Below, piece after piece: positions 1 to 64,000 of a DNA stretch of 64,000 nucleotides. Within the stretch, counting starts at the first letter, position 1. The number at the start of each line of letters is the position of its first letter. This DNA is from a virus. Under the pieces are notes generated by a model. It was given only the letters and a program-made list of their open reading frames with translations. It made no database searches and was not told the origin of the DNA. Position numbers and translations under genes: made by a program. The stretch lies in IMG/VR virus record IMGVR_UViG_3300017917_000601, positions 1 to 64,000 of that record. The stretch is one strand, 5' to 3'.

Positions 1-14
1 GGATCTGAGTACTG

Positions 15-22
15 TATTTATA
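15..22 (-). promoter_or_regulatory. T4-type late promoter TATAAATA for a gene beyond the left edge
   Basis: tatttata on + strand is an exact TATAAATA on - strand, downstream of the 161-aa ORF. Confidence 0.5.
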
Positions 23-30
23 GGCTAGCT

Positions 31-131
31 GTTCGCGGAACGCTAGTTCGCGTTTTACCGCTTGCCGCTTCGCGGATTTGTAATTTTACCGCGCTTCGCG
101 ATTGTCAGAATCTGCCGTGTCCGCTTCGCGG
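31..131. repeat. Cluster of five TTCGCG units, three forming GCGAAGC mini-hairpins on the - strand
   Basis: ccgcttcgcgg at 65-75 and 121-131, cgcttcgcg at 92-100, gttcgcg near 31 and 46. Confidence 0.7.
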
Positions 132-571
132 TAGTAGTACTCGTAGTTGACCGAGGTTTCATTCTCACGACGTACACGAGCACCGTTCTTTAGGTGGAAT
201 CTGCGGGCCATTTCTGTTTGGGGACTTAGCGTTACAATACCCTTGATGTTTTGGTATTCTGCACGTAGCCAGTTTGCAGCCTCTTTTAGTAACTGTTGAC
301 CTGCACCAGGGCTATAACTCCAAATAGTGTAGAATACTGCTACATCCTTGTCGTGTGGCATGTCTTTGAGGTCTTGCTCAGTTGAGGGAACGTCTTTGAG
401 CCACTGCATACAGGTCACAGCTAGGATTTGATCTTCGGCTTTGAGCATCAGTATCTCTGCGGCTTCATTGATACGCTGTTCCAAGGGAATGTGCGGACGA
501 ACTGGGTCGTCTTTGATTTTATCCACTAATGGATCGTCGAGTGTGCGTAAGTGATAGAGTTCCATGGCCAT
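86..571 (-). CDS. GNAT-fold protein resembling the malonyl-CoA decarboxylase catalytic core
   Basis: VAVFYTIWSY-x-PGAGQQLLK...GIVTLSP...RRFHLKNG pattern. Confidence 0.5.
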   Translation of the reverse strand: MAMELYHLRTLDDPLVDKIKDDPVRPHIPLEQRINEAAEILMLKAEDQILAVTCMQWLKDVPSTEQDLKDMPHDKDVAVFYTIWSYSPGAGQQLLKEAANWLRAEYQNIKGIVTLSPQTEMARRFHLKNGARVRRENETSVNYEYYYREADTADSDNREAR

Positions 572-620
572 TTTCCCTGAGTTATATGCGTATTTATTAT
601 TTTAACATAAAACACGCATA

Positions 621-2054
621 TTACTCAAGGTCATCGCCCGGCAGGTTGTTCAAAAGTTCACGTAGCTTGCTGGATTCCACTTTGGCAGTTACTTTGGGCA
701 CTGCCGCACCTAACACTGGGCTGATTTCGCCAGTTGAGCTGTCCACAACAGTTTGACGCTGTTTAATCTGATTCAGTAGGCTAGTACCGGCGCTGGCTGA
801 GCCCGATCCATAACCATCTTCTTCAGCTAGGTCTGTGATGCGCAGGCTGTCAATGTTAAACTCTAGATCAATCTTCTGTCCAACACCACTGCTAGAACGT
901 GTCTTCATCAACTGAATTTGATAGCGGCCACGCTCACGCATAGCACGGCTAGTAAAGATACCAAACACGTTATCTGCTGTTTGAATCTTACTCAAACCGC
1001 CCGAAATGTGACTGTGATCAAATTCAACTTCTTCAACAGCACCTCGGTTTAACTGTGCGGCTGTTACGCAGATACAGTTCTTTTCCATGGCTAGATTACG
1101 CAATTCTTCTGACACATACTTGTCCTTGACGAACAGATTTTCTGCTGAAATCTTCTTGCCAATAGGCATCAACAAGTCCAAGTAGTCTACTAGCAGTACG
1201 TCTACTTTACGATCCATCTTGATTTCATACTCTTTCATGTATGAACGTAGATCGTTTACAGTCTTACCACTTGGCATATATTTGACCTGGAACTGTCCAC
1301 TCTTCTTGCCAATCATCTTAACCTTCATCTCAACGTCATCAATGTTCTTGAAAACGTCCTTGGTTGGCATGCCTGTAAGCATAGCATCCATACGCATACT
1401 CACTAGTTCTTCACTAAGTTCAAGACTTAGATAAACAACGTTCAAGCCCTGTAATGCCCAGTTCAAGCCCAAGTTTGCTAAGAATAGCGATTTACCTGCA
1501 CCAGATCCACCTGCAAAGATGTTTAGTTCACCTCTGTTCATTCCCCCAAACAGTTTGTCGTCGATAGCCTTCCAGCCTGTTGAAATCTGGCCGTTCTTGT
1601 CCTTGATCTTCATTAGGCGTTCACGTGGGCTGGCAAAGTAGTCTGTGCCCATGTCTTTCTGTAGACCAATCTGTACAGCTTTTTTGATTTTTTCTTCTAC
1701 TGAACCATACTCACCTTTTTCCAGCATGTCAGCTGATTCAAGAATAGCACGTTCTAATCCCTTGTGACGAGTAAATGTTTCGAAGTCGTTGAGCAACCAG
1801 TCATAGTGTTCTTCGCGTAGAGCACTGGGCACCTTAAAGTCAGCACCAGTGGCCGCATTAACGATTGTTTCTGTGGGAACTACGTTATGCTCTTTAACAT
1901 AGTTGTTGATAAACTCTGCGGCTGTCTGTAGTTTGCGATCAAATAGCGTGTGATCAAAAATTGCCTGACAGCGACTAAATGTTGCGGCATCAGCCAGCAT
2001 CATTTCCAAATAAACTTTTTGAATATCGTATCCGTAGTCTGTGTTCTGTTTCAT
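621..2054 (-). CDS. gp41: Replicative DnaB-like (SF4) helicase, T4 gp41-like
   Basis: Walker A GGSGAGKS, LSLELSE, Walker B LLVDYLDL, TAAQLNR, MKTR motifs. Confidence 0.93.
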   Translation of the reverse strand: MKQNTDYGYDIQKVYLEMMLADAATFSRCQAIFDHTLFDRKLQTAAEFINNYVKEHNVVPTETIVNAATGADFKVPSALREEHYDWLLNDFETFTRHKGLERAILESADMLEKGEYGSVEEKIKKAVQIGLQKDMGTDYFASPRERLMKIKDKNGQISTGWKAIDDKLFGGMNRGELNIFAGGSGAGKSLFLANLGLNWALQGLNVVYLSLELSEELVSMRMDAMLTGMPTKDVFKNIDDVEMKVKMIGKKSGQFQVKYMPSGKTVNDLRSYMKEYEIKMDRKVDVLLVDYLDLLMPIGKKISAENLFVKDKYVSEELRNLAMEKNCICVTAAQLNRGAVEEVEFDHSHISGGLSKIQTADNVFGIFTSRAMRERGRYQIQLMKTRSSSGVGQKIDLEFNIDSLRITDLAEEDGYGSGSASAGTSLLNQIKQRQTVVDSSTGEISPVLGAAVPKVTAKVESSKLRELLNNLPGDDLE

Positions 2055-2060
2055 CTGTAT

Positions 2061-2066
2061 ATTATA
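2061..2066 (-). promoter_or_regulatory. sigma70-type -10 element 6 nt upstream of helicase ATG
   Basis: TATAAT-atacag-ATG, no SD; -35 is weak (TTAGAG). Confidence 0.5.
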
Positions 2067-2073
2067 CTATCTC

Positions 2074-3531
2074 TCAATTGAAAACTCTAACTTTATGTTG
2101 CCGTTCAAATTGTCTTGCATCTGCTAGATCATTTACCATTGGCAGTCCTTTGATGTTCAAACTGGTGTTTAGTAACATAGGACAGCCACTGCGAACTCGC
2201 CATTGTTCCAGTAGATCGTGTAGCTGTGGATTGTCTTCTTTTGATACTACCTGTACGCGACTAGTACCATCTTGATGCACAATACCGGGATATGTATTGG
2301 GTGTTTTACATCTAACTGCGTACTGCATGTATCTATGATCGCCAACTAGATCAAAATATCTGTGAGCTTGTTCTGCTGTGATTACAGGAGCAAATGGTCT
2401 AAAATCTTGGCGCTGTTTAATTTTATTGACGATCTGTTTGATATTGCTACCCCGGGGATCTGCTAATAAACTTCTATTGCCCAACGCTCTAGGACCAAAC
2501 TCAGCAGGGCCACGAGCAACACCACAGATATGATGTTCAAGTAGCCAGTCTACAATCTCAGTGTTTGTGTTTCTATAGCCCATGTCGTAGCCTAGATACG
2601 GACCAGTCCATTCTATATGTTGGTTAGTGTGTGCCAGTACAGCACCAACACTAGACCCAGCATCGCCTGGATTAGGCATAATCCAAACGCTGTCAAAGTA
2701 TTTGTGTGCTAGATGGTTAGCACTACAGTTAAGAGCGCAACCTCCCATCAACACTAGGTTCTTCATGCCTGTTAGTGTTCTAGCACGATCTAGGGCATGT
2801 TCAAACATTGTTTCGTAGATAAACTGTGTTGCGGCTGCCAGATCAAAGTAATCTGATACTGGTATTTCGCCTGAACGCCAATCCATACATCCGCGATGTA
2901 AATTTTTTGTAAATTTAAAGCCTGCAGGATCTTTGACAAAGTATTCCATCATTTCTTGGAAGTATTTGAACTTGTCTCCGTATGCGGACATGCCCATTAG
3001 AATGTATTCATCTTCTAAAGGTTTAAGGCTTAGGCGTTGTGTCATGGCACTATAGAACAGGCCGATGCTATTTGGATACCACTTGCTGTAGACTTTCTTT
3101 AGACGATTGCCTTCAGCAGACCAAATAGTCAGTGTTTCAAATTCGCCAATTGCATCTATAACCAACACTGCGGCTTGATCAAATTTACTGGTAAAATAGC
3201 CTGCTGCCGCATGACTTCTGTGATGCGTAGTCTGTACTACAGGTGCATTGATTTCGTATCTAGCTAGATATATGTCTAGATTGTTATCACGAAGTTTTAG
3301 ACCCTGGCCTGCATATAGTTGTCTAAGTGTTTTTAGTCTAGTGTTTTCGTACCAATAGACCTGTTCAGGCTGACCAAAGTGTTTGGCGTAAGCAACTAGT
3401 TCTCGGCAGAGGTCTCGATCATTCTTTTGCTTGCTGAACCGTTCACTGTGGCTGGCAAACACCAGTTGGTTATCATCGAATACAGCCAGTGCCGCATCGT
3501 GGCTGTTAGCACTAATTCCCCATTTAATCAT
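2074..3531 (-). CDS. O-carbamoyltransferase (NodU/CmcH/TobZ family)
   Basis: HDAA...ERFSKQK, HHRSHAA, GGCALN, PNPGDAG, EFGPRALGNRSLLADP, RPFAP, LNTSLN: full Kae1-like plus YrdC-like motif set. Confidence 0.95.
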   Translation of the reverse strand: MIKWGISANSHDAALAVFDDNQLVFASHSERFSKQKNDRDLCRELVAYAKHFGQPEQVYWYENTRLKTLRQLYAGQGLKLRDNNLDIYLARYEINAPVVQTTHHRSHAAAGYFTSKFDQAAVLVIDAIGEFETLTIWSAEGNRLKKVYSKWYPNSIGLFYSAMTQRLSLKPLEDEYILMGMSAYGDKFKYFQEMMEYFVKDPAGFKFTKNLHRGCMDWRSGEIPVSDYFDLAAATQFIYETMFEHALDRARTLTGMKNLVLMGGCALNCSANHLAHKYFDSVWIMPNPGDAGSSVGAVLAHTNQHIEWTGPYLGYDMGYRNTNTEIVDWLLEHHICGVARGPAEFGPRALGNRSLLADPRGSNIKQIVNKIKQRQDFRPFAPVITAEQAHRYFDLVGDHRYMQYAVRCKTPNTYPGIVHQDGTSRVQVVSKEDNPQLHDLLEQWRVRSGCPMLLNTSLNIKGLPMVNDLADARQFERQHKVRVFN

Positions 3532-3644
3532 TTGTAGATAAAAGGATCCCGTTTGCGTAGCTCTTCTAGTCTTTTTTTAACTAGTCTACGTGTTCGAATA
3601 TAACCAATGGGGTTTTTAATAAAGTTCCAAAGTTTATGTAGCAT
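3528..3644 (-). CDS. 38-aa basic peptide (not in ORF track) MLHKLWNFIKNPIGYIRTRRLVKKRLEELRKRDPFIYK
   Basis: Translated by hand; fills the primase-carbamoyltransferase gap, overlaps the primase stop and shares an ATGA junction with the carbamoyltransferase. Confidence 0.75.
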   Translation of the reverse strand: MLHKLWNFIKNPIGYIRTRRLVKKRLEELRKRDPFIYK

Positions 3645-4638
3645 CTGTTTCCTTAAACCATTTTTTGGCCTTTAACTGTATCTTAAGACTGTTTGACTCT
3701 GTGGCTTCTATGATCATCCATAGTGTAGCCAGTCTCCCTAACTTTCTTACAGCGTCATTGACGTCTTTTACACCGTCTGGCCAGTCTGGCATACTTACCG
3801 ACCAGCCATATTCGATTGCTTGTTCAACTGTTCTTGGACCTTCGTGATCTCTGTCAGGCACAAGTATAATTTCTTTACCTAGTTGTTTTAACAGCCAGTT
3901 TTGACTGTCTTTGATCTCAGCACCAAGTAACGCACATCCATCAATACTTAGCGCATCAAATGGACCTTCACAGACGATCACGAATTTTCGATTATAAGAC
4001 TGTCTGTCTAAGTTAAACACATATCCAGGTTGCTGTTCACTGATGTATTTGGGTTTTGCATCGTTGATAGCTCTAGCGGTGTATCCCACACAGACTCCGT
4101 CTTTATAAAACGGGATTATCACACGATTTTTAAATCCAATCTTATTAGTCCAATAATACGGATAACCGTAAGGATCTAAACTTCTGTTGTTTCTTAGATA
4201 ACAGAAAACATTTATTAGTTCCTGATCTGTGTTTTCCCAACCCTGTAACTCGATCCAAGTGCTCCACTCTTCTAAACTTTTTGCATCCATAGGTAATGCA
4301 CGTTCTTCAAATTTAGGAACTACTTGTCTTACTTGTGTGTTTGAGTTTTCGTTTAGTCTTAGAGCTTCTAGTCTAAGCTGACTGATAATGTCGTCTGGGA
4401 TATTCAGCAAGCGCATGAGCTTGCTCATTTTTTGACTTACAGTCCTACCGGGTTGCCAACTAGCTTTGAATCCACAGTTAAAACAGTGATAAGATAAGGC
4501 TTCGTCGCCGTTTTTAATAAAGCCGCCACGTTGCCTCTTGTCATTACAACAAGGTGCGTTAAAACTTATCCATCCGCTTGGAGTTTGTTTGCGTTTAGCA
4601 GGAAGGTAAGATAAGATTGTGTCTGCTATGAAGCCCAT
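3634..4638 (-). CDS. gp61: DNA primase (Zn-binding plus TOPRIM), T4 gp61-like
   Basis: N-terminal CC...HCFNC, RVIIPF...GYTAR, KY, VCEGPFDA, DRD. Confidence 0.88.
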   Translation of the reverse strand: MGFIADTILSYLPAKRKQTPSGWISFNAPCCNDKRQRGGFIKNGDEALSYHCFNCGFKASWQPGRTVSQKMSKLMRLLNIPDDIISQLRLEALRLNENSNTQVRQVVPKFEERALPMDAKSLEEWSTWIELQGWENTDQELINVFCYLRNNRSLDPYGYPYYWTNKIGFKNRVIIPFYKDGVCVGYTARAINDAKPKYISEQQPGYVFNLDRQSYNRKFVIVCEGPFDALSIDGCALLGAEIKDSQNWLLKQLGKEIILVPDRDHEGPRTVEQAIEYGWSVSMPDWPDGVKDVNDAVRKLGRLATLWMIIEATESNSLKIQLKAKKWFKETDAT

Positions 4639-4643
4639 AGCAT

Positions 4644-4673
4644 ATTATACTTAACTTACAGTGATTTTGTCAA
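4644..4673 (-). promoter_or_regulatory. Consensus sigma70 promoter for the primase operon
   Basis: TTGACA-18 nt-TATAAT, then 5 nt to ATG. Confidence 0.8.
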
Positions 4674-5757
4674 CACTTCCGGTAATATTCTTTCCAGAAA
4701 CAATGTATGTGCCAGTTCCAGAAATTGCTGTGCCAGACCATGATACAGCTGATACTGAGCTTACAGAGTAGCTCGAAGGATAATTGCTAGACTGTCCATC
4801 AACTGCTGTAACTGTAATAATCAAATCATGTGTTACATTGGCTCCGCCAACTTCACTGCCAAACACTTTAATTTGGCTACCAACAGCGTACCCAGTTCCG
4901 CCTGTTCGAACTTTAACATCATAGGATCCGTTATTGTTAGTAACAGTGAACTGAGCACCTACACCATTGGCTTTAGGTGTAGTGTATGCAATTCTAAAAT
5001 ATTTAAAATCACCAACGGGTATATTTGTGTTGGCGTTTACGTCAGGAGTCCAAGTACCAGTAAAGTCTGTAAATGTTTGACTGTCAATAATAGTTGAGCC
5101 CTTCCATGCTTCGGCATTAAGCGTACTTTGTTTAGTAGCTTGTAACCAAATTGATCCAGTAAAGCCGGACATATTAACTGCAAAAGAATGACTAGCTGTA
5201 GGTATTGCTTCGTAATAGGTTACAGGGATAGCACTTGAACGATATGTAGGAATACCAGACAAATCAATTTCAGCTGTAAAGTCTGTAAACTCCCTAGAGC
5301 CACGCACCGTAGGAACGGCATCGCCTACTAGTTCTAAAACGCCAACTGCACCAAATCGTGTGTCAGCATACAGTATTGTGTCAGCACCGTTCTTAAGACA
5401 GGTAACGCTATATTTTAGATATTGTGGGGACAAACTTGCAAGATCGGTATCAGGAATAGTTACTGTTGCTAGGCCTTTGCCTGTAGTTGTTTGATTAGCG
5501 GCAGGTGTAACTGTATAAGGACTGTTTGGGAGTTTTTTGCCACTAGCATCCATAACGTTCATGCGAAGGTTAGTTAATGCGGTGAGGTCGATACGCTTTT
5601 GGTCGGCGTTCTTGATATCGAACTCTATAAGATTATCGATACCTTTATAAATTTTTAAATTTCTCTGATACACGTTAGTAAACTCCACGTTGAAAGTAGC
5701 CACATCTGCTAATAGCTCGATTCTATTTGGATATAAATATTGTGAGATTTTTTGCAT
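4651..5757 (-). CDS. Putative virion structural protein (beta-rich)
   Basis: Thr/Ser/Gly rich; contains the GxGY..G..I...G...GG....D module also seen in the giant tail proteins; CATAAATA upstream. Confidence 0.55.
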   Translation of the reverse strand: MQKISQYLYPNRIELLADVATFNVEFTNVYQRNLKIYKGIDNLIEFDIKNADQKRIDLTALTNLRMNVMDASGKKLPNSPYTVTPAANQTTTGKGLATVTIPDTDLASLSPQYLKYSVTCLKNGADTILYADTRFGAVGVLELVGDAVPTVRGSREFTDFTAEIDLSGIPTYRSSAIPVTYYEAIPTASHSFAVNMSGFTGSIWLQATKQSTLNAEAWKGSTIIDSQTFTDFTGTWTPDVNANTNIPVGDFKYFRIAYTTPKANGVGAQFTVTNNNGSYDVKVRTGGTGYAVGSQIKVFGSEVGGANVTHDLIITVTAVDGQSSNYPSSYSVSSVSAVSWSGTAISGTGTYIVSGKNITGSVDKITVS

Positions 5758-5784
5758 ATTGGCATTTGTCCTTATACTATATTT

Positions 5785-6159
5785 ATGGCAAAATTAAGAG
5801 ATAACATAGAACAGAACCTACCATTTATAAGCGTTTTAAACTACGGCGAGGAAGAGTACGTAGGCATTATTATCAATCAAGACCAGTATGTTACTAGTTT
5901 TTACGATTTGAACGCAATAAAAACTACCGAAGAAAAGACGCTATTCTTAGAAATAGGCGAAACTTGGTGGTGGGAAAGTAATCGTCAGTTTCCTATTAAC
6001 ATTATCTGTAGAGATCAAATACAGCCCTTTGCCTATGCTATTAAAACCTTTAACAGCAAAGATGTGCGTATTATTTTAGGTCCAGTAGTTAACCTTATGA
6101 ACTTAACTATGAAACGAGTTAAACGTAAGAGCGTCCAACTAGTAAGAAAAACTCGTTAA
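5785..6159 (+). CDS. Hypothetical protein (start corrected to MAKLRD)
   Basis: Only ORF occupying this interval; TATACT 6 nt before the ATG and TATAAATA at 5732-5739. Confidence 0.75.
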   Translation: MAKLRDNIEQNLPFISVLNYGEEEYVGIIINQDQYVTSFYDLNAIKTTEEKTLFLEIGETWWWESNRQFPINIICRDQIQPFAYAIKTFNSKDVRIILGPVVNLMNLTMKRVKRKSVQLVRKTR

Positions 6160-6737
6160 TTATACCCGTAGCTAATCTGCTCACAGATTAAATTCATCTG
6201 TACTACAATCACATGTGCATACGCTACCGCATGTGCTTTCTTAAAGTAGTACTCACCGTTCGTCGGCTTCTCCCAAATCGTCTGCCCAATCTCTGTCCAA
6301 GTCTTCCCAACTAGATGTCTCTTTGCTGGGCGGATTAAAGCGAGACACATTGCCAATTCTTCTATAGAACTTGGCTTCATCTGTTTCAATAAGCTCCCAT
6401 GCCCATTTACGTGGAATAGTAAATCCGTGAAATCGTCTTGAAGTAGTAGATCCCATAGTGGTTCCGTATTCATTAGTTGTAGTAGATGCTCTCTACTCTT
6501 TACACCTTCATATACACTTACATTTAAGAAGTCAATCTTAAAATAACCTCTAGCTTCTGCTTCATTATAATCTATTGTACTTAATCCAGTGATAGGATTG
6601 TACGGGATAGAAGTACAATATATGCCGGTATTGTGCTTTTTAAAAGTTCCATTGTCCTCTTTAATAGCCGCAGTGACATGCTCAAAATGTTCGAGTGCCT
6701 TGTTTCTATCAGCAAAGTCAATATCAATATCTGGCAT
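6156..6737 (-). CDS. Miniature DNA polymerase III alpha (DnaE, C-family)-like protein
   Basis: PDIDIDF, KHNTG, GYFKIDFL, LALIRP, YYFKKAHAVAY match the DnaE palm/finger motifs in order. Confidence 0.85.
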   Translation of the reverse strand: MPDIDIDFADRNKALEHFEHVTAAIKEDNGTFKKHNTGIYCTSIPYNPITGLSTIDYNEAEARGYFKIDFLNVSVYEGVKSREHLLQLMNTEPLWDLLLQDDFTDLLFHVNGHGSLLKQMKPSSIEELAMCLALIRPAKRHLVGKTWTEIGQTIWEKPTNGEYYFKKAHAVAYAHVIVVQMNLICEQISYGYN

Positions 6738-6928
6738 TAGTGTTGTGTCCCTGATTCAAATAACATTAACGGAAGTGTTTCGGTAAGATAGTCTGCATAC
6801 TGTTCTGCATGTTCAATGTCATCAAATCCTGTAAATTTTACATAGACTGAGTTATCTTCCTCAACTACAATAACTTGTAGACCTAGTTCTGTTGCATCTG
6901 GGTTGGGGTTTACGTGATTAGGGTTCAT
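6737..6928 (-). CDS. Small acidic hypothetical protein
   Basis: Start/stop overlaps with both neighbours. Confidence 0.65.
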   Translation of the reverse strand: MNPNHVNPNPDATELGLQVIVVEEDNSVYVKFTGFDDIEHAEQYADYLTETLPLMLFESGTQH

Positions 6929-7617
6929 ATGTTTGATTCCTTGACTACTTGCTTGACTAGTTCTACATCAGCTGGCAACTTTTTAAACTTGTTAAGCCAG
7001 TATGGTAGATCCATAATAGTACTTATTGCTTGAAGTTGCTCATCGTTGAATTTCTTCAGCATTTCCTTCCCATTTTTAGAATTTAATAACAGCCAAGGAC
7101 TAATTTTACCATCTTTAACATCAAACACTGCTCTACTAAGACTTACATAAAGGAAGTAATGATTCCACTGTGCTTGGTTGCTTTCTGCCCAAGTCATCAT
7201 ATGCTTAATACTTCTTTCTAATGCTGTTTCGACTCGTTCAGTTTTAACAAGGTCCACAACGTATTTGTCGTACAACTCATCCCTACACCAATGATCAAGT
7301 TTAACACCACTACGAATTACATAGTCAATGAACTTGTCTGGATAGAGGGGATTTACATTACTAACAAAACTACCAAACTTTACAAATGCATTATAGTAAG
7401 GACTTTTTGCAAATTCATCATATGTTTTTTCGCCTTTAAGATTCTGACTTAATTTAAAAAATCTGTTGAAGGCGTCAAATCCTAGTACAACATGTCTTTC
7501 TGTTTTAGCTAAATGTCTGCGTTTCTGTTCGCAAACATGCACCATCAAAGTTTTCTCTTTTGAAAACTTATGCTTACAAAATTGACAAGTAAATACACCT
7601 TCTACCAATGCCATCAT
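6925..7617 (-). CDS. Hypothetical protein with N-terminal C2H2/C2HC-like zinc finger
   Basis: FTCQFCKHKFSKEKTLMVHVC. Confidence 0.7.
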   Translation of the reverse strand: MMALVEGVFTCQFCKHKFSKEKTLMVHVCEQKRRHLAKTERHVVLGFDAFNRFFKLSQNLKGEKTYDEFAKSPYYNAFVKFGSFVSNVNPLYPDKFIDYVIRSGVKLDHWCRDELYDKYVVDLVKTERVETALERSIKHMMTWAESNQAQWNHYFLYVSLSRAVFDVKDGKISPWLLLNSKNGKEMLKKFNDEQLQAISTIMDLPYWLNKFKKLPADVELVKQVVKESNI

Positions 7618-8093
7618 TTTAATTTCTTTGCAATAAGGGAGTCTTCCATACCGTAGCGTTTAGCAAGATCCTTAATGTCTTTGTCAGTTACCATTGAAGC
7701 AAGCAATTCGATCTCATCCATCTTCTTTTGCGGATATAGTTCAGCTAAGAATTTTACTTTTTTACTATCACTGCCTGCTTTTTTCTTGTGACCAATCCAT
7801 TCGTGATAGAATCTAGTATTGCCGTCGTAACTGCACATACACAATAGTAACCACAACAGCTTAGGATGTTTTTGCAAAACATTCCAATGTTTGTTAAAGT
7901 ATTCGTTTACGGTAAGAACAAAATGTTGTTGAACTTCTTTGTTAGAAGACTTGGCATTACTGATATATCTGTTTAGAATAAAAAATTCCTGTTTAAGACT
8001 TTTTTGCTGATCAGCATCCATGGCGTCCCATAGTTCTCGGACGTTCTCATCAACTGCGGCAATCTTTTCTTTTAGTTCTATTTTTTCACTCAT
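7614..8093 (-). CDS. Probable clamp-loader small subunit, T4 gp62-like
   Basis: FILNRYIS...VNEYFN...LLWLLL...FYHEWIGHKKK pattern, size and replication context. Confidence 0.55.
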   Translation of the reverse strand: MSEKIELKEKIAAVDENVRELWDAMDADQQKSLKQEFFILNRYISNAKSSNKEVQQHFVLTVNEYFNKHWNVLQKHPKLLWLLLCMCSYDGNTRFYHEWIGHKKKAGSDSKKVKFLAELYPQKKMDEIELLASMVTDKDIKDLAKRYGMEDSLIAKKLK

Positions 8094-8356
8094 AGTGGCT
8101 TGTCTTTGCTTAAACGATATATCATTATAGCATTATCTAAGGCTTTCTGTAAAGCCTTATTGGTTTTTGCTTCTCTCCGAATTTCGCCCCAAAGTTTGTC
8201 TTCGAGTAAATGATCCCTTAATGGTCTACCGTCAGCAGTTCTAGCATCATAGTTCCAGCCAATCGGTTTCCTTTCAGTTGATCCCTGTTCTCTAGCATAG
8301 ACAACATCATCTACTCGTTCGTAGATGTATGTGGCACCTGGTTTAAGACTTCCCAT
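8090..8356 (-). CDS. Hypothetical protein (probable start MGSLKP)
   Basis: Co-oriented, ATGA overlap with the downstream gene. Confidence 0.7.
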   Translation of the reverse strand: MGSLKPGATYIYERVDDVVYAREQGSTERKPIGWNYDARTADGRPLRDHLLEDKLWGEIRREAKTNKALQKALDNAIMIYRLSKDKPL

Positions 8357-8492
8357 ATACAATCCCGTATTGTTTGTACAGCCATTTTAGAAATTCTTCC
8401 AAAGTTTCTATTTTGTCTTCTTCAAAAATCTGTTCTTTAATATACGAGTCCATACCAATTTTAACTCTGTTGAGAAAATCTTTGTCATTCAT
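8343..8492 (-). CDS. 49-aa hypothetical protein (not in ORF track) MNDKDFLNRVKIGMDSYIKEQIFEEDKIETLEEFLKWLYKQYGIVYGKS
   Basis: Translated by hand; fills the gap, overlaps both neighbours, GGAG upstream. Confidence 0.7.
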   Translation of the reverse strand: MNDKDFLNRVKIGMDSYIKEQIFEEDKIETLEEFLKWLYKQYGIVYGKS

Positions 8493-9120
8493 CTCCGCTC
8501 TCCTTAGGGACTAATCTTGCATCAAACGCCATAATAGTTCTATACCCGTCGCCTCGCCATGGATAAACCGTGTGCGGCAAATGACTTGGAAACAACACTA
8601 CTGTTCCTGCCTTTGGGGTATATTTCCACATGTCATTCATGATAAATTTTGAAATATCTTTAGTTTGTGGTAACCTAAAAGCTATCTGAGAATCTGACGG
8701 AGAACTGTTTTCAACTAGGTCCGGAGTTGTAATATACATATTACCACTTATGTTGCCGCCTGGATGTGTGTGCATTTCTTGGTAATCACCCTGTTGCTGT
8801 CTAATAGTCCATATACTAGTAACCACCGGCTTGCAAAATTTTAATTCTTCAGCGCCTGACTGAGCAGATACTAACTCCATGTATCCTTGACATAGGCTTT
8901 CAAGGAACTTTACTAGCCAAGACACATCAATGTTTAGTTGATTAGGATATACTTGTATCTGCTGTCCTCCTCTAATACTGATGTAAGGATTTCCACTATC
9001 GTTTAATTCTGGATGAGAATGTAGAGAGTCAACTAGGCTATAAATTTTACTAAACTCAACAGGAGGAACATCGTCGATAGCAAGAATAGTTGGTTGAAAG
9101 TAAGCAACTTTTAGACTCAT
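8485..9120 (-). CDS. 2OG-Fe(II) oxygenase-like protein (HxH type)
   Basis: HTHPGGNISGNMY...GTVVLFPSHLPHTVYP...RTIMAFD. Confidence 0.85.
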   Translation of the reverse strand: MSLKVAYFQPTILAIDDVPPVEFSKIYSLVDSLHSHPELNDSGNPYISIRGGQQIQVYPNQLNIDVSWLVKFLESLCQGYMELVSAQSGAEELKFCKPVVTSIWTIRQQQGDYQEMHTHPGGNISGNMYITTPDLVENSSPSDSQIAFRLPQTKDISKFIMNDMWKYTPKAGTVVLFPSHLPHTVYPWRGDGYRTIMAFDARLVPKESGDE

Positions 9121-9623
9121 AGTATTTTATCCAGTTGAATAATTTCGCTTTGTCTCGAGATTTCTTTAACAAAATATGCACAGTTTGGTTTATCACCAAA
9201 CTTTGTAGGAACAGCTAATAGCTGACCGTTTTTCATTTTAGGAAAGTACCACTTAACGTCATTGTAGAAATTTACAATTTCAATTTTCTTAAACTCAACT
9301 CTAAAACTGCTTAATGGATTAAAGATTAATGCTTCAAATCCGCGATCATTTAGACTTGTTAAAGGTAAAATTTCAATATCGTTAGAGCTTGAACTGTCCC
9401 CTACTGCAATTGACCAATCGATAGGCATAGCTACTTCTTCATCGCCGATTCTCAGCACCATTGCAGGGCTGTTGAAACTCTCTAAAAATATCAAAGGCAT
9501 GAAGTAAAAATCTGGCTCTTTAGGGTCACTGTTATCTAAAACTGCAAACCGTGTGCTGTCGTCAACCTCGTCTGGTAAATTGTTTAAACTAAAAGTTTTG
9601 TTATCTAATGTTAGTATTTGCAT
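9117..9623 (-). CDS. Hypothetical beta-rich protein, possible degenerate Hint fold (start MQILTL)
   Basis: AAGGA SD before 9623; motif spacing reminiscent of Hint blocks. Confidence 0.7.
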   Translation of the reverse strand: MQILTLDNKTFSLNNLPDEVDDSTRFAVLDNSDPKEPDFYFMPLIFLESFNSPAMVLRIGDEEVAMPIDWSIAVGDSSSSNDIEILPLTSLNDRGFEALIFNPLSSFRVEFKKIEIVNFYNDVKWYFPKMKNGQLLAVPTKFGDKPNCAYFVKEISRQSEIIQLDKIL

Positions 9624-9631
9624 ATCTGTCC

Positions 9632-11095
9632 TTAGGACCAATCCGTCTTCTCAATTGTGAAGGGATACTTGGCCTCTTTATAAAATTTCTTCCTCTCAGT
9701 GAGGTGGCGTTTGGCGTATTTGCAGGTTGATGTAATATCCCAGATTTGGACGAAGTCTTTGTCTTCTGCTTTTCTAATCCCTCGCCCAATGCTTTGTATA
9801 ACGCGGACAAAGCTCTTTCCGGGCTCAAGAAGAACCAGATTAAAAATCCTTGGAATATTAATACCCACAGCGGCCACACCATAAGTCGCCACAATAATCT
9901 TGTCACTACTGGTTCTAACTTCATCATATTCTTCTTTCCTATCTGTTGTTTTTACTTCGCCTGAAATAAACACACTACCTTCTAATTCATTTACTAAAAA
10001 TTTGCCTGAGTCAATCCTGTTAACGAGAACTAGTGTATTGCCTGATTTTGATATTTCTTTAATTAATTTGCTGATATAGATCATCCTATCATCGTCAGTA
10101 ACTAGATACTTTAATTCGTCAGCATAGCTTCTAAATTCTCGAGTATCAAGCATCTGTACAATGTTTACGTGACAATTTGACAACACACCTTTTTCTTGTA
10201 ACTCGTGTGCTTTAATGCCGCCAATGACTGGACCAATTGAAGCAAAAATACTTTCGCTTTCAAATTTTTCTTTAGGTACTGTTCCAGTTAACCCCCACCG
10301 TATTGCCGCGTTAGATAAGTTTTGTGTAAGTAAATTTTTTAATACTTCAGCCTTAGCCATGTGTACTTCGTCAACAATGACTGTTTTAACACCGTCTAAA
10401 AACTCAGCTAGTGTTAGTATATCGTGCTCGTGATTTTTAGATTTTTTGTCTAAAATATTCAAACTTTGCCAAGTACAGATAGTGTGTGTTTTATTAAGAT
10501 CTTTTCTGTCGCCGTAATAAACCCCGACGTCAAGACCGACGTTAATAAAATCTTCTTCTGTTTGTTCGACAAGTGACTTGTTTGGTACAATAGTGATAGT
10601 GCGTCCATATTTTTCACAAAGATCAGCTAGCGTTGCAGTTGTAATTGTTTTACCTGCGCCAGTGGCAATTTCTTGTAGTGCTTGGTGGTTTTCAAGAAAC
10701 TTATTGATTGCCGCAACTTGGTAATCGCGAAGCATAATAGGCTGGCCTTCTTGAGGATGGCCCTTTGGCCACACCTTACCTTTATCAGCCCAATAGGTTT
10801 CTGTTACTGGAGTAAAGGTAATTTGCTGTGTCGTGCGAAGATCTTCTACTTCTTCAATATCAACACCCATTTTTCCTAGTATATCAAGGATTGTTTCGAG
10901 TTGATTTAAGTATCCATTACCGCCTAGACCAAATAAACTAACCATACCGTCCCATCGTCCTAGCTTGTATGCAGGATGATATCTTGCATATGGTATCTCG
11001 TATTTGAAAGTGTTGGCTAATTTTTTACGAGCATCGAGTGGGCAGTTCTCTAGCTTAATATTAACCTCATCTTTGATGATTAATTTCACCCCCAT
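9632..11095 (-). CDS. uvsW: SF2 DNA helicase, UvsW-like
   Basis: LRDYQ, ATGAGKT, DEVH, GLTGT, GINIP, QSIGRGIR. Confidence 0.92.
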   Translation of the reverse strand: MGVKLIIKDEVNIKLENCPLDARKKLANTFKYEIPYARYHPAYKLGRWDGMVSLFGLGGNGYLNQLETILDILGKMGVDIEEVEDLRTTQQITFTPVTETYWADKGKVWPKGHPQEGQPIMLRDYQVAAINKFLENHQALQEIATGAGKTITTATLADLCEKYGRTITIVPNKSLVEQTEEDFINVGLDVGVYYGDRKDLNKTHTICTWQSLNILDKKSKNHEHDILTLAEFLDGVKTVIVDEVHMAKAEVLKNLLTQNLSNAAIRWGLTGTVPKEKFESESIFASIGPVIGGIKAHELQEKGVLSNCHVNIVQMLDTREFRSYADELKYLVTDDDRMIYISKLIKEISKSGNTLVLVNRIDSGKFLVNELEGSVFISGEVKTTDRKEEYDEVRTSSDKIIVATYGVAAVGINIPRIFNLVLLEPGKSFVRVIQSIGRGIRKAEDKDFVQIWDITSTCKYAKRHLTERKKFYKEAKYPFTIEKTDWS

Positions 11096-12270
11096 TGTGA
11101 CCTCATCTCAATGATCGGTTGTTGGTCAGTGTGAGAAATGATTAGGTCGCAATGATTTGCAAACACCGAAGTCTTGGTATGTCGTAGGGGTGTACCAATG
11201 CTAACAACACTCATTGGTCTCCAGTCATTTTTTATGAAAAATTTTGGAATTTTTCCGTTTTGTACAGCCACTATTTTTGTCTCATTGTTTAGTTCAGCAT
11301 TGTATTTGTTATCTGCAATGAACTTATTAAATTGTGTACCAACCTCGTCATTAGGCAATCTAAAGTAAACTCCAATTTTATCAAAAATTCCATTTTTTTG
11401 GAGACTTACATGAAGATTTTTCATTTCTTCGAGGCATTTTTTATGGTCGTTACTATCAAATACTAACATCACTGGAAGTCTTTTTAATTTTATTAAAGAG
11501 TCGAGGACTTCGTCAAGGCTGTGTTCTTTTCTGTTAATCCAAATTCTTGTATTTTTTCTATAAGCAATTTGTTCTGTTAAATTTTCTGGATTTTTTTCGG
11601 TATTTTCTACAAAATACTGATACCTAATAGATCTGTCTTTAATAATGTTGTTGTCAATGGCAGTGTCAATGCCTAAATCTTGTGTAATTGCTTTTTGAAA
11701 ATTTGTGTGTGAAATGTTTGTGATTAAAAATTGAGATTTGACCTCATTTTCTGACCAAGATTTTATGGTTTTGTAAAAATCTATGATTTTTCCTTCAATT
11801 TCAAAATCTAAAGGTCTTAGCATGTCGACTAGCTTAACAATATTTTTTTCTGTTAGGTCAGCAACATAAAATTTTCCATTTTGTTCTTGCCCAAGTCCAG
11901 AAATATTTTTAGAATTTGAAGTAATTGTTTGACGAATTGCCGAAGAATACGTAAATTCAATAAAAATGACAGAATTTCCACTGGCATGTGAATTGATGTA
12001 CATTTTTCTTGTCTTGTCAACTTGACGAAATGGTTTGGACCAAGTTGGGACTTCTATTGCTTCACAAATTTCATTTGACAGCTCGTTAAATTTTTCAGAA
12101 TTTTCCTTAAAAATCTTAACCAACAGTTTTCCTTGGTTTTCTGTGATAAAGTGTGGAGACGAAATTATCTTATGTAAGCTCTTGAGTACCTTTTTATCGC
12201 GTAAAGATAAAGACAGCTGGTCTACAGGAAAGCTAATTACTTTTACAAGAAGTTTATCAACAGTATTCAT
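11086..12270 (-). CDS. Hypothetical protein (start corrected to MNTVDK)
   Basis: Long AT-rich ORF overlapping the uvsW start; promoter directly upstream. Confidence 0.8.
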   Translation of the reverse strand: MNTVDKLLVKVISFPVDQLSLSLRDKKVLKSLHKIISSPHFITENQGKLLVKIFKENSEKFNELSNEICEAIEVPTWSKPFRQVDKTRKMYINSHASGNSVIFIEFTYSSAIRQTITSNSKNISGLGQEQNGKFYVADLTEKNIVKLVDMLRPLDFEIEGKIIDFYKTIKSWSENEVKSQFLITNISHTNFQKAITQDLGIDTAIDNNIIKDRSIRYQYFVENTEKNPENLTEQIAYRKNTRIWINRKEHSLDEVLDSLIKLKRLPVMLVFDSNDHKKCLEEMKNLHVSLQKNGIFDKIGVYFRLPNDEVGTQFNKFIADNKYNAELNNETKIVAVQNGKIPKFFIKNDWRPMSVVSIGTPLRHTKTSVFANHCDLIISHTDQQPIIEMRSQWG

Positions 12271-12277
12271 ACTTTTT

Positions 12278-12306
12278 ATTATACACACGTCTTAGGCAAA
12301 GGTCAA
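12278..12306 (-). promoter_or_regulatory. sigma70 promoter for the uvsW operon
   Basis: TTGACC-17 nt-TATAAT, 7 nt before the ATG at 12270. Confidence 0.8.
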
Positions 12307-12316
12307 TACCTTATTG

Positions 12317-12351
12317 AAAAAAATAGGCCTCATAAATATTTAAGGCCTATT
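12317..12351 (-). terminator. Intrinsic terminator after uvsY
   Basis: AATAGGCCT/AGGCCTATT stem followed by a T run on - strand. Confidence 0.7.
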
Positions 12352-12373
12352 GTCACTATTTTGAGCAAATTAG

Positions 12374-12829
12374 TTAAAGCGTTGCATCTTCCATTCCAGC
12401 AACTCTCAATTTCACGATATTTGTAAGTTGCCATTGTTTCTGATCAAGTGCTTTTGTAATTCCAAGCCATTTATTTCTTAGCAAAGCAAATTCGTTGATA
12501 ATTTTTTCAAAATCAACAACATCTGCTTCGCCTTCTACAAACTTTTCGCAATCACGACTGCTCAAAGCACGTTGGTAGTTTTCAAGATACTTCCGAAAGA
12601 ATTGACTTTTGAGTCTTCGTAACTCGATATTCAAATATTCTAAGATTGCTTCGATTTCTTGCAACTGACTGAATCTGTGTTCTACAATACCAGGCATAGC
12701 AGCCGACGCTTTTTCAATATTACCAATAATATGGCATTCTTTTTTAGCATCAGCAAGCTCGTTAGTATAGTATTCCACAGCATCGGGAATGTTACTAATG
12801 TCTTGAGAAATCTTAGTGTACCAGCTCAT
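12374..12829 (-). CDS. uvsY: Recombination mediator, UvsY-like
   Basis: 151-aa helical protein, YLENY...DCEKFVEGEADV...KALDQKQWQLTNIVKLR; downstream of uvsX. Confidence 0.75.
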   Translation of the reverse strand: MSWYTKISQDISNIPDAVEYYTNELADAKKECHIIGNIEKASAAMPGIVEHRFSQLQEIEAILEYLNIELRRLKSQFFRKYLENYQRALSSRDCEKFVEGEADVVDFEKIINEFALLRNKWLGITKALDQKQWQLTNIVKLRVAGMEDATL

Positions 12830-13065
12830 TAGAAATCGAGTTCCTTATAATCATCATCTTCCTCTTCCTCGCCTTCGTCGAGATAGTACTCGATAGCAGA
12901 GTCGAGAGTACCGTCAACTCCTGTGGCTCCTTCCAGTGTCCTATCGCTGACACCGTAGTCAGCTAATAGGTCAACGTATCTTTCTGCGGCTACTTCTAGT
13001 TGCTTCTTATCAATGTAGTCAGCAAACAATAACCAGATATCACCAATTTGACTTTCATTCAACAT
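12829..13065 (-). CDS. Small acidic hypothetical protein
   Basis: AGGAG spacing favours the MLNESQ start; acidic C-terminal tail. Confidence 0.7.
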   Translation of the reverse strand: MLNESQIGDIWLLFADYIDKKQLEVAAERYVDLLADYGVSDRTLEGATGVDGTLDSAIEYYLDEGEEEEDDDYKELDF

Positions 13066-14119
13066 GTTCTTCATTCTCCTCTGGAACAGTAGTTGTTGTG
13101 TTAGATTTGATATGGTATTTTTCCATTATCATATCTAATTTATCATCTTTCCATTCTTTTCGGTAGAATTTGAACTCTTCTCCAGTCTCTGGATCAATCC
13201 ACTTGAGTCTGTTACCTTCTTGCTTGAGTAAACCTTCTTTTTCAAACAAGTCTACAAGACCGCTGTATGGATTCATACCTGTTGCGTAAGGAATTTTAAC
13301 TTGAATGTTTTCAAAAGGTTTAGCATAACGTGTTTTCATGATTTTACATGCGGCACGAATACCGTTTACTTCTGAAACTTTGTTGCCATCTTCGTCTTCT
13401 TTTAGTTTCAATTTCTTCATGGCAACCACGATAGAAGATGCGTAAATGAAGCCTTGTCCGCCTGAGATTTTGTCGTCTGGATCAAACATATCTTGGCTAG
13501 CGTATGTGTGATTTGTAGCCACCAAGCCAATGTTAAGACTACCAAACATATTAACACAGTTACGAACCAGCGCCGTAAGTGCTTTAGGCTTTCTACCCAT
13601 ATCACCTTTAAGATCTCCTGCTTCGAATTGATTAACATCAGTTGGTGTTAGCAACATGCCAAGTGAGTCAACAACAAATAATACCTTAGGACGTGATTCC
13701 TCTGGCATTTCTTTGTATTCTTTGATGAATTCGTTAATAGTTTTAGCAACGTCATCAATCATAGCCATATTAAGTTTTAACAACTTATCTTCGCTAGTAT
13801 CAACACCGAGTGCTTTGAGCCATTCTTCGTCAAGAGCGTTTTCGCTATCGATTAGAACAACATAGATACCTTGTTGTTGTGCATGTCGAACGATATTACC
13901 GGAACAGATATATGACTTGCCTGCGCCTGACTCTCCAGCAAATACAGTAACCTTACCTAGAGGAATACCTTTTTGGAAGTCACCGCTGATCAGATAATTT
14001 AATGCAAAATTACCTGTTGAAACCCAATCAGTAGGGTCTGTAAAACCTACACTAAGACCATCAATACTCTTAGTTAATGTCTTACGAAATTTTGATAAAT
14101 CAAAAGGCTTTGTAGCCAT
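13055..14119 (-). CDS. uvsX: RecA/UvsX recombinase
   Basis: GESGAGKS, IDSENALD, VVDSLG, SGGQGFIYASS, MKTR. Confidence 0.95.
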   Translation of the reverse strand: MATKPFDLSKFRKTLTKSIDGLSVGFTDPTDWVSTGNFALNYLISGDFQKGIPLGKVTVFAGESGAGKSYICSGNIVRHAQQQGIYVVLIDSENALDEEWLKALGVDTSEDKLLKLNMAMIDDVAKTINEFIKEYKEMPEESRPKVLFVVDSLGMLLTPTDVNQFEAGDLKGDMGRKPKALTALVRNCVNMFGSLNIGLVATNHTYASQDMFDPDDKISGGQGFIYASSIVVAMKKLKLKEDEDGNKVSEVNGIRAACKIMKTRYAKPFENIQVKIPYATGMNPYSGLVDLFEKEGLLKQEGNRLKWIDPETGEEFKFYRKEWKDDKLDMIMEKYHIKSNTTTTVPEENEEHVE

Positions 14120-14183
14120 AGTTATTCTCCTAAATGATAGCTTGGGCGTAAGAGCTATGTCTCAGAGGCCCAAGGCTTATTAA

Positions 14184-15164
14184 TTACTGCTTTTGGCGAT
14201 TACGAATCATTGCCAAGATATCTTGTGCTCGGCTATCACCGCCACTAGATTCTTGTGCTTCTGCTTTTGGTGCTGGGGCAGGAGCTGCCTTTGCTACTGG
14301 AGCAGGTTCATCGTCGTAGTTATCGTCTGCTGGTGCAGATGCTTTAGGAGTTGACTTAACAGGATCGCCAGTATTTTGGCTCATGCCTGCTGGTTTGAAA
14401 TACTGACCCCAACGTTCCATATCAAATGGTTCGCCGTCGACAGAAGCTTCAAACATCTCCTTCATTACCTTAAGCTCAACTTCTGTTGGCTTCTTAGGTA
14501 GGAAGTCGTTTAGGTTAAACAAACCATATTGCTTGATAGCGGCTTGTTCTTCGTCACTTAGAGGACGCTCACGACGTGCCCAAGAGCTTGTGCTGTAGTC
14601 AGCATAGCCGCCTTTTGAACCTTTCTTCATACGGAAGTCAAGTCCATGGACATAGTCAGTTGGTAGATCTTCTAGTTCCGGATCAACAAGTGCTGAACGG
14701 ATCAGTGTAAAGATTTGAGGACCGATGATAAATCGGCGAATTGGATTTTCAGGCTTTTCTTGTTCTTTCAAGCCATCTTCTGCAACAAATCCTTGGAAAA
14801 TGTAACTACGCTTCTTCCAATATTTACGACCCATATCTTCAAGAGCTGGGTCCTTAAACCAACCGCGAACCTCGGAGAGGATTGGACAAGTGTCGCCATA
14901 CATTTCTACGCATGGTACTTGTACGATTGTTTGTTTGCTTTCAGATTCACCCTTGATGCCAGCAAATGGCAGTTTGATCATTGCACGTTCAACCCAGAAA
15001 AAGGTATTGTCTTGGTTGCCGTCGGGTAAGAAACGAAGTACGGATTCACCGCCTTCTTTTAGGTTCCAGAACGGATAAATTGAGTTATCACCGCCTGTAC
15101 GTTCTCCTGAACCTTTTGATTCAGATGCCTTTAGTTTTGCACGAATTTCAGCCAAAGTTGCCAT
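14184..15164 (-). CDS. gp32: Single-stranded DNA-binding protein, T4 gp32-like
   Basis: LRFLP, CPI, YWKKRSY, IGPQIF, K..KGGYADYSTS, flexible C-terminal tail; AGGAG SD. Confidence 0.88.
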   Translation of the reverse strand: MATLAEIRAKLKASESKGSGERTGGDNSIYPFWNLKEGGESVLRFLPDGNQDNTFFWVERAMIKLPFAGIKGESESKQTIVQVPCVEMYGDTCPILSEVRGWFKDPALEDMGRKYWKKRSYIFQGFVAEDGLKEQEKPENPIRRFIIGPQIFTLIRSALVDPELEDLPTDYVHGLDFRMKKGSKGGYADYSTSSWARRERPLSDEEQAAIKQYGLFNLNDFLPKKPTEVELKVMKEMFEASVDGEPFDMERWGQYFKPAGMSQNTGDPVKSTPKASAPADDNYDDEPAPVAKAAPAPAPKAEAQESSGGDSRAQDILAMIRNRQKQ

Positions 15165-15226
15165 AATTTTTCTCCTATTTTTAGCCTTTGTATATTTGCC
15201 TTAGTTGTTGAAGACCTTCTTCAACA

Positions 15227-15258
15227 AAAAACGCATACATGTTATTGTATGCGTTTTT
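15227..15258 (-). terminator. Terminator-like hairpin between the head-protein gene and gp32
   Basis: 13-bp perfect stem AAAAACGCATACA/TGTATGCGTTTTT with 6-nt loop. Confidence 0.7.
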
Positions 15259-15272
15259 ATTTAGTTCTGCAA
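15244..15272 (-). promoter_or_regulatory. sigma70-type promoter for gp32-uvsX-uvsY, overlapping the hairpin
   Basis: TTGCAG-17 nt-TACAAT; the spacer also contains TAAATA. Confidence 0.6.
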
Positions 15273-15309
15273 GACTAATCTTGCCTAAAATGTGATTATT
15301 TTAGCCGTT

Positions 15310-17580
15310 TTACTTTAGTCCTGCCAAGTGAATAATGCTAGCCAATGCTTGATCTTCGGAATAACCTGTTGATTCAGCAAAAGATGGAGCAATACCTTGT
15401 ACTTGTGTTTCTAATGTTTGAATATCAAATGTTTCTTGTGTACTTGGTCTAGCTTCAACTCTGTTAATTTGATTATGCTCATTACCACTTGGGTCTTTCA
15501 TATCAATAAATTTTAATACTTTGATAAGGTCTTCCGGATTAGCACTACCAAATTCACCGTCTTCAAATGCTTTCTTAACTTTGATCTTAACACGCATTCC
15601 GCCTAGTGGGAAATTACCTTTTTCTTTGTTATAGAATCCAGAAATGTATTTTAGCATACCTGGTAAACCTTGTCCAGCAATAGAAGGTTCATCGTAACCA
15701 AAGTCAGCTGGGCTCATTCCACAACCTTCGATAATTTCAGCAATAGTCATTTGACTTTCGCCAACTGTTAATACTGTTTCTAAAGTTGCACCTGCTTTCT
15801 TAGCTTTTTCAACTGCCTTAGCAAGTCCTTGACGAGCTAAATGACGAGCTTGGCTATATCCCTGACCGTGTTTTCCTGGAGTTGTTTTCTTACTTGGTTT
15901 AGTGTCCGGATCAAACGGAGGATCTTCATCTTTTCCTTCAGCAACTGGTTCAGCAACTGGTTCTACCGCTGGTTCAGGTGCTTGTGCAGGTGCTTGTGCA
16001 GGAGCCATTGCTGCCTGTGTTTCTGGTTCTTGTTGGCCGCCAGCTTCTCCGCCAAAGTTTAATTGTGCGGCTACATCTGGATCAACTGACTGTACATGTT
16101 GCTGTACTAAAGGACGAACATCTAAGTCTGGATCAACATCACGTAAAGCGTTAACGAACTCTGGATCGTCAATAAGTCCTTTTAAAGACATAATAGCGTT
16201 AGTGCCTTCTGGGCCACCTACTAATTCTTGGGCCATTAAGGTGTTTAATTTTTCAATTGCCGCACGTCTTGCATCTTTGTTTGGACTAAAAATTTCGTCT
16301 TTGTCTTCTCTAACAATGTCATTAATGAATGATTCAAATTGATCTGCTGGATCAAAACTTTCACGTTCCATGCGAGCATTAAATTCAGCTCTCATAGCTT
16401 CTTTTCTGTCTAGATAATTTTGATAACGCTTTTTGTCTAACTCACTAGCACCATCTTTTTCAGCGGCAGCTTTTAATGTATCGTGCTTATGTTTGTCTAA
16501 CATACGACGATGTTCTGCACTTACTGAATTAGGGTTATATGCTTCTTCTACATCTTCTTCGCCTAAAATGTCTTCGGCAGTTAATTCAACAACAGGAAGC
16601 TCTGATTCGTCAACAAATTTATAAATGTATGGAAATACTGATTTTAATTCTTCGTTGAATGTTTTAATAGTTAATCTGTTAACTAAGTCGTCGACAACTG
16701 CTTCCGGAATCATTTGTTCTTCTTGTGCTTCAAACGATTCAACAAATGATTCGTAATATGCACTACGTTGTAGATTTTGTACTTGTTTCTTAATCTCTTC
16801 AATACGTTCCATTACTCTAGAAGTAACAGCACTCATTGCCTCACTTAACTGGTCTTGACGGCTAACATAACCTTTAAACTTGCGTAGACTTGAAAGCTCT
16901 TCTGAAAGGCCAGTGATATATTTGCCAACTGAATCGTAAGGGTTGCCGCCGTGTTTAATGTGTTCAGCTAATGCTCTAGCACCGTTGATATGCTTCGAAG
17001 GATACTTGAAACGTTCTCCTTGTGCATTTTCAATATAAATGCTTTCAATATGCATTGTGCGGCCTGCTGGCAAGTTTGTGTTAACTGCCTGACTGTGCTT
17101 GATTACTAATCTAGCTTCGCCTAAGTCTTGGTAACTCATTCGAGCATTACCATAAAGTTTATTTTCCATTATCGATGGCATAACTGGTTCTTCCTTACGT
17201 TTCGCTTGAAACTCGTAGTCGCGCTTATCAAGATTGCTCTTGCCAATATTTTGTACATCAAAATTTAGTAAACGATCCTTGGCAAACTGTCTAAATCCTC
17301 TGATGAATTTATAAGCCCCATGGTGTGAAGTGTGATCGTCGTCGTTTACTAAATCTCCACTTACTTGCAGTACAATACCGTCTTGTGCGTCTAAAGTAAT
17401 AGCAATAGTTCCCAAAGGTTCACCATCTTCTTCGTATTCAAACTCAAAAAAACGTGCTTTAGGAATGTCTTCTTTTTTACTCAAGACATTGGCGTTTTCG
17501 TCACCCATGCGGATGTCGCGAAAACGGGTTTGTATTTTGCCGTAGAGATCTTTGGCAATTTTATCTAGATTTGCGTCCAT
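15310..17580 (-). CDS. Large acidic protein, probable internal head/prohead core protein (start MDANLD)
   Basis: GATAAATA 4 nt before the ATG; many hydrophobic-X-Glu sites; Ala/Pro/Glu linker; adjacent to terL. Confidence 0.6.
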   Translation of the reverse strand: MDANLDKIAKDLYGKIQTRFRDIRMGDENANVLSKKEDIPKARFFEFEYEEDGEPLGTIAITLDAQDGIVLQVSGDLVNDDDHTSHHGAYKFIRGFRQFAKDRLLNFDVQNIGKSNLDKRDYEFQAKRKEEPVMPSIMENKLYGNARMSYQDLGEARLVIKHSQAVNTNLPAGRTMHIESIYIENAQGERFKYPSKHINGARALAEHIKHGGNPYDSVGKYITGLSEELSSLRKFKGYVSRQDQLSEAMSAVTSRVMERIEEIKKQVQNLQRSAYYESFVESFEAQEEQMIPEAVVDDLVNRLTIKTFNEELKSVFPYIYKFVDESELPVVELTAEDILGEEDVEEAYNPNSVSAEHRRMLDKHKHDTLKAAAEKDGASELDKKRYQNYLDRKEAMRAEFNARMERESFDPADQFESFINDIVREDKDEIFSPNKDARRAAIEKLNTLMAQELVGGPEGTNAIMSLKGLIDDPEFVNALRDVDPDLDVRPLVQQHVQSVDPDVAAQLNFGGEAGGQQEPETQAAMAPAQAPAQAPEPAVEPVAEPVAEGKDEDPPFDPDTKPSKKTTPGKHGQGYSQARHLARQGLAKAVEKAKKAGATLETVLTVGESQMTIAEIIEGCGMSPADFGYDEPSIAGQGLPGMLKYISGFYNKEKGNFPLGGMRVKIKVKKAFEDGEFGSANPEDLIKVLKFIDMKDPSGNEHNQINRVEARPSTQETFDIQTLETQVQGIAPSFAESTGYSEDQALASIIHLAGLK

Positions 17581-17590
17581 ACTATATTTA

Positions 17591-19186
17591 TCATAAATTA
17601 CTTGAAACAAATATGGGTAGCGGAGGCTCCCAATCTTCTTCGTGCCCAGAGTTAACGCTTAAACTTTCAAAAACTGCTGGGTCCCAGTCTGCTAAAATAA
17701 CACTCATACGCACAATTAGTAACAAAGCCGCAACAAGGTCATCGTGCTGGCCATCTTTAGCTTTAAAGCTAACTCCGCTTGCAATATAAGTTTTTAATTC
17801 GCTGATTAATATTCTACTATTCAGCTTCATCTTGTCTTCTTCAATAAGGAATTTTAATCTAGCACATGCTGAAATTTTGTTACTAAATGTAGTGTTAAAT
17901 CCCTTGCGAAACTTACGAACGTGTCCTTTTCTAACAGGTTCGCTTACAAATAATCCTGGAAAAGTTTCTTCTCCTAGGTCTTGAATAACAACCAGCGCGG
18001 CTTCCCCAACTGTGTTATTTTCTACACTCCAGTAAAGGTTGTTATTATATCCTGCACCGCATTCAGATTCAATGTATTTTAAAACATCTCTAAATATTTT
18101 AACCTGTTGCTGTATTGGTGTAATATTGTGTTGCCATTCAGCAACTTGTGTAAAACTTGGCAATTCAAATACTTGAATACCTGCATAGTCACCGCCTGTT
18201 CCTAAGCATGGATCCAATGCCGCTAGGTAAATTTGTCCAGGTTGTGGTTTCTTAAACCATCTAACCTGTCCCATTTTAAATACTGGTTCTTTTCCTAACA
18301 ACTCGCTAAGTTTAATACTGTTGATTAGCGTTTCATCAAATACTAAGAATTCGCAACCATACTCTCGGCGGAATCGTTCTTCGCCAATACGACCCATTTC
18401 ATTTCTTCGCCATTCGTCATCGCGGTCTGGGTGTTCATGCCATTCTGCTCTAAAACCATGGAAGCCGTTGCGACCGATCAAATCTTCTTTAGCGTTGCCG
18501 TATTCGTCAAATAAGTCCTGGCTTTCTTTCCAAATTGTAGCAAATGTATCTTCGTCGCTGTTAGGTGTTGATGTAATAATTGCCTTACCACCAGTTGCTA
18601 GTGTAGGAGAAATAGAAGTCCAAAACTCTTCGGCAATGTTAGGCTGTACGAATGCAAACTCGTCGCAGTATAGTAATGAAATAGACATACCACGACCAGT
18701 TGTACCAGTTGTTGTTTGACTTACAATACGTGAACCGTTATCAAATTCAATTGACCCTTTGTTGTAACTAACAACACCACAACGTATGTAATCAGCACAC
18801 AATTCATATCCATAACGGATACGTTGCATAATTTCTTGAGCACCTGTATATTTGTGCGCGGCAACTAATACAGTTTGATCAGGATGAAACATAGCATACC
18901 ACAACAGGTAACCCGCCGCACAAGTAGTCTTACCACTTTGACGTGGCATCATGTTGATGTTAAAGCGATAATCGTGGTATGAATGTAGTAAACGCTCTTG
19001 ATATTCAAAAGGTTCGAATTTAACTTTACCCCGGACCGGATGTTGGATATGAAAGAAGTTTTTAACAAAGTGCATGTACCCTTCTACGGGGTCAGCACAC
19101 ATCAACAAGTCTTGCACTTGTTCTTCTGTAAACTTTTCTTTGGTATGCGCCTTTTTGGTTAAGACGCCATCTAAACTTTTTGCCAT
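17591..19186 (-). CDS. gp17: Terminase large subunit, T4 gp17-like
   Basis: YQ motif, PRQSGKTT, LLYCDEFAF, ITSTPN, nuclease ALDP...GGDY, VENN, HDDLV. Confidence 0.96.
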   Translation of the reverse strand: MAKSLDGVLTKKAHTKEKFTEEQVQDLLMCADPVEGYMHFVKNFFHIQHPVRGKVKFEPFEYQERLLHSYHDYRFNINMMPRQSGKTTCAAGYLLWYAMFHPDQTVLVAAHKYTGAQEIMQRIRYGYELCADYIRCGVVSYNKGSIEFDNGSRIVSQTTTGTTGRGMSISLLYCDEFAFVQPNIAEEFWTSISPTLATGGKAIITSTPNSDEDTFATIWKESQDLFDEYGNAKEDLIGRNGFHGFRAEWHEHPDRDDEWRRNEMGRIGEERFRREYGCEFLVFDETLINSIKLSELLGKEPVFKMGQVRWFKKPQPGQIYLAALDPCLGTGGDYAGIQVFELPSFTQVAEWQHNITPIQQQVKIFRDVLKYIESECGAGYNNNLYWSVENNTVGEAALVVIQDLGEETFPGLFVSEPVRKGHVRKFRKGFNTTFSNKISACARLKFLIEEDKMKLNSRILISELKTYIASGVSFKAKDGQHDDLVAALLLIVRMSVILADWDPAVFESLSVNSGHEEDWEPPLPIFVSSNL

Positions 19187-19191
19187 AACTT

Positions 19192-19197
19192 TATTTA
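19192..19197 (-). promoter_or_regulatory. Late promoter core TAAATA for terL
   Basis: TAAATA-aagtt-ATG immediately after a terminator. Confidence 0.65.
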
Positions 19198-19200
19198 CAT

Positions 19201-19228
19201 AAAAAAAGGGGCCGAAAAGCCCCTTTTT
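19201..19228 (-). terminator. Intrinsic (potentially bidirectional) terminator
   Basis: AAAAAGGGGC-CGAAAA-GCCCCTTTTT. Confidence 0.85.
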
Positions 19229-19245
19229 GGTCTAATTATTTTTTA

Positions 19246-19770
19246 TTATCTAGACTTAACTTCTTGGTAAAGATTAGAAAGATGTGCAACTAAACTTTCG
19301 CTAACACCTGGTTGCATCGGGTTTCCGCCACCGTTTACTTTTTCAGCTTCTGCGCCTTTGCTTGCTAAGTCGTCGCCGGTTGGTGTTACTGCATCTAAAC
19401 CTGCTACAGCTTCTTCTGGTTCGTTAGCATATTCTTCCATGCCGATAACCATTGCTTTGTCAGCATCTCCGCCGCCTTGTTCAATATTCTTAAGAATAGC
19501 CATTAGGTCCCGGATGCCGCCGGCGCCGCTGCCATTCATGCTAACATTCATAGTTACTGAATCTTGTTGTCTTGGAGCTGACATACCGGCCATAGGGCTC
19601 ATCATTCCGCCACATTCTTCAACCTCTGTGTCCATCAACGGTTGATCAGTAGTTGACATTGTTCCGCCTTCATCCATATCATCGTCAGAATCTTTTTTAG
19701 TATAAGAATCTGATGATTCTAGATTTTCATCTAGTGCGGCAATTTTTTTGTATAAATCTTGGAAGTTCAT
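19246..19770 (-). CDS. Very acidic low-complexity protein, probable prohead core/internal protein
   Basis: D/E/G/M rich; LDE/N, VEE/C, VSE/S candidate processing sites. Confidence 0.55.
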   Translation of the reverse strand: MNFQDLYKKIAALDENLESSDSYTKKDSDDDMDEGGTMSTTDQPLMDTEVEECGGMMSPMAGMSAPRQQDSVTMNVSMNGSGAGGIRDLMAILKNIEQGGGDADKAMVIGMEEYANEPEEAVAGLDAVTPTGDDLASKGAEAEKVNGGGNPMQPGVSESLVAHLSNLYQEVKSR

Positions 19771-19775
19771 AATTT

Positions 19776-20309
19776 TTATCCTTTGGCTACAGGAGCCTTA
19801 TCTGCTAAGAGTTGATCATTAACTCCCTTGTATTGCTCGCCGCCATGTTTAATCTTGTTTAGGTCTTTTAATAAGCTCATGACTCTTTTTTCGCCTACTG
19901 CTTTTTGACCTTCTGCATTTGTTTCGTATTCCTTCATTAGAAGAGCTTCACCTGACTTTTCATCGTGCTGGTGATTTAAAACTTCTTCTGCTTCTTCCAT
20001 TGGTGTGCGTACTTTAACGCAATCTAAACTGCAACCACACTTCTCAGCAATTAAAGCGCGAACAGTCTGTGAATTAGTTGGGTATGCTGTGCAAACATCA
20101 AATATAGTTACGTTTGTATTTTTAATTGTTGGAAAATCTGAATGTGTTTCTGCAATAGGCAAACGCTTACCAGCAGAGCATTTTTCTACTTTGTATTGAG
20201 ATAGCGCCATTTTAATTTTGTCGCCAGCTTTTTCGTAGTCTCCTGCAAGTTTAACTTTAAACTCGTAGACTTTCTTACTTTCTGTTAGATATTCCTTAAA
20301 TGTTTTCAT
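19776..20309 (-). CDS. Putative internal head protein (start MKTFKEYLTES)
   Basis: N-terminus resembles the T4 capsid-targeting sequence MKTYQEFIAE; TAAATA and AGGA upstream. Confidence 0.6.
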   Translation of the reverse strand: MKTFKEYLTESKKVYEFKVKLAGDYEKAGDKIKMALSQYKVEKCSAGKRLPIAETHSDFPTIKNTNVTIFDVCTAYPTNSQTVRALIAEKCGCSLDCVKVRTPMEEAEEVLNHQHDEKSGEALLMKEYETNAEGQKAVGEKRVMSLLKDLNKIKHGGEQYKGVNDQLLADKAPVAKG

Positions 20310-20326
20310 AGCATAATCCTGATACA

Positions 20327-20821
20327 TTATTTATTCATATTTTTAAGTTTCTCAATTAGGCTATTACGATCTGCAATAATATACCCATCTCCATTGAGGT
20401 TAATTCCGTTTTCTTCGCTAGTATTTGCATCCTGGTCTAGCTTTTGCTTCTTAATTTGTAGCTCAATCATCTTTAATTTTTTATCAATTTTAGCTGATTT
20501 AGCGTCAATGGCATTCTTAAGCATAGTGCCAGCAACTTCAAAAATACGAGCACTATAGCGAGCTTCTACGTTCATTCCTAAATCAATTAGGTCATCATAC
20601 GCATCTGTAGCACGTTGAGCAAGTGAGTCAAACTCACTATCTGCTAGATCTCCAAGACCTTCTACTTTTGGTAGGGCCGCAGATATTTTATCAAATTCAG
20701 AAATATCTCTTAGCAAAGGCTGTGCGTTTGATTTAGCTTCCTTTTGCTTTTTCTTTTCTTCTGCTTTGATAATTTCTTTACTTGCAGGTAAGTTTAATAT
20801 TTCTTCAAGTTTCTTAGTCAT
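20327..20821 (-). CDS. Probable terminase small subunit, gp16-like
   Basis: Helical AYDDLIDLGMNVEARYSARIFEVAGTMLK segment, C-terminal DRNSLI, size and location. Confidence 0.6.
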   Translation of the reverse strand: MTKKLEEILNLPASKEIIKAEEKKKQKEAKSNAQPLLRDISEFDKISAALPKVEGLGDLADSEFDSLAQRATDAYDDLIDLGMNVEARYSARIFEVAGTMLKNAIDAKSAKIDKKLKMIELQIKKQKLDQDANTSEENGINLNGDGYIIADRNSLIEKLKNMNK

Positions 20822-20829
20822 AAACGTAC

Positions 20830-21267
20830 TTATCCGTTTCCATTATGGAACAAATCATTTTCGCTCACAATTCTAAACTTAATTCCCTGTTGTTTGCACC
20901 ACAAGTTTGCTGCCGCCCACTTTGCTTGGTTTTTTACAAACTGTGCTTGATTATACTTGTTTTTACCAACACGCTCTAGGATAGCTTGACTTGCAGGTTT
21001 AATTTCTATTAACTCAACATGCATTCTGTTATTTTTATCAACATACTGAATAAAGAAATCAGGCACGTAAATTGTTTGACGCCCGGTTAACGGATCACGG
21101 TAAGGTATTTGTACAGCTTCACTTGCCCATTTTTGTACGCTAGGATTAGTGTCGCAAAATCTCATAAAACTCCATTCCCAGCTACTACGATATGTGGGTA
21201 CCTTTGTACCTACATACTTTTCTGGGTTGGTCATTGTAAACTTACCTTTTGCAAACTTAGTAGCCAT
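20830..21267 (-). CDS. gp4: Head completion nuclease, T4 gp4-like (TnsA-like PD-(D/E)xK)
   Basis: NPEKYVG, YRSSWE, WASE..IPY, YVPDF, IEIKP, KWAAA. Confidence 0.9.
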   Translation of the reverse strand: MATKFAKGKFTMTNPEKYVGTKVPTYRSSWEWSFMRFCDTNPSVQKWASEAVQIPYRDPLTGRQTIYVPDFFIQYVDKNNRMHVELIEIKPASQAILERVGKNKYNQAQFVKNQAKWAAANLWCKQQGIKFRIVSENDLFHNGNG

Positions 21268-21632
21268 TACACTAAAATATTTCTACTCTCAAACTCGTTA
21301 CCAGTCTGTTCAATTCTATAGCCTAATAAACTTGTATTTTCTCTATAGGCATTTAAGACTTGTGCAACTACTTGACTGAGTTGAACGTCTGTTAATGATT
21401 TTAAAGATTCTACTAGTTGAAAAACATTTACATTGTCTGCTCTTGCCTGATTTAATAAAACAATTCCTGTGCTTCTAGCACTTTGCAGATCAAACCCTTT
21501 GCTAAGGAAAAATCCCACAACTGCATCAATTTGGTTGCTAGGAAAACTTACTTTAGATTGATAAAATTTATCAAAGAATTCTTTTACTTCTAATGTTGAA
21601 TCTGAGGCAGTAGACGGTAAATTGCTTGACAT
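21267..21632 (-). CDS. Hypothetical protein
   Basis: Co-oriented and coupled with gp4. Confidence 0.75.
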   Translation of the reverse strand: MSSNLPSTASDSTLEVKEFFDKFYQSKVSFPSNQIDAVVGFFLSKGFDLQSARSTGIVLLNQARADNVNVFQLVESLKSLTDVQLSQVVAQVLNAYRENTSLLGYRIEQTGNEFESRNILV

Positions 21633-21636
21633 ATTA

Positions 21637-22626
21637 TTATCCTAGATTTGCTGGAGTTGCGACAGTTGGATTGTCTTTGTTTGTTGATACGGTAGGAAAC
21701 TGAAATCCAGTAAGGCCGTTAAGATTTGTAGGTGTAGCTTGTATTAAACTAACACTACCGGATGTTGCTGGAGATTCTTTATCTTTAGTGTTCTGATATG
21801 TGCTTAACTGCTGTGATAAAACACTTACACGCTCTTGTGATATGTCAGTGCCTTGTTGCGCCAGTGACGGGTTTATTCTCTCACTAGAGCCTGCTCCTAC
21901 TAAAGGACTTGGTGTTTTGTCGTAATGTTCTAAACCAAAACCTTCTGGTTCACCTTCAGTTACTACGCCACTACCATACGCAACAGCTTCGTAAGAAATT
22001 TGCATAGTGTTATCGTGGCCGCCGGGTTGACCGTAATCTACTTTATTATGATTGAAACTTGATATAATTGGATTTTGTAAAGTATAACTGACAAATTCAT
22101 GTCTAGCCATTTGGTATATGGTAATGTAGTTAAAAAATGGTTGCGTACTACCGTTATCAAGACCGAATGTATTGTTTATGTAATTAAAATTCTTTGTAGC
22201 AGTTCTGTTATAAGCACCTGGTGCAGTAGCTGATATAGGATCAGCATAGTAGTAACTGTAATAGTTTTGCCAAAGTGCGTTAATTAGCCCCATGTTATCG
22301 TCATGGAACAGTATGTTAATTGGATTGTATCTATGTGTTGTTTGTATGTTCTTTTTTCTGTTATACTGATTAAGTGTTTCAACAGTTACCGTGTAGTTAG
22401 GAAGATCAACACTTTTAACTAACACATTAATTTCATTTTTATAGCGTTCTACTAGTGCGGGATCTGCAAGAGCATTTCTATTAATACCAAACGACACATG
22501 AAAAAGAAATTTGTGTTTAGGAGCAAGCCTAAACTGATCATTGACAAATACTCGAGATGCGTGTTGAGGATCTCGAAGTAAAACAGTCGAGGTATTATTG
22601 AGAAATGAACTAGGTGTGAATGCCAT
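21637..22626 (-). CDS. Tail-tube-like baseplate protein (gp54/gp48-like)
   Basis: VKSVDLPNYTV...NQYNRK...YNPINILFHDD tube-fold pattern; follows the tube gene; TAAATA 5 nt before the ATG. Confidence 0.65.
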   Translation of the reverse strand: MAFTPSSFLNNTSTVLLRDPQHASRVFVNDQFRLAPKHKFLFHVSFGINRNALADPALVERYKNEINVLVKSVDLPNYTVTVETLNQYNRKKNIQTTHRYNPINILFHDDNMGLINALWQNYYSYYYADPISATAPGAYNRTATKNFNYINNTFGLDNGSTQPFFNYITIYQMARHEFVSYTLQNPIISSFNHNKVDYGQPGGHDNTMQISYEAVAYGSGVVTEGEPEGFGLEHYDKTPSPLVGAGSSERINPSLAQQGTDISQERVSVLSQQLSTYQNTKDKESPATSGSVSLIQATPTNLNGLTGFQFPTVSTNKDNPTVATPANLG

Positions 22627-22673
22627 AATAATATTTATTCAAAGAATAAACTGCGTAGTTAATAGATATCTAT

Positions 22674-22702
22674 AAAAAAGCCCAGTAACCTGGGCTCTTT
22701 TA
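22674..22702 (-). terminator. Intrinsic terminator after the tail tube gene
   Basis: AGCCCAG-4 nt-CTGGGCT plus T run. Confidence 0.8.
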
Positions 22703-23326
22703 TTATCTTGCGCCTGCGCCAGTTGCGGCAGTTCCAACACGTCTTGTTGTTGGAGCACTTGCACCACCACTAGTTTGAATACAGTTATCAGGTTGAATTG
22801 TTAAATCAATTGTTAACATAGTCTGATCACCGTAGCCTAATGTATTATAGTTAGCGGCAGTTACGTAACAACCGTAGCATTCCCATGTTTCTAGAACGCT
22901 AGGAGTATTAGCACCGTTACCACCGTCTAGCATTTCAATACGCATTAGGAACTTGTAGTCACCGCCTGCGGCTGCTGAACTCTGTTCAAAGAAGTCAAAC
23001 TGCTTTTGCATCTGTTCGCCAACTAGTTTACTAACTGCACCAGTTACATCGTCACGTAACTTAATTGTTAGAGGTTGCCATGTAGGACGGCCTGCATAGT
23101 TAATTGTTGAGTTGTAAACCATAATTTTTTGGTTCTCAAAACTAACGTTTGGACGAGCCGCATCTTGTACTTGCTTTGTCAATTCAGTTGTTGGTGTTGA
23201 TACGCCAAAGTTTTCAAACATCACTCTAAAGCGATATTTGAGCTTCGGCATCAACATACCTTGTGAGCTAGCTGATTGATCACTAGCTAAAGGTACTGTA
23301 AATTTTGTTAAACTTGCGATTGCCAT
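22703..23326 (-). CDS. gp19: Tail tube protein, gp19-like
   Basis: PKLKYRFRV, RPNV, YAGRPTWQPLTIKLRDD, ETWECYGC; directly after the sheath; GGAG SD. Confidence 0.85.
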   Translation of the reverse strand: MAIASLTKFTVPLASDQSASSQGMLMPKLKYRFRVMFENFGVSTPTTELTKQVQDAARPNVSFENQKIMVYNSTINYAGRPTWQPLTIKLRDDVTGAVSKLVGEQMQKQFDFFEQSSAAAGGDYKFLMRIEMLDGGNGANTPSVLETWECYGCYVTAANYNTLGYGDQTMLTIDLTIQPDNCIQTSGGASAPTTRRVGTAATGAGAR

Positions 23327-23343
23327 TTTCTATGCTCCGTTAA

Positions 23344-26300
23344 TTATTGTAGACCTTTAATTTCGCCAGTGTTCTTCAAGCGTAAAGGAATGTAAATGAA
23401 TTCCACAGCCTTAACTGGTTCAATCGCAACGTCTAGATACAACTCATTACGGTCAATTCTTGCAGGAGTGTTGTTGCTTGTATCGCAAACTACAATGTAG
23501 TCATAGATAGCACGTTGTCCTACTAGTTCTAGTAATAAGTTTTCAGCCGCGCCTTTGATTTCGTCACGTGTGATCTTATCATTTGGTTCAAACACATATG
23601 GCTTAGCTAATTGTGCAAACTGTCTACGTAGATAAACTACTAGACGTGCTACGTTGATACGATCTAACGAGCTTGCATTCTTAGCACGAGTGTATTGACC
23701 GTAGTTAACAAGTCCTGTGCCTGTAATGAATGTAATTGGGTTAACTTTAATACCTGCTAGTGTATCACGTTGGCCGTTGTTTAGTGCTACTGATTGGAAT
23801 TCTCCTTCAGCATCAACATAGCCAACTGCTGTAGCGTTAGTAATACCGCCACGGCGTGTTCCGGCTGGTGCAAACCATGGATAGCTAACTTGGTCGTTTA
23901 ACGCAATAGTTCTTAGCATCATGTGGCTTGGTGGTACAACAACGTTGTTTCCTAAGTTGTCACTTGTAAATCCCCATGGATAAAACACACCCAAGTATTC
24001 GTCACTACTTACTAATCCAGCATCACCGTCTTCTGTGGCGCCGTTAACGTTCTTACCCCAGTTATTTAAACTTGTTGCATCTGAAGCAAGTCTTGCTGGT
24101 GTGTCACCAACAACAAACGCTGTTTGGCCGCGGTCAGTGTTTAAACTAACCATTTCGCTAATTAACTCAGGATATCCTGGGCAAGCAATTAAGTTAAACA
24201 CACGTGATTCTTCATCACGGATCTGTTGGTTACTGTTAACAAGTGCTTGTAGAGCTTGTACAACCACAGCACGTTGAGCCTTACGGCCAAATGTGCCGGC
24301 GCCGTTTGTTTGGTTAGCACTTTCAGTTACCCAACGATGTGGGTAGTAGTTAGACATACTAGTATTACGATAACGAGGATTATCAGCAGTTAAGTCAACT
24401 ACATCACGCTTAAATCTTTTAACGTTAAATCCGCTACGACGTAAGTTCCATAGCAACATACCACGTGGATATAGTGCTGGATCTGGAGCATCTGGATCTA
24501 AGAAATCACTTGATAGCAACTCTTGGATTGTGCTGTTAGTAGGAGCAGTTGGTGAACCGCCATCTACACCCCAACGTGCATCGCGGAATAAAATACCGTC
24601 TTCTGTTGTTTGATCACCAGTGTCTACTAGTACCCACTTACCTAAATTTCTGTTGTACTTATAGAGTTTTGGGAAATTTTCTAAATCACTAGTATCGACC
24701 CATAAGTCGCCGTTTACTAGTGGTGTTCCGTCAGTTTGTGTCTTAGGACGGGTTGCACTAATAATTGGACCGCTTGAATCAGTCTTGTCGCTCGGTGTAG
24801 CGGTAAAATATGGACTACTAAATGTAGTTGTACCGTTACCTTCAAACTGGTAGCCAACCCATGTACGGCCGTTGTGTACAAGAATATCTACTTGATCAAT
24901 TAGGCTGTTGTACCATAATTGATTGTCTGGAGCTTCTGTTGTTGGTGCATTTGCTGAAGCAATAATGTCAGCGTATGGACTCCATAAAGAAGCAACTGTT
25001 GTACCTGCAACTGCACCGCTATAGTAGTTAACTGTTCCGGTGTATGATTGTGTTCCTTGATTGTATGCGTAAGGTGTAAACAAATCTGCTAACGGAGTAT
25101 TAGTTCCGTCAACAAATACAATGTCTCCGCCGTCGTTGTGTCGAATAACAATTTCACCTGTAGCCGCAATACTTGCACTTACACTTGAGCCAACTGGCAT
25201 AGCCGCGTTAAATGTTGTTACAAATGTCTGAGCACTGTCACTTGCACCCGAAGCAATATTAAAAGAGACAGTAACTGGGCTAGTTAATTGGTCGCTGTTT
25301 CTTATAGTTTCTCGAACTGTAAAGTCGTAATTATTGCCGGTGAGTCCGCCTGGTAAAGAAGGATTTAACCCTGATATAATTGTAGTTGCACCCGCTGTTC
25401 TACGAGCATATATTTTAAAAGTTGCAAAATCTGGGCGGCCGCCAGTTGTTGTTTCTGCAACGTTTGTTTTAACATAAAGCGAACCTTGTGTTAAATTAAT
25501 GCCGCCACCTGCCGAGTCGAGACCCTTAATTGCGGCTGCGTTTGTTGGGAACAACGGAGCAGTTTTTTCAACCCAGCTTCCAGTAGTTGCATCATAAACT
25601 TTAACACGCCAACGAGCACCTAAATTGGGCTCAGTTGTTTTAACCCAAACAGAACCTGTAGCAAGTCCGTCGTTAAATGTTGATGGGAACGCAACACGTT
25701 TAAATTGCGGTACATCGTAGTGCGGAGTAATTTGTAGTGCAGGAGCCTTGTACGTTCCAGCAACTAAACCAAGTTTTGATAATGCAGTTCCGCTTAGTGT
25801 AATGTCTGTGCCAGTTGAATATAGTTCTAATCTATTATTAATAATTTCGGCGCTTACGCCAGGTACCACGTCCGGGTTTCCTCCTTGTGTTCCGGGAGTT
25901 CCTGTATCGTAGTCTATTGTAGAATCAAGCGCAGTATTAATGTCTGTTACTAGAGTTGATAAACTAGTATGGCCTGTAAATTGATAGTTTTGGCTGTTTA
26001 CAGTAATTGTTAATGTATCACCGGATAGCAGTGTTGGGCTAGCAACTGTTCCTTGTGCTGTTGGCCAACTTGCTCTCCATGTTGGTGTTCCTACTTGTAC
26101 CCAGATCCCTGCCGGTGTACGTGTACGAGACTTCTTATACCATAAAGAATAAGTGCCGTTGTCGGCTACGATTGCATAATCGCCGATTGCACCAATGCTT
26201 GCTAATGGAGCACCGTTGCTGATTTTAGCTGGGTCAGTAATAACTGTTGGGATCTTATTTTGAAATGTCTGTCCGTTAGTAACGTTAGCTTCAGAGCCGT

Positions 26301-26751
26301 TCCACTGGAAAATACCAAAAGCTGAATTAGCAGTATCAAACCAATACTGGCCGTCTTCTGGCGCACCGGCTGGTGCATCTGCTCTTGCTTCTAATTGTCC
26401 TAGGTCTATATCAGCACGTACAACATACGCACGATTGCTAACTCCTAGGTAACTGTAAGCAGTCTGGAGACCGTATTCGTTTTGCTCTCCAGCGTGAATT
26501 GGGTTGTTGTTTGCATCTGTTTTAAATACAGGTGTACCAAATGTATCTGCTAAATCTTTCTGACTAGTTAGCAAATAAACTTTACCTGAATTTGCGGCAA
26601 GTGTTCCTGGCGCTGTGCCTGTGCCTGCACCGTTTTGCTTGTCCTGTTCGGAAGCAACGATAATTAAAGGGGTTGTTCCAGGTGCGGCAGGGGTATAGAA
26701 ACTTTCATCTATTACTGATACGCTTACGCCTGGTGAACTTAGTTGGGCCAT
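23344..26751 (-). CDS. gp18: Contractile tail sheath protein, gp18-like, with large insertion (start MAQLSSPGV)
   Basis: SPGVSVSVIDES N-terminus; FYPW, PWFAPAGTRRG, DRINVARL, VFEPND, IEPVKAVEFIYI C-terminus. Confidence 0.95.
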   Translation of the reverse strand: MAQLSSPGVSVSVIDESFYTPAAPGTTPLIIVASEQDKQNGAGTGTAPGTLAANSGKVYLLTSQKDLADTFGTPVFKTDANNNPIHAGEQNEYGLQTAYSYLGVSNRAYVVRADIDLGQLEARADAPAGAPEDGQYWFDTANSAFGIFQWNGSEANVTNGQTFQNKIPTVITDPAKISNGAPLASIGAIGDYAIVADNGTYSLWYKKSRTRTPAGIWVQVGTPTWRASWPTAQGTVASPTLLSGDTLTITVNSQNYQFTGHTSLSTLVTDINTALDSTIDYDTGTPGTQGGNPDVVPGVSAEIINNRLELYSTGTDITLSGTALSKLGLVAGTYKAPALQITPHYDVPQFKRVAFPSTFNDGLATGSVWVKTTEPNLGARWRVKVYDATTGSWVEKTAPLFPTNAAAIKGLDSAGGGINLTQGSLYVKTNVAETTTGGRPDFATFKIYARRTAGATTIISGLNPSLPGGLTGNNYDFTVRETIRNSDQLTSPVTVSFNIASGASDSAQTFVTTFNAAMPVGSSVSASIAATGEIVIRHNDGGDIVFVDGTNTPLADLFTPYAYNQGTQSYTGTVNYYSGAVAGTTVASLWSPYADIIASANAPTTEAPDNQLWYNSLIDQVDILVHNGRTWVGYQFEGNGTTTFSSPYFTATPSDKTDSSGPIISATRPKTQTDGTPLVNGDLWVDTSDLENFPKLYKYNRNLGKWVLVDTGDQTTEDGILFRDARWGVDGGSPTAPTNSTIQELLSSDFLDPDAPDPALYPRGMLLWNLRRSGFNVKRFKRDVVDLTADNPRYRNTSMSNYYPHRWVTESANQTNGAGTFGRKAQRAVVVQALQALVNSNQQIRDEESRVFNLIACPGYPELISEMVSLNTDRGQTAFVVGDTPARLASDATSLNNWGKNVNGATEDGDAGLVSSDEYLGVFYPWGFTSDNLGNNVVVPPSHMMLRTIALNDQVSYPWFAPAGTRRGGITNATAVGYVDAEGEFQSVALNNGQRDTLAGIKVNPITFITGTGLVNYGQYTRAKNASSLDRINVARLVVYLRRQFAQLAKPYVFEPNDKITRDEIKGAAENLLLELVGQRAIYDYIVVCDTSNNTPARIDRNELYLDVAIEPVKAVEFIYIPLRLKNTGEIKGLQ

Positions 26752-26783
26752 GTTATGATCTCCATGAATACATATTCTTAATG

Positions 26784-26856
26784 TATTTAGTGGAATTTGG
26801 CTTTTTGTGCCTGTAAAACATACCAAAAAGGGCACGTAAAAGGGCGGTTATAAATA
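26784..26856. promoter_or_regulatory. Divergent late promoters for sheath (-) and HNH gene (+)
   Basis: TAAATA on - at 26784-26789; TATAAATA on + at 26849-26856, 5 nt before ATG 26862. Confidence 0.65.
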
Positions 26857-26861
26857 GTTGT

Positions 26862-27197
26862 ATGCGTCCTTTATGTAAAACCTGCGGTGAAAGACCCTGT
26901 GCTGTAAACTATTATAAGCAAGACAAGATCTTTTATCGAACTAAGTGTGATACTTGTGCAAGAGGTTCAACGCCTAAACAACCTCGTTGGGCTCAGCACG
27001 GATACCAAAAAAAGAACCAGTGCGATAAATGCGGTTATAAGAGTAAGTTTATGGAACAATTTAATGTTTTCCACATAGACGGCAATTTAAACAACTGCCG
27101 CCTAAGTAATCTTAAGACTGTATGTGCAAACTGTCAACGTGTGCTTCATCGTGAAGGTGTTCGCTGGAAGCAAGGTGATTTGACACCAGATCTTTAA
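26862..27197 (+). CDS. Zn-binding HNH endonuclease-like protein
   Basis: Four CxxC pairs; HIDGNLNN...NLKTVCANC. Confidence 0.8.
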   Translation: MRPLCKTCGERPCAVNYYKQDKIFYRTKCDTCARGSTPKQPRWAQHGYQKKNQCDKCGYKSKFMEQFNVFHIDGNLNNCRLSNLKTVCANCQRVLHREGVRWKQGDLTPDL

Positions 27198-27810
27198 CCT
27201 TAGCGTATAGGTCATCAATACTAGAATCGTTCTCAAGAACTGCATCAAACTCTGTGCCTATCCATGCTGTTTCACTGGCATGAATACCTGCTTGTTCTAG
27301 CTTTGATTTGCTAGTAGCCCATGTAAAGTTTTGTACTTCGCCCTTGTTTACGCTTAGTGCCCAGTCGTACCAGTAAGGTAGTTCTCCTCGTTTTACCCAG
27401 ATAATTAAACCGCCTGCGTCTTTAATTGACTTAATTTCATTAGGAAAACGGCAGTCGCTGATTACTACATCATCTTTGCTGTTGCGTAGTTTGTTTTCTA
27501 AGCTAGCAATCCAAATGTCGTCATGGAATGCTTTGCGACACACTTCTGTCCCCCAATATTGCAGTACCCAGCGTGGAGTAAGATTGGGCATGTTTAGGCG
27601 CTCTGCCCACCAAGGATCTACTTGTTCGCGCCATTCGCGGGCTTGTTTTGTGCGCCCTTCTAGCATAGTTCTATCCCAGCCAAAAACATATGATACAGCG
27701 TCTTTCAAACTATTAGCGAAGCTTTCTCGTCGGAAACTATGGAAGTTAACCAAATAATCTGCAATAGTATCTTTACCCGAACCAATGAAGCCGCATACGC
27801 CAATAATCAT
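27112..27810 (-). CDS. Deoxynucleoside monophosphate kinase, T4 gp1-like
   Basis: IIGVCGFIGSGKDT, SFANSLKD, TPRWVLQYWGTE, VVISDCRFPNE, HASE. Confidence 0.93.
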   Translation of the reverse strand: MIIGVCGFIGSGKDTIADYLVNFHSFRRESFANSLKDAVSYVFGWDRTMLEGRTKQAREWREQVDPWWAERLNMPNLTPRWVLQYWGTEVCRKAFHDDIWIASLENKLRNSKDDVVISDCRFPNEIKSIKDAGGLIIWVKRGELPYWYDWALSVNKGEVQNFTWATSKSKLEQAGIHASETAWIGTEFDAVLENDSSIDDLYAKVKDLVSNHLASSEHLHDEAHVDSLHIQS

Positions 27811-27816
27811 AAGAAT

Positions 27817-27862
27817 CTCCTAGTAGAAGCGTAGTATATATTACTTCTAACTAGGAGGTCAA
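27817..27862 (-). promoter_or_regulatory. sigma70 promoter overlapped by an SD-sequestering hairpin upstream of dNMP kinase
   Basis: TTGACC-18 nt-TATACT; arms 27817-27829 and 27844-27857 pair over 13 bp with one bulge and include AGGAG. Confidence 0.65.
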
Positions 27863-27883
27863 AAGTTTCTAAGCCAAACTGAA

Positions 27884-28144
27884 TTATAGTTCAGTTGGCT
27901 GTGGCTTGGCCGCTTTTTCAGCTAAAGTTTCAATATCTGCATTTAACACAATATCTTCTTTAGACCCAGAAATCGTTTCGCCGGCTGCTAGCTTGCGTTG
28001 TATTTCCTGGGCAACTATTTCTTCAATTGCAATTCGACATCTTTCATGTACTGCATTATCGATCCAATCTTGAGCTGAGAGAGCAACTGCATGAAGAGCT
28101 TTATCTTCTGCATCGCTTAGTACTACTGTATATGTTTTTGACAT
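27884..28144 (-). CDS. Small protein closing the C1q cassette (possible fibre-tip accessory)
   Basis: AGGAG SD; last gene of the fibre operon. Confidence 0.7.
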   Translation of the reverse strand: MSKTYTVVLSDAEDKALHAVALSAQDWIDNAVHERCRIAIEEIVAQEIQRKLAAGETISGSKEDIVLNADIETLAEKAAKPQPTEL

Positions 28145-28159
28145 TTTTTAATCTCCTGT

Positions 28160-28687
28160 TTAAGCTAGAAGCCAGCCAGAAAAATGGCCTAGGCCTCCAC
28201 CCATGTAATAATCGCTTGAATAAGTTGTTTGGTCTCTGTAAATATATAGCTGAACGTAGTCATTAGCGGCCAAGGTTAAGATGCACGATGCTACCATCTG
28301 TTGGTGATAGTTTGTACCAATAGAATAACAATAAGCATTGCCCCTACCAGTTACTAAAGATCCGTTTTTAATCCAACCCCATTCACCGTTTGTAACTGAG
28401 CTAGCACTATTCGACCTGTATAAAACGCTTGCCTGAAACTCATATATACCTGCAATTGGCGCAGTAAATCTACCGTTTGAAGTATTATATCTAGAATTAT
28501 TGTTAGATATTGTTGCTGAAAAGGTTACAGCTCCAATTGATTGGCGTATGCCGCCTTCATAAGCCCACGCCGCCGGTACTTGATTAAAATTTACGTATCC
28601 GTTAGCATCTTGAGTTATTCCAGTCGACCCTGTATTAGCAATCGTTGTTGCTCCTGTTATTGTTGTATTTCCAAGAACTACTGGCAT
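28160..28687 (-). CDS. C1q/TNF-like domain protein (paralogue 3)
   Basis: AWAY...VTF...YNTSNGRFTAPIAGIYEF...LAANDYV...HFSGWLL. Confidence 0.85.
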   Translation of the reverse strand: MPVVLGNTTITGATTIANTGSTGITQDANGYVNFNQVPAAWAYEGGIRQSIGAVTFSATISNNNSRYNTSNGRFTAPIAGIYEFQASVLYRSNSASSVTNGEWGWIKNGSLVTGRGNAYCYSIGTNYHQQMVASCILTLAANDYVQLYIYRDQTTYSSDYYMGGGLGHFSGWLLA

Positions 28688-28691
28688 AGTA

Positions 28692-29225
28692 TTATCCTAT
28701 TAATTTTCCTTGAAAGTGCCCGAGGCCGCCTCCAAAATAATAATCAGTGCTTGCTGATATTACGTTACACCGCATATCAACTACGTCGCCTGCCGAAAGA
28801 CTTAACATGACTGTTGAGAAACAAGGAGTGTGACCGTTTGACGACGGATTTACTACATAAACAAATCCTCTAGTACCAATGTTAGATCCATTTAGGGCAA
28901 AGTACCATTCACCGTTACCGGTGACGCCGTTTGATCTAAACAATAAACTTCCGCAAAACTCATAGATACCCCCTGCGCCAGCGGGAACTGTAAATCTTCC
29001 TGTTGATGTATTATATCCGCTACCTCTGTTAATGTTTACGTTGTTAAAAGGAATTGCAGAGTTTGTAGTTGTTGTTGATGAACCATCATCGCTTCTATAA
29101 GCGTAAAAACACACCCTACTAGGGAATGTAACATAGCCACTGCCGTCAACATTTAGTCCGGCAGAGCTTGTGCCAGCGATTGCCGAAACTCCTGTAATAC
29201 TCGATGCTCCAAGTGTAATTGACAT
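28692..29225 (-). CDS. C1q/TNF-like domain protein (paralogue 2)
   Basis: CFYAY...IPFNNVNINRGSGYNTSTGRFTVP..GIYEF...LSAGDVV...HFQGKLI. Confidence 0.87.
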   Translation of the reverse strand: MSITLGASSITGVSAIAGTSSAGLNVDGSGYVTFPSRVCFYAYRSDDGSSTTTTNSAIPFNNVNINRGSGYNTSTGRFTVPAGAGGIYEFCGSLLFRSNGVTGNGEWYFALNGSNIGTRGFVYVVNPSSNGHTPCFSTVMLSLSAGDVVDMRCNVISASTDYYFGGGLGHFQGKLIG

Positions 29226-29228
29226 GTG

Positions 29229-29753
29229 TTATCCTAATAATTTTCCAGAAAAATGTCCAAGGTTTTCACCATAATAAAAGTCAGTACCAGAAGAAATAGT
29301 TATCAAACAAACACTTACATAATCGCCTGCGTTTAGGTAACGTATTTGCGTCCAATGTGTAGGTATATGTTCACTTGAATAAACTACGTGTGTGTAAGCT
29401 AGTCTGCCTTGGTTAACATTATTTACGGCAAAGCCAACTTCGCCATACCCGCCGCTACTAGAATGGCGTTGCAATACATGAGCATGAAATTGATAGTAGC
29501 CTGCTATAGGTGCAGTAAATCTACCAGTGCTAGTACTATAATGATTACCCCGATTGACTCTAGTATTGCTAAAAACTAACGCTGTAGTTGTCGTAGTAGT
29601 TGATACACCGCCTGAGGAGTACGCATAAAAGCAAGGAATATATGGTAATCTAGCATACCCAGAACTGTCGATAGTTATTCCAGCATTGCCGGTCCCGGCA
29701 ATACTAGTTGCACCAGATATAGTATCTGTAGATCCGTTAATTAACACCGGCAT
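29229..29753 (-). CDS. C1q/TNF-like domain protein (paralogue 1)
   Basis: CFYAY...LVFSNTRVNRGNHYSTSTGRFTAPIAGYYQF...LNAGDYV...HFSGKLL. Confidence 0.87.
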   Translation of the reverse strand: MPVLINGSTDTISGATSIAGTGNAGITIDSSGYARLPYIPCFYAYSSGGVSTTTTTTALVFSNTRVNRGNHYSTSTGRFTAPIAGYYQFHAHVLQRHSSSGGYGEVGFAVNNVNQGRLAYTHVVYSSEHIPTHWTQIRYLNAGDYVSVCLITISSGTDFYYGENLGHFSGKLLG

Positions 29754-32700
29754 TAGATTTTTCCTTTAAGATCATCAATTTGCTTTTGTTGTTCTTTAAT
29801 TGCTTCAACTAGTAAAGCAACGGTGTTTGCATACGCAAGAGATTTAATACCATTTTCATCTGTTACTACTAATTCAGGAATAATTGCTTCAACTTCTTGA
29901 GCAATCATACCCATTTCTCTATTACCGTTTGAAATACGATTATACATTACACCTCGAAGAGCAAGTGCTTTTTCTAAAGCGTTTTCTATAGTAGAAACGT
30001 TTGTTTTTAGTGTCGCATCAGAGTTTGATGTTATTGTTCCGGTGGCTGAGATGTTACCTTCAACAGTTATACCTGCCTTAAATGTAGCAACTCTAGTATT
30101 AGCAACTTCTAACCACGAGTTCATGCTTCCGTTAGTAGTGGCTGTTCTAGCAAAATACAATATACCGTTGCCAGTGGCCATGCCCATTGATGCATAAGTT
30201 GTAGTATCAGCTTTAATGCTAATACACGCTGTACTTAAAGACCACCCCGAAGTTCCATCTGACGCTTGGTGACCTAAAAATGCTCCGTTTGCGGCATCTT
30301 TAAGAACCACTGATTGGTTAGCTGTTGCATAATAAGCACCGCCACTTACTAGGTTAGTAACAGATAAAGATCCTAAAGTGCCAACACTGGTTAGACTTGA
30401 ACTTGTAACACCACTTCCTAAAGCAGTAGCACTTAAGACCGTTGTGTTATTAATTCTAAATGTTTTTCCAGTAGCAATACTTAGATCGTTATTAATTGTA
30501 GTTGTACCAGTTCCTGCGCCAATGCTAATTGCAGTGCCGGCGCCAAATGCGTTAACTGTTGTAGCGTTAGTATTAACAATATTAACAGTAGTTGAGCTAG
30601 AATTAACAGTTAAGTCGCCACCTCTAAATTCTAAGTCGCCTGCAACGACAGCATTGTTATTAATTGTAGTTGTACCAGTTCCTGCACCAATTGCAACGGC
30701 TGTAGCCGCACCACCAATATTTAAACCAGTGGCATTAGTGTTAAACAGCGGCACTGTACCAGTTTGTGAAGTAGTAATGCCGCCGCTTCCATTGGCGGCT
30801 ACAGTTCCGCTAACTGTTAAACTGGTCAATGTGCCAACACTTGTTAGGCTCGATGCCGTAACGCCGCTTCCTAATGTTGTAGCATTAAGAACACTAGTTC
30901 CGTCGACTAGATAACCAAAGGTACTAGCAACTCCAATGTTTTGATTTGCTGTAAATGCGTTAGTTGCATCGACCCAGTTAAAAGTTTTATTACCGTCGCC
31001 TGATTCAACAGTAATACCTGATCCGTCGGCGGCAGCATCGTTTATTGCTCCGCTACCTAACACAATATTTTTGTCGTCAACAGTTAATGTTGTTGAGTTA
31101 ATAGTTGTTGTAGTTCCGTCGACTTGCAAATTACCTTTAATTTGTACAGTTCCAGTATCATTACCTTCAGCCGCTGGATCAAGAATCAATGTGCTTGGGC
31201 CAATAACTTTATTAACATAAATTTTGTCATAAAGAATACTTGAAGTACCTAGTGTATAGAGATTGGTAACACTAGGAACAATGTTAGAACTAACTTGTGT
31301 AAAATAAGTTTTAACAGCTTGCTCAGTTGGAACTGCTAAATTACTGTTACCGCTTAAAGTTGCATCTGCAGAGAACTCGTTAATTTGTTCACCTAACTGA
31401 GCACCAATACTACCAAGTCTTAAACTTGTAAGACCAGATAAGTCGAACGCACTAGCATTAAGTGTTGCTCTACCAGTAGCTTGGTCAACTTTAAAGTATT
31501 CGCCAACTCTGAAGTTACCGTCTTGGTCAGTACTTACATAGAATACACGAGCTGGGAACAGTTCAATAACTTCATTGCCTTGGCTAGCCGCCTGGAAAGG
31601 AATTCCTGGATAGTTAGTAGTTGCTACGCCACCTGTACCAATACTTAAGAAGTCGTGCCCAGTTAATCGAATATTGGAATAATCATATCTAATTTTGACA
31701 CTAGTTCCGTCAACGCTTGGGATTGACTTTTCACCAGCTAGTACAATAGTTGTAACACTGCTACTGTTAGTCCAGCCGCTTACGCTTTGAATAACGTACG
31801 TGTTTGTATCACCGGTTGTAAATTCAATACTGCCGCCTGGACGAGGTTCAACTACAAATCCAGTAGCAATTAAAATAAATCCAGACTGGCCGGTAACTCC
31901 GCCTGTGGCAATTGCCGCAGATACTCCAAGACCGTTGCTAATAGTTTCACCAGCTGTAAATGGGCCACCGCTAGTTACTTTATAGTATATTTTTCTAGCC
32001 GAAGGTTGAACATTAGTAACAACCGCAACTGCTCCACTAGATTGCCCTGTAATGGTGTTGCCGACACTAAAACTTCCACCAGTTAAGCTGATTGCAGTGT
32101 ATTCTAACATGTCTCCGTATAGAGTACCGTTTAAGGTTGTTTCAGTTAAGTTTGTACCAGATGCTAATACTCCGTATGTTCCGTAACTGTTGTTACCGTT
32201 AAGTGCGCGAATCTTTCCGCCTCTTGTTGCCGCATAACCTGTATGACAGAAATATGTAAAGCAACTAACAATTTCGCTCTTGGCATTGTCTTTAACCCAG
32301 AATCCAACACCGCCGTCTAATATAACAGTGTATCCATGGAATACCATAGATTTTAATCCAGTTGCATGTACGCTTCCGTCTAATAATGCCCCAACAGATC
32401 CGGCAGATTTAGCACTACATTCAATAACGTATGGCGACTTTGTAGCGATCGGTGTTAACGGATCAAATGCAACATAAACTCCGCCGATAGTAGACTGGTC
32501 AATGTTTTGATCGTTTGGTGCGTAAGGCACATAACCAGTTAGTCCTTCAAACAACATCTTATTAAGAAGGGCACCATCGCCTAGTCTCCACATTGTTTGT
32601 TGCTCATATCCTGGTGCGGCTTTAACTGTTGTAGTTCTTTGGTTGTCTCCTACAACAGCAACAAAACTAGGAACTGTAATAGGTAATTGTTCTAGATAAA

Positions 32701-33157
32701 CACCTGATGCAACATAAATTGTTGCAGGTCCAACTGCTTGAGTACAGGCATGTTTAATTGTAGAGAATGCAGTTCCCCAAGACAATCCACTGTTAGCATC
32801 ACTGCCTGTAGGACTTACATAATAAATTTTTGTATTGACACCGTTGTCTTGCCAGGTTGGTACTCCGCTAACTACGGTTAACACCTGTCCAGATGACCCA
32901 ATGGGTAGTCTAGCATCTTGACTAGTTTCTCTATAAATTATGTCGCCCTTGGTGGTAGTTACTGTACTACCTTCTACCATTAGTTCAAACTTTGAAGAAT
33001 TTGTAGCCCAACTAGTTGCACTAGTATGGCCTACTATACAAGCATAGCTTGATCCGTTATAGCGAACTACATCGTCTTTGACGTAGGTTTGCCCAAGAGC
33101 CCATGCTCCTCTCCAGTTAAATTTAATTTTACCTAAATTAATTGATGTAATTGCCAT
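29753..33157 (-). CDS. Tail fibre protein with beta-helix region and C-terminal Peptidase_S74-type intramolecular chaperone
   Basis: Shared N-terminal module with the giant proteins; SSLTSVGTL repeats; NSDATLKTNV...GMIAQEVE...LVEAIKE. Confidence 0.85.
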   Translation of the reverse strand: MAITSINLGKIKFNWRGAWALGQTYVKDDVVRYNGSSYACIVGHTSATSWATNSSKFELMVEGSTVTTTKGDIIYRETSQDARLPIGSSGQVLTVVSGVPTWQDNGVNTKIYYVSPTGSDANSGLSWGTAFSTIKHACTQAVGPATIYVASGVYLEQLPITVPSFVAVVGDNQRTTTVKAAPGYEQQTMWRLGDGALLNKMLFEGLTGYVPYAPNDQNIDQSTIGGVYVAFDPLTPIATKSPYVIECSAKSAGSVGALLDGSVHATGLKSMVFHGYTVILDGGVGFWVKDNAKSEIVSCFTYFCHTGYAATRGGKIRALNGNNSYGTYGVLASGTNLTETTLNGTLYGDMLEYTAISLTGGSFSVGNTITGQSSGAVAVVTNVQPSARKIYYKVTSGGPFTAGETISNGLGVSAAIATGGVTGQSGFILIATGFVVEPRPGGSIEFTTGDTNTYVIQSVSGWTNSSSVTTIVLAGEKSIPSVDGTSVKIRYDYSNIRLTGHDFLSIGTGGVATTNYPGIPFQAASQGNEVIELFPARVFYVSTDQDGNFRVGEYFKVDQATGRATLNASAFDLSGLTSLRLGSIGAQLGEQINEFSADATLSGNSNLAVPTEQAVKTYFTQVSSNIVPSVTNLYTLGTSSILYDKIYVNKVIGPSTLILDPAAEGNDTGTVQIKGNLQVDGTTTTINSTTLTVDDKNIVLGSGAINDAAADGSGITVESGDGNKTFNWVDATNAFTANQNIGVASTFGYLVDGTSVLNATTLGSGVTASSLTSVGTLTSLTVSGTVAANGSGGITTSQTGTVPLFNTNATGLNIGGAATAVAIGAGTGTTTINNNAVVAGDLEFRGGDLTVNSSSTTVNIVNTNATTVNAFGAGTAISIGAGTGTTTINNDLSIATGKTFRINNTTVLSATALGSGVTSSSLTSVGTLGSLSVTNLVSGGAYYATANQSVVLKDAANGAFLGHQASDGTSGWSLSTACISIKADTTTYASMGMATGNGILYFARTATTNGSMNSWLEVANTRVATFKAGITVEGNISATGTITSNSDATLKTNVSTIENALEKALALRGVMYNRISNGNREMGMIAQEVEAIIPELVVTDENGIKSLAYANTVALLVEAIKEQQKQIDDLKGKI

Positions 33158-33174
33158 AGTGTTATTCCGTTATT

Positions 33175-33960
33175 TTAACTAAATGTAACAATTAAGTTAC
33201 CGCTAGCATCCATTGAATACGAGTAATTTGATGTACCTATATCCGTATCTTCATATAGGTCATTTCCAGTTGCATCTTGTAAAGACACTGTTGAATCTTG
33301 TGTATAAGAGTAAATTAAGTCGCCGCTTGAATTAACACTAAATCCGTGGAACATAGTGTCATATGAAATTTCTCCAGCTACGTCAACTGCAAACCCCGAA
33401 CCTATTATTATTCCACCTAATACAGATGTTGTTGCTGGCACTAACGGGTTAGTGCTAATTACTCCGTTAGCATCAACTGATATACCGGTTCCAACAATAA
33501 CACCGCCTAGAGTATTAGTAGTTGCTTTTGCAAGTGCAGTTGTAATACTAATATCAGCAGTACCATCAAATGCAACACCGTTAATGCTTCTTGCTGTTTG
33601 TAATTTTGTTGCTGTGGCGGCGTTACCAACAATAGTATTTGTAACAGTTAAATTAGTTAATGTTCCAACGCTTGTTAGACTTGAACTAACAACATTAGAG
33701 GCTAGTGTAGTTCCAGTAAGAGTACTCGATGCCGCGGTAACAGTAATGTTAGCGGTTCCGTCAAATGCAACGCCGTTGATGTTCCTTGACGTCTGTAATT
33801 TAGTAGCACTTGCCGCGTTGCCAGAAAGCACGTAAGTAGCAACATTAGACATGTTACTTTTCTTACTGACAGGAATTTGACCACTGTTGTCTACAACAGG
33901 AATCGTAACTGTTCCGTCTATCGTTGTTAACGGGGTAAGTTCGGAGATCTTAATTGGCAT
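33175..33960 (-). CDS. Short tail-fibre-like protein
   Basis: Two ATKLQT.R.INGVAFDGTA.I repeats and two AT...LGG.I.G.G..VD..G repeats. Confidence 0.7.
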   Translation of the reverse strand: MPIKISELTPLTTIDGTVTIPVVDNSGQIPVSKKSNMSNVATYVLSGNAASATKLQTSRNINGVAFDGTANITVTAASSTLTGTTLASNVVSSSLTSVGTLTNLTVTNTIVGNAATATKLQTARSINGVAFDGTADISITTALAKATTNTLGGVIVGTGISVDANGVISTNPLVPATTSVLGGIIIGSGFAVDVAGEISYDTMFHGFSVNSSGDLIYSYTQDSTVSLQDATGNDLYEDTDIGTSNYSYSMDASGNLIVTFS

Positions 33961-33966
33961 GTTTTA

Positions 33967-34758
33967 TTAACCGATAACAAACGTTAACGGTGTTCCTCCT
34001 ACTACATTTGTTTCTAATTCTTTATCTAATTCTTTTTGCTCTTCTTTGCCTGCGGCTAGAAGTGCTGTTCCGTTGAGTTGAATAGGACTTTGCGGGCCAG
34101 CAATACTACCAAATTTACTACGTGCTTCACCTAGCATTACTTTGCAAGTTGCTAGACTATAATCATATAACCACTGTTTGATATAAACATCCTGTAGTAG
34201 TACAAAGTCTGGTCTAAAGTTGTGTGTTCTTAACAAAACTTGTTCGCCTTGTGCAAACGGTCTTTGTAAAATTGTTAAAATATGATTAGTTGGATTCCAT
34301 TTAAATTCAATAAATGCTCCAAACATTTTTCCAACAAGTTTTTGATATCCTGCAAATAATTCATAAGTTGCAAGACCACCTAGCATACTTCCTGTTAGTA
34401 AGTAGGTATTTGTATAAGCTAAGTTAAAAGGTTCAAATAATGTGCCGCCAGCACCGGTACCACTACGTGATCCAATAGCACGTCTAAAAATTTGACGAAC
34501 CTCAATAACTTCGTTGGGCAATCTGTACTCATTTACATCCTGCTGTAATTCTAAGAACATATAGCTTTCTTCAACAGAAGCACTGCTTTTTTGTCTTAAT
34601 CTGCTAAGTGCGCGATCTAACGCAAGCTCGTAGTGTTTGGGATCTAATTCTACTTCGACCATGCCGTCGCCCAGCATAGTTTTGCAGTAATCAAACACTT
34701 TGTTGCGCTCTAGAGTGCTGTTAGATTGCCCCGGATCTTGAGGGTATGTATCGGCCAT
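33967..34758 (-). CDS. gp13: Neck protein, T4 gp13-like
   Basis: MLGDGMVEVELD, WLYDYSLA..K..LGEARSKF, IQLNG; next to gp14/gp15. Confidence 0.85.
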   Translation of the reverse strand: MADTYPQDPGQSNSTLERNKVFDYCKTMLGDGMVEVELDPKHYELALDRALSRLRQKSSASVEESYMFLELQQDVNEYRLPNEVIEVRQIFRRAIGSRSGTGAGGTLFEPFNLAYTNTYLLTGSMLGGLATYELFAGYQKLVGKMFGAFIEFKWNPTNHILTILQRPFAQGEQVLLRTHNFRPDFVLLQDVYIKQWLYDYSLATCKVMLGEARSKFGSIAGPQSPIQLNGTALLAAGKEEQKELDKELETNVVGGTPLTFVIG

Positions 34759-34774
34759 TATTAGTTCTCCTAGT

Positions 34775-34796
34775 ATATTTATCTAGCGATAAATAT
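34775..34796. promoter_or_regulatory. Back-to-back late promoters forming a palindrome
   Basis: ATATTTATC-TAGC-GATAAATAT between divergent gp13 and gp14. Confidence 0.75.
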
Positions 34797-34800
34797 CATT

Positions 34801-36231
34801 ATGCCACGATTATCTTTATATAAGCCCGAGCGAGGGCAAGATTATTCCTTTATAGACCGTCAGATTTCTGAAGCATTTCAGATGGGCGGCACAGATATCT
34901 ACCTGCACAAATATATAGGTACAGGCGAAGGTGCTGATTTTAAAGACGTAACACAGATACAAGATCTTGTGTTTTTAGAAAATCGTGACAGAAAATACGA
35001 TCAAGAAATCTACAGAATTCGAGGAATTTACAACGTACAAAACATTGACTTTAACCTAAGTCAGTTTGGTCTGTTTATCGACAATGACACGCTCTATATG
35101 ACCGTGCATATTAATGATTTTATCAAATTTATTGGTCGTAAACCACTCAGCGGCGATGTTATGGAGTTGCCACATTTACGTGACGAGTTTGCACTTAACG
35201 GAGCAGATGTTAGCTTACCTAGATACTATGTTATTGAAGATGTGGGCCGTGCTAGCGAAGGGTTTAGTGCTACGTGGTATCCTCATCTATACAGATTAAA
35301 ACTTAAGAAAATTATGGATAGCCAGCAGTTTGCTGATATCCTTAACAAGCCAGCTACAGATTCTATGGGTAATCCTAGTGCTAGTGGTGATACACTATTA
35401 GACATCTTAAGCACGTATCAAAAGGAACTTGCTGTTAACAATGCTGTTATTGCTGAAGCTGATTTAGACACTAATACAGCACATCCGTACGATAAAGATG
35501 ATCCTAACAGTCCCCCTGTAGGAAAGAGCGGTTATGAAACAAGACAATTCTATACTTTAGCTGTAAACGAGCAAGGTAAGACTGTTTTAAATACCGCTGA
35601 CAATGGTAGTTTGCTTGCATCTGGAACTATATTATCTACTGAAAGTGTAGCTAGGCCATTAAAGACTGGTTATACAGGATACTTAGTCGGAGATGGGTTT
35701 CCGGACAACGGGCACGAGTTTGGTCACGGTATTCAATTTCCGGAGCTTGCTGGAGAAGGCGATTATTTCTTAAGAACAGATTTCCTGCCAAATCGTCTTT
35801 TTAGATTTAAAGAAAATCGCTGGATAAGACTCGAAGACAACGTAAGAATGGAACTATCTAATACCAGCACAAGACAAACACTTAAGACTAGCTTTATTAA
35901 TAATACTGCATATCTATACGATCAAGCAGTTGCAATTGATTATGTTACAATTACAGCTAATGCATCTGTAATAGATACTGATGTAAATTATCCAGTGTCT
36001 GCTCTGTACCTAGTGTTTAAATTTGAAACTACTGAAATAGCATTTACTGTTGCCAGCCATACAGGATTGTTAACTAACAATGCTGGAAAAGTAAGAATAA
36101 ATCTTCCAATTGTTAACACCGTGCAACAAGTTATACCTTACTCAGGTACTTGGAAAGTCAGTTTCTGCAATGGCAGAGTTGAACAGCGACAAGCTCTTAG
36201 CAAGGCTTTAAGACCAAAGGCAGATCTATAA
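34801..36231 (+). CDS. gp14: Neck/head-closure protein, T4 gp14-like, with C-terminal extension
   Basis: GTDIYLHKY, LSQFGLFI, GDVMELP, YRLKLK; neck cluster. Confidence 0.75.
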   Translation: MPRLSLYKPERGQDYSFIDRQISEAFQMGGTDIYLHKYIGTGEGADFKDVTQIQDLVFLENRDRKYDQEIYRIRGIYNVQNIDFNLSQFGLFIDNDTLYMTVHINDFIKFIGRKPLSGDVMELPHLRDEFALNGADVSLPRYYVIEDVGRASEGFSATWYPHLYRLKLKKIMDSQQFADILNKPATDSMGNPSASGDTLLDILSTYQKELAVNNAVIAEADLDTNTAHPYDKDDPNSPPVGKSGYETRQFYTLAVNEQGKTVLNTADNGSLLASGTILSTESVARPLKTGYTGYLVGDGFPDNGHEFGHGIQFPELAGEGDYFLRTDFLPNRLFRFKENRWIRLEDNVRMELSNTSTRQTLKTSFINNTAYLYDQAVAIDYVTITANASVIDTDVNYPVSALYLVFKFETTEIAFTVASHTGLLTNNAGKVRINLPIVNTVQQVIPYSGTWKVSFCNGRVEQRQALSKALRPKADL

Positions 36232-37697
36232 TGCAATATTTTTACGATGCACAGATAAGACGATATCTAATACAGACTATTCGTGTTCTAAGTAATTTTA
36301 CTGTAAGATACAGTGATGGAACTCTTAGACAAATACCAGTAATGTACGGAGATAGTGATCGTCAAGCCGCAACTATTATCAATCAAAACTCTGAAAATAC
36401 TCTACGTTCAGTACCAAGGATCGCTGTTTATATTACTGGATTAGATATTGATAGAGACAGATTAAGTGATGCTAGTTTCGTAGGTAAAGTGCATGTTCGT
36501 GAGAGAGCTGTAGAAAATGGACAATACACTTCAGGGCAAGGACGTAACTATACAGTTGAACGTCTAATGCCTACTCCGTTTAAACTTACTATGAAGTGTG
36601 ACATTTGGGCCAGCAACACTGATCAAAAGTTGCAGATTTTAGAACAGCTATTAGTGTTGTTTAATCCTAGTCTTGAACTTCAAACATCTGACAACTACCT
36701 AGACTGGACTAGCCTAAGTGTATTAAATTTAAACAATGTTAACTGGAGCAGTAGGACAGTTCCTGTTGGCACTGACAGTCAAATAGATGTAGCAACATTA
36801 ACATTAGATACACCTATTTGGATCAGCCCGCCTGCTAAAGTTAAACATCTTGGTGTTATTACAAAAATTATTACCAGTTTGTACGATGCATCTGTTACTG
36901 ATAACAACACTTACATTGAAGGTCTAGGACAGCCTCTAGTTCCTGCACAGACTACACTAAGCTCGTTATTAGCTCGAGACGTTGTTACTATTACAGACTA
37001 CGATCTCCAAGTCTACAATGGCAGAGGTATCTTATTACCAAGAAGTGAAAGCAGTATTCCTAGAGAACCCACACTAGATGTTCCTGTTAGACAGGGCAAT
37101 ACATCAATTAGCTGGTTAGAAGTATTTGAAAAATATCCAGGCAAATACACAGCAGGATCGAGTACACTTTACGTCATGCAACCTAACGGAACAGAAATTG
37201 TTGGTACAGTTGCGGTTGATCCGTTAGATGAATTCACACTAATGGTAAATTGGGATTCTGACACATATCCTAGCGATACACTAATTGACTCAAGTGGTCT
37301 AATGTTAGGTGATCAAGGGTTTGATCAAAACTCTGCTAGAGGAACATTTGATGCAATCATTGACCCTACAAAAGTTTATCCAGGAAACGGAATTTCAAAT
37401 CTTGTAGCTGGTGATAGATTTTTAATAATTGAAGATATTATAGATACTAGTGCTAATGATGTTTCTGCAAGAGCTTGGGGTACGTTTGTAGCTAAGGCTA
37501 ACGATATTATCGAGTGGACAGGCACTGCATGGCAAGTAATATTTGAAGCCGCTCAAGAAACAGACACTCTCATATGGCAGACTAATATATACAAGAGCCA
37601 AGCTAATACTAGAATACAGTTTGTATGGAACGGTGTTCAGTGGGCTAAGAGCTTTGAAGGTGAATATACGGTAGGCCAATGGAGACTAGAACTGTAA
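36231..37697 (+). CDS. gp15: Tail terminator/sheath stabiliser, T4 gp15-like, with C-terminal extension
   Basis: YFYDAQIRRY, IPVMYG, PRIAV, PTPFKL, QILEQLLVLFNP. Confidence 0.85.
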   Translation: MQYFYDAQIRRYLIQTIRVLSNFTVRYSDGTLRQIPVMYGDSDRQAATIINQNSENTLRSVPRIAVYITGLDIDRDRLSDASFVGKVHVRERAVENGQYTSGQGRNYTVERLMPTPFKLTMKCDIWASNTDQKLQILEQLLVLFNPSLELQTSDNYLDWTSLSVLNLNNVNWSSRTVPVGTDSQIDVATLTLDTPIWISPPAKVKHLGVITKIITSLYDASVTDNNTYIEGLGQPLVPAQTTLSSLLARDVVTITDYDLQVYNGRGILLPRSESSIPREPTLDVPVRQGNTSISWLEVFEKYPGKYTAGSSTLYVMQPNGTEIVGTVAVDPLDEFTLMVNWDSDTYPSDTLIDSSGLMLGDQGFDQNSARGTFDAIIDPTKVYPGNGISNLVAGDRFLIIEDIIDTSANDVSARAWGTFVAKANDIIEWTGTAWQVIFEAAQETDTLIWQTNIYKSQANTRIQFVWNGVQWAKSFEGEYTVGQWRLEL

Positions 37698-38128
37698 CTG
37701 ATAAGATTGTATGTAGCGGAGCATTGTTCTACGCTAAATCTACACGAAGATTCTTACTGTTACAAAAAGCCAACGGCAAACATCAAGGAACTTGGGGCCT
37801 AGTAGGCGGCACAAACCTACAAAATGAAAATCCTTGGCAAGGTCTACAGCGAGAAATTGCCGAGGAAATTGGTGTTACTCCTGCAATCATTAAAACTATT
37901 CCTCTAGAAACGTTTGTTAGCAACGACAAAGTTTTTAATTTTCACACCTACTTGTGTGTTATTGAGGATGAGTTTATTCCAAAATTAAGCCCAGAACATT
38001 GTGCCTGGGCTTGGTCAACTATTGATTGGGCTCCTAAACCGTTACACCAGGGTTTAAGAAATAGTTTTTCTAGTAAGATTATAAGAGCTAAATTACAGAC
38101 AGTATTTGATATTGTTGACTTAATTTAA
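37679..38128 (+). CDS. NUDIX hydrolase
   Basis: Complete Nudix box G-TNLQN-E-NPWQGLQ-REIAEEIG. Confidence 0.92.
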   Translation: METRTVTDKIVCSGALFYAKSTRRFLLLQKANGKHQGTWGLVGGTNLQNENPWQGLQREIAEEIGVTPAIIKTIPLETFVSNDKVFNFHTYLCVIEDEFIPKLSPEHCAWAWSTIDWAPKPLHQGLRNSFSSKIIRAKLQTVFDIVDLI

Positions 38129-38331
38129 GCCTCATCTAACTTATAGAATGTGTATCTTTCAATATTTTGATCTGGGTGTTTCGCTATAGACAATTTTCTT
38201 CCAGAGCATTTAAAAGAATATTCAGATAACTCCGCATCTGGCATGCTTGCAGTATCAAATCCTAGATCTATTCTCCAAGAAAATCTCGGATATTTAGTGT
38301 GTATTTCTGTAACTTCTTCGTCAGTAAACAT
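38125..38331 (-). CDS. Small hypothetical protein
   Basis: GATAAATA and AGGA upstream. Confidence 0.6.
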   Translation of the reverse strand: MFTDEEVTEIHTKYPRFSWRIDLGFDTASMPDAELSEYSFKCSGRKLSIAKHPDQNIERYTFYKLDEA

Positions 38332-38430
38332 AAGTTATTCCTCTCTGATTGATTATTTATCGACGACTATCGCCAAATGATTTGTTTTATTTGCTAGAAT
38401 AAGATAAAATAAGCTACTTAGAGGTAAAAC

Positions 38431-39216
38431 ATGTTTTTTAAAAAATCTACAATATACCTAGACTGTTATACAACCCAAACACATGTTTATGATCTATTCA
38501 AAATTGAATCGGCCAAAAAACACGTTCCTGATTGGTTTAGGGAGTTGCCTAACACGTTTGACGACCCTCGTTCGATAATTCCAATACCTACTGCAAAAAC
38601 TTGCTCAGGTATTGCTAGTTTTTTTAGAACTGGATTTATTATTCCATTATGGTCTGATGCTAAACTAGGTTATGCTCCTATACCCAACGGTTACACTACT
38701 ACTATTCAACCAGTTACACAGTTCTCTGATCAACTAACAAAGTGTCAGATACACGAACAAAAACAAATTGGCAAGGATTTTATGCCTGATAATCTCTATG
38801 CTCATTTTAAAATATTTTCCCCTTGGGTTTTTGAGTGTAGTGAAAATATCGACTGGCTGTGGTTGCAACCAACATATAACTTTAAAGAACCAGATAGCAT
38901 AACAGTCTTACCTGGTGTACTAGACTTTAAGTATAATTCAAATGTTTTTATTAATTTTAGCATAAGAAAAACCAGCCCGTCTAATTCACCTAACTTACTA
39001 AGTTTAGAAGCAGGACAACCGTTAGTTCATTTAGTTCCAATAACTGATAAAGAAGTTATTGTTAGAAATCACATTGTAACTGTTGACCAATGGAATAAGA
39101 TTTCTCAAAAAAATAACAGAGTATTCTTTTCTAATAATCACAACAAAAAACGAAAACTATTGCAGGAGCAAGAAGTTTTAAAAAGCAAGTGCCCTTTTGG
39201 ATTTAAAAAATTATGA
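38431..39216 (+). CDS. Hypothetical beta-rich protein heading the oxygenase cluster
   Basis: PDWF...TAKTC.GI...GFIIPLWSD...LPGVLD...AGQPLVHLVP; KCPF C-terminus; GAGGT SD. Confidence 0.65.
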   Translation: MFFKKSTIYLDCYTTQTHVYDLFKIESAKKHVPDWFRELPNTFDDPRSIIPIPTAKTCSGIASFFRTGFIIPLWSDAKLGYAPIPNGYTTTIQPVTQFSDQLTKCQIHEQKQIGKDFMPDNLYAHFKIFSPWVFECSENIDWLWLQPTYNFKEPDSITVLPGVLDFKYNSNVFINFSIRKTSPSNSPNLLSLEAGQPLVHLVPITDKEVIVRNHIVTVDQWNKISQKNNRVFFSNNHNKKRKLLQEQEVLKSKCPFGFKKL

Positions 39217-39758
39217 TAGCAGACCACGCATTTAGACCCAACGTTTATACACCTGAAGAGTGTGCAGAAATATGCCGACTCATGGAGGCAAACATCAATG
39301 TAGCGATACGAGATTTACCAAGCAAAGACTCAGTTAAAACTTCTAAAGTCGGCATGGTAGAATTTGGAAAAGTCAAAGATAAATTAGAAAAATTCAAAAA
39401 TATATGCCTCGACGGTAATAAACATTTATTTGGTTTTGATCTTTTTCAGTACACAGACCTAGAATATTTGATGTATAATGTCTACGACGTCGGTGGGGAA
39501 TACAGCTGGCACATTGATGGTAGCCGTGGAGAAATTAAAGATATTAAACTAACTGCACTACTTAATGTAAGTACTGAACCATATGAAGGCGGAGAATTAG
39601 AAGTATTCTTTAGTTCTAAACCAGAACCCATTACCCAATTTAGAGCGCCAGGATCATTTTTTATTTTCCCTAGCTGGATGCCACATCGGGTTACTCCAGT
39701 AACTAGTGGCCGTAGAACAACCATTACCTTATTTTTACAAGGCCCAAATTTTAGATAA
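39213..39758 (+). CDS. 2OG-Fe(II) oxygenase, prolyl-4-hydroxylase/PKHD-like
   Basis: YSWHID, KLT, YEGGEL, FPSWMPHRVTPVTSGRR. Confidence 0.92.
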   Translation: MIADHAFRPNVYTPEECAEICRLMEANINVAIRDLPSKDSVKTSKVGMVEFGKVKDKLEKFKNICLDGNKHLFGFDLFQYTDLEYLMYNVYDVGGEYSWHIDGSRGEIKDIKLTALLNVSTEPYEGGELEVFFSSKPEPITQFRAPGSFFIFPSWMPHRVTPVTSGRRTTITLFLQGPNFR

Positions 39759-39768
39759 AAGGATCAAT

Positions 39769-40362
39769 ATGAATATTCACAGCCTATTTCCACAACCAGT
39801 TGCTCAAGTTAATCTTAATAGAAAATTAACTGAAGAAGAGTACAACTGCATAATGACTCAAGAGTTAAGGCCAGATTTTGTAAATGCTATTAGTAATGAT
39901 TTTAAAGTATTGGATCGTCCAGAACTAAAACAAATCAAAGCGTTTTGTGAGTACTATACAAACATTTTCTTTGAAAAAGTATTTGATCCCATGACAGAGA
40001 TAAAACCACAGTTAACTCTTAGTTGGGTAAACTATAATAAAAAAGGTGATTGGTGTAACGAACACAATCATTCAAATAGCGTTATTAGTGGTGTATTTTA
40101 TGTACAGACCTACGACAATGATGCTATTATGTTTCATAATGAACCACAGTTTAGACAGCTATCTTGGTTAAATCGAGAAGACAATCCATGGAACGCTGAA
40201 ATGGCAATGTTTCCTGCAATCGAAGGCGACCTATTGTTGTTCAAATCTGATATGAAGCATCGAGTAGTACCAGTGCAACACGATAAAGTGCGTGTGAGTT
40301 TAGCGTTTAATGCATGGATCAGCGGTGATATTGGTGACGACTTGAGTGCTTTAAAACTCTAA
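39769..40362 (+). CDS. 2OG-Fe(II) oxygenase-like protein (HxH type; start MNIHSL)
   Basis: SWVN...HNHSNSVISGVFYV...GDLLLFKS..KHRV...RVSLAFN; AGGA SD. Confidence 0.88.
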   Translation: MNIHSLFPQPVAQVNLNRKLTEEEYNCIMTQELRPDFVNAISNDFKVLDRPELKQIKAFCEYYTNIFFEKVFDPMTEIKPQLTLSWVNYNKKGDWCNEHNHSNSVISGVFYVQTYDNDAIMFHNEPQFRQLSWLNREDNPWNAEMAMFPAIEGDLLLFKSDMKHRVVPVQHDKVRVSLAFNAWISGDIGDDLSALKL

Positions 40363-40371
40363 GGATCTATT

Positions 40372-40947
40372 ATGCAGATTTATGAAAATATATTACCTAA
40401 TGCGCTACTAAGAAAAGTACAAGACGTTGTATTACACGACGGAACACCGTGGCAGTTTACAACTACTACTAACCAATCTGCTACTGATAAGTTATACGGA
40501 TATAGTTGGGGGCATATTGCTTTGGATCAAAACGGCCCAAAAACTGCGGCAGCTGACGTATTACACACTGCGATTTTAATTGCTTTAGAAAACGCTGAAC
40601 AACCTGTCAAAGAAATTTATAGAATACGATTAGGTCTACTAACTGTTACACACGAACGTAGAGTAAACGATCCTCATATAGATATAGATGTTCCGCATAA
40701 AACTGGTTTAATCTATCTCAACGAAGCTGACGGCCCGACTATATTTTATGAAAACAAATATAACACTAGCAGTAGGCTAAAAGGCATGCAATATTTAGAA
40801 AAGGTAATAGGTGATAAGTTAAAAATTGCAGAAGAAGTTGATCCAGTAGTCAATCGAATGGTCATATTTGATGGATTAACTTATCACTCTAGCACTACGC
40901 CTACTACTGTTCCAAGGCGTGTTGTGTTAAACTTTAACTTTAATTAA
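40372..40947 (+). CDS. 2OG-Fe(II) oxygenase-like protein
   Basis: PHID...LIYLNEADGPT...NRMVIFDG..YHSS..P...RVVLNFN. Confidence 0.88.
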   Translation: MQIYENILPNALLRKVQDVVLHDGTPWQFTTTTNQSATDKLYGYSWGHIALDQNGPKTAAADVLHTAILIALENAEQPVKEIYRIRLGLLTVTHERRVNDPHIDIDVPHKTGLIYLNEADGPTIFYENKYNTSSRLKGMQYLEKVIGDKLKIAEEVDPVVNRMVIFDGLTYHSSTTPTTVPRRVVLNFNFN

Positions 40948-41351
40948 TGACTATGTCCGTGTATTTTGCAAAAAGGCTCTTCTTCAGATTTTGGCCTTAG
41001 TAACGGTAATAGTTTTATATCTAACGGCATTACAGATCTTTCGCCTGCGCTGGCGTAATACCAAACACCGTTTTCCATAAGATAATAATCTTCACAGAAG
41101 AACTTCTCAAAATGTCTCATGAAATCAGCAAAGTTAAAAAATGTCAGTGCAGGCGTAGCTACATCTGCTGGTTGATTTGCTGATTCTGTAATATATTTTT
41201 GAGAACCTTGATCAATCAAAGTTTTTACACGAGCTTGATCTTTCCAGTGTGATTGTAAGCAAGGTGCAAGATTGACGTAATCTCCAGATTCGCACATTAT
41301 TGCCTTAATAATTTTTCCTTCTAATATTGCGATAGCTGATTTGGTCTCCAT
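40944..41351 (-). CDS. Hypothetical protein
   Basis: AAGGA SD; convergent with the oxygenase cluster. Confidence 0.65.
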   Translation of the reverse strand: METKSAIAILEGKIIKAIMCESGDYVNLAPCLQSHWKDQARVKTLIDQGSQKYITESANQPADVATPALTFFNFADFMRHFEKFFCEDYYLMENGVWYYASAGERSVMPLDIKLLPLLRPKSEEEPFCKIHGHSH

Positions 41352-41422
41352 AATGTTCCTTTGTGGTTATCTATTACTTAGTAGATTCTAAAATACTTTA
41401 TTTTTCTTTAGAAAAACTGCTG

Positions 41423-41463
41423 TATAAATAGCATTGTACTGCCTTCCCAAATAAAGATAAATA
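41423..41463 (+). promoter_or_regulatory. Tandem late promoters for the Cys-rich cassette
   Basis: TATAAATA at 41423-41430 and GATAAATA at 41456-41463, then GAGG SD. Confidence 0.65.
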
Positions 41464-41491
41464 CTAGTAGATTATTGGCAGAGGAAAAAAC

Positions 41492-42028
41492 ATGGCATCA
41501 TTGCAAAGTTCCACAGTTAGCGGAAACATTACAGCTAGCACCGGTGTTTATAAAGCTGGAGGCAACCAAACCCCATGGTATCGTATTCAGCATTGTGCTG
41601 ATGCTACTAGCACAAGCATTTGTAATCCAACTTATTCATGCGGTTGGTTACATATTAGAACACCGTTACCTGCTACAAACGCGGCTAGCGGTATTGGTTG
41701 GAATCCAAACATTGTAGAAGTCGTTGGTTTTCATACATACAGCGGTGAAGTTACTAGCGATTTTAAAGCTATTGTGAATAATAGCGGATACAGTGATAAT
41801 GCTTGGTACGGGAATCAAATTCGAGCAAATCAAAGTAACTATAGTAGTATGGTTGTTTATCAGTCATCTAACAACTACGGAGGTCTCAGACGTGTATGCA
41901 TTGCTGTTCCAAAGATAGGTTGTTGTTGCCAGGGGTGGATTTGGATACGCTGGTGGAATAACAGTGGCTATCGTGCTGACTTTGCTTGGGGAGTCGGTGC
42001 AAATAGTTCGAGCTCCTCAATATTTTAA
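41492..42028 (+). CDS. Cys/His-rich paralogue A (CCC motif), putative fibre-tip protein
   Basis: HC, LHIRTP, GW.P..EVVGFHTYSGE, YGG.RRVC, GCCCQG.IW.RW. Confidence 0.75.
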   Translation: MASLQSSTVSGNITASTGVYKAGGNQTPWYRIQHCADATSTSICNPTYSCGWLHIRTPLPATNAASGIGWNPNIVEVVGFHTYSGEVTSDFKAIVNNSGYSDNAWYGNQIRANQSNYSSMVVYQSSNNYGGLRRVCIAVPKIGCCCQGWIWIRWWNNSGYRADFAWGVGANSSSSSIF

Positions 42029-42037
42029 GGATATAAA

Positions 42038-42562
42038 ATGGCAAGTTTACAAGGAACGACAGTTAACGGATTACTGACAATAACAGGACAGACTGTTCTT
42101 GCAGGGAATTCAAATATTAGCCCATGGGTGCAATTAAGCCACTGTCCTACACAATACTCTGTAGCAAATAATAGATTACACGTAAGAACACCGATCCCGG
42201 GAAACGCAATGGGTTGGAATCCGTTTATTTTGGAAGTAGTTGGTTATCATACATATAGCGGTGAAGTTACAGAAGATTTTAAAGCTGTTATGAATGTTAA
42301 CGGTAGTCAAGGATCTCCTACTGGGTGGTACGGTAGTCAAATTTTTTCAAATAATGGTACAAACACAGCACCGTTTGTATATCTATCCAACAGTACATAC
42401 GGTGGTGAACATCGCGTATGTTTTTCAGTAAACATGGTTAGCTGTTGTTGTACTGGAAATATTTGGGTAAGATGGTTTAATGGTTCAAGTTATTGGAATA
42501 GTTTTGCTTGGGCAACTGCTTCGTCTAGCGATAGCCAGGCTAGTCCAGTTAAGCAATTTTAA
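42038..42562 (+). CDS. Cys/His-rich paralogue B (CCC motif)
   Basis: Same motif series; SCCCTG; AAGGA SD. Confidence 0.75.
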   Translation: MASLQGTTVNGLLTITGQTVLAGNSNISPWVQLSHCPTQYSVANNRLHVRTPIPGNAMGWNPFILEVVGYHTYSGEVTEDFKAVMNVNGSQGSPTGWYGSQIFSNNGTNTAPFVYLSNSTYGGEHRVCFSVNMVSCCCTGNIWVRWFNGSSYWNSFAWATASSSDSQASPVKQF

Positions 42563-42577
42563 AGAGATAAGTACAAC

Positions 42578-43123
42578 ATGGCAACATTTAACGTAAACAC
42601 AACAATTAATGGAGACTTTACTAGTTCAACTGCTATTTTAGACGGACAAAGTGACATGACTGAGTGGTATCAGCTCAATCATTGTGTTTGTCCAAGTAGT
42701 GACGGGACTAGTGACTGTATTGGTAACGGTAGACCATATCTGCATGTTAGAACACCAATACCTGCAGACGAGTCTGCAGGTGTAGGTTGGGGGCCTTACA
42801 TTTTAGAAGTAGTTGGATATCACAGCTACTCAGGAGAGAGATGGCACGATTTTAAAGCTATTGTAAACACAACCGGTGATGGTACAAATTCTTGGTACGG
42901 AAGCCAAGTCCGTGTTAATACTGGTAATGCTAGTTCTGAACCGTTTGTGTATAGATCTTCAAGCACTTATGGCGGATTTAGACGTATGTGTTTTGCTATT
43001 GGTAAAATTAGCTGTTGCTGTACTGGAAACCTATGGGTTCGTATTTGGACTAACAGTGGGTTTAGAGCTAGTTTTCCATGGGCTACAGAAACTGCTAATA
43101 CAAACAGCACACTAAGATTTTAA
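42578..43123 (+). CDS. Cys/His-rich paralogue C (CCC motif)
   Basis: Same motif series; SCCCTG; GATAAGTA 4 nt before the ATG. Confidence 0.75.
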   Translation: MATFNVNTTINGDFTSSTAILDGQSDMTEWYQLNHCVCPSSDGTSDCIGNGRPYLHVRTPIPADESAGVGWGPYILEVVGYHSYSGERWHDFKAIVNTTGDGTNSWYGSQVRVNTGNASSEPFVYRSSSTYGGFRRMCFAIGKISCCCTGNLWVRIWTNSGFRASFPWATETANTNSTLRF

Positions 43124-43135
43124 AGGAAAAAGATT

Positions 43136-43534
43136 ATGTATCATTACAGATGGCAAATTGCTAGAGTTGATGGATTTCAGCAACACCCCGAGTTAACATT
43201 AGAAAATGTTATTGCTGAAGTATATTGGGAATTAGAAGTAAGAGACACAAGTGACATGAGTGTTCATTACATTCGTGCAATGACTAAACTTCCAGATCCT
43301 ACACCAAACGATTTTACTGATTATATTGATTTAAATCATACCGATATTTTATCAATGGTATGGTCAGTCGAAGGCGGTAGAGAAGCACTTGAACAGAGAG
43401 CTAAACAAGAGCTAGATGAATTAAGAAATCCTGCTACAAAGATTCAAACATTACCAAAACACTGGTTAGCAGATTGCTGTCCAGATGGTACAAATATTGA
43501 TTTAGCCGGAGCAGTTAGTTCTTCCGAAGGTTAA
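43136..43534 (+). CDS. Acidic fibre-associated accessory protein
   Basis: W.I..VD...V.W...F.DY.DL...W...NP pattern resembling small proteins that follow fibre genes; C-terminal DCCP; AAGGA SD. Confidence 0.55.
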   Translation: MYHYRWQIARVDGFQQHPELTLENVIAEVYWELEVRDTSDMSVHYIRAMTKLPDPTPNDFTDYIDLNHTDILSMVWSVEGGREALEQRAKQELDELRNPATKIQTLPKHWLADCCPDGTNIDLAGAVSSSEG

Positions 43535-43536
43535 GC

Positions 43537-43764
43537 ATGAGTTTAAAAGATACAGTTACACATTTTAAAGATATCGTTGTAAAAGCTGGTCAAACACTTG
43601 ACGAAGCAATTGAAGAAAATCGCAAGCAGGGAAAAATTAAATTAGACATCTGCAAACAATGCGAAAACTTTAATATGTCTACGAGATTTTGTGGAATATG
43701 TCATTGCTTTATGCCAGCAAAAACTCGAATACCAGGAATGAAATGTCCAATTGACAAGTGGTAA
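43537..43764 (+). CDS. Small six-Cys putative metal-binding protein
   Basis: ICKQC...CGICHCF..AKT....CPIDKW. Confidence 0.75.
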   Translation: MSLKDTVTHFKDIVVKAGQTLDEAIEENRKQGKIKLDICKQCENFNMSTRFCGICHCFMPAKTRIPGMKCPIDKW

Positions 43765-43790
43765 AAAAAAGGGCTCTAAGAGCCCTTTTT
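43763..43790. terminator. Bidirectional intrinsic terminator
   Basis: AAAAAGGGCTC-TAA-GAGCCCTTTTT between convergent genes. Confidence 0.88.
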
Positions 43791-43802
43791 ATTCTTTCTA
43801 GT

Positions 43803-45224
43803 TTATTTTCTTAAACTATCAATTTCAGCTTTTAATGATTTAACAGCTTCGATCAAATAAGCAGTAAGTCTGTTATAACAAACTCCATCTGGCTTACCGT
43901 CTTTTAACTGCACCAAGTTGGGTAAAACTTCGTAAACTTGTTCAGCAATAAGTCCTGCTTCGTTCTTATTATCTGAACCTGCTGTACGATCGTATGTAAC
44001 ACCGTTTAACATTAAAATCTTGTCTAGAGCATCCATAATTGGGTTAACATTCTCTTTGTAAGCAATACTTGAGTTTTCAGTAATTGTTCCAGAGAATGTA
44101 GCGTTACCGTTATTAGCCAGTGTTAATGCGTTAATACCGTTAGTTGACCAAGAGCCGCCAGATGCATTATTAGTTGCATTAACCCAAAATCTTAAAGAAC
44201 CACCAGTATTAGTATTACCAGCAACGATTTCGTTGTTACCGTTATTGCCTAATTGTAGTACGTTCCAGCTTAGGCCTGCTGAATAGCTATCGCTACTGTC
44301 ATATCTTGCCTTAATTGTGTTGCCGCTAGCTACAGTTAATGCGCCAGCAACACTAGTTGCACCGGTAATTGATGCTCCGCCACTTGCTACTGTTAGGCCG
44401 CCAGTGATGTTTGCACCACCAGTACTAACTGTTAACTGACCACCAATTGTGCTTGCCGCGCCAGTAAACAAGTTTCCACTAATACCAACGCCGCCAGTGA
44501 CTACTAACGTGCCAGAGGTAGAATTAGTTGCCGCGGTTCCTGCAGTAAATGTTGTTGCCGCATTAGATGTTAATGTAGTAAATGCACCAGTGCCGCGTGT
44601 GGTAGCACCAATGTTCATACCATTAATGTTACCTGCGGTTGCTGATGTAATAGTAATTGTACCAGCACCAGTTGTTGTGATACTTTGATTGTTAGTACCA
44701 GTGTCTAAGTTAACTGCACCGTTAGCGGCTAAAGTAGTAAATGCACCAGTGCCGCGTGTAGTAGCACCAATGTTCATTCTATTGATGTTACCAGCAGTTC
44801 CTGGGTTAATTGTAACAGTACCAGTTCCAGTTGGTTGGAAACTAAATGTTGCGTTTGTTCCATTAGCAGTAATATTACCTGTTACGGTTAAGTCTGAAAT
44901 GTTTGCCGCGCCACCGTTTTGACTTACAATAATATAATCAGTTCCATCAGAAGCTAGTGTAATACTAGTTCCTGTACCAACTGTTTGTGTGCTAGTTCCT
45001 GATGAGCCGTTGCCGCGAAATACACCACTCGGAGATGATAGAGTTATATTACCGCTGGCAGCATTGAAGAAACTTTGAGACACACCGCTAATTAAAGTTG
45101 GGTTAGGAACTGTAACTGTATAACTAGTTCCTGTAAACTTTGTAAAAACACCTTCACCCGGCGTAACTTGTGTAGTTGTCGTAGTGGTCGATGCTGTTTG
45201 TAGTACGGTATTATAACGTGCCAT
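43803..45224 (-). CDS. Tail fibre protein with C-terminal Peptidase_S74-type chaperone
   Basis: Thr/Gly-rich repeats; NSSIAYKENV...GVTY...GLIAEQV...YNRLTAYLIEAVKSL. Confidence 0.82.
   Translation of the reverse strand: MARYNTVLQTASTTTTTTQVTPGEGVFTKFTGTSYTVTVPNPTLISGVSQSFFNAASGNITLSSPSGVFRGNGSSGTSTQTVGTGTSITLASDGTDYIIVSQNGGAANISDLTVTGNITANGTNATFSFQPTGTGTVTINPGTAGNINRMNIGATTRGTGAFTTLAANGAVNLDTGTNNQSITTTGAGTITITSATAGNINGMNIGATTRGTGAFTTLTSNAATTFTAGTAATNSTSGTLVVTGGVGISGNLFTGAASTIGGQLTVSTGGANITGGLTVASGGASITGATSVAGALTVASGNTIKARYDSSDSYSAGLSWNVLQLGNNGNNEIVAGNTNTGGSLRFWVNATNNASGGSWSTNGINALTLANNGNATFSGTITENSSIAYKENVNPIMDALDKILMLNGVTYDRTAGSDNKNEAGLIAEQVYEVLPNLVQLKDGKPDGVCYNRLTAYLIEAVKSLKAEIDSLRK
44575..44777. 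repeat. 44-nt direct repeat (1 mismatch), 159-nt period
   Basis: 44575-44618 vs 44734-44777, encoding MNIGATTRGTGAFTT. Confidence 0.9.
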
Positions 45225-45245
45225 ATCTTATCTCTCTTTTTTCTA

Positions 45246-45578
45246 TTATGTAGTTGATGTTTCGATTCCGTAAACGTTAACGTTTACGCCGGCACCCGAT
45301 GACGATACTAGCACATATTTTCCAGCATCTAAAACTAGCCCTGTTCTTTCAAATACACCGTTTGGAACAATAGTTGTGCCCCATTCGATGAATTCACTTG
45401 AACCAGGTGAACTGCTTGATGTTGATAGTGCTAGTCTGATTGTCACAGACGAAGCCGATGTATTTGTAAAAGAAACGTTAAACACAGAGTAGTATCCAGC
45501 AGGTACAACATAAGCGTTTGTATATGTTGAAATGCTGCCTGATGATAACTGTGTTGTTCCTAGTCTTCCTGTTGCCAT
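45246..45578 (-). CDS. Small beta-rich virion protein
   Basis: Similar pattern to 62328-62666 (TN...IRL...PN...LVL.G); GGAG SD. Confidence 0.65.
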   Translation of the reverse strand: MATGRLGTTQLSSGSISTYTNAYVVPAGYYSVFNVSFTNTSASSVTIRLALSTSSSSPGSSEFIEWGTTIVPNGVFERTGLVLDAGKYVLVSSSGAGVNVNVYGIETSTT

Positions 45579-45597
45579 TTAAATTTCTCCAATAGTT

Positions 45598-48500
45598 TTA
45601 TCTTTGTCCAAAATACACTAGTGCGACAGGAGCCCCGTCGATGCCGCCTACAAAGTTCATTCTTGCTGTAACTTTAATTTCACCACCCGTTGTAGTAGTA
45701 ATTGTGTTATTAGCAATATAAATTTGTCCTGATGTAATTGTATTTACGTTTAGTGTACTCTGACCACCACCAATTTGTGCCGCAATATAGCTCTTGATAG
45801 CTTTCTGAGTAGGTATAACGTTATCGCTGTTAGCAGTAAAGTACGGGTCTGTACTAAACTGCGTAATAACCGCTGATCCAACGCCAATTGACACTGCACC
45901 AAGTTGCAATGATTGTAGACCTGCTAGGTTAAACGCACTAGCGTTCAATGTAGCAGTACCAGTTGCCTGCTGAACTCCAAACAAGTTACCAACGTTAAAG
46001 TTACCATCTTGGTCAGTACTTGTGAAGAACACGCGACCGCCAGCTGTAGCTAATTGTTGATTTGCTTGGATTGCAGTAGAAGCATCAACGTTTGGATAGT
46101 TTGTCTGAGTTTGATTACCAGTACCAATGTACAAGAAGTCATGACCAGTTAGTCGAACTTGGCTGTACTTCAATCTAGTAGTAATTACGTCGTCGTGCTC
46201 CGGTGCTAACGATGTTGTTAGGCCTGGGCTAATCTGGAATTGTGCAGTGTAGTTGCCGGCTGTGCCTAATACGTTTGTAACGGCAACTAGTTTATACCAA
46301 GTATTTGGAATACTTGCAAACTGAACGTTTGCACCCGGACTTGGTATAGTGAACAAGTTTGCCATGTTGATAAAGCTAGTATTTTGATAAGTATCAGCGT
46401 ATCCATCACCAGTTAGTGTTGCAGTAGCAGTGGCATTATTAACACCCCTATTACTGAAGCTTGGATTAGCCAATGCGCCATCGCCTGTTCTTACACGAAT
46501 CGGTGCTGTGACTACTTTGTTAGGATCAAACTGTGATACTATTGGGCTAGCTCTATAAACTCCAGATAATCCAGATCCGGTAGTTAGCGGTATAGAAGTA
46601 GAACTTCCAGAAACTGCACTAACTTTAAACGATGTGTTAGCAACAATACTACCAGAAATAATATAGTATGTTGTACCAGTAGCTAGTCCGTAGTCATCTA
46701 ATCCTTCAAAATCAATTGGTTGATTGTTGACTAAATTGGTTGTGTCGGCTACTGTAATTACATCAGTCGCAGAATCTGTAGCAGTTACTATACCCTTAGC
46801 GTACCCAGAACCTGGATCAATAATTCTAAATTCTTGAACTTTACCGCTTAAGGCTCTGATCCTTCCTTGGGTTCTAGCACCAGTTCTAATGCTCGATGCA
46901 ATAGTTCCACTAGTGTTAGAAATAGCAACCCATGTTGGTTGATTTCCAATTGCTGTCAGTAAAGGATTTCCAAATGCTAGAGCTTTCCAGTTAGTAGAAC
47001 TGCCTGGCATTGATTCTTGTTTCCAAGTAACTCCATCTGTACTAGTTGCACAAATGTTTTGACCGCTAGCGATTGCTATAAACAAACCTTGGCCGTACGC
47101 TACTTTAGACCAGTTTGCACTTAATGGCAGGCCGGCTGGTGATAAAATCCATGACACACCTTTGTTTATACTGTATGCAACTCTGCGGCCGCCTGTTTCA
47201 ATTGCAACAAATCTGCCATTTCCGTATGCGACACTCGACCATGTTGTGCTAGCAGGCAAATTACCCCCTGGCGCCCAAGTCACTCCGTTTGCAGATGTCG
47301 ATGTTACAACACCACCAGTTTGAATAGCAACAAATGTTCCGTTACCGTATGTAATGGCGCTGTAATTTCCAGCTGATAAACTAGCAATAGCTGAGGATCT
47401 GTTAATCCAAGTTACACCGTCAGTACTTGATACTGCGGTAGCTGTACCGCTATTTCCGCCCACCGCAACGTAAACACCGTTACCATATGTTATTGACTTT
47501 AGTGTTGTTTGACCTGTTGAGTTTGATGCTGACCATGCTGATCCTAAAGCTGCCACAGTTTGGTAAGAAGAATCAGTCGAACCGTCTGCAACTGCGACAA
47601 ATCTTGCACCAGTGTCAACAATAGTAACAGCAGGAACTGAGCTATATCCAACACCTCTGTTAGTTATAGTATACCCGCTAACACCATTGTTAGTTAGTGT
47701 TGCAGTAGCAGTAGCAAGTGTGCCCACGTAGCCCAACTGTGCACCATATGTTGCGGCTGAACCAATACCGTCAGTGAAGGTTGGGGGTGTAGCTGATAAT
47801 GTTCCAGAAGTAATAGCTACATAATAGTTGGTTTGATCTGGATTTGGTGCTGTATCTAGATAATAGATAAAATCACCAGGGTTAACACTTAACCCGTTGC
47901 CCCATGGGTTTGCACCTGCAACCGGTGGCTCTATAACTACACTAGGAGCACTGTAATAGTCTTGTCCCCAAGTGTTAGCAGTAATTACTGTAACTTGGTT
48001 AGTCTCAGCTGTAATTGAAGGTTGGCTAGTATAACCAGATCCGTTAATTAGCATTGAAACAGTTTGTATAGTTCCGTTTAGTACTGTGCATGTAGCTGTT
48101 GCACCTGTACCGCCGCCGCCCTGGATTTTAATTACAGGAGGAGTACTATATCCAAAGCCGCCGTTTAGGACGTTAATTGCTACAATTTGCGTAGCAGTAG
48201 TTCCAGTTCCAATTACTGCTTCAAATGTTGCACCCACACCACCGCGGCCACCAATAGTAACAGTAGCAGTAGCACCTTGTCCGCCGCCGTAAGTTATGTC
48301 AGACCAGTTTGCACTTGCTGGCAGAGCGCCGCCCGCGGTCCAAGATGTTCCATTAGAGCTGTAAGCTGTTCTAGTACTTGGGCCATTTGCAATAGCAACA
48401 TAATTTCCGTTTGCATACTTTACGGCATTCCACTGTGCGTTTGCTCCGGGCATAGTTCTTGCCGCAGAGTTAAAACCAGGAGCACTATAAGACACTCTAG

Positions 48501-51500
48501 GTTCTATAATATATGCAGTTGTTAAATCTAAATTATTAACAACAGCTCTACCAGGAATAACGTGATCCCATCCAGCTTCATATAAAGAAATAGTTTGTCC
48601 GCTAGTAGCTGTTAACCCAGTAACTGCTGATCCGCCAACTGTAGTTTTTAATGTAAATGTTGTTGCACTGTCAACAGACGCAACATAATAAACTGTGTTT
48701 GCGTTAAAGACTCCTGCTGTTGCGGCACTTAAAAATATTGGTTGATTTACATATAAGGTTGCTGTGCTGGCTACTTGCAATACTGTAGTAGTTGACCCAG
48801 TTACAGTCAATGGTGTAAAGCTGTCTTTGTAAACTTGAGCATCTTTACTACCGTTGTTATATGTTAAGATATTGGCATATTGGCCAACACCTGTACCAGC
48901 AGTAAGTTGAATTCTCATTCCAACATACGCACCGCTTAGTAGCGTATCAGTTGCGGCGATTGTAATATAACCAATTGCGCCGCCCTGTGCTACGTTTGCA
49001 TTTGTTACATAACTTGTACCGCCTTCGCCGTTGCCGTCATTAAGGTCTAAAAGTCTTGTTTCGAATACACCAGCATCTCTGTATTCGTCGCCAATTGCAA
49101 CAGCATTAAAACCAGAACCACTAATGTTATAAGATGCGTTAGAATAGTGTTTACCTGCGTTCCTGAATTCAAATCTGTAGATTTCGTTTTCAGCATCTGT
49201 TACTACGCTAGTAATAAACGCATCGAAGTATCTGTTATCTACAGTACCGTTAATTGGTTCTTCAAACGAATCAACACCTTCAGCGATAACACCGTACACA
49301 CCGTAAGAACTGTTACCGTTTGTAGCACGAATACGTCCACCTAGTTCTGCTAGATAACCAGCATAACCATAGTAGTTAAACACAGAAACAAGTTCTGTTA
49401 ATGAGTTGCTACCTGTACACCATACACCAATACCATCGCTGATAATAGTAGTATAGTCGTTAGCAACCATTGATCGATAGCCGCCTGCATGTAAGGCACC
49501 GTCAATCTTAGCACCAGTACATGCTGTACCAAACATTGTACAGTTTTGTGTATAGCATGAACGACTATCAATCCAAACATTAGAATCGTTAGGTCCAAAG
49601 CCCGGATCAAGTGAAGCGTATGCTCCAGCGGTTGGTCTTCTTGTACCGTAGGCATTTGGAGTTGTCAATGTTCCGGATAGACCAGTCATTGTAATATTTC
49701 TAATACCAGATCCGTTACGAACCAAGAACATGTTTTCGAGTTGAGATCCATCAACTGCGTTTACATATTGAATAACTGCTCTAGTTGACTTGTAGTTACC
49801 TAGGTAGTTTAGGTCATACGCTAGTGCTTTAACGTATGCTTGAGTATCTCTTAAGCACTTAGCTAAATCATACGCATAAGTTACTGTCATTGTACCAGTA
49901 CCGTCTAAGGTGATGTCAACTTCAATCGTTGATCCGCGCTGTGAAACAACAGTAAATGTTGAAGTTGTTGGAACTGTATAGACATAATAAGTCTGGCCAA
50001 TAGTAATTCCGCTACCGGTTATGTTTGTTCCGCTGAATACAATAGGATCGCCAACAGTTAAATTATGAGCAGAGCTTGTTGTAAATCTATTATTAGATGC
50101 TGTTGTACTTGTAACAGTACCACCAAATGTATTAGATACCCATGCTGCCGCTTCTCTAGCAATAAATTCAGAGTTGGCTTTAAGAACTTCTGCTCCTCGA
50201 ATTGTTTCTAGCACATTGTTATAAGAGATAGAACCATGGACTTCTGGAGTATGGTTTGCAGTTACAGACGCTGTCATACTTCCAACAGTGTTGTTGATTA
50301 CAAATGCAGATCCGCTCTTATAATTTTCAGTAATAGTTAGTGCGGTTGAAGTTTCTACTGTGTTAATCCAATATACTTTATTTGATACTAGGCCACCAGC
50401 TTTATTAATAACAGCAGTCATTGATCCTGTATCTGTTGCTAAAGTTACGGCAGTGCCTCCGTTAGTTAGGCTTATAGTTATAGTGCTACTGCTGGCTGTT
50501 TTAACATAATATAACTGGAATGGGATAATATTTCCCATAGTGTTGCCAGTAAAGTAAATTTGCTGTCCTGGAGAAATTCCAAGATTAGACACTGTATCAC
50601 TTAATGTAATTAAGTTGCCAGTAGCGTTTGTAGCACTAGCAGTTGCAGTGGTGTTAGCAGGTAGATTGCTGAATGTAATTGGCATATTAGCAACCATACC
50701 GCTTGTGCTAGTAACTGTTAATCTGTTAGTGCCTGTTGTTACAGAAGTTAGTGTAGTTGTTTTAACACCACGAATTCTAGCAATAATATCGCCAATGGCT
50801 ATCTGTAGTTGTGCTGTTGCGCCAGCGCCTGCGATCATCTTTGCTTTTTGTCCAACGAAGTTTAGAGCACCTAAAGTTGCTGACTTTTGATTATTAACGT
50901 TGTCAACAAGTCGTTGAGCAGATGCGTTTAGTCTATAGTAGGCTCTACCTGCTGATATAGAAGCAAAGTTACTGCCAAACACTAAGTCATCAGCCAATGC
51001 TTCTACAACTAATTGTGCATCTCTGTTTGTTAGACTAGAATCAATAGCTGAGTCTTGGAAGAACTTGTAAACCCATTGCTGTGCATCTGAACCAATTTCT
51101 GCTTTCTTACTTAATAGGAATGTTCTTGAAGCTTGTAAGCTGGAACTTGTGAGTGCAATAGCGGCTGTAGGTTCAATTTTTGCGTTTGCTACACCGTTGT
51201 TAATCCAATCAAGCACATCTTGCACACGGTCTTGAGCAAATGTGCCTGCGCCTGCATTACCAGTCGAACCTGCTGTAACCTGTAGTACAGTGTTACCTGC
51301 TGTTGGTGTAACTGATGTTCCTTGAACAATCTGTCCAATGATAGTTTTTAGTCTGCCAAGAGCCGCTGTAACTGCTTCAAGGTATGAATCTCTAATTTGA
51401 CGGATACCTAAAGAGTAGTAAGCACTGCCGTTTATTAAACTTTGAGTGTTGCCGCCGTAGGTCATATCATACTGTAGGCCGTCAAGCACAAAACTAACAT

Positions 51501-54500
51501 CGCGCACTGTTTCACTTTGATATAAGTCGCCAAATGCTGTCCAGATTGCATTATAGTTTACATTTAGATAAGCTGAAATTTCAGCTTTGATAAATTCATA
51601 GTTTTGTACAATCTGCGCTTTACCGTCACCGTATGTAGATAGGAATGAAGTATTATATCCTGTAACTGTTGGTAGAGCAAATGCTGGTACTCTGCTAGGA
51701 CCATTTGCAATAATATCTCTAATTAAAGAAATATTGTTTACCACTCTATCAGATGCTGTTACGCTTCCAACATTACCAGCTGGCAGTGTTGTAACTTGTG
51801 TAGCTGTATTTCCAACAGTCGGTGTTACAGAAACATTTGAAATAATGTCGGCAATGATAGAGTTAACTCTTCCCATTGCACTTGCTGATTTTTCTTTGTC
51901 TGTAGCTAAGTTAATATTAGCTGGCGCTGGAGAAATAGTAGTCGATCTTAATTCGTCGCCAACAATCGCAGTATTTCTTGGAAGTACTATTGGTAAAACT
52001 TCTGGGAAGCTGCCTGTCTTAACACTAATTGTAGTATTTCCAACAGTTGCCGCAGGAATAAAAGTAGTATTTCCGCCGTTAAGACCTTTAGTTACAATAG
52101 AAACTAAAGAAGTTACTAAACCAGTTGCACCAGTTTCAGCGGTTAATGATACATCAATTAACTGTCCTGCTTGATTTCCTAGTACAACACCATTTAGTGT
52201 TTGGTAGTTTGATGCAGGTGCTGTATTTTCTAATACATTGTTTGATACAGATACAAGATAGTTTAAAGCCGCAACAAATGGAGGAATGTCATATACGTCA
52301 ACACCAGTAACGTAAGACGTGCCTGCTTCGTTAAAGTAAGCTAAAGCGGCCTTAGTAGTATTTAAATTTCCACCGTGACCAATGTCGTAAATGATTGCAT
52401 CTAACACAATGCCAGCGTCTCTCTCAGTTTTAGATTCACTGTAAGAGAATGTTCCAGTATTAGCAGTTGAACTAGCAGTTAAATTCAATGTTGAACCGCT
52501 AGGTGTTGTTGAAATAGTAAATGTTGTATTGCTAACTATTGACTTAACATAGTAAGTTGTTCCAGCAGTGATTCCACCAGCTGATGCACTAAACACAATT
52601 GGCATGTTTGTGTACAAAATATCAGTGCTTGTAACTGTAATTTGATTAGGAATTACTGGATCAGTAGAAGCGGCTGTAGCACTTACAGTAACCTTATATG
52701 TATATTTTACATAGTTATTAACTTCTTTAAGAATAAATTGTTTATTCTTTGATAGTAATTCTTGAGCATTGATATTTCTATAGCCGTGTTCAATAATTTG
52801 GCAAGCATAATTGACGGTCTTCCAAGGCTTGTCCATAGTTGTGCCTTGCCCGTCGACTAGTGTGTCAACCCCGTTTGGAGCAACATATACTAGATTGTTA
52901 ATTTGTCCGTAGTATAACCACTCAGGTGCATTATCTTTAACACGTAAAACTTGGCCATCAGTGCCAATTGGTAGTCTTTGTGGGCCGTTAGCACCGTAGA
53001 AGAACATGTCTCCTTGTGTTGTTAGAACAGCAGATTCTGCACCACTGGCTAATAAGTTCCAATATTGTCCTGTTTGATCTGCATCTGGACGGTTTCCGCT
53101 AGCGGCTACGTGTGCGGCTACGCAGATGTAACTGTTAGCACCAAAGTAAACTGAGTCACCTAGAACATAAGTAACACCAGATTCCCAACTTACCGCATAG
53201 CCAGTATTTGAGACTGTTGTAATTGCAGTTGTGCTAACGCCAGTGACGGTGACTGTTAAGTCGTTTGCTGGACTTAAACCACCTAAGGCTGTTCCTAAGA
53301 TTTTAATCTTATCGTTAAGAGCATAACCAGATCCCTGTGCATTAACAGCAACAGTGTATGAAGTTCCAGTGACTGATACATTAAATGTTGCTGAAGATCC
53401 AGTACCTACTAAGTTTGTACCAGAAACCCCTGTGTAAGTCCTTGTAGAGCCTACCCATCTAATGCCAGAGTTAAGTCTCGACCAATAGGTTGAGAAAGGT
53501 GGTTTAGGATCTGTAGTGCCGGTCATTGTACCAGATGCAGTTGTTAATTCGAATGTTGCACCACCGGGGGCACTGCTGATTGTAAAGTGTGTTGAATCAA
53601 CAATAGTCTTTACATAGTATGTTGTACCCGAAACAATGTTTCCAAATGTAGTTCCTGAGAATACAATTGGTAGATTTGCTGTTAGAACATTAGTGTTGTC
53701 GCTGATTGTTATTTGATTTGGTCTGCTTAGGTCAACACCGACTGTTGTATTAGTTGCTGTTACAGTTTTTACAGAATTGTCAACTAATGCAAGATATGTG
53801 TATCCACCTAATCTTACAACACTACCGATTTTATAAGAAGTTCCGCTGTTCCAATCGCCTTGGAAATCAAAGCCTGTTGTAAAGGGTCTCCAATATGCTG
53901 TTGCAGTTACTGGATTCTGATTTGAATGATTTTGTAGGGCTGTATATGTGTTTCCGCCGTAGGTAACTAGATCACCTAGTTGATATTCTGTCGAGTCACT
54001 CCAGCTATTTTCAAATTCTAAACCGTTAACAAAAATCGAAAACTTTGTTAGATCAATAGATGTTCCTGTTGACTGATGTAGTGTTGTACAAATGTACAAG
54101 TTTGCTCCGAAAGAAACAATATCGTTAACTTTATATCTAACAGATGACCCGCTCCATGGGCCTTTATACTCAATGCCTGCATTAAACACGTCCCACTTAG
54201 CTAGATCAGCTTCAAGTCCGCCTGCTTCAGCAGTAGATGAAGCGTTTGAAATATGTGCAGTATTACAAACGTAGGTATAACCTCCCCAGGTTACAATATC
54301 TCTTACACGATATCTTGTACTAGTTGTCCAACTTCCTCTCCAGAAGGTATTGGCTGCTAGTACGTCCCACTTAGCTAGGTCAGCTTCAAGTCCTAAGAAT
54401 GTAGGACTTACGTTAGTTGCAGATGTGTGGTATTCGTTACATACGTAAACTGTGCCGCCATACACTACAACGTCACCTAAATTATAGGTAGTTGTTGGAG

Positions 54501-54717
54501 TCCAATCGCCTCTCCACTGTGTACCATCAGAAACTAAGTTCCATTTGGTAGGGTTAGCATCTAAGTCGGTTACAAATGTTGATGAAGCAGTATGGCTTAT
54601 TACACAAATATATGTTTTTCCGCCAACTGTTACTACGTCATCGACTACGTATGCTGTACCGTTTGCCCAAGCGCCTTGGTACACAAACTTAATTCTACCT
54701 AGTTTAAATTCTGCCAT
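45598..54717 (-). CDS. Giant (3039 aa) repeat-built tail/baseplate fibre protein
   Basis: W...Y..GD.V.YGG.TYVC repeats, beta-helix segment, TYYV..I...F.IS repeats, W..V.YGNG.FVA propeller-like repeats. Confidence 0.8.
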   Translation of the reverse strand: MAEFKLGRIKFVYQGAWANGTAYVVDDVVTVGGKTYICVISHTASSTFVTDLDANPTKWNLVSDGTQWRGDWTPTTTYNLGDVVVYGGTVYVCNEYHTSATNVSPTFLGLEADLAKWDVLAANTFWRGSWTTSTRYRVRDIVTWGGYTYVCNTAHISNASSTAEAGGLEADLAKWDVFNAGIEYKGPWSGSSVRYKVNDIVSFGANLYICTTLHQSTGTSIDLTKFSIFVNGLEFENSWSDSTEYQLGDLVTYGGNTYTALQNHSNQNPVTATAYWRPFTTGFDFQGDWNSGTSYKIGSVVRLGGYTYLALVDNSVKTVTATNTTVGVDLSRPNQITISDNTNVLTANLPIVFSGTTFGNIVSGTTYYVKTIVDSTHFTISSAPGGATFELTTASGTMTGTTDPKPPFSTYWSRLNSGIRWVGSTRTYTGVSGTNLVGTGSSATFNVSVTGTSYTVAVNAQGSGYALNDKIKILGTALGGLSPANDLTVTVTGVSTTAITTVSNTGYAVSWESGVTYVLGDSVYFGANSYICVAAHVAASGNRPDADQTGQYWNLLASGAESAVLTTQGDMFFYGANGPQRLPIGTDGQVLRVKDNAPEWLYYGQINNLVYVAPNGVDTLVDGQGTTMDKPWKTVNYACQIIEHGYRNINAQELLSKNKQFILKEVNNYVKYTYKVTVSATAASTDPVIPNQITVTSTDILYTNMPIVFSASAGGITAGTTYYVKSIVSNTTFTISTTPSGSTLNLTASSTANTGTFSYSESKTERDAGIVLDAIIYDIGHGGNLNTTKAALAYFNEAGTSYVTGVDVYDIPPFVAALNYLVSVSNNVLENTAPASNYQTLNGVVLGNQAGQLIDVSLTAETGATGLVTSLVSIVTKGLNGGNTTFIPAATVGNTTISVKTGSFPEVLPIVLPRNTAIVGDELRSTTISPAPANINLATDKEKSASAMGRVNSIIADIISNVSVTPTVGNTATQVTTLPAGNVGSVTASDRVVNNISLIRDIIANGPSRVPAFALPTVTGYNTSFLSTYGDGKAQIVQNYEFIKAEISAYLNVNYNAIWTAFGDLYQSETVRDVSFVLDGLQYDMTYGGNTQSLINGSAYYSLGIRQIRDSYLEAVTAALGRLKTIIGQIVQGTSVTPTAGNTVLQVTAGSTGNAGAGTFAQDRVQDVLDWINNGVANAKIEPTAAIALTSSSLQASRTFLLSKKAEIGSDAQQWVYKFFQDSAIDSSLTNRDAQLVVEALADDLVFGSNFASISAGRAYYRLNASAQRLVDNVNNQKSATLGALNFVGQKAKMIAGAGATAQLQIAIGDIIARIRGVKTTTLTSVTTGTNRLTVTSTSGMVANMPITFSNLPANTTATASATNATGNLITLSDTVSNLGISPGQQIYFTGNTMGNIIPFQLYYVKTASSSTITISLTNGGTAVTLATDTGSMTAVINKAGGLVSNKVYWINTVETSTALTITENYKSGSAFVINNTVGSMTASVTANHTPEVHGSISYNNVLETIRGAEVLKANSEFIAREAAAWVSNTFGGTVTSTTASNNRFTTSSAHNLTVGDPIVFSGTNITGSGITIGQTYYVYTVPTTSTFTVVSQRGSTIEVDITLDGTGTMTVTYAYDLAKCLRDTQAYVKALAYDLNYLGNYKSTRAVIQYVNAVDGSQLENMFLVRNGSGIRNITMTGLSGTLTTPNAYGTRRPTAGAYASLDPGFGPNDSNVWIDSRSCYTQNCTMFGTACTGAKIDGALHAGGYRSMVANDYTTIISDGIGVWCTGSNSLTELVSVFNYYGYAGYLAELGGRIRATNGNSSYGVYGVIAEGVDSFEEPINGTVDNRYFDAFITSVVTDAENEIYRFEFRNAGKHYSNASYNISGSGFNAVAIGDEYRDAGVFETRLLDLNDGNGEGGTSYVTNANVAQGGAIGYITIAATDTLLSGAYVGMRIQLTAGTGVGQYANILTYNNGSKDAQVYKDSFTPLTVTGSTTTVLQVASTATLYVNQPIFLSAATAGVFNANTVYYVASVDSATTFTLKTTVGGSAVTGLTATSGQTISLYEAGWDHVIPGRAVVNNLDLTTAYIIEPRVSYSAPGFNSAARTMPGANAQWNAVKYANGNYVAIANGPSTRTAYSSNGTSWTAGGALPASANWSDITYGGGQGATATVTIGGRGGVGATFEAVIGTGTTATQIVAINVLNGGFGYSTPPVIKIQGGGGTGATATCTVLNGTIQTVSMLINGSGYTSQPSITAETNQVTVITANTWGQDYYSAPSVVIEPPVAGANPWGNGLSVNPGDFIYYLDTAPNPDQTNYYVAITSGTLSATPPTFTDGIGSAATYGAQLGYVGTLATATATLTNNGVSGYTITNRGVGYSSVPAVTIVDTGARFVAVADGSTDSSYQTVAALGSAWSASNSTGQTTLKSITYGNGVYVAVGGNSGTATAVSSTDGVTWINRSSAIASLSAGNYSAITYGNGTFVAIQTGGVVTSTSANGVTWAPGGNLPASTTWSSVAYGNGRFVAIETGGRRVAYSINKGVSWILSPAGLPLSANWSKVAYGQGLFIAIASGQNICATSTDGVTWKQESMPGSSTNWKALAFGNPLLTAIGNQPTWVAISNTSGTIASSIRTGARTQGRIRALSGKVQEFRIIDPGSGYAKGIVTATDSATDVITVADTTNLVNNQPIDFEGLDDYGLATGTTYYIISGSIVANTSFKVSAVSGSSTSIPLTTGSGLSGVYRASPIVSQFDPNKVVTAPIRVRTGDGALANPSFSNRGVNNATATATLTGDGYADTYQNTSFINMANLFTIPSPGANVQFASIPNTWYKLVAVTNVLGTAGNYTAQFQISPGLTTSLAPEHDDVITTRLKYSQVRLTGHDFLYIGTGNQTQTNYPNVDASTAIQANQQLATAGGRVFFTSTDQDGNFNVGNLFGVQQATGTATLNASAFNLAGLQSLQLGAVSIGVGSAVITQFSTDPYFTANSDNVIPTQKAIKSYIAAQIGGGQSTLNVNTITSGQIYIANNTITTTTGGEIKVTARMNFVGGIDGAPVALVYFGQR

Positions 54718-54737
54718 TTTATATCATCCTCTGATAG

Positions 54738-54745
54738 TATTTATC
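54738..54745 (-). promoter_or_regulatory. Late promoter GATAAATA for the 3039-aa gene
   Basis: Followed by GAGGA SD and ATG at 54717. Confidence 0.6.
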
Positions 54746-54754
54746 TTTATTAGA

Positions 54755-57700
54755 TTATGGGGTTCTATGAGTACTATTTCTCATGAAAAATTCTAACGCT
54801 TGCATTTCGCCATCTACACCGGCTAATGGACCAGTGAAATTTACTTTATTTTGCATTTTAACACTACCGTTAGGCACAGTTGTTCCAATCTTATTTGGCC
54901 CCCCAACTGTTACTAAACCAGCGGTTAGTTGTCCAGTGAATGTGTTAGATCCACCCTGGCTCAATCTGCTAGTTAGGTAAGTCTTAATTGCTTTTTGTGT
55001 AGGAAGTATTTCATCGCTGTTAGCAGTAAATGTTCCATCTGTACTAAACTGTTTAATTATAACGCTCGAACCGCCTACAGAAATGCCGCCTAACGATAAT
55101 GTCTCTAGTCCAGTTAATCCAAATTGTGAAGCACTTAGAGTAACAATACCAGTTGACTGTTGAACTCCAAACAAACTACCAACTTTAAAGTTACCGTCTT
55201 GGTCAGTACTGGTATAGAATACTCGTCCAAAGTTTGCTTCAACTGTTTGATTTTGACTGCTTGCAACATAACCACTATCGGGTATGCCTGGATAGTTTGA
55301 TGTTTCAAAGCTACCATAACCAATGTTTAAGAAGTCGTGATTTGTTAATCGAGCCTGGCTGTATTTAGATCTAATACTTATTTGTGCATTGTTTTCCGGA
55401 CTTAATGCCACAGTCATATCTGGAGATATAGATATGTTAGCTTCTAAGTTAGGTGCTGTTGTTCCAAATACTGCAAACGCACTAGTTACTTTGTAAATAG
55501 TGTCATTACCTGCGATAGTTAAACTATCGCCGGGGTTAGGTAATCTGTTTAGATTATTAACGACAATAGTTAATCCAGTTTGATACTGATCAGCATATCC
55601 GTTACCTGATACTGTAACATAAGTTGAGTTAGTATTGTAACCAGATCCTTTGTTAACCATCGACGGACTGCTTAACACTCCGTTACCAAGTCTCGGTGTT
55701 ACTACTGCTAAGTTAGTTACGTTAGGGTCAACGAATGTAACAGTAGGAGCTGTACTATAGTTAGAACCAGGCTCCCATTCACTAATACCTGTCATAACCC
55801 CTGATGTAATTAGTGCTCGGCCCTTAGTTTTTGCACCGGCCTGAATTACTACGCCAGATCCTTGGCCTGATAAACTAGCAAAATGTCCATTATATGTTGT
55901 GCTAGTAAATCCAAAAGACATACAACCGTAGTTGTACGGGTTATTTGTAGTCTTTTTCTTCCAGCTTCCGCCACCTTCAGTTACCCATACATCAGTACTT
56001 CCAGATTTAACTGCTGTAAAGACACCTTGACCGTATTCAATAATGTCAGCGGCAATTGATAAGTTTGAAGAATACCAAGTTGATCCATCGAATGTCCAGG
56101 CTGTCCTACTAGATGTACTTGATACTGCATGGAATAAGTTATTGCCAAATGCTATACTAGACCATGTTGTTGAGAACGGCAATGTAGAGCTAGACCAAGA
56201 TGCTCCTCCGTTAGTGCTGTATGCGGCAACAGTTCCGCCTGATGCAATAGCAACAAAAATTCCGTTACCGTAATCAATACTTGACCAGTTTGCACTTGCT
56301 GGCAACGTTGCACTAGTCCATGAGAATCCATAATCTGTAGAATATGCGGCACGATTTGTTCCTGCTGATATTGCTACAAATACACCATTGCCGTATTTGA
56401 TATGAGTCCAAGGACCATTATTAGGTAGGGCTGAACTTCTCCAACCCTGTCCGTTAGAGTTAGATCTCCAGGCTTTACTGTCTGAAGAACTAATTATGAC
56501 CCAGTAGTTATTACCGTAGGCCACACCGCTCCAAGTTTGAGACTCGGGGAGAGCAATTGAAAGCCATACGCTGCCGTCTGTTGAATAAGCACCAGTTGCG
56601 TTGCCATCTGGCACTGCCATCCAATTATTTAAACCGTATTCGATGTCTTTCCATGATGTTCCTGGTGCAAGATTAACAGGCAATGTAGCAGGAGATGCTA
56701 TAAAGTCTGGTTCTGAATAGACTGTCCTAGGTTCTATAAAATAAACTGAAGTAAAGTCTAAGTTAGTCTCAATAGGAGTACCGACGTTAAAATGGTCCCA
56801 ACCTACCTGGGCTAAGTTCATAGATCCAGATTTAGATGTCAATGTTATTGCAGGGCCGCCGAGTGTTTCACTAACTTGAATAGTTGCTGGTGCGCCACCG
56901 CCACCGGCATTAATAGTAGTGATATAATAATCTTGTCCGATATCAACTCCACCAAATAATGCTGTTGAGAATGTTGCACTCATACTACCAATGCCAAAAC
57001 TTAATAATTCTTTCTTAGCTGTACTTGTAGCTAACATTGATCCGCCTGTTCCAGATGTCAATGATACTGGACTGCCGGCAGTTCTAGTAATCATTGATCC
57101 GCTTGCTGTTGTGAGCAACAATGCACCACCGCCCGGTGATTGAGAGATAGTAAAGGTCGTTGCGTTGTTAACAGCAAGAATATAATATGTAGTTTCTGCT
57201 TGTATATTACCAAAAGTTGTTCCAGTAAACACAACTGGTTGATTTGGGATAAAACCTGCGGTAGAGCTTACTGTAATTAGGTTTGATGTTGCTTGAGTAG
57301 CAGTAGCAGTCACAGTAGTCAATGTTGATGAAACTTGGAAAGATGTTGCATCGATAATTCTACTAATATAATATTTTTGCCCTTCAATAATATTTGTGCC
57401 GCCGATAATTGGTTCGCTAAACACTATTGGGTTAAGGACAACTAAAGAATTAGTTGAAACTACTGTAAAAGCATTAGTACTAGAACTTGTTGATGTTACT
57501 GTTACCTCAACAAGTGCATTTGAAATACTAAACACGCCTGTAGGGTTAAAAGGGCCAGTTGCACTAATAATGTCGTTTACATAATAAACTTTTCCTACAG
57601 TAATTCCACCGATAGCATTACCAGTAAACTGAATTGGATAGTTAACTACCATGTTTGTTGTGTTACCAACAACATAACCGGTGTTAGACGTAAAGTTCAT

Positions 57701-60700
57701 GGTCATGTTGCCTGATCCGCTATTTAATAACCAAACGTTACCAAATAACTGTTCTGTAATTTGAATAGTAGTACTATCGATAATACTGTAAATGTAGTAG
57801 ATTGTATTCGGGTTAACTGTTGTAAATACTCCTCCAGTAAATGTTACTGGTTGGTTAACGTATAATCCAACTGTGCTTGAGACGGTTAAGGTGTTAATCT
57901 GTCCCCCAACAGCCGCAGTAACAGTGACCTGAGACAACGATGTTGATGTAACTGTTGTTGTGTAGTATGTTGGTATAAATTGAACCGGCATATCTACATA
58001 AAGTGTTTCAGTAGTAGTACCGTTAGCTAAAGTAATAAGATTGGTTGTAGCGGCAGTTGAAACTACCGGTAATGCATCAAACGATTCTTTAAGAATGTGT
58101 ACGTCTTTAGATCCTTCGTCATAATAAGAAATGTAACCGTATTGGCCAGCACCAGCACCGCTGTTAATGAAGATTCTCATTCCGGTGTAGTTAGCATTTG
58201 TGTTGTTATCTGACTGGGCAATTTTAATAACGTGACCGTCGCCTTCCTGAGCATTATTGCTAGCAGTTAGGTATCCACTTCCTCCTGTAATACCGTTGCT
58301 GTCAGTGCTAATTCTTGTTTGGAATACAGATTTTGAACGAAGTTCGTCACCAACTGTGATAACTCCTGTACCTGCACCAATAATATTATAGTTAGCATAA
58401 GAAGTGTATTTTGTAGTTCCAACAACTTCTAAATAGAAACTTGGTGTAAAGTTACTATCAGATATTTCAACTTGGCTACCGTAGAAGTAATTAAACAATC
58501 CGCTTTCTGCTGAGTTTAGTCCTGTTGGGTAAACTCTAAATTGTAATTGATTGTTTTGGCCAGTAACATCGTATGCGGCTAGCCAAATTCTATACCAACC
58601 TCTAGAGTTTTCATTTCCACTTAATACGTTAATTGCGCCGTATTGCGTTGGTGTTAAACCCCCGCTGGCTGCGGAAGGAGTAAGTGCTCCAGTTTGTAAA
58701 TTATAATTTAATCTACTAATAACTTCGTCAGTGCCAGAGAAAGTTGCTTCTAATGTTACGTTTGTTGCAGTGCCCTTCTTTACATAGATACTACATGTGT
58801 ACGCTTGAGCACTACCTAGTGGTACTGTTCCTGTGACGTTAACTGTTAAAATAGTAGAACCTGCTAGTGATGCTACTTCAATAATACAGTCGTTTACACT
58901 GTTTAAACCGCCAAGTTGCGATCCAGAAATGTACATAGTGTTACCAGTAACGTAACCACTTCCGCCGTTTGTAACTGTTACTACATATGATGTTGCTGTC
59001 ACTCTTACAGTAAAGACTGCGCTAACACCGCTACCAGAAATGTTAACTGCTGACAAGTTAGTATAGGTTGCACCAGTTGGGGTAACTGGAATATTTTCAT
59101 ATAGGTATCCTTGACCGGGTGTATTACTAATGTTTGTAAACGACCAAGCTTCTGATATACCAGTTGGTGCTGTATAGATTTTATTTTCTAATAAATTGCC
59201 GTCAGTAGGCCAGTTATCAAATTCATTGCTATAAGCAAGTAAGTTAGTTGTTGGCTGATTGTAATTAATACCAGCATTACTAAAATTTAATCTTAGGATC
59301 TGTGCAACTGTACCAAACGCACTTTGAACTTGTGCCTGTGTCTGACTTGATTGATTATATACTGTACCAGTCGCCGGAGTCTCTGTTGAATCAAAGCCTA
59401 ACGCAATAACACCGTATGTACCATAAGAACTGTTACCGTTTGCCGCACGGATTCGGCCGCCGTCTTCAGCAAAATAACCAGAGTATCCATAGTAACAGAA
59501 CACCGAAATACATTCTGTAAGTGCGCCAGGGCCTGTACACCAAATACCAATACCGTCGCTGATAATTTGTGTAAAATCGTTTGCTACAATACTCTTGTTC
59601 CCGCCAGCATGTAGAGTTCCGTCAATCTTAGCACCAACTGCTCCCTTACCAAAAGTTGTAACGTTTTGTACGTATGGAGATCGTTTAGTGATCCATACTG
59701 AACTATCTGTAGTGTTAATTCCTGGATCAAGACTTGCGTATGCGCCGCCTGTTGGTCTTCTTAACAGGTACTGATCTTCGGCAGTTAATGTTCCCATTAA
59801 ACCGCTTAGGGTCATATTTCTTAAACCAGTACCGTCACGCATGTAGAACATATCTTTTAAGCAGTCTCCTGCATATACAACCATTCTACCTGTGCCGGTT
59901 GTTAAAGATAATGCTGGACCGCCTAGTGTTGCTGAAATGCTAAAGGTTGTTGGAGTAATACTTCCTGCAACAATGTAATAAGTAACCCCCGATGTAATTC
60001 CGCCAAACGCTGTGTCGACGTTATTAACAAATGGTGCATCAAACTGTAAAGGCATATTAGCAACCATTCCTGCTGTGTCTTGGCAAGTGAATTTATCAGT
60101 AGTTTCGTCTGATGATGTAACAAAAGTTTTAACACTAGTTGCTGGCTCAATTACTGTTCCTCTTAATTCGTCACCTACGATTGCTACGCTTGCAGGTATA
60201 GAAATCGGAAGGCTTTCTTTATATGTTCCTGTTTTTACAAAAATAGTTACATTTTCTGCGGTGTTTACAGGTAAAACATTTCCCCCGCGAATGTTAATAA
60301 TTTGAGAACATGCATAGGCAATAGTCTTCCATGGTTGGTCCCAAGTTCTTCCGTAATCTGGTCGGTCAATGCCGTTTGGTGCAACATATAATACGTTAGG
60401 TACTACGTGCAACTGTGACCAAGTTGGTGTAGACCCAACAACTTTAAGAATATAATTTTCTTGACCAATAGGAACTGCAGAATATTCATTATTAGCATAT
60501 ACTTGTAAATCACCAAAGCTATTTAGAGAATTCTTTCTACTGTGAGGTATGTATAGCGTCCAATATTGATTAGTAACATCAAGATCAGGTCGTGAAACTG
60601 TGGATAATGAACTGTTATTATTTTGAATTGCTAGGTAGGTATTATTTTTCCATACAACAATATCACCAACATTGTATTGGGTAAAAGGTTGCCATTTTGT

Positions 60701-61888
60701 AGCCCATCTAATTCCCGGAACTAGCAACGACCAATAAGTAGAATTAACACCGGTAAATGTAAGTGCTTGACTATTACTTGGCGCTCCGTCTGGTGCTCTG
60801 TCTAGTATAACTGTGTCAGAAGAGTTTGTTGAAACAACTGTTTGTCCTAAAGTAAATCCTTGACCAACAATTACCATTCCTGGCTTAATACCAGTGTTTG
60901 TTAATACTTTTACTGTAGTGCCAGTACTTCCGGCTGCAACATAAGTTGTGCTAACAGAACCTTCAACAGGACTCTGTGCAGTATGATCAAGAACTGCTTC
61001 GTATAGTCGACCATTTAATCTAACAATATCGCCAACTAGATAAGTGCCACCGTTGTATTCTCCTTTAAAAGAATATCCAGTAGTTAAAAGTTCCCAGTCA
61101 GCCGCTTCGATCGATGGAACATTGTTTAGATTATTTTCTGTTAAAGAAACATAATCGTATCCGCCGTATGAAACAACTTCGCCTCGTTGATAGGTGATGT
61201 TTGATGCCCAAGCCCCAGCAAATTCGATACCAGGTAACCATAGTGACCAATTAGCTGTAACAAAAGTTGCATCAGCATTATATGTTACACATTTGTATAG
61301 GTTAGACTCTAATTTAACAACATCGTTTAGTTTATAACGTGTGTTAGCAGACCAAATTCCTTTGTAATCAATACCACTAAAATATAATTCCCAATTTGCT
61401 AAATCAGCTTCAAGACCAAGTGTGTTAGTGGCGGCAGATGTGTGATTTACAATACATTTATAAACGTTACCGCCGTACTTAACTAAATCACCAGCACCGT
61501 AGACTCTACTAGTTTGCCAAGCAAGTGTCCAGTTTAGAGATTCAAAATAATCTCCCCAGTTAGAGGCGTCAGCGGCAAAGTCTGTACTAACGTGAGGAGT
61601 AGTTGCATAATACACTCCACCGGCAAAACTAACAATATCGCCTAGAGCATAGGCTTGTCCAGTTTGCCAGTCTCCGATCCAACGTTTACCATCAATAATT
61701 AATGACCATTTTGGAAATGGTACAGCGTTTAAATCTGTATAAAAGTTAGAACTAGAAGTGTTTGGCTCTAAGCATACATAGGCTTTACCTTGAAAGTTTA
61801 CAACCGCATCTCTGTTATAAAAAGTTGCGGGAGTCCAACTACCTGCCCATGTAAAACGCAATCTACCAATTTTAAATTCTGACGCCAT
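54755..61888 (-). CDS. Giant (2377 aa) paralogous tail/baseplate fibre protein
   Basis: Same N-terminus (EFK.GR..F), repeat types and C-terminal RLT.HDFL...STDQDGNF module as the 3039-aa protein. Confidence 0.8.
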   Translation of the reverse strand: MASEFKIGRLRFTWAGSWTPATFYNRDAVVNFQGKAYVCLEPNTSSSNFYTDLNAVPFPKWSLIIDGKRWIGDWQTGQAYALGDIVSFAGGVYYATTPHVSTDFAADASNWGDYFESLNWTLAWQTSRVYGAGDLVKYGGNVYKCIVNHTSAATNTLGLEADLANWELYFSGIDYKGIWSANTRYKLNDVVKLESNLYKCVTYNADATFVTANWSLWLPGIEFAGAWASNITYQRGEVVSYGGYDYVSLTENNLNNVPSIEAADWELLTTGYSFKGEYNGGTYLVGDIVRLNGRLYEAVLDHTAQSPVEGSVSTTYVAAGSTGTTVKVLTNTGIKPGMVIVGQGFTLGQTVVSTNSSDTVILDRAPDGAPSNSQALTFTGVNSTYWSLLVPGIRWATKWQPFTQYNVGDIVVWKNNTYLAIQNNNSSLSTVSRPDLDVTNQYWTLYIPHSRKNSLNSFGDLQVYANNEYSAVPIGQENYILKVVGSTPTWSQLHVVPNVLYVAPNGIDRPDYGRTWDQPWKTIAYACSQIINIRGGNVLPVNTAENVTIFVKTGTYKESLPISIPASVAIVGDELRGTVIEPATSVKTFVTSSDETTDKFTCQDTAGMVANMPLQFDAPFVNNVDTAFGGITSGVTYYIVAGSITPTTFSISATLGGPALSLTTGTGRMVVYAGDCLKDMFYMRDGTGLRNMTLSGLMGTLTAEDQYLLRRPTGGAYASLDPGINTTDSSVWITKRSPYVQNVTTFGKGAVGAKIDGTLHAGGNKSIVANDFTQIISDGIGIWCTGPGALTECISVFCYYGYSGYFAEDGGRIRAANGNSSYGTYGVIALGFDSTETPATGTVYNQSSQTQAQVQSAFGTVAQILRLNFSNAGINYNQPTTNLLAYSNEFDNWPTDGNLLENKIYTAPTGISEAWSFTNISNTPGQGYLYENIPVTPTGATYTNLSAVNISGSGVSAVFTVRVTATSYVVTVTNGGSGYVTGNTMYISGSQLGGLNSVNDCIIEVASLAGSTILTVNVTGTVPLGSAQAYTCSIYVKKGTATNVTLEATFSGTDEVISRLNYNLQTGALTPSAASGGLTPTQYGAINVLSGNENSRGWYRIWLAAYDVTGQNNQLQFRVYPTGLNSAESGLFNYFYGSQVEISDSNFTPSFYLEVVGTTKYTSYANYNIIGAGTGVITVGDELRSKSVFQTRISTDSNGITGGSGYLTASNNAQEGDGHVIKIAQSDNNTNANYTGMRIFINSGAGAGQYGYISYYDEGSKDVHILKESFDALPVVSTAATTNLITLANGTTTETLYVDMPVQFIPTYYTTTVTSTSLSQVTVTAAVGGQINTLTVSSTVGLYVNQPVTFTGGVFTTVNPNTIYYIYSIIDSTTIQITEQLFGNVWLLNSGSGNMTMNFTSNTGYVVGNTTNMVVNYPIQFTGNAIGGITVGKVYYVNDIISATGPFNPTGVFSISNALVEVTVTSTSSSTNAFTVVSTNSLVVLNPIVFSEPIIGGTNIIEGQKYYISRIIDATSFQVSSTLTTVTATATQATSNLITVSSTAGFIPNQPVVFTGTTFGNIQAETTYYILAVNNATTFTISQSPGGGALLLTTASGSMITRTAGSPVSLTSGTGGSMLATSTAKKELLSFGIGSMSATFSTALFGGVDIGQDYYITTINAGGGGAPATIQVSETLGGPAITLTSKSGSMNLAQVGWDHFNVGTPIETNLDFTSVYFIEPRTVYSEPDFIASPATLPVNLAPGTSWKDIEYGLNNWMAVPDGNATGAYSTDGSVWLSIALPESQTWSGVAYGNNYWVIISSSDSKAWRSNSNGQGWRSSALPNNGPWTHIKYGNGVFVAISAGTNRAAYSTDYGFSWTSATLPASANWSSIDYGNGIFVAIASGGTVAAYSTNGGASWSSSTLPFSTTWSSIAFGNNLFHAVSSTSSRTAWTFDGSTWYSSNLSIAADIIEYGQGVFTAVKSGSTDVWVTEGGGSWKKKTTNNPYNYGCMSFGFTSTTYNGHFASLSGQGSGVVIQAGAKTKGRALITSGVMTGISEWEPGSNYSTAPTVTFVDPNVTNLAVVTPRLGNGVLSSPSMVNKGSGYNTNSTYVTVSGNGYADQYQTGLTIVVNNLNRLPNPGDSLTIAGNDTIYKVTSAFAVFGTTAPNLEANISISPDMTVALSPENNAQISIRSKYSQARLTNHDFLNIGYGSFETSNYPGIPDSGYVASSQNQTVEANFGRVFYTSTDQDGNFKVGSLFGVQQSTGIVTLSASQFGLTGLETLSLGGISVGGSSVIIKQFSTDGTFTANSDEILPTQKAIKTYLTSRLSQGGSNTFTGQLTAGLVTVGGPNKIGTTVPNGSVKMQNKVNFTGPLAGVDGEMQALEFFMRNSTHRTP

Positions 61889-61942
61889 TTTATAAAATCC
61901 TTGTCTTATTTGTTTACTTATCTAAAGTTAACTAAGCTGTTT

Positions 61943-62317
61943 TTAAGTTACAATTTGTTCTGGTGCATAAGTGTATGCGGAGTTAATTCTAACTATTAGT
62001 TCCCCGTTATTATTAATATAGTAATAACAATTTCTGTTGTCCCAACGATATTGATCCCAATATAAGTTAGGATACGGTCTACTGTGATCACTTTCTAAAC
62101 GTCCATCAAAGTAATCTACACCGTACTGGAAATTTTCGTAGTTGTCGTTATTTGATCCAGGAAGATTAACAATAACTGTATCAGTATCTTTTAACTGATC
62201 AATTTTAGCAAAGTACAACAACCCAGCTTCGTCTCTTCTTAGGGCATAAAAAAATCTTGGGTTACCCTCACCTAGTAGAGCTGTTTGGTCTAGCTCGCCG
62301 CCAATATAGTATGTCAT
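61943..62317 (-). CDS. Hypothetical (probably structural) protein
   Basis: AAGGA SD; within the tail operon. Confidence 0.7.
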   Translation of the reverse strand: MTYYIGGELDQTALLGEGNPRFFYALRRDEAGLLYFAKIDQLKDTDTVIVNLPGSNNDNYENFQYGVDYFDGRLESDHSRPYPNLYWDQYRWDNRNCYYYINNNGELIVRINSAYTYAPEQIVT

Positions 62318-62327
62318 ATTTTATTCC

Positions 62328-62666
62328 TTAAATAATTTCCACAAAACTTGCTACCAAGTCTAAACTACTGGCAACGTTAGATTTAATATAAACTTTCATA
62401 TCACCGGCTAGAACTAATTTTTCACCACCGTTAATAACTCGCAAACTTTGATTTGGCGGTACCACTACTTCTTTAATGTAGTAAGCAGACTCGTCTGGGT
62501 TTGTAGCTGTGTTGACTAGTCTTATTGATGCTAGCACAATGCCTTCTGTTAAGTTTGTTAAACTTAGGCCAATAACTGTTACTCGAGAATTAGTATCAAC
62601 ACTGATAACTTCAACTTCAGTAGTTCCGATCTGTGCTTGTAATTTGTTTCTAAAAAAGGTTGCCAT
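62328..62666 (-). CDS. Small beta-rich virion protein
   Basis: TVIGLSLTN...IKEVVVPPNQSL...EKLVLAGD. Confidence 0.7.
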   Translation of the reverse strand: MATFFRNKLQAQIGTTEVEVISVDTNSRVTVIGLSLTNLTEGIVLASIRLVNTATNPDESAYYIKEVVVPPNQSLRVINGGEKLVLAGDMKVYIKSNVASSLDLVASFVEII

Positions 62667-62671
62667 AATTA

Positions 62672-64000
62672 TTATCCAAATAGTAAAGCAGATACAATAC
62701 CAATATCTTGTGCTTGTGTTATGTTAATACCAATACTAGTACCTGCACTGTTAATCCACTGTGTTCCGTTCCATACTTCTACATACTTATAGAATGTATT
62801 AAATCTTACCATTCCAGTTTCTGGAACTGTAGGTAGTTGTGTTAGATCTCCTGAAGGAATTACAACACCATTAGTGCCTTGAATCTTAACATATCCGTCT
62901 CCGGATTGTACAAACTCTGTAATCGCTCCAGATACTACGTTAGTAATTGAGTTAGTTCTAACTCTCAGGTTGTCAATTTTTACACCGCCAGTACCAGTTG
63001 TGCTAATATTAATATCTGCGTTTGTGTTAATAGCTGTGATGCTGTTGTTTTCAATGTTAATACCAGTTGTTTGAAACTTTTGTGTAAACAACTTATCGCT
63101 ATCAATAGTAGCTGTTAGATTTCCGTCAGCATAAAAATATAAAATATTTTCGTTAGCGCCAGGTGCTGATTCAGCAAGTATCTTAGTATTACCATCTAAG
63201 TCAGTAACTCCGCTTAACTGTAACCACTGGTTGTATGTTGCGTTATAACCTTCATATCTACTTAGTGTAGTATTATAACGAATCATTCCGTTAATCGGAG
63301 TTGCTGGCCTTTCTGCTGTAGTACCAACTGGTATAATTAAACTTTGGTCACTGTTAATTACTACACTTCCAGAACCCTGCGGTTGTAGAACAATATCTTG
63401 ATTAGTTTGAGTGGATTTAAAAGTATTATCAGTTACACGAATATTTTCAAATACTACGTCACCAGTACCGTTGCCCTGTAACTGTAAGTCAGTATTGGCA
63501 GTTATAACTTCAACTAGTGTACCAGAAATTTTAATATCTGATAACTCTAAATAACCTGTACCAGTAATATTTCCAGTTACTTGTGCTAGGCCGCTGGTTG
63601 TAAAATTACCAGTTTGATTAATATCACCAGTTTGATCAATGTTTCCTGTGATGTTAGTTGTCTGTAAACTAGTAATACCAGTAGTGACTGTTAGGTCACC
63701 TCCTACTGATAAGTCTTGTGTTATTTCTACATCGTTAGTTGGAACTGAGATGATTCCGGTACCGTTGGCTTTAAGTTCAAGATTGCTATTTGTAAGAGTT
63801 GTAGTGATGTAATTGTCATCAATTAATATATCGCCAGTACTAAATGAGTTTGCAGTTATAGAAGTAGTAACATTTAAGTCACCAATTGTTGCAACACCGT
63901 TAACTGTTAAGTCTTGGTCAAATAATACGTCATTTGTTGGGACATAGATCTTACCATCTAGCGCGGCTTTAAGCTCTAAGTCTGTTAAGGCAATAGTTGT
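62672..64000 (-). CDS. C-terminal part of a large tail-fibre-like protein, truncated by the window edge
   Basis: Spot translation gives the same frame at both ends (TTIALTDLELKAA... at the edge); IPVGTTAERP...GMIRYNT and IPSG...GMVRFNT repeats. Confidence 0.8.
   Translation of the reverse strand, partial: TTIALTDLELKAALDGKIYVPTNDVLFDQDLTVNGVATIGDLNVTTSITANSFSTGDILIDDNYITTTLTNSNLELKANGTGIISVPTNDVEITQDLSVGGDLTVTTGITSLQTTNITGNIDQTGDINQTGNFTTSGLAQVTGNITGTGYLELSDIKISGTLVEVITANTDLQLQGNGTGDVVFENIRVTDNTFKSTQTNQDIVLQPQGSGSVVINSDQSLIIPVGTTAERPATPINGMIRYNTTLSRYEGYNATYNQWLQLSGVTDLDGNTKILAESAPGANENILYFYADGNLTATIDSDKLFTQKFQTTGINIENNSITAINTNADINISTTGTGGVKIDNLRVRTNSITNVVSGAITEFVQSGDGYVKIQGTNGVVIPSGDLTQLPTVPETGMVRFNTFYKYVEVWNGTQWINSAGTSIGINITQAQDIGIVSALLFG

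Follow-up and report, generated by a model that had tools for sequence, protein, structure and literature searches.

The window analysed here is the whole stretch of 64,000 nucleotides at positions 1 to 64,000 of the IMG/VR virus record IMGVR_UViG_3300017917_000601, a 76.9-kb contig that represents a ~20%-complete genome. Its T4-like core comprises DnaB, primase, UvsW, UvsX, a gp32-like SSB, terminase, and tail tube. A 193-aa open reading frame on the minus strand (6156..6737), with an ATG start and no internal stops, was confirmed as real and intact from the ORF list and by reading of the sequence. This ORF, hereafter the C-unit, is probably the C-terminal unit of a split minimal Pol III alpha and includes palm strands, the catalytic triad, and reduced fingers. 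It belongs to a run of overlapping genes (159-230-63-193, by length in residues) that opens with a 159-aa ORF (phrog_11758; 7614..8093, minus strand), followed by a protein of 230 aa (phrog_11058, E = 7e-62; 6925..7617, minus strand) whose N-terminus bears a zinc-finger-like CxxC...HxC motif and by a 63-aa acidic ORF (6737..6928, minus strand) whose stop overlaps the C-unit start (TAATG). A putative sigma-70-like site, TTTACA-18-TATAAT, was recognized by consensus match at 8153-8124 on the minus strand. A UvsW-like helicase (9632..11095, minus strand) lies upstream of the C-unit in the same gene direction; it was kept in 69 of the 80 related IMG/VR loci, and its counterpart in phage 121Q is annotated as UvsW-like.

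The stop of the C-unit overlaps by 4 nt that of a convergent 124-aa gene on the plus strand (phrog_11637; 5785..6159), for which the ATG at 5785 was taken as the start from the Protein Atlas record. This gene is very conserved (76 of 80 loci, median identity 86%) and the convergent layout recurs in Phosso, PA5oct, and 121Q; the Protein Atlas gave no lead for its product. The window also carries a replication module (621..4638, minus strand) composed of a primase (3634-4638), a carbamoyltransferase (2074-3531), and a DnaB-like helicase (621-2054), whose synteny with the C-unit was observed across the 80 IMG/VR loci as well as in Phosso, PA5oct, and 121Q. The gene order of the window agrees with that of these three phages, and the order known from the split family, i.e., zinc-finger protein, C-unit, convergent small gene, structural protein, primase, and DnaB, was found here as well. 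A megablast search of positions 4000-12000 of the window against the phage collection returned no matches.

Motifs, fold, and missing parts of the C-unit

The ordered motifs of Pol III alpha were located in the C-unit at residues 2-8 (PDIDIDF), 34-38 (KHNTG), 67-71 (KIDFL), 132-137 (LALIRP), and 163-174 (YYFKKAHAVAYA), a set far above chance expectation. Specifically, the codons GAT ATT GAT ATT GAC (6717..6731, minus strand, as for all motifs that follow) encode D3-I-D5-I-D7, in which D3 and D5 correspond to the metal-binding DxD residues D401 and D403 of E. coli Pol III alpha; H35-N-T-G38 (6624..6635) corresponds to the HxxG palm motif; and K67-I-D69 (AAG ATT GAC, 6531..6539) corresponds to E. 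coli K553-F-D555, which makes D69 the third catalytic aspartate. In the fingers, R136-P137 (6327..6332) lies within the LALIRP motif, equivalent to the E. coli ALFRPG motif that ends at residue 641, and F165-KKAHAVAY-A174 (6216..6245) corresponds to F756-NKSHSAAY-A765. Among 85 diverse homologues (30-55% identity), D3, D5, K67, D69, and P137 were invariant, while D7, H35, G38, R136, K166, H169, and A174 were at least 90% conserved. A profile that spans the junction described below pairs the PDxDxD of the family with E. coli P400-D401-F402-D403-V404-D405.

Profile comparisons placed the protein among C-family polymerases. The whole protein matched phrog_11778, annotated as DNA polymerase, with E = 4e-71 (residues 3-187 against profile positions 8-194 of 197), and the profile of the 85 homologues matched E. 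coli Pol III alpha (2HNH) with E = 6e-6. In the latter alignment residues 55-140 of the C-unit correspond to E. coli 539-641 and residues 151-180 to E. coli 739-769, with the KID strand set against KFDFLGL of 2HNH. The AlphaFold model of the C-unit reached a pLDDT of 96.7, and the top 18 Foldseek matches of this model were all C-family polymerases, with a probability of 1.00 to Pol III alpha structures. The preliminary description was right to read the protein as a drastically reduced relative of Pol III alpha with all three catalytic aspartates retained. The curated thresholds of Pfam and NCBIfam were not reached: the fingers family PF17657 matched the C-unit below threshold (18.1 bits vs a cut-off of 22), as did TIGR00594 (20.6 bits vs 434), and PF07733 gave no match in the Pfam scan of the 193-aa protein.

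Large parts of the bacterial enzyme are missing, as had also been described. In the model a turn of 5-6 residues (residues 26-31, KEDNGT; 6645..6662, minus strand) separates palm strands 21-26 and 32-40, and the motifs flanking it align to E. coli ~407-419 and to the HxxG strand. Bacterial Pol III alpha bears a thumb of roughly 80 aa, whose boundaries in E. coli are those reportedly given by Lamers et al. 2006; since the mapping of thumb to turn depends on these boundaries, we infer, rather than observe, that the turn takes the place of the thumb. In the fingers, ~95 residues (E. coli ~642-738) are shrunk to ~10, and the C-unit has no alignment past E. coli ~770, so that the clamp-binding and OB regions are absent. 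It also lacks the GRGS motif, i.e., the helix-loop that holds the triphosphate of the incoming nucleotide. Searches for the missing parts detected no PHP domain (PF02811) on the contig or in five relatives, including the complete 469-kb genome of Phosso, and neither HHH_6 (PF14579) nor a further finger piece in the relatives checked, where PF17657 matched the C-unit alone.

The C-unit is under strong purifying selection, with a median dN/dS of ~0.13 over 425 pairs, and 79 of 80 related loci retain an intact ORF, 186-195 aa long; on these grounds a reading as a decaying pseudogene was rejected. Searches with tblastn retrieved 96 phage records, all of them jumbo phages of the Rak2/121Q/PA5oct/Atu_ph07/Phosso group, which aligned at 44-56% identity to 95-97% of the C-unit. 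Metagenomes yielded at least 8000 C-unit clusters when grouped at 90% identity, and 436 at 50%.

The separate N-terminal unit and natural fusions

The preliminary description had held that the protein is not a simple split-gene half. This proved incorrect. In relatives, a separate gene of 166-177 aa, the N-unit, carries the GRGS triphosphate-binding loop (...GVGRGSS...) and ends in EFLR/N. It covers positions ~12-95 of PF07733, with the match stopping at 94-95 on the last residues of the N-unit, and the PF07733 match of the C-unit begins at about position 95-101. Moreover, the end of the N-unit corresponds to E. coli ...ERFLN393 and the MPD start of the C-unit to M399-P400-D401, so by alignment the chain break is residue-exact between E. 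coli N393 and M399. The break therefore separates the GS loop from the DxD strand, and the two chains sum to ~360 aa.

Both units occur in the same phages. The N-unit was found in Phosso, Atu_ph07, PA5oct, and 121Q and in four of the five longest related contigs. Across the genera with C-unit records, 101 phage records had an N-unit, and at least 14 accessions were common to the matches listed for each unit. The distance between the two genes ranged from 31 to 224 kb over isolates and related contigs (159-184 kb in four related contigs). Like the C-unit, the N-unit fell into at least 8000 metagenome clusters at 90% identity. No N-unit was present on the 76.9-kb contig of our phage; by analogy with its relatives, the gene is presumed to lie on the unsequenced ~80% of the genome. 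As this fragment is only ~20% complete, the null results obtained on it with PF07733, PF00136, and PF02811 are uninformative.

Three proteins of 375-376 aa (P0210, P0391, and P0392) consist of an N-unit, ~9 aa, and a C-unit, and the PF07733 match crosses their junction without a break. These natural fusions probably form a small, derived clade. The model of one of them (pLDDT 86.9, pTM 0.84) was built from an alignment with few C-units (A6), while three alignments of fused proteins with N-units and many C-units (A3, A5, and A7) were left out because MAFFT had put N-units on the C-half. The predicted fold comprises the Pol III alpha palm and partial fingers, and superposes on the M. tuberculosis, Thermus aquaticus (Taq), and E. 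coli enzymes over 330-357 residues with Z = 15-22, as against Z = 3.7 for the next unrelated structural match. Taken together, the exact junction, the co-occurrence of both genes, the natural fusions, and the predicted fused structure suggest that the N- and C-units associate.

The neighbours that had been proposed to complete the protein in trans were not borne out in that role. The 63-aa ORF had a tblastn counterpart in 23 of 80 close loci, did not resemble the ORF that takes its place in Phosso, and has no equivalent ORF in PA5oct; it stands next to the C-unit without being a conserved partner, and was rejected in the role of completing it. The zinc-finger protein, on the other hand, is conserved upstream of the C-unit (79 of 80 loci) and is 34% identical to PA5oct gp265, encoded directly upstream of the PA5oct C-unit, yet it shows no connection with the absent GS loop. 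It gave no leads in the PDB sequence search or in NCBIfam, and only unnamed viral clusters in the Protein Atlas.

Function and relation to known polymerases

The C-unit is thus not a self-contained minimal polymerase. It likely contributes the C-terminal subunit to a minimal C-family nucleotidyltransferase made of two chains and characteristic of jumbo phages of group 2.2 (Rak2-like). In these phages, a split minimal Pol III alpha was described by computation by Iyer et al. 2021 (Viruses 13:63; PMC7824862), who also suggested that it cooperates with PolB. Both the family of the C-unit and its split nature have therefore been published, and the window adds only another member. Within the literature searched there were no biochemical or genetic data for any member of the family, and the PA5oct omics paper and the Sharanji paper give these genes an annotation label and nothing else. 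The C-unit of the window is 44-56% identical over its full length to the previously described proteins (PHROG 11778; Phosso XYS97594.1, 121Q gp16, PA5oct gp264), equals them in size, and likewise starts at the DxD motif. These relatives have a separate N-terminal unit and PolB. The window copy shows no essential difference from them; it comes from a fragment of an uncultured phage on which neither an N-unit nor PolB is present, and has a non-conserved 63-aa ORF wedged upstream. A family B polymerase of ~890-1013 aa was found in four of the five relatives checked (G002-G004 and Phosso), while G001, a long relative that is 83% complete, gave no PolB matches.

Bacterial DnaE (2HNH/5FKV, Taq 3E0D, and M. 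tuberculosis 5LEW) and PolC share with the phage protein the Pol-beta-like palm with its equivalents of D401, D403, and D555, as well as two strands (HxxG and K-x-D) and two finger motifs (RP and FxKSHxxAYA). DnaE exceeds 1100 aa, as opposed to 193 aa for the phage protein (~360 with its partner), which lacks the PHP, thumb, beta-clamp motif, HhH, and OB as well as ~95 finger residues. In the proposed mechanism, the N and C chains would associate non-covalently, without an intein, into one rebuilt Pol-beta-like active site. The pair would then add nucleotides in a template-directed manner without a thumb, a proofreading PHP/exonuclease, or clamp contact, and because of these absences it would be distributive. 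It may be auxiliary to the family B replicase of the phage, and its conserved placement beside the primase and helicase points to a role in extending primers, filling gaps, or repairing DNA at the fork. In Firmicutes, DnaE is a second C-family polymerase beside PolC and extends RNA primers. By functional analogy the phage pair might likewise be a second, non-proofreading polymerase beside the main replicase, with its gene near those for primase and helicase, although here the main replicase would be of family B and the auxiliary enzyme would have no clamp-binding part.

Since a thumbless enzyme with fingers shorter by ~95 residues may not hold a primer-template, it is the conserved finger motifs, and these only, that point to templated synthesis. 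We regard as possible, though doubtful, the stronger proposal that the N- and C-units form the smallest template-directed C-family DNA polymerase known, with ~360 aa in two chains acting at the phage fork beside the primase-helicase. If so, the pair may extend primers and then pass them to the family B replicase, and the conserved zinc-finger neighbour might grip the DNA as a thumb otherwise would. Alternatively, the heterodimer could be an active Pol-beta-fold nucleotidyltransferase that is not a templated DNA polymerase and might instead synthesize untemplated tails, signalling nucleotides or second messengers, or modify some other substrate by nucleotide transfer. The missing thumb, clamp-binding part, and OB domain and the shortened fingers are in keeping with such an enzyme, as are the existing PolB replicase of these phages and the fact that the only non-C-family neighbours of the fused model, such as Cid1, MenT, and CutA (Z ~3), are template-independent. 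We nevertheless find it unlikely: the RP and FKKSHAxAYA finger motifs are specific to the C family and nearly invariant, Pol III alpha and the fused model superpose as far as E. coli ~773, beyond the nucleotidyltransferase core, and the gene sits within the primase-helicase-UvsW replication module.

A stand-alone minimal polymerase, perhaps completed by the 63-aa and zinc-finger proteins, was the reading first put forward, and it would account for the presence of all three catalytic aspartates in one chain, for the start-to-stop gene overlap, and for the conserved zinc-finger neighbour. It is highly improbable, however, given that the chain lacks both the GS triphosphate-binding loop and the helices preceding it, that a dedicated gene in the same phages supplies both and abuts the C-unit residue for residue, and that natural fusions join exactly these two units; furthermore, the 63-aa ORF is not conserved and the zinc-finger protein matches no DnaE model. 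The wide separation of the two halves would also fit a conventional DnaE joined by a split intein, or a gene disrupted by a mobile element and now decaying. DnaE is a classic intein-split gene; in cyanobacteria DnaE-N and DnaE-C are encoded by two distant genes and their products are joined by intein trans-splicing. The phage system resembles this in building a C-family polymerase from two distant genes, and differs from it in its split site, in the absence of intein halves, and in its minimal rather than full-length product. At the junction (EFLR / MPDIDIDF) the N-unit ends only ~5 E. coli residues short of the C-unit, which opens on the DxD motif, and so there is no room for intein halves. 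An intein-split origin was rejected accordingly, and without intein halves the two chains would have to act as a non-covalent pair. A broken gene is hard to reconcile with both genes being intact, and subject to purifying selection, across thousands of clusters. As for a conventional split DnaE, a complementary fragment does exist elsewhere, but the ~360-aa sum, the absence of PHP and HHH_6, and the lack of a further finger piece in the genomes checked are at odds with it, and we give these last readings almost no credence.

For the two-chain enzyme, the residue-exact junction and the conserved zinc-finger neighbour are details useful for experimental work, and the natural fusions offer a form that can be expressed in one chain. 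With its catalytic core of Pol III alpha reduced to ~360 residues and split at the step from nucleotide-binding loop to metal-binding strand, the system is a natural experiment on how little of a C-family polymerase suffices. The family is very abundant in metagenomes, and relatives also carry a full PolB replicase.

A minimal DnaE-like reading frame with intact catalytic aspartates

The 193-aa ORF at 6156-6737 (minus strand) has an intact reading frame in the window. The motifs PDIDIDF (residues 2-8), KHNTG (34-38), KIDFL (67-71), LALIRP (132-137) and YYFKKAHAVAYA (163-174) can be read directly from its sequence, and they follow the motif order of Pol III alpha, as the preliminary description had stated. 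Against Pfam, the protein (hereafter, together with its homologues, the C-unit) yielded almost nothing, with DNA_pol3_finger at 18.1 bits, under the 22-bit cut-off. The phage family library gave an unambiguous full-length match to phrog_11778 'DNA polymerase' (E=4e-71). A tblastn search of 50,697 phage genomes matched 96 records; among the matches listed, all were jumbo myoviruses of the Rak2/121Q/PA5oct/XacN1/Atu_ph07/Phosso group, and the alignments covered 95-97% of the protein at 44-56% identity. At 90% identity the metagenome family comprises at least 8000 clusters, at 50% identity 436; nearly all are stand-alone proteins of 185-215 aa with the DxD motif at most a few residues from their start.

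Across an alignment of 85 homologues, each only 30-55% identical to the window protein, D3, D5, K67, D69 and P137 were invariant, and D7, H35, G38, R136, K166 and H169 were conserved in at least 90%. The profile derived from this alignment matched E. coli Pol III alpha (2HNH, E=6e-6), pairing residues 55-140 with 539-641 (KFDFLGL ... ALFRPG) and residues 151-180 with 739-769 (YGFNKSHSAAYAL), while a second profile spanning the junction described below placed the family PDxDxD on P400-D401-F402-D403-V404-D405. D3, D5 and D69 are therefore the counterparts of E. coli D401, D403 and D555, the three catalytic aspartates of that enzyme as reportedly described by Pritchard and McHenry in 1999 and by Lamers et al. 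in 2006. The AlphaFold model was very confident (pLDDT 96.7, pTM 0.89), and its best 18 Foldseek matches in the PDB were without exception C-family polymerases, namely the Pol III alpha of Thermus aquaticus (Taq), M. tuberculosis and E. coli, and PolC. The claimed catalytic aspartates and DnaE lineage were thus both borne out. Moreover, the gene was intact in 79 of the 80 loci of close relatives, with a median dN/dS of 0.13 (range 0.04-0.25, 425 pairs from these loci), which, together with the conserved residues, argues for a functional gene that is not decaying.

The minimal size also held. Palm strands 21-26 and 32-40 of the model are linked by a five- to six-residue turn, where the thumb of bacterial Pol III alpha, about 80 residues, presumably sits, by the E. 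coli domain boundary reported by Lamers 2006. The stretch 642-738 of the E. coli fingers is shrunk to about ten residues in the profile alignment, nothing of the C-unit aligned past about residue 770, and no PHP, HhH/beta-binding or OB part is present. The C-unit likewise has no GS (GRGS) loop and none of the helices preceding it, elements that are known to grip the triphosphate of the incoming nucleotide in every Pol-beta-fold enzyme.

A distant gene for the N-terminal part

A PF07733 search of the complete genome of Phosso retrieved a second small gene, annotated 'DnaE-like', whose 177-aa product ends in ...VWGVGRGSSVASYVLFLIGIHRVNSITYELDFDEFLN-stop. This N-terminal part with a GS loop (the N-unit) is widespread, as a product of 166-170 aa with the C-terminal end ...GVGRGSSVASYVLYLIGVHKID..KYNLDW.EFLR. 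It was found in four of the five longest IMG/VR relatives of the window, 159-184 kb from their own C-unit. By tblastn it matched 101 phage records, which belong to the genera that also carry the C-unit, with at least 14 accessions common to both among the matches listed, and its metagenome family equals that of the C-unit in size (at least 8000 clusters). The separation of the two genes ranges from 31 kb in 121Q through about 44 kb (PA5oct, Paride) and about 180 kb (Atu_ph07) to 224 kb in Phosso.

The PF07733 match of the N-unit stops at profile position 94-95, on its final residues, and the weak match of the C-unit begins at position 95-101. In E. coli numbering, the former ends at ...ERFLN393 and the latter starts at M399-P400-D401; at the level of sequence the junction is exact. 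This arrangement leaves no space for intein halves. The N-unit was absent from the contig of the window, an IMG/VR fragment of 76.9 kb estimated to be 20% complete; this is expected of a 77-kb piece if its two genes are separated by about 160-185 kb, like those of the nearest long relatives. The preliminary description had held that the ORF is not a simple half of a split gene and that its neighbours might complete it. The N-unit gene, the junction and the natural fusions contradict both points, the weightiest of that interpretation, and indicate that the C-unit is one half of a split gene whose missing piece is a dedicated distant gene.

The fusions came from an exhaustive HMMER search, which recovered one 375-aa protein with residues 190-371 matching the C-unit and residues 14-180 aligning end to end with an N-unit (37% identity). 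A search seeded with it added two of 376 aa from other assemblies (78-81% identity). These three single-chain metagenome proteins from outside the window (P0210, P0391 and P0392; 375-376 aa) show an unbroken PF07733 match across the junction (profile positions 12-121). The fused model (pLDDT 86.9, pTM 0.84) was uncertain only in the first 80 residues or so and in the linker, and its best 19 Foldseek matches were C-family polymerases (E down to 2e-9). VIA-align scored M. tuberculosis DnaE1 at Z=21.6, the Pol III alpha of Taq at about 20 (330 residues superposed at 3.7 Å on ternary complex 3E0D) and that of E. coli at about 15, the next, unrelated match scoring Z=3.7. The fusions provide good indirect evidence that the separate chains would rebuild one palm. 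In a tree of 99 C-units the fusions formed a single clade (SH-aLRT 99) nested among C-units that are otherwise split (SH-aLRT 91); under the provisional midpoint root, fusion therefore looks secondary to the split form.

In the N-units of relatives (L084, L085, L086, L087 and L002), an N-terminal stretch of about 75 residues is variable and falls outside the PF07733 match; the fused model has low confidence there (pLDDT 50-80). Since the structural alignment of the fused model to DnaE begins at chain residue 9-14, where the PHP domain starts, this region might be a PHP remnant.

A proposed two-chain enzyme beside a T4-like replicase

The preliminary description had proposed a search for other DnaE parts or a family B polymerase. 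Besides the N-unit, the long related contigs G002, G003 and G004 and Phosso each encode such a polymerase, of about 890-1013 aa. Profile searches that covered four long related contigs and the whole genome of Phosso found no PHP domain, no HHH_6 domain and no match of the finger model beyond the C-unit. On these results the putative enzyme is genuinely minimal, about 360 aa in two chains, and accompanies a T4-like replicase. In our best reading, the two chains would form a distributive, non-proofreading auxiliary polymerase at the replication fork; the main rival to such a polymerase is a non-templated nucleotidyltransferase.

The split minimal Pol III is already known as a kind, and the gene of the window is one more member. 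Group 2.2 jumbo phages were described by Iyer et al. 2021 (Viruses 13:63, PMC7824862), where the enzyme accompanies the family B polymerase, with which it may act jointly to synthesize or repair strands; the fusions are apparently unmentioned there. Genome papers label one or other half 'DNA polymerase III alpha' and no more, and our full-text literature search retrieved neither later work on the split enzyme nor any experiment with it.

Neighbours of the C-unit gene

The contig of the window shares its gene order with Phosso, PA5oct, 121Q and 80 related IMG/VR loci: UvsW and, after an interval, a 159-aa protein, a 230-aa zinc-finger protein, a small ORF, the C-unit and a convergent gene of about 125 aa, followed by a virion protein, primase, (carbamoyltransferase) and DnaB. 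UvsX, a gp32-like SSB, terminase and tail genes lie farther along the contig. The 159-aa gene is preceded by a sigma-70-like site, a consensus match only, which suggests a four-gene run from that gene to the C-unit.

The small ORF of the window (63 aa) overlaps the C-unit start (TAATG) and is not a conserved partner: tblastn found it in only 23 of the 80 close loci, the 71-aa ORF that takes its place in Phosso is not similar to it, PA5oct has no ORF at this position, and 121Q has a 109-aa virion protein there. The 230-aa protein (6925-7617, minus; phrog_11058), with an N-terminal CxxC...HxC zinc-finger-like motif, occurs in 79 of the 80 loci, is 34% identical to PA5oct gp265, and precedes the C-unit, immediately or with one small ORF between them, in Phosso-like, PA5oct-like and 121Q-like phages. 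Pfam, NCBIfam, PDB and Atlas gave no functional lead and no link to DnaE for this protein, which we consider a candidate accessory factor.

The convergent gene (5785-6159, plus; about 124 aa, phrog_11637), whose stop overlaps that of the C-unit by 4 nt, has a median identity of 86% in 76 of the 80 related loci versus 74% for the C-unit. Next to UvsW, the 174-aa phrog_11279 protein (9117-9641, minus) likewise has a median of 86%, in 75 of the 80. Inside the replication module, a virion structural protein gene (4651-5757, minus) separates the C-unit region from primase, as in Phosso, PA5oct and 121Q; its PA5oct counterpart was detected in virions by ESI-MS/MS, according to the database record. 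Between primase and DnaB, a 485-aa carbamoyltransferase-like ORF (2074-3531, minus) occupies this position in 54 of the 80 loci; Phosso, PA5oct and 121Q lack it there, and in these phages primase is directly followed by DnaB. Finally, two giant ORFs of 3039 aa (45598-54717, minus) and 2377 aa (54755-61888, minus) adjoin each other.

Follow-up and report, generated by a model that had tools for sequence, protein, structure and literature searches.

Two tail fibres of an uncultured jumbo phage, each paired with three separate small tip proteins, may carry three-chain heads

Fibres with separately encoded tips

To our knowledge, phage receptor-binding fibres are regarded as homotrimers whose three binding sites are identical; the exceptions are gp38, which caps its fibre as a monomer, and a heterotrimer recently described in a virophage. 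S74 intramolecular chaperones, marked by a Ser/Lys dyad at the cleavage junction, are usually autocleaved, and the fibres are trimers. In vertebrate complement, C1q consists of A, B and C chains encoded by three tandem genes; gC1q domains form trimers, the C1q head being a heterotrimer of A, B and C.

The S16/T2 fibre combines an intramolecular chaperone with gp38, an adhesin that sits on the tip (PMC7289586; PMC12032242). Small genes for tail fibre assembly helpers directly follow the tip gene to which they belong (PMC7289586). Virophage DSLV2 has three consecutively encoded tail proteins that assemble 1:1:1 into a heterotrimer and fall into positional clades (PMC12724248), and in marine phages C1q-domain proteins are reported to be encoded by separate host-recognition genes near the tail fibres (PMC3909814).

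The window analysed here is a stretch of 64,000 nucleotides (positions 1 to 64,000 of IMG/VR record IMGVR_UViG_3300017917_000601); the record has 76.9 kb and comes from an uncultured jumbo phage. A fibre with a separate adhesin is already known; what differs here is the triple heads, their gC1q and CCC domains and the helper genes. Judged from sequence comparison, the window encodes two fibres with a predicted self-cleaving folding domain, each paired with three separate small tip proteins and putative helpers. This predicted layout appears in more than 25 related loci, where four or more types of tip domain are interchangeable, and it may build three-chain fibre heads.

Organization of the two fibre loci

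The first locus comprises the following genes:

29753–33157, minus strand: 1134-aa tail fibre (Pfam; PHROG 9851 tail fibre, 636 bits; S74 match in the genome search; orthologues in L115–L119)
29229–29753, minus strand: C1q head a, 174 aa (Pfam C1q, E 1.8e-10; paralogy; PDB gC1q matches)
28692–29225, minus strand: C1q head b, 177 aa (Pfam C1q, E 2.2e-8; 46% identity to head a)
28160–28687, minus strand: C1q head c, 175 aa (Pfam C1q, E 6.8e-11; 39–40% identity to a and b)
27884–28144, minus strand: acc86, an 86-aa accessory protein (in about 50 of 80 related loci, a homologue comes directly after the protein that ends in C1q)

The 1134-aa fibre begins with a CBM_5_12 domain (Pfam), followed by a conserved body of ~620 aa, shaft repeats and a C-terminal S74 intramolecular chaperone (Peptidase_S74 at residues 1046–1097, nt 29867–30022; Pfam, E 2e-14), with the junction motif GTITSNSDA. 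The start of C1q head a overlaps the stop codon of this fibre. The three C1q heads are mutually 39–46% identical (BLASTP E 6e-25 to 2e-43), exceed the PF00386 cut-off (34.8–42.9 bits vs 23.7) and match solved gC1q structures, namely C1q, adiponectin and C1QL, down to E 3e-13. A family search with acc86 matched only viral families of unknown function; its gene context suggests that it is probably an assembly helper specific for C1q tips.

The second locus is made up of the following features:

41492–42028, plus strand: CCC head a, 178 aa (paralogy; clade a in the tree)
42038–42562, plus strand: CCC head b, 174 aa (paralogy; tree clade)
42578–43123, plus strand: CCC head c, 181 aa (paralogy; tree clade)
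43136–43534, plus strand: DUF7936 accessory protein, 132 aa (Pfam, E 1.2e-10)
43537–43764, plus strand: DUF6171 small Cys-rich accessory protein, 75 aa (Pfam, E 7e-6, slightly short of the curated cut-off; PHROG 13558)
43763–43793, no strand assigned: hairpin flanked by runs of T and A, separating the convergent CCC cassette from the 473-aa fibre gene
43803–45224, minus strand: 473-aa tail fibre (Pfam S74; genome search; 15-fibre alignment)
45246–45578, minus strand: p110, a 110-aa conserved protein (synteny in L083, L090 and G001)

The 473-aa fibre has an N-terminal anchor of ~170 aa, common to other fibres, Gly/Thr-rich shaft repeats and a C-terminal S74 chaperone (residues 385–438, nt 43911–44072; Pfam, E 2.6e-10), with the junction motif GTITENSSI. 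The gene for p110 sits between that of a 3039-aa giant protein and that of the fibre, and is part of a conserved module. The CCC heads are 45–48% identical to one another (BLASTP E 1e-49 to 1e-57) and gave no match in Pfam. Head a was modelled as a β-sandwich (AF2, pLDDT 87.8), for which the fold search returned weak matches (Z ~6) to C-terminal domains of phage fibres and tailspikes.

The architecture reported by the first-pass annotation is confirmed: both complete fibre genes lie on the minus strand and end in S74 (ORF list, Pfam), and beside each are three similar-sized paralogues with small accessory gene(s), exactly three of each kind being present in the 76.9-kb record. The C1q and CCC triplets are unrelated, as had been proposed (best BLASTP E 0.046, no significant similarity). 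Two details needed correction. The CCC triplet does adjoin the 473-aa fibre but stands on the opposite strand, convergent with it, the hairpin at 43763–43793 between them being terminator-like in both directions. Likewise, S74 is terminal, yet that the repeats run straight into it is only roughly true, as ~65–100 non-repetitive residues, which might form a small tip, precede each S74 domain.

Both chaperones exceed the PF13884 cut-off (54 and 40.9 bits vs 22), in agreement with the genome search. Across 15 aligned fibres, positions T382, E383, S385, S386 and K390 (numbering of the 473-aa fibre) do not vary, and they include a Ser-x4-Lys pair at the junction; the 1134-aa fibre reads SNSDATLKTN there, and the Ser/Lys dyad was counted as present in both. 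Both chaperones are candidates for autocleavage. The pre-chaperone region of the CCC-linked fibres is not conserved except for its last ~8 residues, which counts against the assembly scheme proposed below, and the AF2 monomer model of the fibre is poor (pLDDT 44).

Comparison with described systems

The closest counterpart is the gp37-gp38 system of T2/T6/S16. There too an S74-type chaperone forms the end of the fibre and is removed, and distal receptor-binding gene(s) with an N-terminal attachment region follow directly downstream (removal and attachment being predictions here); the order chaperone-ended fibre, then head gene was found in the first locus of the window and in 22 CCC loci. Residues 319–473 of the 473-aa fibre align weakly with the S16 gp37 tip (6F45, E 0.0015), and Gly-rich heads occur in relatives. 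In contrast to T2/T6/S16, three head genes are present instead of one, together with extra helper genes, and the heads are gC1q and new CCC β-sandwich domains, folds seen on trimeric fibres elsewhere. The gp38 protein is a monomeric polyglycine sandwich with glycine-rich motifs, which the present heads are not, and a Pfam search of the window's heads gave no GP38 match.

DSLV2 resembles our loci in its three consecutive paralogous genes of ~200 aa, which form first, second and third positional clades; such position-specific clades were found for CCC but not for C1q. Its phage homologues are single-gene fibres, as are the fused relatives of the heads described here, and its 1:1:1 composition was shown by co-purification. 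Nevertheless, DSLV2 is a virophage, and a location on capsomers is proposed for its proteins, which involve no S74-capped shaft and have the gp37-tip/collar fold (PF07484); no Pfam match to this family was found in the window's heads, and DSLV2 lacks the four or more alternating head families seen here.

The three tandem gC1q-domain paralogues also recall vertebrate C1q. However, the phage heads lack the collagen stalk, having only a stalk of ~40 residues, their heteromer is hypothetical, and their phage relatives mostly have one C1q-ended fibre. In turn, short conserved N-terminal peptides on exchangeable receptor-binding proteins, with small putative helper genes right behind the tip gene, are shared with branched or adaptor-docked receptor-binding proteins and with the tail fibre assembly chaperones Mu Tfa and T4 gp38/gp57A, although none of acc86, DUF7936 and DUF6171 could be assigned to a characterised chaperone family.

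A tentative assembly scheme

We tentatively propose, at a little below an even chance, that these loci encode split tail fibres. The shaft protein would trimerise from its C-terminal S74 intramolecular chaperone, which would then cleave itself off. The distal receptor-binding head would consist of three small proteins encoded separately just downstream, each with a short N-terminal adaptor followed by a tip domain: a gC1q jelly-roll or CCC β-sandwich here, and Gly_rich_2, a lectin or another family in relatives. Assembly would be aided by small family-specific helpers (acc86 for C1q, DUF7936 and DUF6171 at the CCC locus), and the adaptors would dock onto the three-fold end exposed on chaperone release. 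Most likely, each fibre would receive a single copy of every paralogue and thereby an asymmetric three-chain head, and exchange of the whole head cassette would alter host range. The data show the domain identities, the synteny, the conserved triplet, the fused forms and cassette exchange at a conserved locus; autocleavage, docking on the fibre end, the 1:1:1 ratio and the helper function are predictions. The wider claim, that a jumbo-phage lineage has obligate asymmetric three-chain heads on a self-cleaved shaft, with at least four unrelated families swapped at fixed loci, we hold with slightly more reserve.

A conserved shaft with a cleavable chaperone next to a three-gene head may serve as a rule for locating host-range determinants in uncultured jumbo phages. 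It also suggests why an intramolecular chaperone is used, the tip that normally nucleates folding being encoded separately. The previously unannotated CCC family (~140 clusters) would gain a role as a fibre tip domain, acc86, DUF7936 and DUF6171 would be linked to fibre assembly, and a 1:1:1 composition, if true, would offer a natural route to asymmetric, combinatorial binding surfaces.

Conservation and exchange of the head genes

The CCC family pools 140 proteins, almost all of 165–196 aa, and its tree has three deep clades, a, b and c. In all 22 complete CCC loci, an S74 fibre is followed on one strand by CCC a-b-c and DUF7936, with gaps of about -1 to 20 nt; DUF6171 is found in most of them. 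DUF7936 also occurs directly after S74 fibres without CCC genes (L206–L208), a point against the proposed scheme. The giant protein, p110, S74 fibre and three CCC genes are colinear in L090; therefore, the convergent layout of the window, common to L083, is a local inversion. None of ~18 S74 fibres from unrelated loci, taken as a control, has such a triplet downstream.

The 1134-aa fibre locus was compared between the conserved fibre body and the dNMP kinase gene in the window, L115, L117 and L119. The three C1q genes of the window are replaced by paralogues of 430, 187 and 185 aa of another family plus a 115-aa gene in L115, and by Gly_rich_2 paralogues of 822, 630 and 799 aa in L117/G002; L203/G003 has heads of 944, 876 and 806 aa. 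At this one locus, S74-capped orthologues of the fibre thus have three heads from different families, which shows cassette exchange. Three heads (572, 337 and 470 aa) are likewise present in L204/G004, after an S74 fibre fragment whose orthology to the 1134-aa fibre is unchecked. In G001, by contrast, a single Gly-rich head comes after the orthologue of the 473-aa fibre, and two paralogues lie 2.4 kb away, past an inverted block, which counts against the scheme.

Recurrence, cassette exchange and tip identity uphold the modular reading of the first-pass annotation, whereas the 1:1:1 heterotrimer is a proposal. The annotation's expectation that the triplet is kept while the domain type varies held for CCC (22/22) and for the triplets of other families, but most other phages have a single C1q copy (range 1–5). 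There, C1q genes rarely adjoin an S74 fibre and the position-specific triplet is not conserved.

A somewhat doubtful but serious alternative is that the paralogues are three alternative heads, each a homotrimer or a gp38-like monomer, that compete through a common adaptor for one fibre end. In that case, fibres of three different specificities would be mixed on the virions (bet-hedging or multi-receptor binding), in place of a single asymmetric head. The fused forms speak for it: the C1q domain is always C-terminal, in proteins of 146–1633 aa, and the CCC domain is C-terminal in fibre-like proteins of 263–1165 aa, one of them collagen-like. While these forms indicate that C1q and CCC heads are true fibre-tip domains, both domains thereby occur on single-gene fibres, presumably homotrimers, and so heteromers are not obligatory. 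The same alternative is favoured by loci with one helper per head and mixed families, such as L201, with five heads of different families, and L082, with helper genes interleaved between C1q heads. Moreover, the heads of L204 share only their N-terminal 50–60 residues, the common adaptor, and differ in the C-terminal domain; members of a set can be very unequal in size (430/187/185; 608/608/351); clade-specific conserved residues are few (two in CCC a, none in b, four in c); and gp38 adhesins sit as monomers on a tip that is trimeric (PMC12032242). However, receptor-binding alternatives normally vary in number, while CCC genes number three, in fixed order, in all 22 complete loci and form deep positional clades, sets of other families are again of three (L115, L117, L203 and L204), and in the window as well as in L115 there is one helper gene for three heads.

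The adaptors and the fibre junctions also count in favour of the proposed scheme. Adaptors of ~15–25 N-terminal residues, of the type M-A-x-L-x-x-T-T-I/V or M-P/A-V/I-x-L/I-N/G, were found in 12 of 15 heads vs 45 of 2578 other ORFs, most of these 45 being small head-like proteins too. The junction type of the fibre (TE-SSI or TSNSDA) tracks the adaptor type of the heads, regardless of head domain family, and this covariation is the one indirect support for binding of the heads to the processed fibre tip.

A further, unlikely reading is that the small proteins make up short fibres or decorations of their own, attached for example to the baseplate, neck or capsid or to the giant proteins of 3039 and 2377 aa, and that they adjoin S74 fibres only because structural genes cluster in a hypervariable island. 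In its favour, arrays of up to ~10 small same-motif genes without an S74 fibre do occur in other aquatic phage contigs (L010, L013 and L016), three short C1q genes and acc86 follow a fibre without S74 in L047, and marine-phage C1q proteins are reported as separate genes near tail fibres (PMC3909814). Against it, the CCC triplet begins within a few bases of the stop of the S74 fibre in every complete locus, although these fibres range from 348 to 1722 aa and have only the chaperone and junction in common, and the junction type covaries with the adaptor type.

Finally, three CCC family members were found to carry lectin-type domains (FG-GAP, LamG) inserted in the variable CCC loop.

Fibre and Head Genes of the Source Phage

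The 76.9-kb IMG/VR viral contig, whose first 64 kb form the window, has an estimated completeness of 20%. To judge from the T4-type functions encoded on it (terminase, tail sheath, and a gp15-like sheath stabiliser) and from its large terminase, 53% identical to the enzyme of the Pseudomonas jumbo phages in the PA5oct group, it derives from an uncultured jumbo myophage. The open reading frames delimited in the first-pass annotation are all correctly positioned, and those relevant here are listed together with a hairpin.

Fibre, head and neighboring features of the window
28160-28687, 28692-29225, 29229-29753, minus strand: three C1q heads
29753-33157, minus strand: 1134-aa fibre with N-terminal CBM_5_12 and C-terminal Peptidase_S74 (S74) domains; tail-fibre PHROG match, 636 bits
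41492-43123, plus strand: three CCC heads (a, b, c), mutual identity 45-48%, followed by the DUF7936 and DUF6171 genes
43763-43793: hairpin with a 15-bp perfect stem and an A run and a T run at its sides, exactly between the CCC cassette and the fibre gene
43803-45224, minus strand: 473-aa fibre, S74 at the C-terminal end
45598-54717 and 54755-61888: giant structural proteins of 3039 and 2377 aa

The C1q triplet lies directly 3' of the 1134-aa fibre gene, matches Pfam C1q and solved gC1q structures (mutual identity 39-46%), and is followed by an 86-aa gene, acc86. The CCC genes match no Pfam family, and comparison of the triplets upheld the earlier claim that they are unrelated in sequence. 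The whole record contains exactly three copies of each type. The 473-aa fibre gene and the CCC cassette are convergent, and the hairpin between them is probably a bidirectional terminator. A T4-type late promoter motif, TATAAATA, considered as a sign of late expression, is located 62 nt 5' of CCC a; it occurs four times in the window, below its count in shuffled sequences. Searches of the isolate phage collection, by megablast with the region and by tblastn with a CCC protein, returned no matches; no close relative is found there.

Just 5' of the CCC cassette, the gene run 38431-40947 includes three 2OG-Fe(II) oxygenase-type proteins (39213-39758, 39706-40362, and 40372-40947), and similar oxygenases are encoded within the head cassettes of two related loci (L115 and L119); they may serve in fibre-protein modification. 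The N-terminus of the 3039-aa protein carries repeated W-x-G-x-Y-x-x-D-V-V motifs resembling the CBM5/12 start of the 1134-aa fibre, and in relatives this protein is colinear with a 110-aa protein (p110) and an S74 fibre.

Head Domains as Fibre Tips

C1q-domain host-recognition proteins have already been reported in marine phages (PMC3909814). We found the C1q domain to be C-terminal in all of 80 related loci, in proteins of 146-1633 aa, with an acc86 homologue directly downstream in about 50 of them. Likewise, in an exhaustive profile search, fibre-like proteins of 263-1165 aa, including one with collagen repeats, proved to end in the CCC domain. Since both domains terminate fused fibres, sequence comparison identifies them as fibre-tip domains, detached from the shaft in the phage studied here. 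The AF2 model of CCC_a is a confident beta-sandwich (pLDDT 87.8), for which the best fold matches, all weak (Foldseek E ≥2e-3; VIA Z ≤6.3), are the C-terminal domains of phage tailspikes, phage fibres, and T4 gp9; the modeled fold is thus suggestive of such domains, short of a fold assignment. In three CCC family proteins (P0121, P0122, and P0123), an FG-GAP (~390 aa) or LamG (~200 aa) domain interrupts the most variable loop of the paralogues, which runs between the H-C and LHVRTP motifs; this fits an exposed binding face. As for the accessory genes, acc86 and DUF7936 matched only uncharacterised viral families in the Atlas.

Whatever their family, stand-alone heads have a similar short motif at the N-terminus (12 of 15 heads, vs. 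1.7% of other ORFs, which are themselves mostly small head-like proteins). This adaptor comes in two flavours, which track two types of fibre junction (the last residues before the chaperone) regardless of head family, in few independent cases.

Conservation of the CCC Locus

A profile search gathered 140 CCC proteins, nearly all of 165-196 aa, which fall into three deep clades with one window copy in each. The viral and metagenome scans, the latter using a three-sequence alignment, yielded 32 loci. According to clade-specific HMMs, the order is a-b-c in all 22 complete sets. Each set shares its strand with an S74-capped fibre, begins no more than a few bases from the fibre stop codon, and is followed by DUF7936 and usually DUF6171. 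The linked fibres span 348-1722 aa and share the chaperone and the ~8 residues preceding it, GT(L/I)TE(S/N/A)SSI, but nothing else. One exception to the pairing of S74 fibres with adjacent triplets (G001) encodes an orthologue of the 473-aa fibre with a single Gly-rich head and a 99-aa gene, two more paralogues lying 2.4 kb off.

In L090, the locus is colinear: giant protein, p110, S74 fibre, CCC a-b-c, DUF7936, and DUF6171. Relative to this gene order, the five-gene cassette is inverted in the window and in its closest relative, L083. Programmed inversion of the Mu G segment type was rejected because no inverted repeats were found flanking the cassette and because L083 has it fixed in the same orientation.

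In three loci (L206-L208), S74-capped fibres are directly followed by DUF7936 where CCC genes are absent; therefore, the partner of DUF7936 may be the fibre or its chaperone, not the CCC heads. Elsewhere (L089, L094, and L112), DUF6171 is followed by several tandem fibres of 640-770 aa, which share the ~170 first residues of the 473-aa fibre and are each succeeded by an 85-118-aa ORF. The arrangement suggests several alternative fibres that use one type of anchor domain and have a helper each.

Cassette Exchange at the 1134-aa Fibre Locus

Orthologues of the 1134-aa fibre have the ~620 first residues in common, as well as the flanking genes (p263 and p261 upstream, a dNMP kinase downstream). 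Those ending in S74 are each accompanied by three paralogous heads of a family other than C1q, while orthologues without S74 show other arrangements.

Heads beside S74-ended fibres at the locus of the 1134-aa fibre
L115: 430, 187, and 185 aa; new family, accompanied by a 115-aa gene; extra domain inserted in the 430-aa head
L117/G002: 822, 630, and 799 aa; Gly_rich_2 proteins, LamG domains in one, then dNMP kinase
L203/G003: 944, 876, and 806 aa
L204: 572, 337, and 470 aa; only the first 50-60 residues in common; fibre a C-terminal fragment found via its S74 region, orthology presumed

As the conserved fibre and its flanking genes hold three heads of differing families, comparison of these loci shows cassette exchange at a fixed site. 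Such triplets were absent after ~18 S74 fibres from unrelated loci, which served as a control. The expectation that triplets are kept while the domain type varies thus holds for the S74-ended orthologues, but not for C1q elsewhere, where copy number ranges from one to five.

Why Three Heads?

The closest established system is the split long tail fibre of T2 and S16, in which the C-terminal intramolecular chaperone of gp37 is removed and a separate adhesin, gp38, attaches at the tip (PMC7289586, PMC12032242). In fused fibres, the C-terminal tip would nucleate trimer folding; where the tip is separately encoded, the chaperone would replace it as nucleator and then leave a free docking end. This rationale draws on the gp37/gp38 arrangement and on the weak similarity of the 473-aa fibre to the S16 gp37 tip (6F45, E 0.0015), its sole match by sequence among solved structures; the AF2 monomer model of this fibre has a mean pLDDT of 44.

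The recurring fibre-triplet architecture noted in the first-pass annotation was confirmed and is far more general, recurring in relatives. Its interpretation is partly supported: comparative genomics argues well for modular, separate heads on chaperone-processed fibres, swapped as cassettes, while its three-chain head is a hypothesis. That the three paralogues form one 1:1:1 head is a serious possibility, if not quite a probable one. It is favored by the invariant number, order, and positional clades of CCC, by the recurrence of three heads in four unrelated families, and by the single helper gene serving three heads. Precedents are vertebrate C1q and the tripartite tail of virophage DSLV2, in which three consecutive paralogues, with positional clades, co-purify as a heterotrimer (PMC12724248).

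Against a 1:1:1 head speak the function of C1q and CCC domains on single-gene fibres, the variable C1q copy number, the head-plus-helper units of mixed families in L201 and L082, the divergence of the L204 heads beyond the adaptor, and the scarcity of clade-specific residues, few of which were found among CCC a, b, and c in a search for interface residues. The paralogues could instead be three alternative heads, an explanation that we regard as possible but rather doubtful. It is improbable that the heads are anchored elsewhere than on the S74 fibres. The arrangement is a variant of the T2/S16 split fibre and the DSLV2 tail.

L201 (positions 1-4100) carries an array of five small heads of different families, every one with a dedicated helper gene behind it. 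The two C1q heads have acc86 in this role; for the rest, WWQIG-type or similar, it is a protein of 108-113 aa. In L047 (3686-5689), a second set of three short C1q heads with MPI-type N-termini, plus acc86, follows a 266-aa fibre-like protein that showed no S74 domain.

Follow-up and report, generated by a model that had tools for sequence, protein, structure and literature searches.

Organization of the cassette

The window analyzed here is the 64,000-nucleotide stretch comprising positions 1 to 64,000 of IMG/VR virus record IMGVR_UViG_3300017917_000601, and the cassette under study derives from an uncultured jumbo (giant) myovirus. Five genes lie on its plus strand between positions 41492 and 43764, of which three are tandem paralogues and two encode Cys-containing proteins; these ORFs and their motifs are found as a preliminary description of the DNA had reported. 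Facing the cassette is the gene of a tail fibre with a C-terminal S74 domain, and the same genome holds a second gene trio behind another S74 fibre. The features are listed below.

41423-41430, plus strand: TATAAATA box, candidate T4-type late promoter, 62 nt 5' of the paralogue A gene
41492-42028, plus strand: CCC-head paralogue A, ORF of 178 aa
42038-42562, plus strand: CCC-head paralogue B, ORF of 174 aa
42578-43123, plus strand: CCC-head paralogue C, ORF of 181 aa
43136-43534, plus strand: DUF7936 protein, ORF of 132 aa
43537-43764, plus strand: six-Cys mini-protein, DUF6171-like, ORF of 75 aa
43766-43790, unstranded: G+C-rich hairpin flanked on each side by T/A runs, terminator common to the convergent cassette and fibre gene
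43803-45224, minus strand: 473-aa tail fibre with Peptidase_S74 C-terminus, matched in Pfam and PHROGs
28160-29753: C1q-domain gene trio, three tandem genes directly behind the other S74 fibre

The cassette had been credited with a late promoter and a terminator of its own. The terminator stands, given the hairpin between the convergent genes. The promoter is assigned by position only, since the TATAAATA octamer shows no enrichment in the window (4 occurrences versus 7.2 expected from shuffles), and the use of this octamer as statistical support for a late promoter was dropped.

Three paralogues of an undescribed domain

With paralogue A as the reference, paralogues B and C show ~49% identity, and the three-way alignment contains 58 invariant columns. 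Inspection of this alignment reveals LH(I/V)RTP, GWxP, EVVG(F/Y)H(T/S)YSGE, YGGxxRxC, and CCCxGx(I/L)WxR throughout the trio, while the first motif, previously given as W-x3-HC, has the actual spacing W-x4-HC. Paralogue C is the best conserved of the three and has additional Cys residues (HCxC...SDC), and the inter-strand loops are strongly divergent among A, B, and C. Paralogue A matches the profile at an E value of 1.4e-75 and clusters with the position-A sequences of other loci, with 2 label changes on the tree for A. Recovery of the same trio in 20 distinct loci places the paralogy far above chance.

Searches of A, B, and C against Pfam (E up to 1), PHROGs, and NCBIfam assign no family, the sole exception being a weak tail PHROG for B (E 0.008). 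The domain, which the preliminary description did not recognize, is thus undescribed in these three collections. Neither blastn with the cassette nor tblastn with B, C, and the 132-aa protein gives a match among 50,697 phage records, so that at this sensitivity the domain is not known from cultured phages.

The AF2 model of paralogue B (pLDDT 83, pTM 0.79) is a 10-strand beta-sandwich in which residues 1-20 are of low confidence. Foldseek of this head model against the PDB returns nothing at E <=0.001, the best match in VIA has a Z of 6.4, below the meaningful level (~7-8), and matches in BFVD are largely tail and fibre proteins. The best structural neighbours are CBM35/CBM6 modules and the C-terminal domains of tailspikes and fibres from phages of Acinetobacter and Klebsiella (e.g. 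Fri1 gp49, PDB 6c72), at Z scores of 4.3-6.4 that would be meaningful from about 7-8, with 92-121 aligned residues and 4-12% identity. As proposed for the CCC heads, the phage tailspike domains lie at the distal end of a receptor-binding trimer; unlike the CCC heads, the tailspike and CBM neighbours are without the CCC and His motifs.

A putative metal site is predicted within each subunit from His35, Cys36, His71, and Cys136-138 (B numbering), a disulfide site being less likely. In an 11-member subclade of B, Cys36 and all three Cys of the CCC motif are lost jointly, along with His35 and His71 where these are alignable; one member, L011_B, keeps His71 and has a gap at positions 35-36. The fused homologue P0051 has independently lost His35, Cys36, and His71, and of the CCC motif it retains only the middle Cys. 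Joint loss of His and Cys, comprising two independent events only, weakly favours a metal site over a disulfide.

The domain as a C-terminal head

An exhaustive profile search for the domain recovers 29 cluster representatives; the metagenome scan was run with the three window proteins as query. The domain forms the extreme C-terminus of longer chains in P0064 (1165 aa), P0055, P0057, P0058, P0059, and P0056. The N-terminal parts of P0064, P0058, and P0056 match tail-fibre PHROGs, and the shaft of P0058 matches cultured-phage fibres. P0057, whose gene has glycosyltransferase-like neighbours in a bacterial MAG, combines a signal-peptide-like N-terminus with Pfam Collagen repeats (6.5e-19). The C-terminal position of the domain on tail fibres and on a bacterial collagen-repeat protein, as found in metagenomes, argues for a distal head domain, and these fusions, together with a location directly 3' of S74 fibres at most loci, bear out the tip role proposed earlier. 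If the fused homologues form trimers, as other fibres and collagen repeats do, each would carry three identical heads, and the domain is presumably capable of forming homotrimers.

The N-termini of the trio had also been said to resemble a strand of the fibre shaft. This resemblance is visible (TVSGNITAS in A, TFSGTITEN in the last shaft strand of the fibre), although the sequences are of simple composition, and in alignments with the fused homologues the trio N-termini fall on the shaft.

Fixed copy number and positional orthology

Uncut, complete arrays are present at 20 distinct loci, and each has exactly three copies. On the tree, the positional labels A, B, and C require 3 changes, versus a minimum of 2 and a mean of 28.7 after shuffling; judged from this tree, the A-B-C order is ancient. 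The fixed copy number of three anticipated in the preliminary description therefore holds in the complete arrays, with position-specific orthologues. One sequence, L007_B, is a B/C mosaic, which shows that subunits are to some degree interchangeable.

A similar arrangement is described for virophage DSLV2, in which three consecutive collar-domain tail proteins co-purify as a heterotrimer (PMC12724248, J Virol 2025). In DSLV2 and related Synechococcus phages, these ~200-aa same-strand paralogues are conserved in number and order, follow a phylogeny by gene position and not by genome, and are read as a mixed trimeric receptor-binding tip (PMC12724248). The CCC trio likewise consists of three consecutive same-strand paralogues in fixed number that group by position. 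It differs from the DSLV2 type in having no Phage tail collar domain PF07484 (no Pfam match at E up to 1), in modeling as a compact beta-sandwich with a His/Cys cluster, and in its ties to a self-cleaving S74 fibre and a DUF7936 gene.

A fixed set of three beside a self-cleaving fibre is probably a mixed three-chain receptor-binding tip. We accordingly favour, at a probability of about 0.55, a reading of the cassette as a tail-fibre tip module in which A, B, and C would form one mixed trimeric knob on the S74-cleaved fibre. The mixed trimer is suggested by gene number, gene order, and the 2025 virophage precedent.

It is also conceivable, if unlikely, that A, B, and C represent three alternative homotrimeric heads that compete for one fibre end or use different fibres, in which case the phage population or particle would carry several receptor specificities. 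Several alternative receptor-binding proteins are common in phages, the fused homologues would have identical heads if trimeric, and the loops of the three paralogues differ strongly, each of which is in keeping with such heads. One would, however, expect alternative heads to be variable in number and subject to turnover, whereas three in a fixed, ancient order are found at 20 of 20 distinct loci. C1q tip genes do vary in this manner, with 1 to 4 copies, mostly 1, at 80 other viral loci. Loss of the His/Cys cluster solely in B further suggests different subunit roles within one unit.

The presumed partner fibre

The trio has an S74 fibre gene immediately upstream on the same strand in 17 of 19 distinct arrangements, either abutting it or overlapping at the stop codon. 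For the window and L001, the cassette and the fibre gene converge, and the cassette forms its own transcription unit. The 473-aa fibre of the window matches tail-fibre PHROGs and contains PF13884 at residues 385-438 (2.6e-10, 40.9 bits versus a cut-off of 22). Its C-terminal 96 residues share 44-62% identity with the trio-preceding fibres of other loci (33% over 66 residues with the truncated L013 fragment), compared with 39% for the fibre linked to C1q in the same genome, which identifies its end as the trio-preceding type. This fibre is presumed to be the partner of the trio, inverted in the lineage of the window. The conserved junction GT(I/L)TE(N/S)SS-I.(Y/L)KEN is present, and we infer from the family that self-cleavage would release the S74 chaperone.

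Ahead of the S74 domain, trio-linked fibres retain a small beta-rich region, which might be the actual tip, and inspection by eye reveals no covariation between fibre ends and trio N-termini. Both observations, together with the convergent transcription unit of the window and L001, would suit a separate short appendage (e.g. of the baseplate or another giant fibre), unattached to the S74 fibre and near its gene merely through joint late expression. We consider such an appendage improbable, as the trio abuts or overlaps the fibre stop codon in nearly all distinct arrangements and its N-termini both resemble the last shaft strand and align with the shaft in fused forms.

The two further Cys-containing proteins

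The 132-aa protein belongs to Pfam PF25590 (DUF7936; 42.4 bits versus a cut-off of 27), and a search for this family yields 2249 relatives, with PF25590 on all among the matches listed. At every locus that extends beyond the trio, its gene comes next, and in cultured phages DUF7936 members lie downstream of fibre-like genes. All cassette-linked copies carry a CC tail (W..DCCPDG), which 4 copies next to other fibres lack; the DCCP of this tail, previously placed at the very end of the 132-aa protein, lies 19-22 residues before that end. In the AF2 model (pLDDT 83.6) this tail is disordered. Foldseek against the PDB returns nothing below E 0.3, and the best VIA matches, LptE (Z 5.1) and a SecB-like chaperone (Z 4.7), are all below the meaningful level. 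The dedicated accessory role once proposed for this protein is weakened: DUF7936 is a general fibre-module family, although the CC tail is specific to the cassette. The protein is a candidate tip-assembly helper or adaptor.

That the three paralogues and the DUF7936 protein act solely as fibre folding helpers and leave the finished particle is very improbable: while tail-fibre assembly genes are usually found just 3' of the fibre gene, where these genes also lie, and cultured phages have DUF7936 genes behind fibre-like ones, the fibres already have their own S74 chaperone, and elsewhere fibre and collagen-repeat proteins carry the CCC domain permanently at their C-termini.

The 75-aa protein contains six Cys, as counted previously. 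It scores 26.7 bits against Pfam PF19668 (DUF6171), whose cut-off is 27, matches phrog_13558 at 4.9e-13, and scores 0.92 with Atlas DUF6171 clusters; one tblastn match is annotated DUF6171. Relatives occur in 73 cultured-phage records, and in the two examined the gene has small genes as neighbours and lies apart from those for fibres. A dedicated metal-loading factor, as suggested for this protein in the preliminary description, is unsupported given phage relatives outside fibre modules, and this candidate role was dropped. Full-text literature searches for DUF7936 and for DUF6171 returned no papers.

Comparison with C1q and gp38 adhesins

The second trio of the same genome matches PF00386 at 34.8-42.9 bits (cut-off 23.7), and animal C1q A/B/C is itself a heterotrimer from three tandem genes. 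CCC heads resemble C1q heads in being beta-sandwiches of ~130-150 residues that terminate a collagen-like or fibre stalk, and in P0057 the CCC domain follows collagen repeats. The CCC trio nevertheless has no Pfam match to PF00386, and hhalign of the CCC family against the C1q trio of its own genome gives a probability of 0.3%, such that CCC as a disguised C1q domain is unsupported by sequence. The ten-stranded head model has no C1q/TNF chain among its 50 best structural neighbours.

The gp38 proteins of T2/T6/S16-type phages are small separate adhesins that sit on the gp37 tip and determine receptor specificity, their gene lying just 3' of that of the distal fibre. The cassette shares with gp38 the coding of small separate protein beside a fibre gene. 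Unlike the three CCC paralogues with their S74 fibre, gp38 is the product of a single gene and has a polyglycine sandwich fold, and the trio has no Pfam match to the gp38 profiles PF05268 and PF21721.

Proposed model of a mixed three-chain tip

In the mixed-trimer model, each paralogue would comprise a beta-sandwich head of ~150 residues following ~25 residues that resemble one strand of the fibre shaft. The 473-aa fibre would fold by way of its C-terminal S74 chaperone and then cut the chaperone off. A, B, and C would assemble 1:1:1 into a single mixed trimeric knob, which would dock through its three N-terminal strands onto the new fibre end, and the DUF7936 protein may aid this assembly or connect the knob with the fibre. 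The receptor-binding face that the phage would gain in this manner would be composed of three distinct subunits. The link to S74 suggests that a fibre that loses its C-terminus once it has folded needs its distal head in trans. A head encoded as a separate gene would be free to triplicate and diversify.

A broader proposal, which we regard as speculative and doubtful as a whole, is that S74 fibres serve generally as docking sites on which mixed three-chain heads of unrelated folds can be exchanged, be they CCC heads, the C1q heads of the same genome, or collar-type heads elsewhere, that CCC is a new metal-binding fold with a His/Cys site in each subunit that the DUF7936 CC tail completes or loads, and that each fibre would bear three receptor-binding faces that differ from one another.

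The usual description of phage fibres and fibre tips is as homotrimers. The experimental demonstration of a mixed three-chain tip dates only from 2025 and concerns a single virophage domain family (PMC12724248). The cassette presents the same genomic signature, a fixed three in ancient positional order, for an unrelated and unnamed domain, which is also in use outside phages as the head of a bacterial collagen-repeat protein. If the favoured reading is correct, the CCC proteins would constitute a new host-recognition protein family of abundant uncultured aquatic phages, the second or third example of a heterotrimeric phage tip, and a compact three-gene module usable for host-range studies.

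Organization of the cassette

The cassette comprises five plus-strand ORFs with spacers of just 2-15 nt between them, flanked by the following signals:

41423-41430, plus strand: TATAAATA octamer, candidate promoter by position only
41492-42028, plus strand: paralogue A, ORF call
42038-42562, plus strand: paralogue B, ORF call
42578-43123, plus strand: paralogue C, ORF call
43136-43534, plus strand: 132-aa DUF7936 protein, Pfam match
43537-43764, plus strand: 75-aa six-Cys protein, DUF6171-like
43766-43790: G+C-rich hairpin between the cassette and the convergent gene of the 473-aa S74 fibre (43803-45224)

Purine-rich stretches resembling ribosome-binding sites precede the starts (GAGG, AGGA and AAGG; GAGA for C). 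Alignment of A, B and C places B and C at 49% identity to A, with 58 columns invariant across the three. The five-gene cassette with three paralogues reported in the preliminary description is thereby confirmed, and every motif listed there falls within the invariant columns. Two details required correction: the motif at the start of the paralogues is real but reads W-x4-HC rather than W-x3-HC, and DCCP is present in the 132-aa protein but lies about 20 residues short of its end. The promoter assigned to the cassette is likewise present, but as a candidate by position only, where the TATAAATA octamer is not enriched in the window (4 observed versus 7.2 expected from shuffles). The plus-strand copies at 5732-5739, 26849-26856 and 41423-41430 all lie 6-62 nt upstream of plus-strand ORF starts (5752, 26862 and 41492). 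The majority of minus-strand structural genes must use a different late motif.

The source record is a 76.9-kb IMG/VR fragment with an estimated completeness of 20%. Its tail completion protein has its nearest counterparts in jumbo phages, among them PA5oct and Phosso (34-37% identity), which makes an uncultured jumbo myovirus the probable source. An operon just upstream of the cassette (38431-40947, plus strand) encodes a 261-aa protein without a family and three 2OG-Fe(II) oxygenase-type proteins, with matches to PF13640 and PF13759 and a weak match for the third. The near relative L001 carries the same block plus additional oxygenase-like genes; because more distant loci lack the block, its link to the cassette is local.

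The CCC domain is an undescribed family

A, B and C match no family in Pfam, PHROGs or NCBIfam, and neither blastn nor tblastn returned a match among 50,697 cultured or deposited phage genomes, in keeping with the earlier suspicion that the domain is undescribed. Relatives come from metagenomes only, with 41 clusters recovered by word-indexed search and 29 cluster representatives by a profile search run exhaustively over 1.84 billion representatives. For B, AlphaFold2 gave a confident ten-strand beta-sandwich from a 61-sequence alignment (pLDDT 83, pTM 0.79), with low confidence at residues 1-20. A Foldseek search of the PDB with this model produced no hit at E 0.001 or lower. In a full VIA scan, the nearest structures were C-terminal domains from tailspikes and fibres of Acinetobacter and Klebsiella phages, together with CBM35/CBM6 modules, at Z 4.3-6.4, which is under the tool's meaningful level, and the weak BFVD matches are largely tail and fibre proteins. 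This theme fits a fibre-end domain and is no proof on its own.

Domain architecture points to a fibre head

In several cluster representatives, profile searches find the domain at the very end of a longer chain, on the C-terminal side. The N-terminal parts of P0064 (1165 aa), P0058 and P0056 match tail-fibre PHROGs; for the P0058 shaft, matches came from fibre proteins of cultured Synechococcus, Pelagibacter and Thermus phages, with no match in those phages to the last 130 residues of P0058. Another representative, P0057, has a signal-peptide-like start, then Pfam Collagen repeats (6.5e-19), then the CCC domain. On the bacterial MAG contig CAZELM010000022.1 (locus L038, 4128-5552), a 474-aa protein begins with a signal-peptide-like segment, continues with some 40 collagen G-P-Q triplets and ends in a CCC head. 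Encoded in a bacterial MAG beside glycosyltransferase-like genes, this P0057/L038 collagen protein shows the phage tip domain in cellular use on a collagen stalk. Where a globular domain caps a phage fibre or the triple helix of a collagen, a trimeric head is the expected form, as established for C1q, collagens VIII and X, and BclA, and by analogy the CCC domain would be expected to form one too. We estimate a probability of about 0.8 that the CCC domain is a fibre head domain, for which domain architecture is the strongest evidence. The fibre-tip reading of the preliminary description is thus backed by this architecture and by synteny.

The trio is fixed in number and coupled to S74 fibres

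Scans of IMG/VR and JGI metagenomes yielded 32 loci, which were then searched with purpose-built profiles. Every array not cut by a contig end holds exactly three tandem copies, and the copy number of three put forward earlier held in 20 of 20 distinct uncut trios after deduplication. In 17 of 19 distinct arrangements, the gene immediately before the trio, in the same orientation, is an S74-ended fibre gene whose stop abuts or overlaps the start of the trio. The exceptions are L016, whose contig begins just 5' of the trio, and the window with its near relative L001/L006, where a local inversion is suggested by the fibre gene's convergent position on the other side of the cassette. Over its C-terminal 96 residues, the 473-aa fibre is 44-62% identical to trio-upstream fibres (33% over 66 residues for the truncated L013 fragment) versus 39% to the genome's other S74 fibre, making it the likely trio partner. 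Further fibre genes, two or three per locus, lie behind the cassette in L002 (1253-8378), L007 (3924 onward), L012 and L030. All begin MARYNTS, compared with MARYNTV in the 473-aa fibre, and some are followed by short DUF7936-like genes lacking the CC tail. The common MARYNT-type N-terminus suggests that these fibres are alternatives for a single attachment site.

On a 60-protein tree, positional labels change 3 times (minimum 2; mean of 28.7 in 200 shuffles, none of which went as low). Judged from this tree, the trio arose long ago and its A-B-C order has persisted. The sole exception to positional grouping is the B protein of L007, which reads as a B/C mosaic. In that gene (2212-2748; the L008 copy is identical), the N-terminus and middle are B-like, and the HCVCPSSDGTSDC loop and C-terminal end match the neighbouring C, which suggests gene conversion inside the trio.

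A second trio occupies the same genome:

29753-33157, minus strand: second S74 fibre
27884-29753, minus strand: three tandem 174-177 aa C1q paralogues, directly behind this fibre, and the 86-aa ORF after them

These paralogues pass the Pfam C1q cut-off (34.8-42.9 bits versus 23.7) and are followed by an 86-aa ORF without a family. Profile comparison detected no sequence relation between the CCC and C1q trios. In 80 other viral loci, C1q-domain tip genes number 1 to 4 copies, mostly 1, as counted with a three-sequence profile that may miss copies.

Accessory genes

The 132-aa protein belongs to Pfam DUF7936 (42.4 bits versus a cut-off of 27), a large family for which 2249 relatives were recovered, most of them 97-104 aa long. 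Members lie directly behind a 715-aa structural protein in Roseobacter phage CRP-5 and within the tail-fibre region of Synechococcus phage MA01. Wherever a locus extends beyond the trio, a DUF7936 gene comes next. The copies linked to the cassette all have an additional tail, W..(C/N)CC(P/A)(D/E/S)G, which is absent from four copies located next to other fibres. The model shows three long strands, two helices and a disordered tail, and structure searches returned no meaningful neighbour. By position only, it is a candidate assembly helper or adaptor. In L004 (4612-11200) and L005 (4650-11708), a 2200-2350 aa protein lies directly behind the DUF7936 gene, and repeat-like overlapping ORFs reveal a highly repetitive region early in that protein; in this lineage, DUF6171-like and short DUF7936-like genes come only after it (L005 11701-12282).

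The 75-aa protein falls just below the DUF6171 cut-off, matches phrog_13558, and is encoded behind DUF7936 in about 14 of the 19 loci that continue. The proposal that it is a dedicated metal-loading factor is unsupported: because relatives occur in 73 cultured phage records, siphoviruses included, and lie amid small genes distant from fibre genes in the two records examined (S-RIM4 and Marzo), it is not a dedicated partner of the CCC domain.

Conserved histidines and cysteines

The conserved residues (B numbering) are His35, Cys36, His48, His71, Cys128 and Cys136-138. An 11-member B subclade retains His48 and Cys128 but has jointly lost Cys36 and all three CCC cysteines, and with them His35 and His71 wherever these can be aligned (its member L011_B keeps His71 and has a gap at 35-36). 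In an independent event, the fused P0051 lost His35, Cys36 and His71 and kept only the middle CCC cysteine. That cysteine is also the only one of the three left in L028_B, L020_A and P0067. Cys128 is missing in P0055, P0056, P0057, P0066 and the C proteins of four loci. As a lead, a predicted metal site would fit the joint His and Cys loss, in two independent events, better than disulfides alone, and loss in B only may argue for an intrasubunit site dispensable to the fold.

A proposed mixed trimer

In the tail proteins of virophage DSLV2, a fixed number of three, positional orthology and a tight operon were the reported signature; the three chains co-purified, and AlphaFold3 favoured a heterotrimer (PMC12724248). 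The CCC trio shares the fixed number, ancient positional orthology and tight operon, but unlike DSLV2, with its collar domain (PF07484), A, B and C have no PF07484 match. By this analogy, the balance tips slightly towards A, B and C forming a mixed trimer. A strict requirement for mixing is made less likely by two points: fused homologues, if trimeric, would bear three identical heads, and the L007 mosaic shows parts of B and C to be exchangeable. A three-gene mixed fibre tip is a kind that already has a 2025 precedent. What is new is the CCC family itself, together with its collagen-linked relatives in bacteria and its fixed association with S74 fibres and DUF7936.
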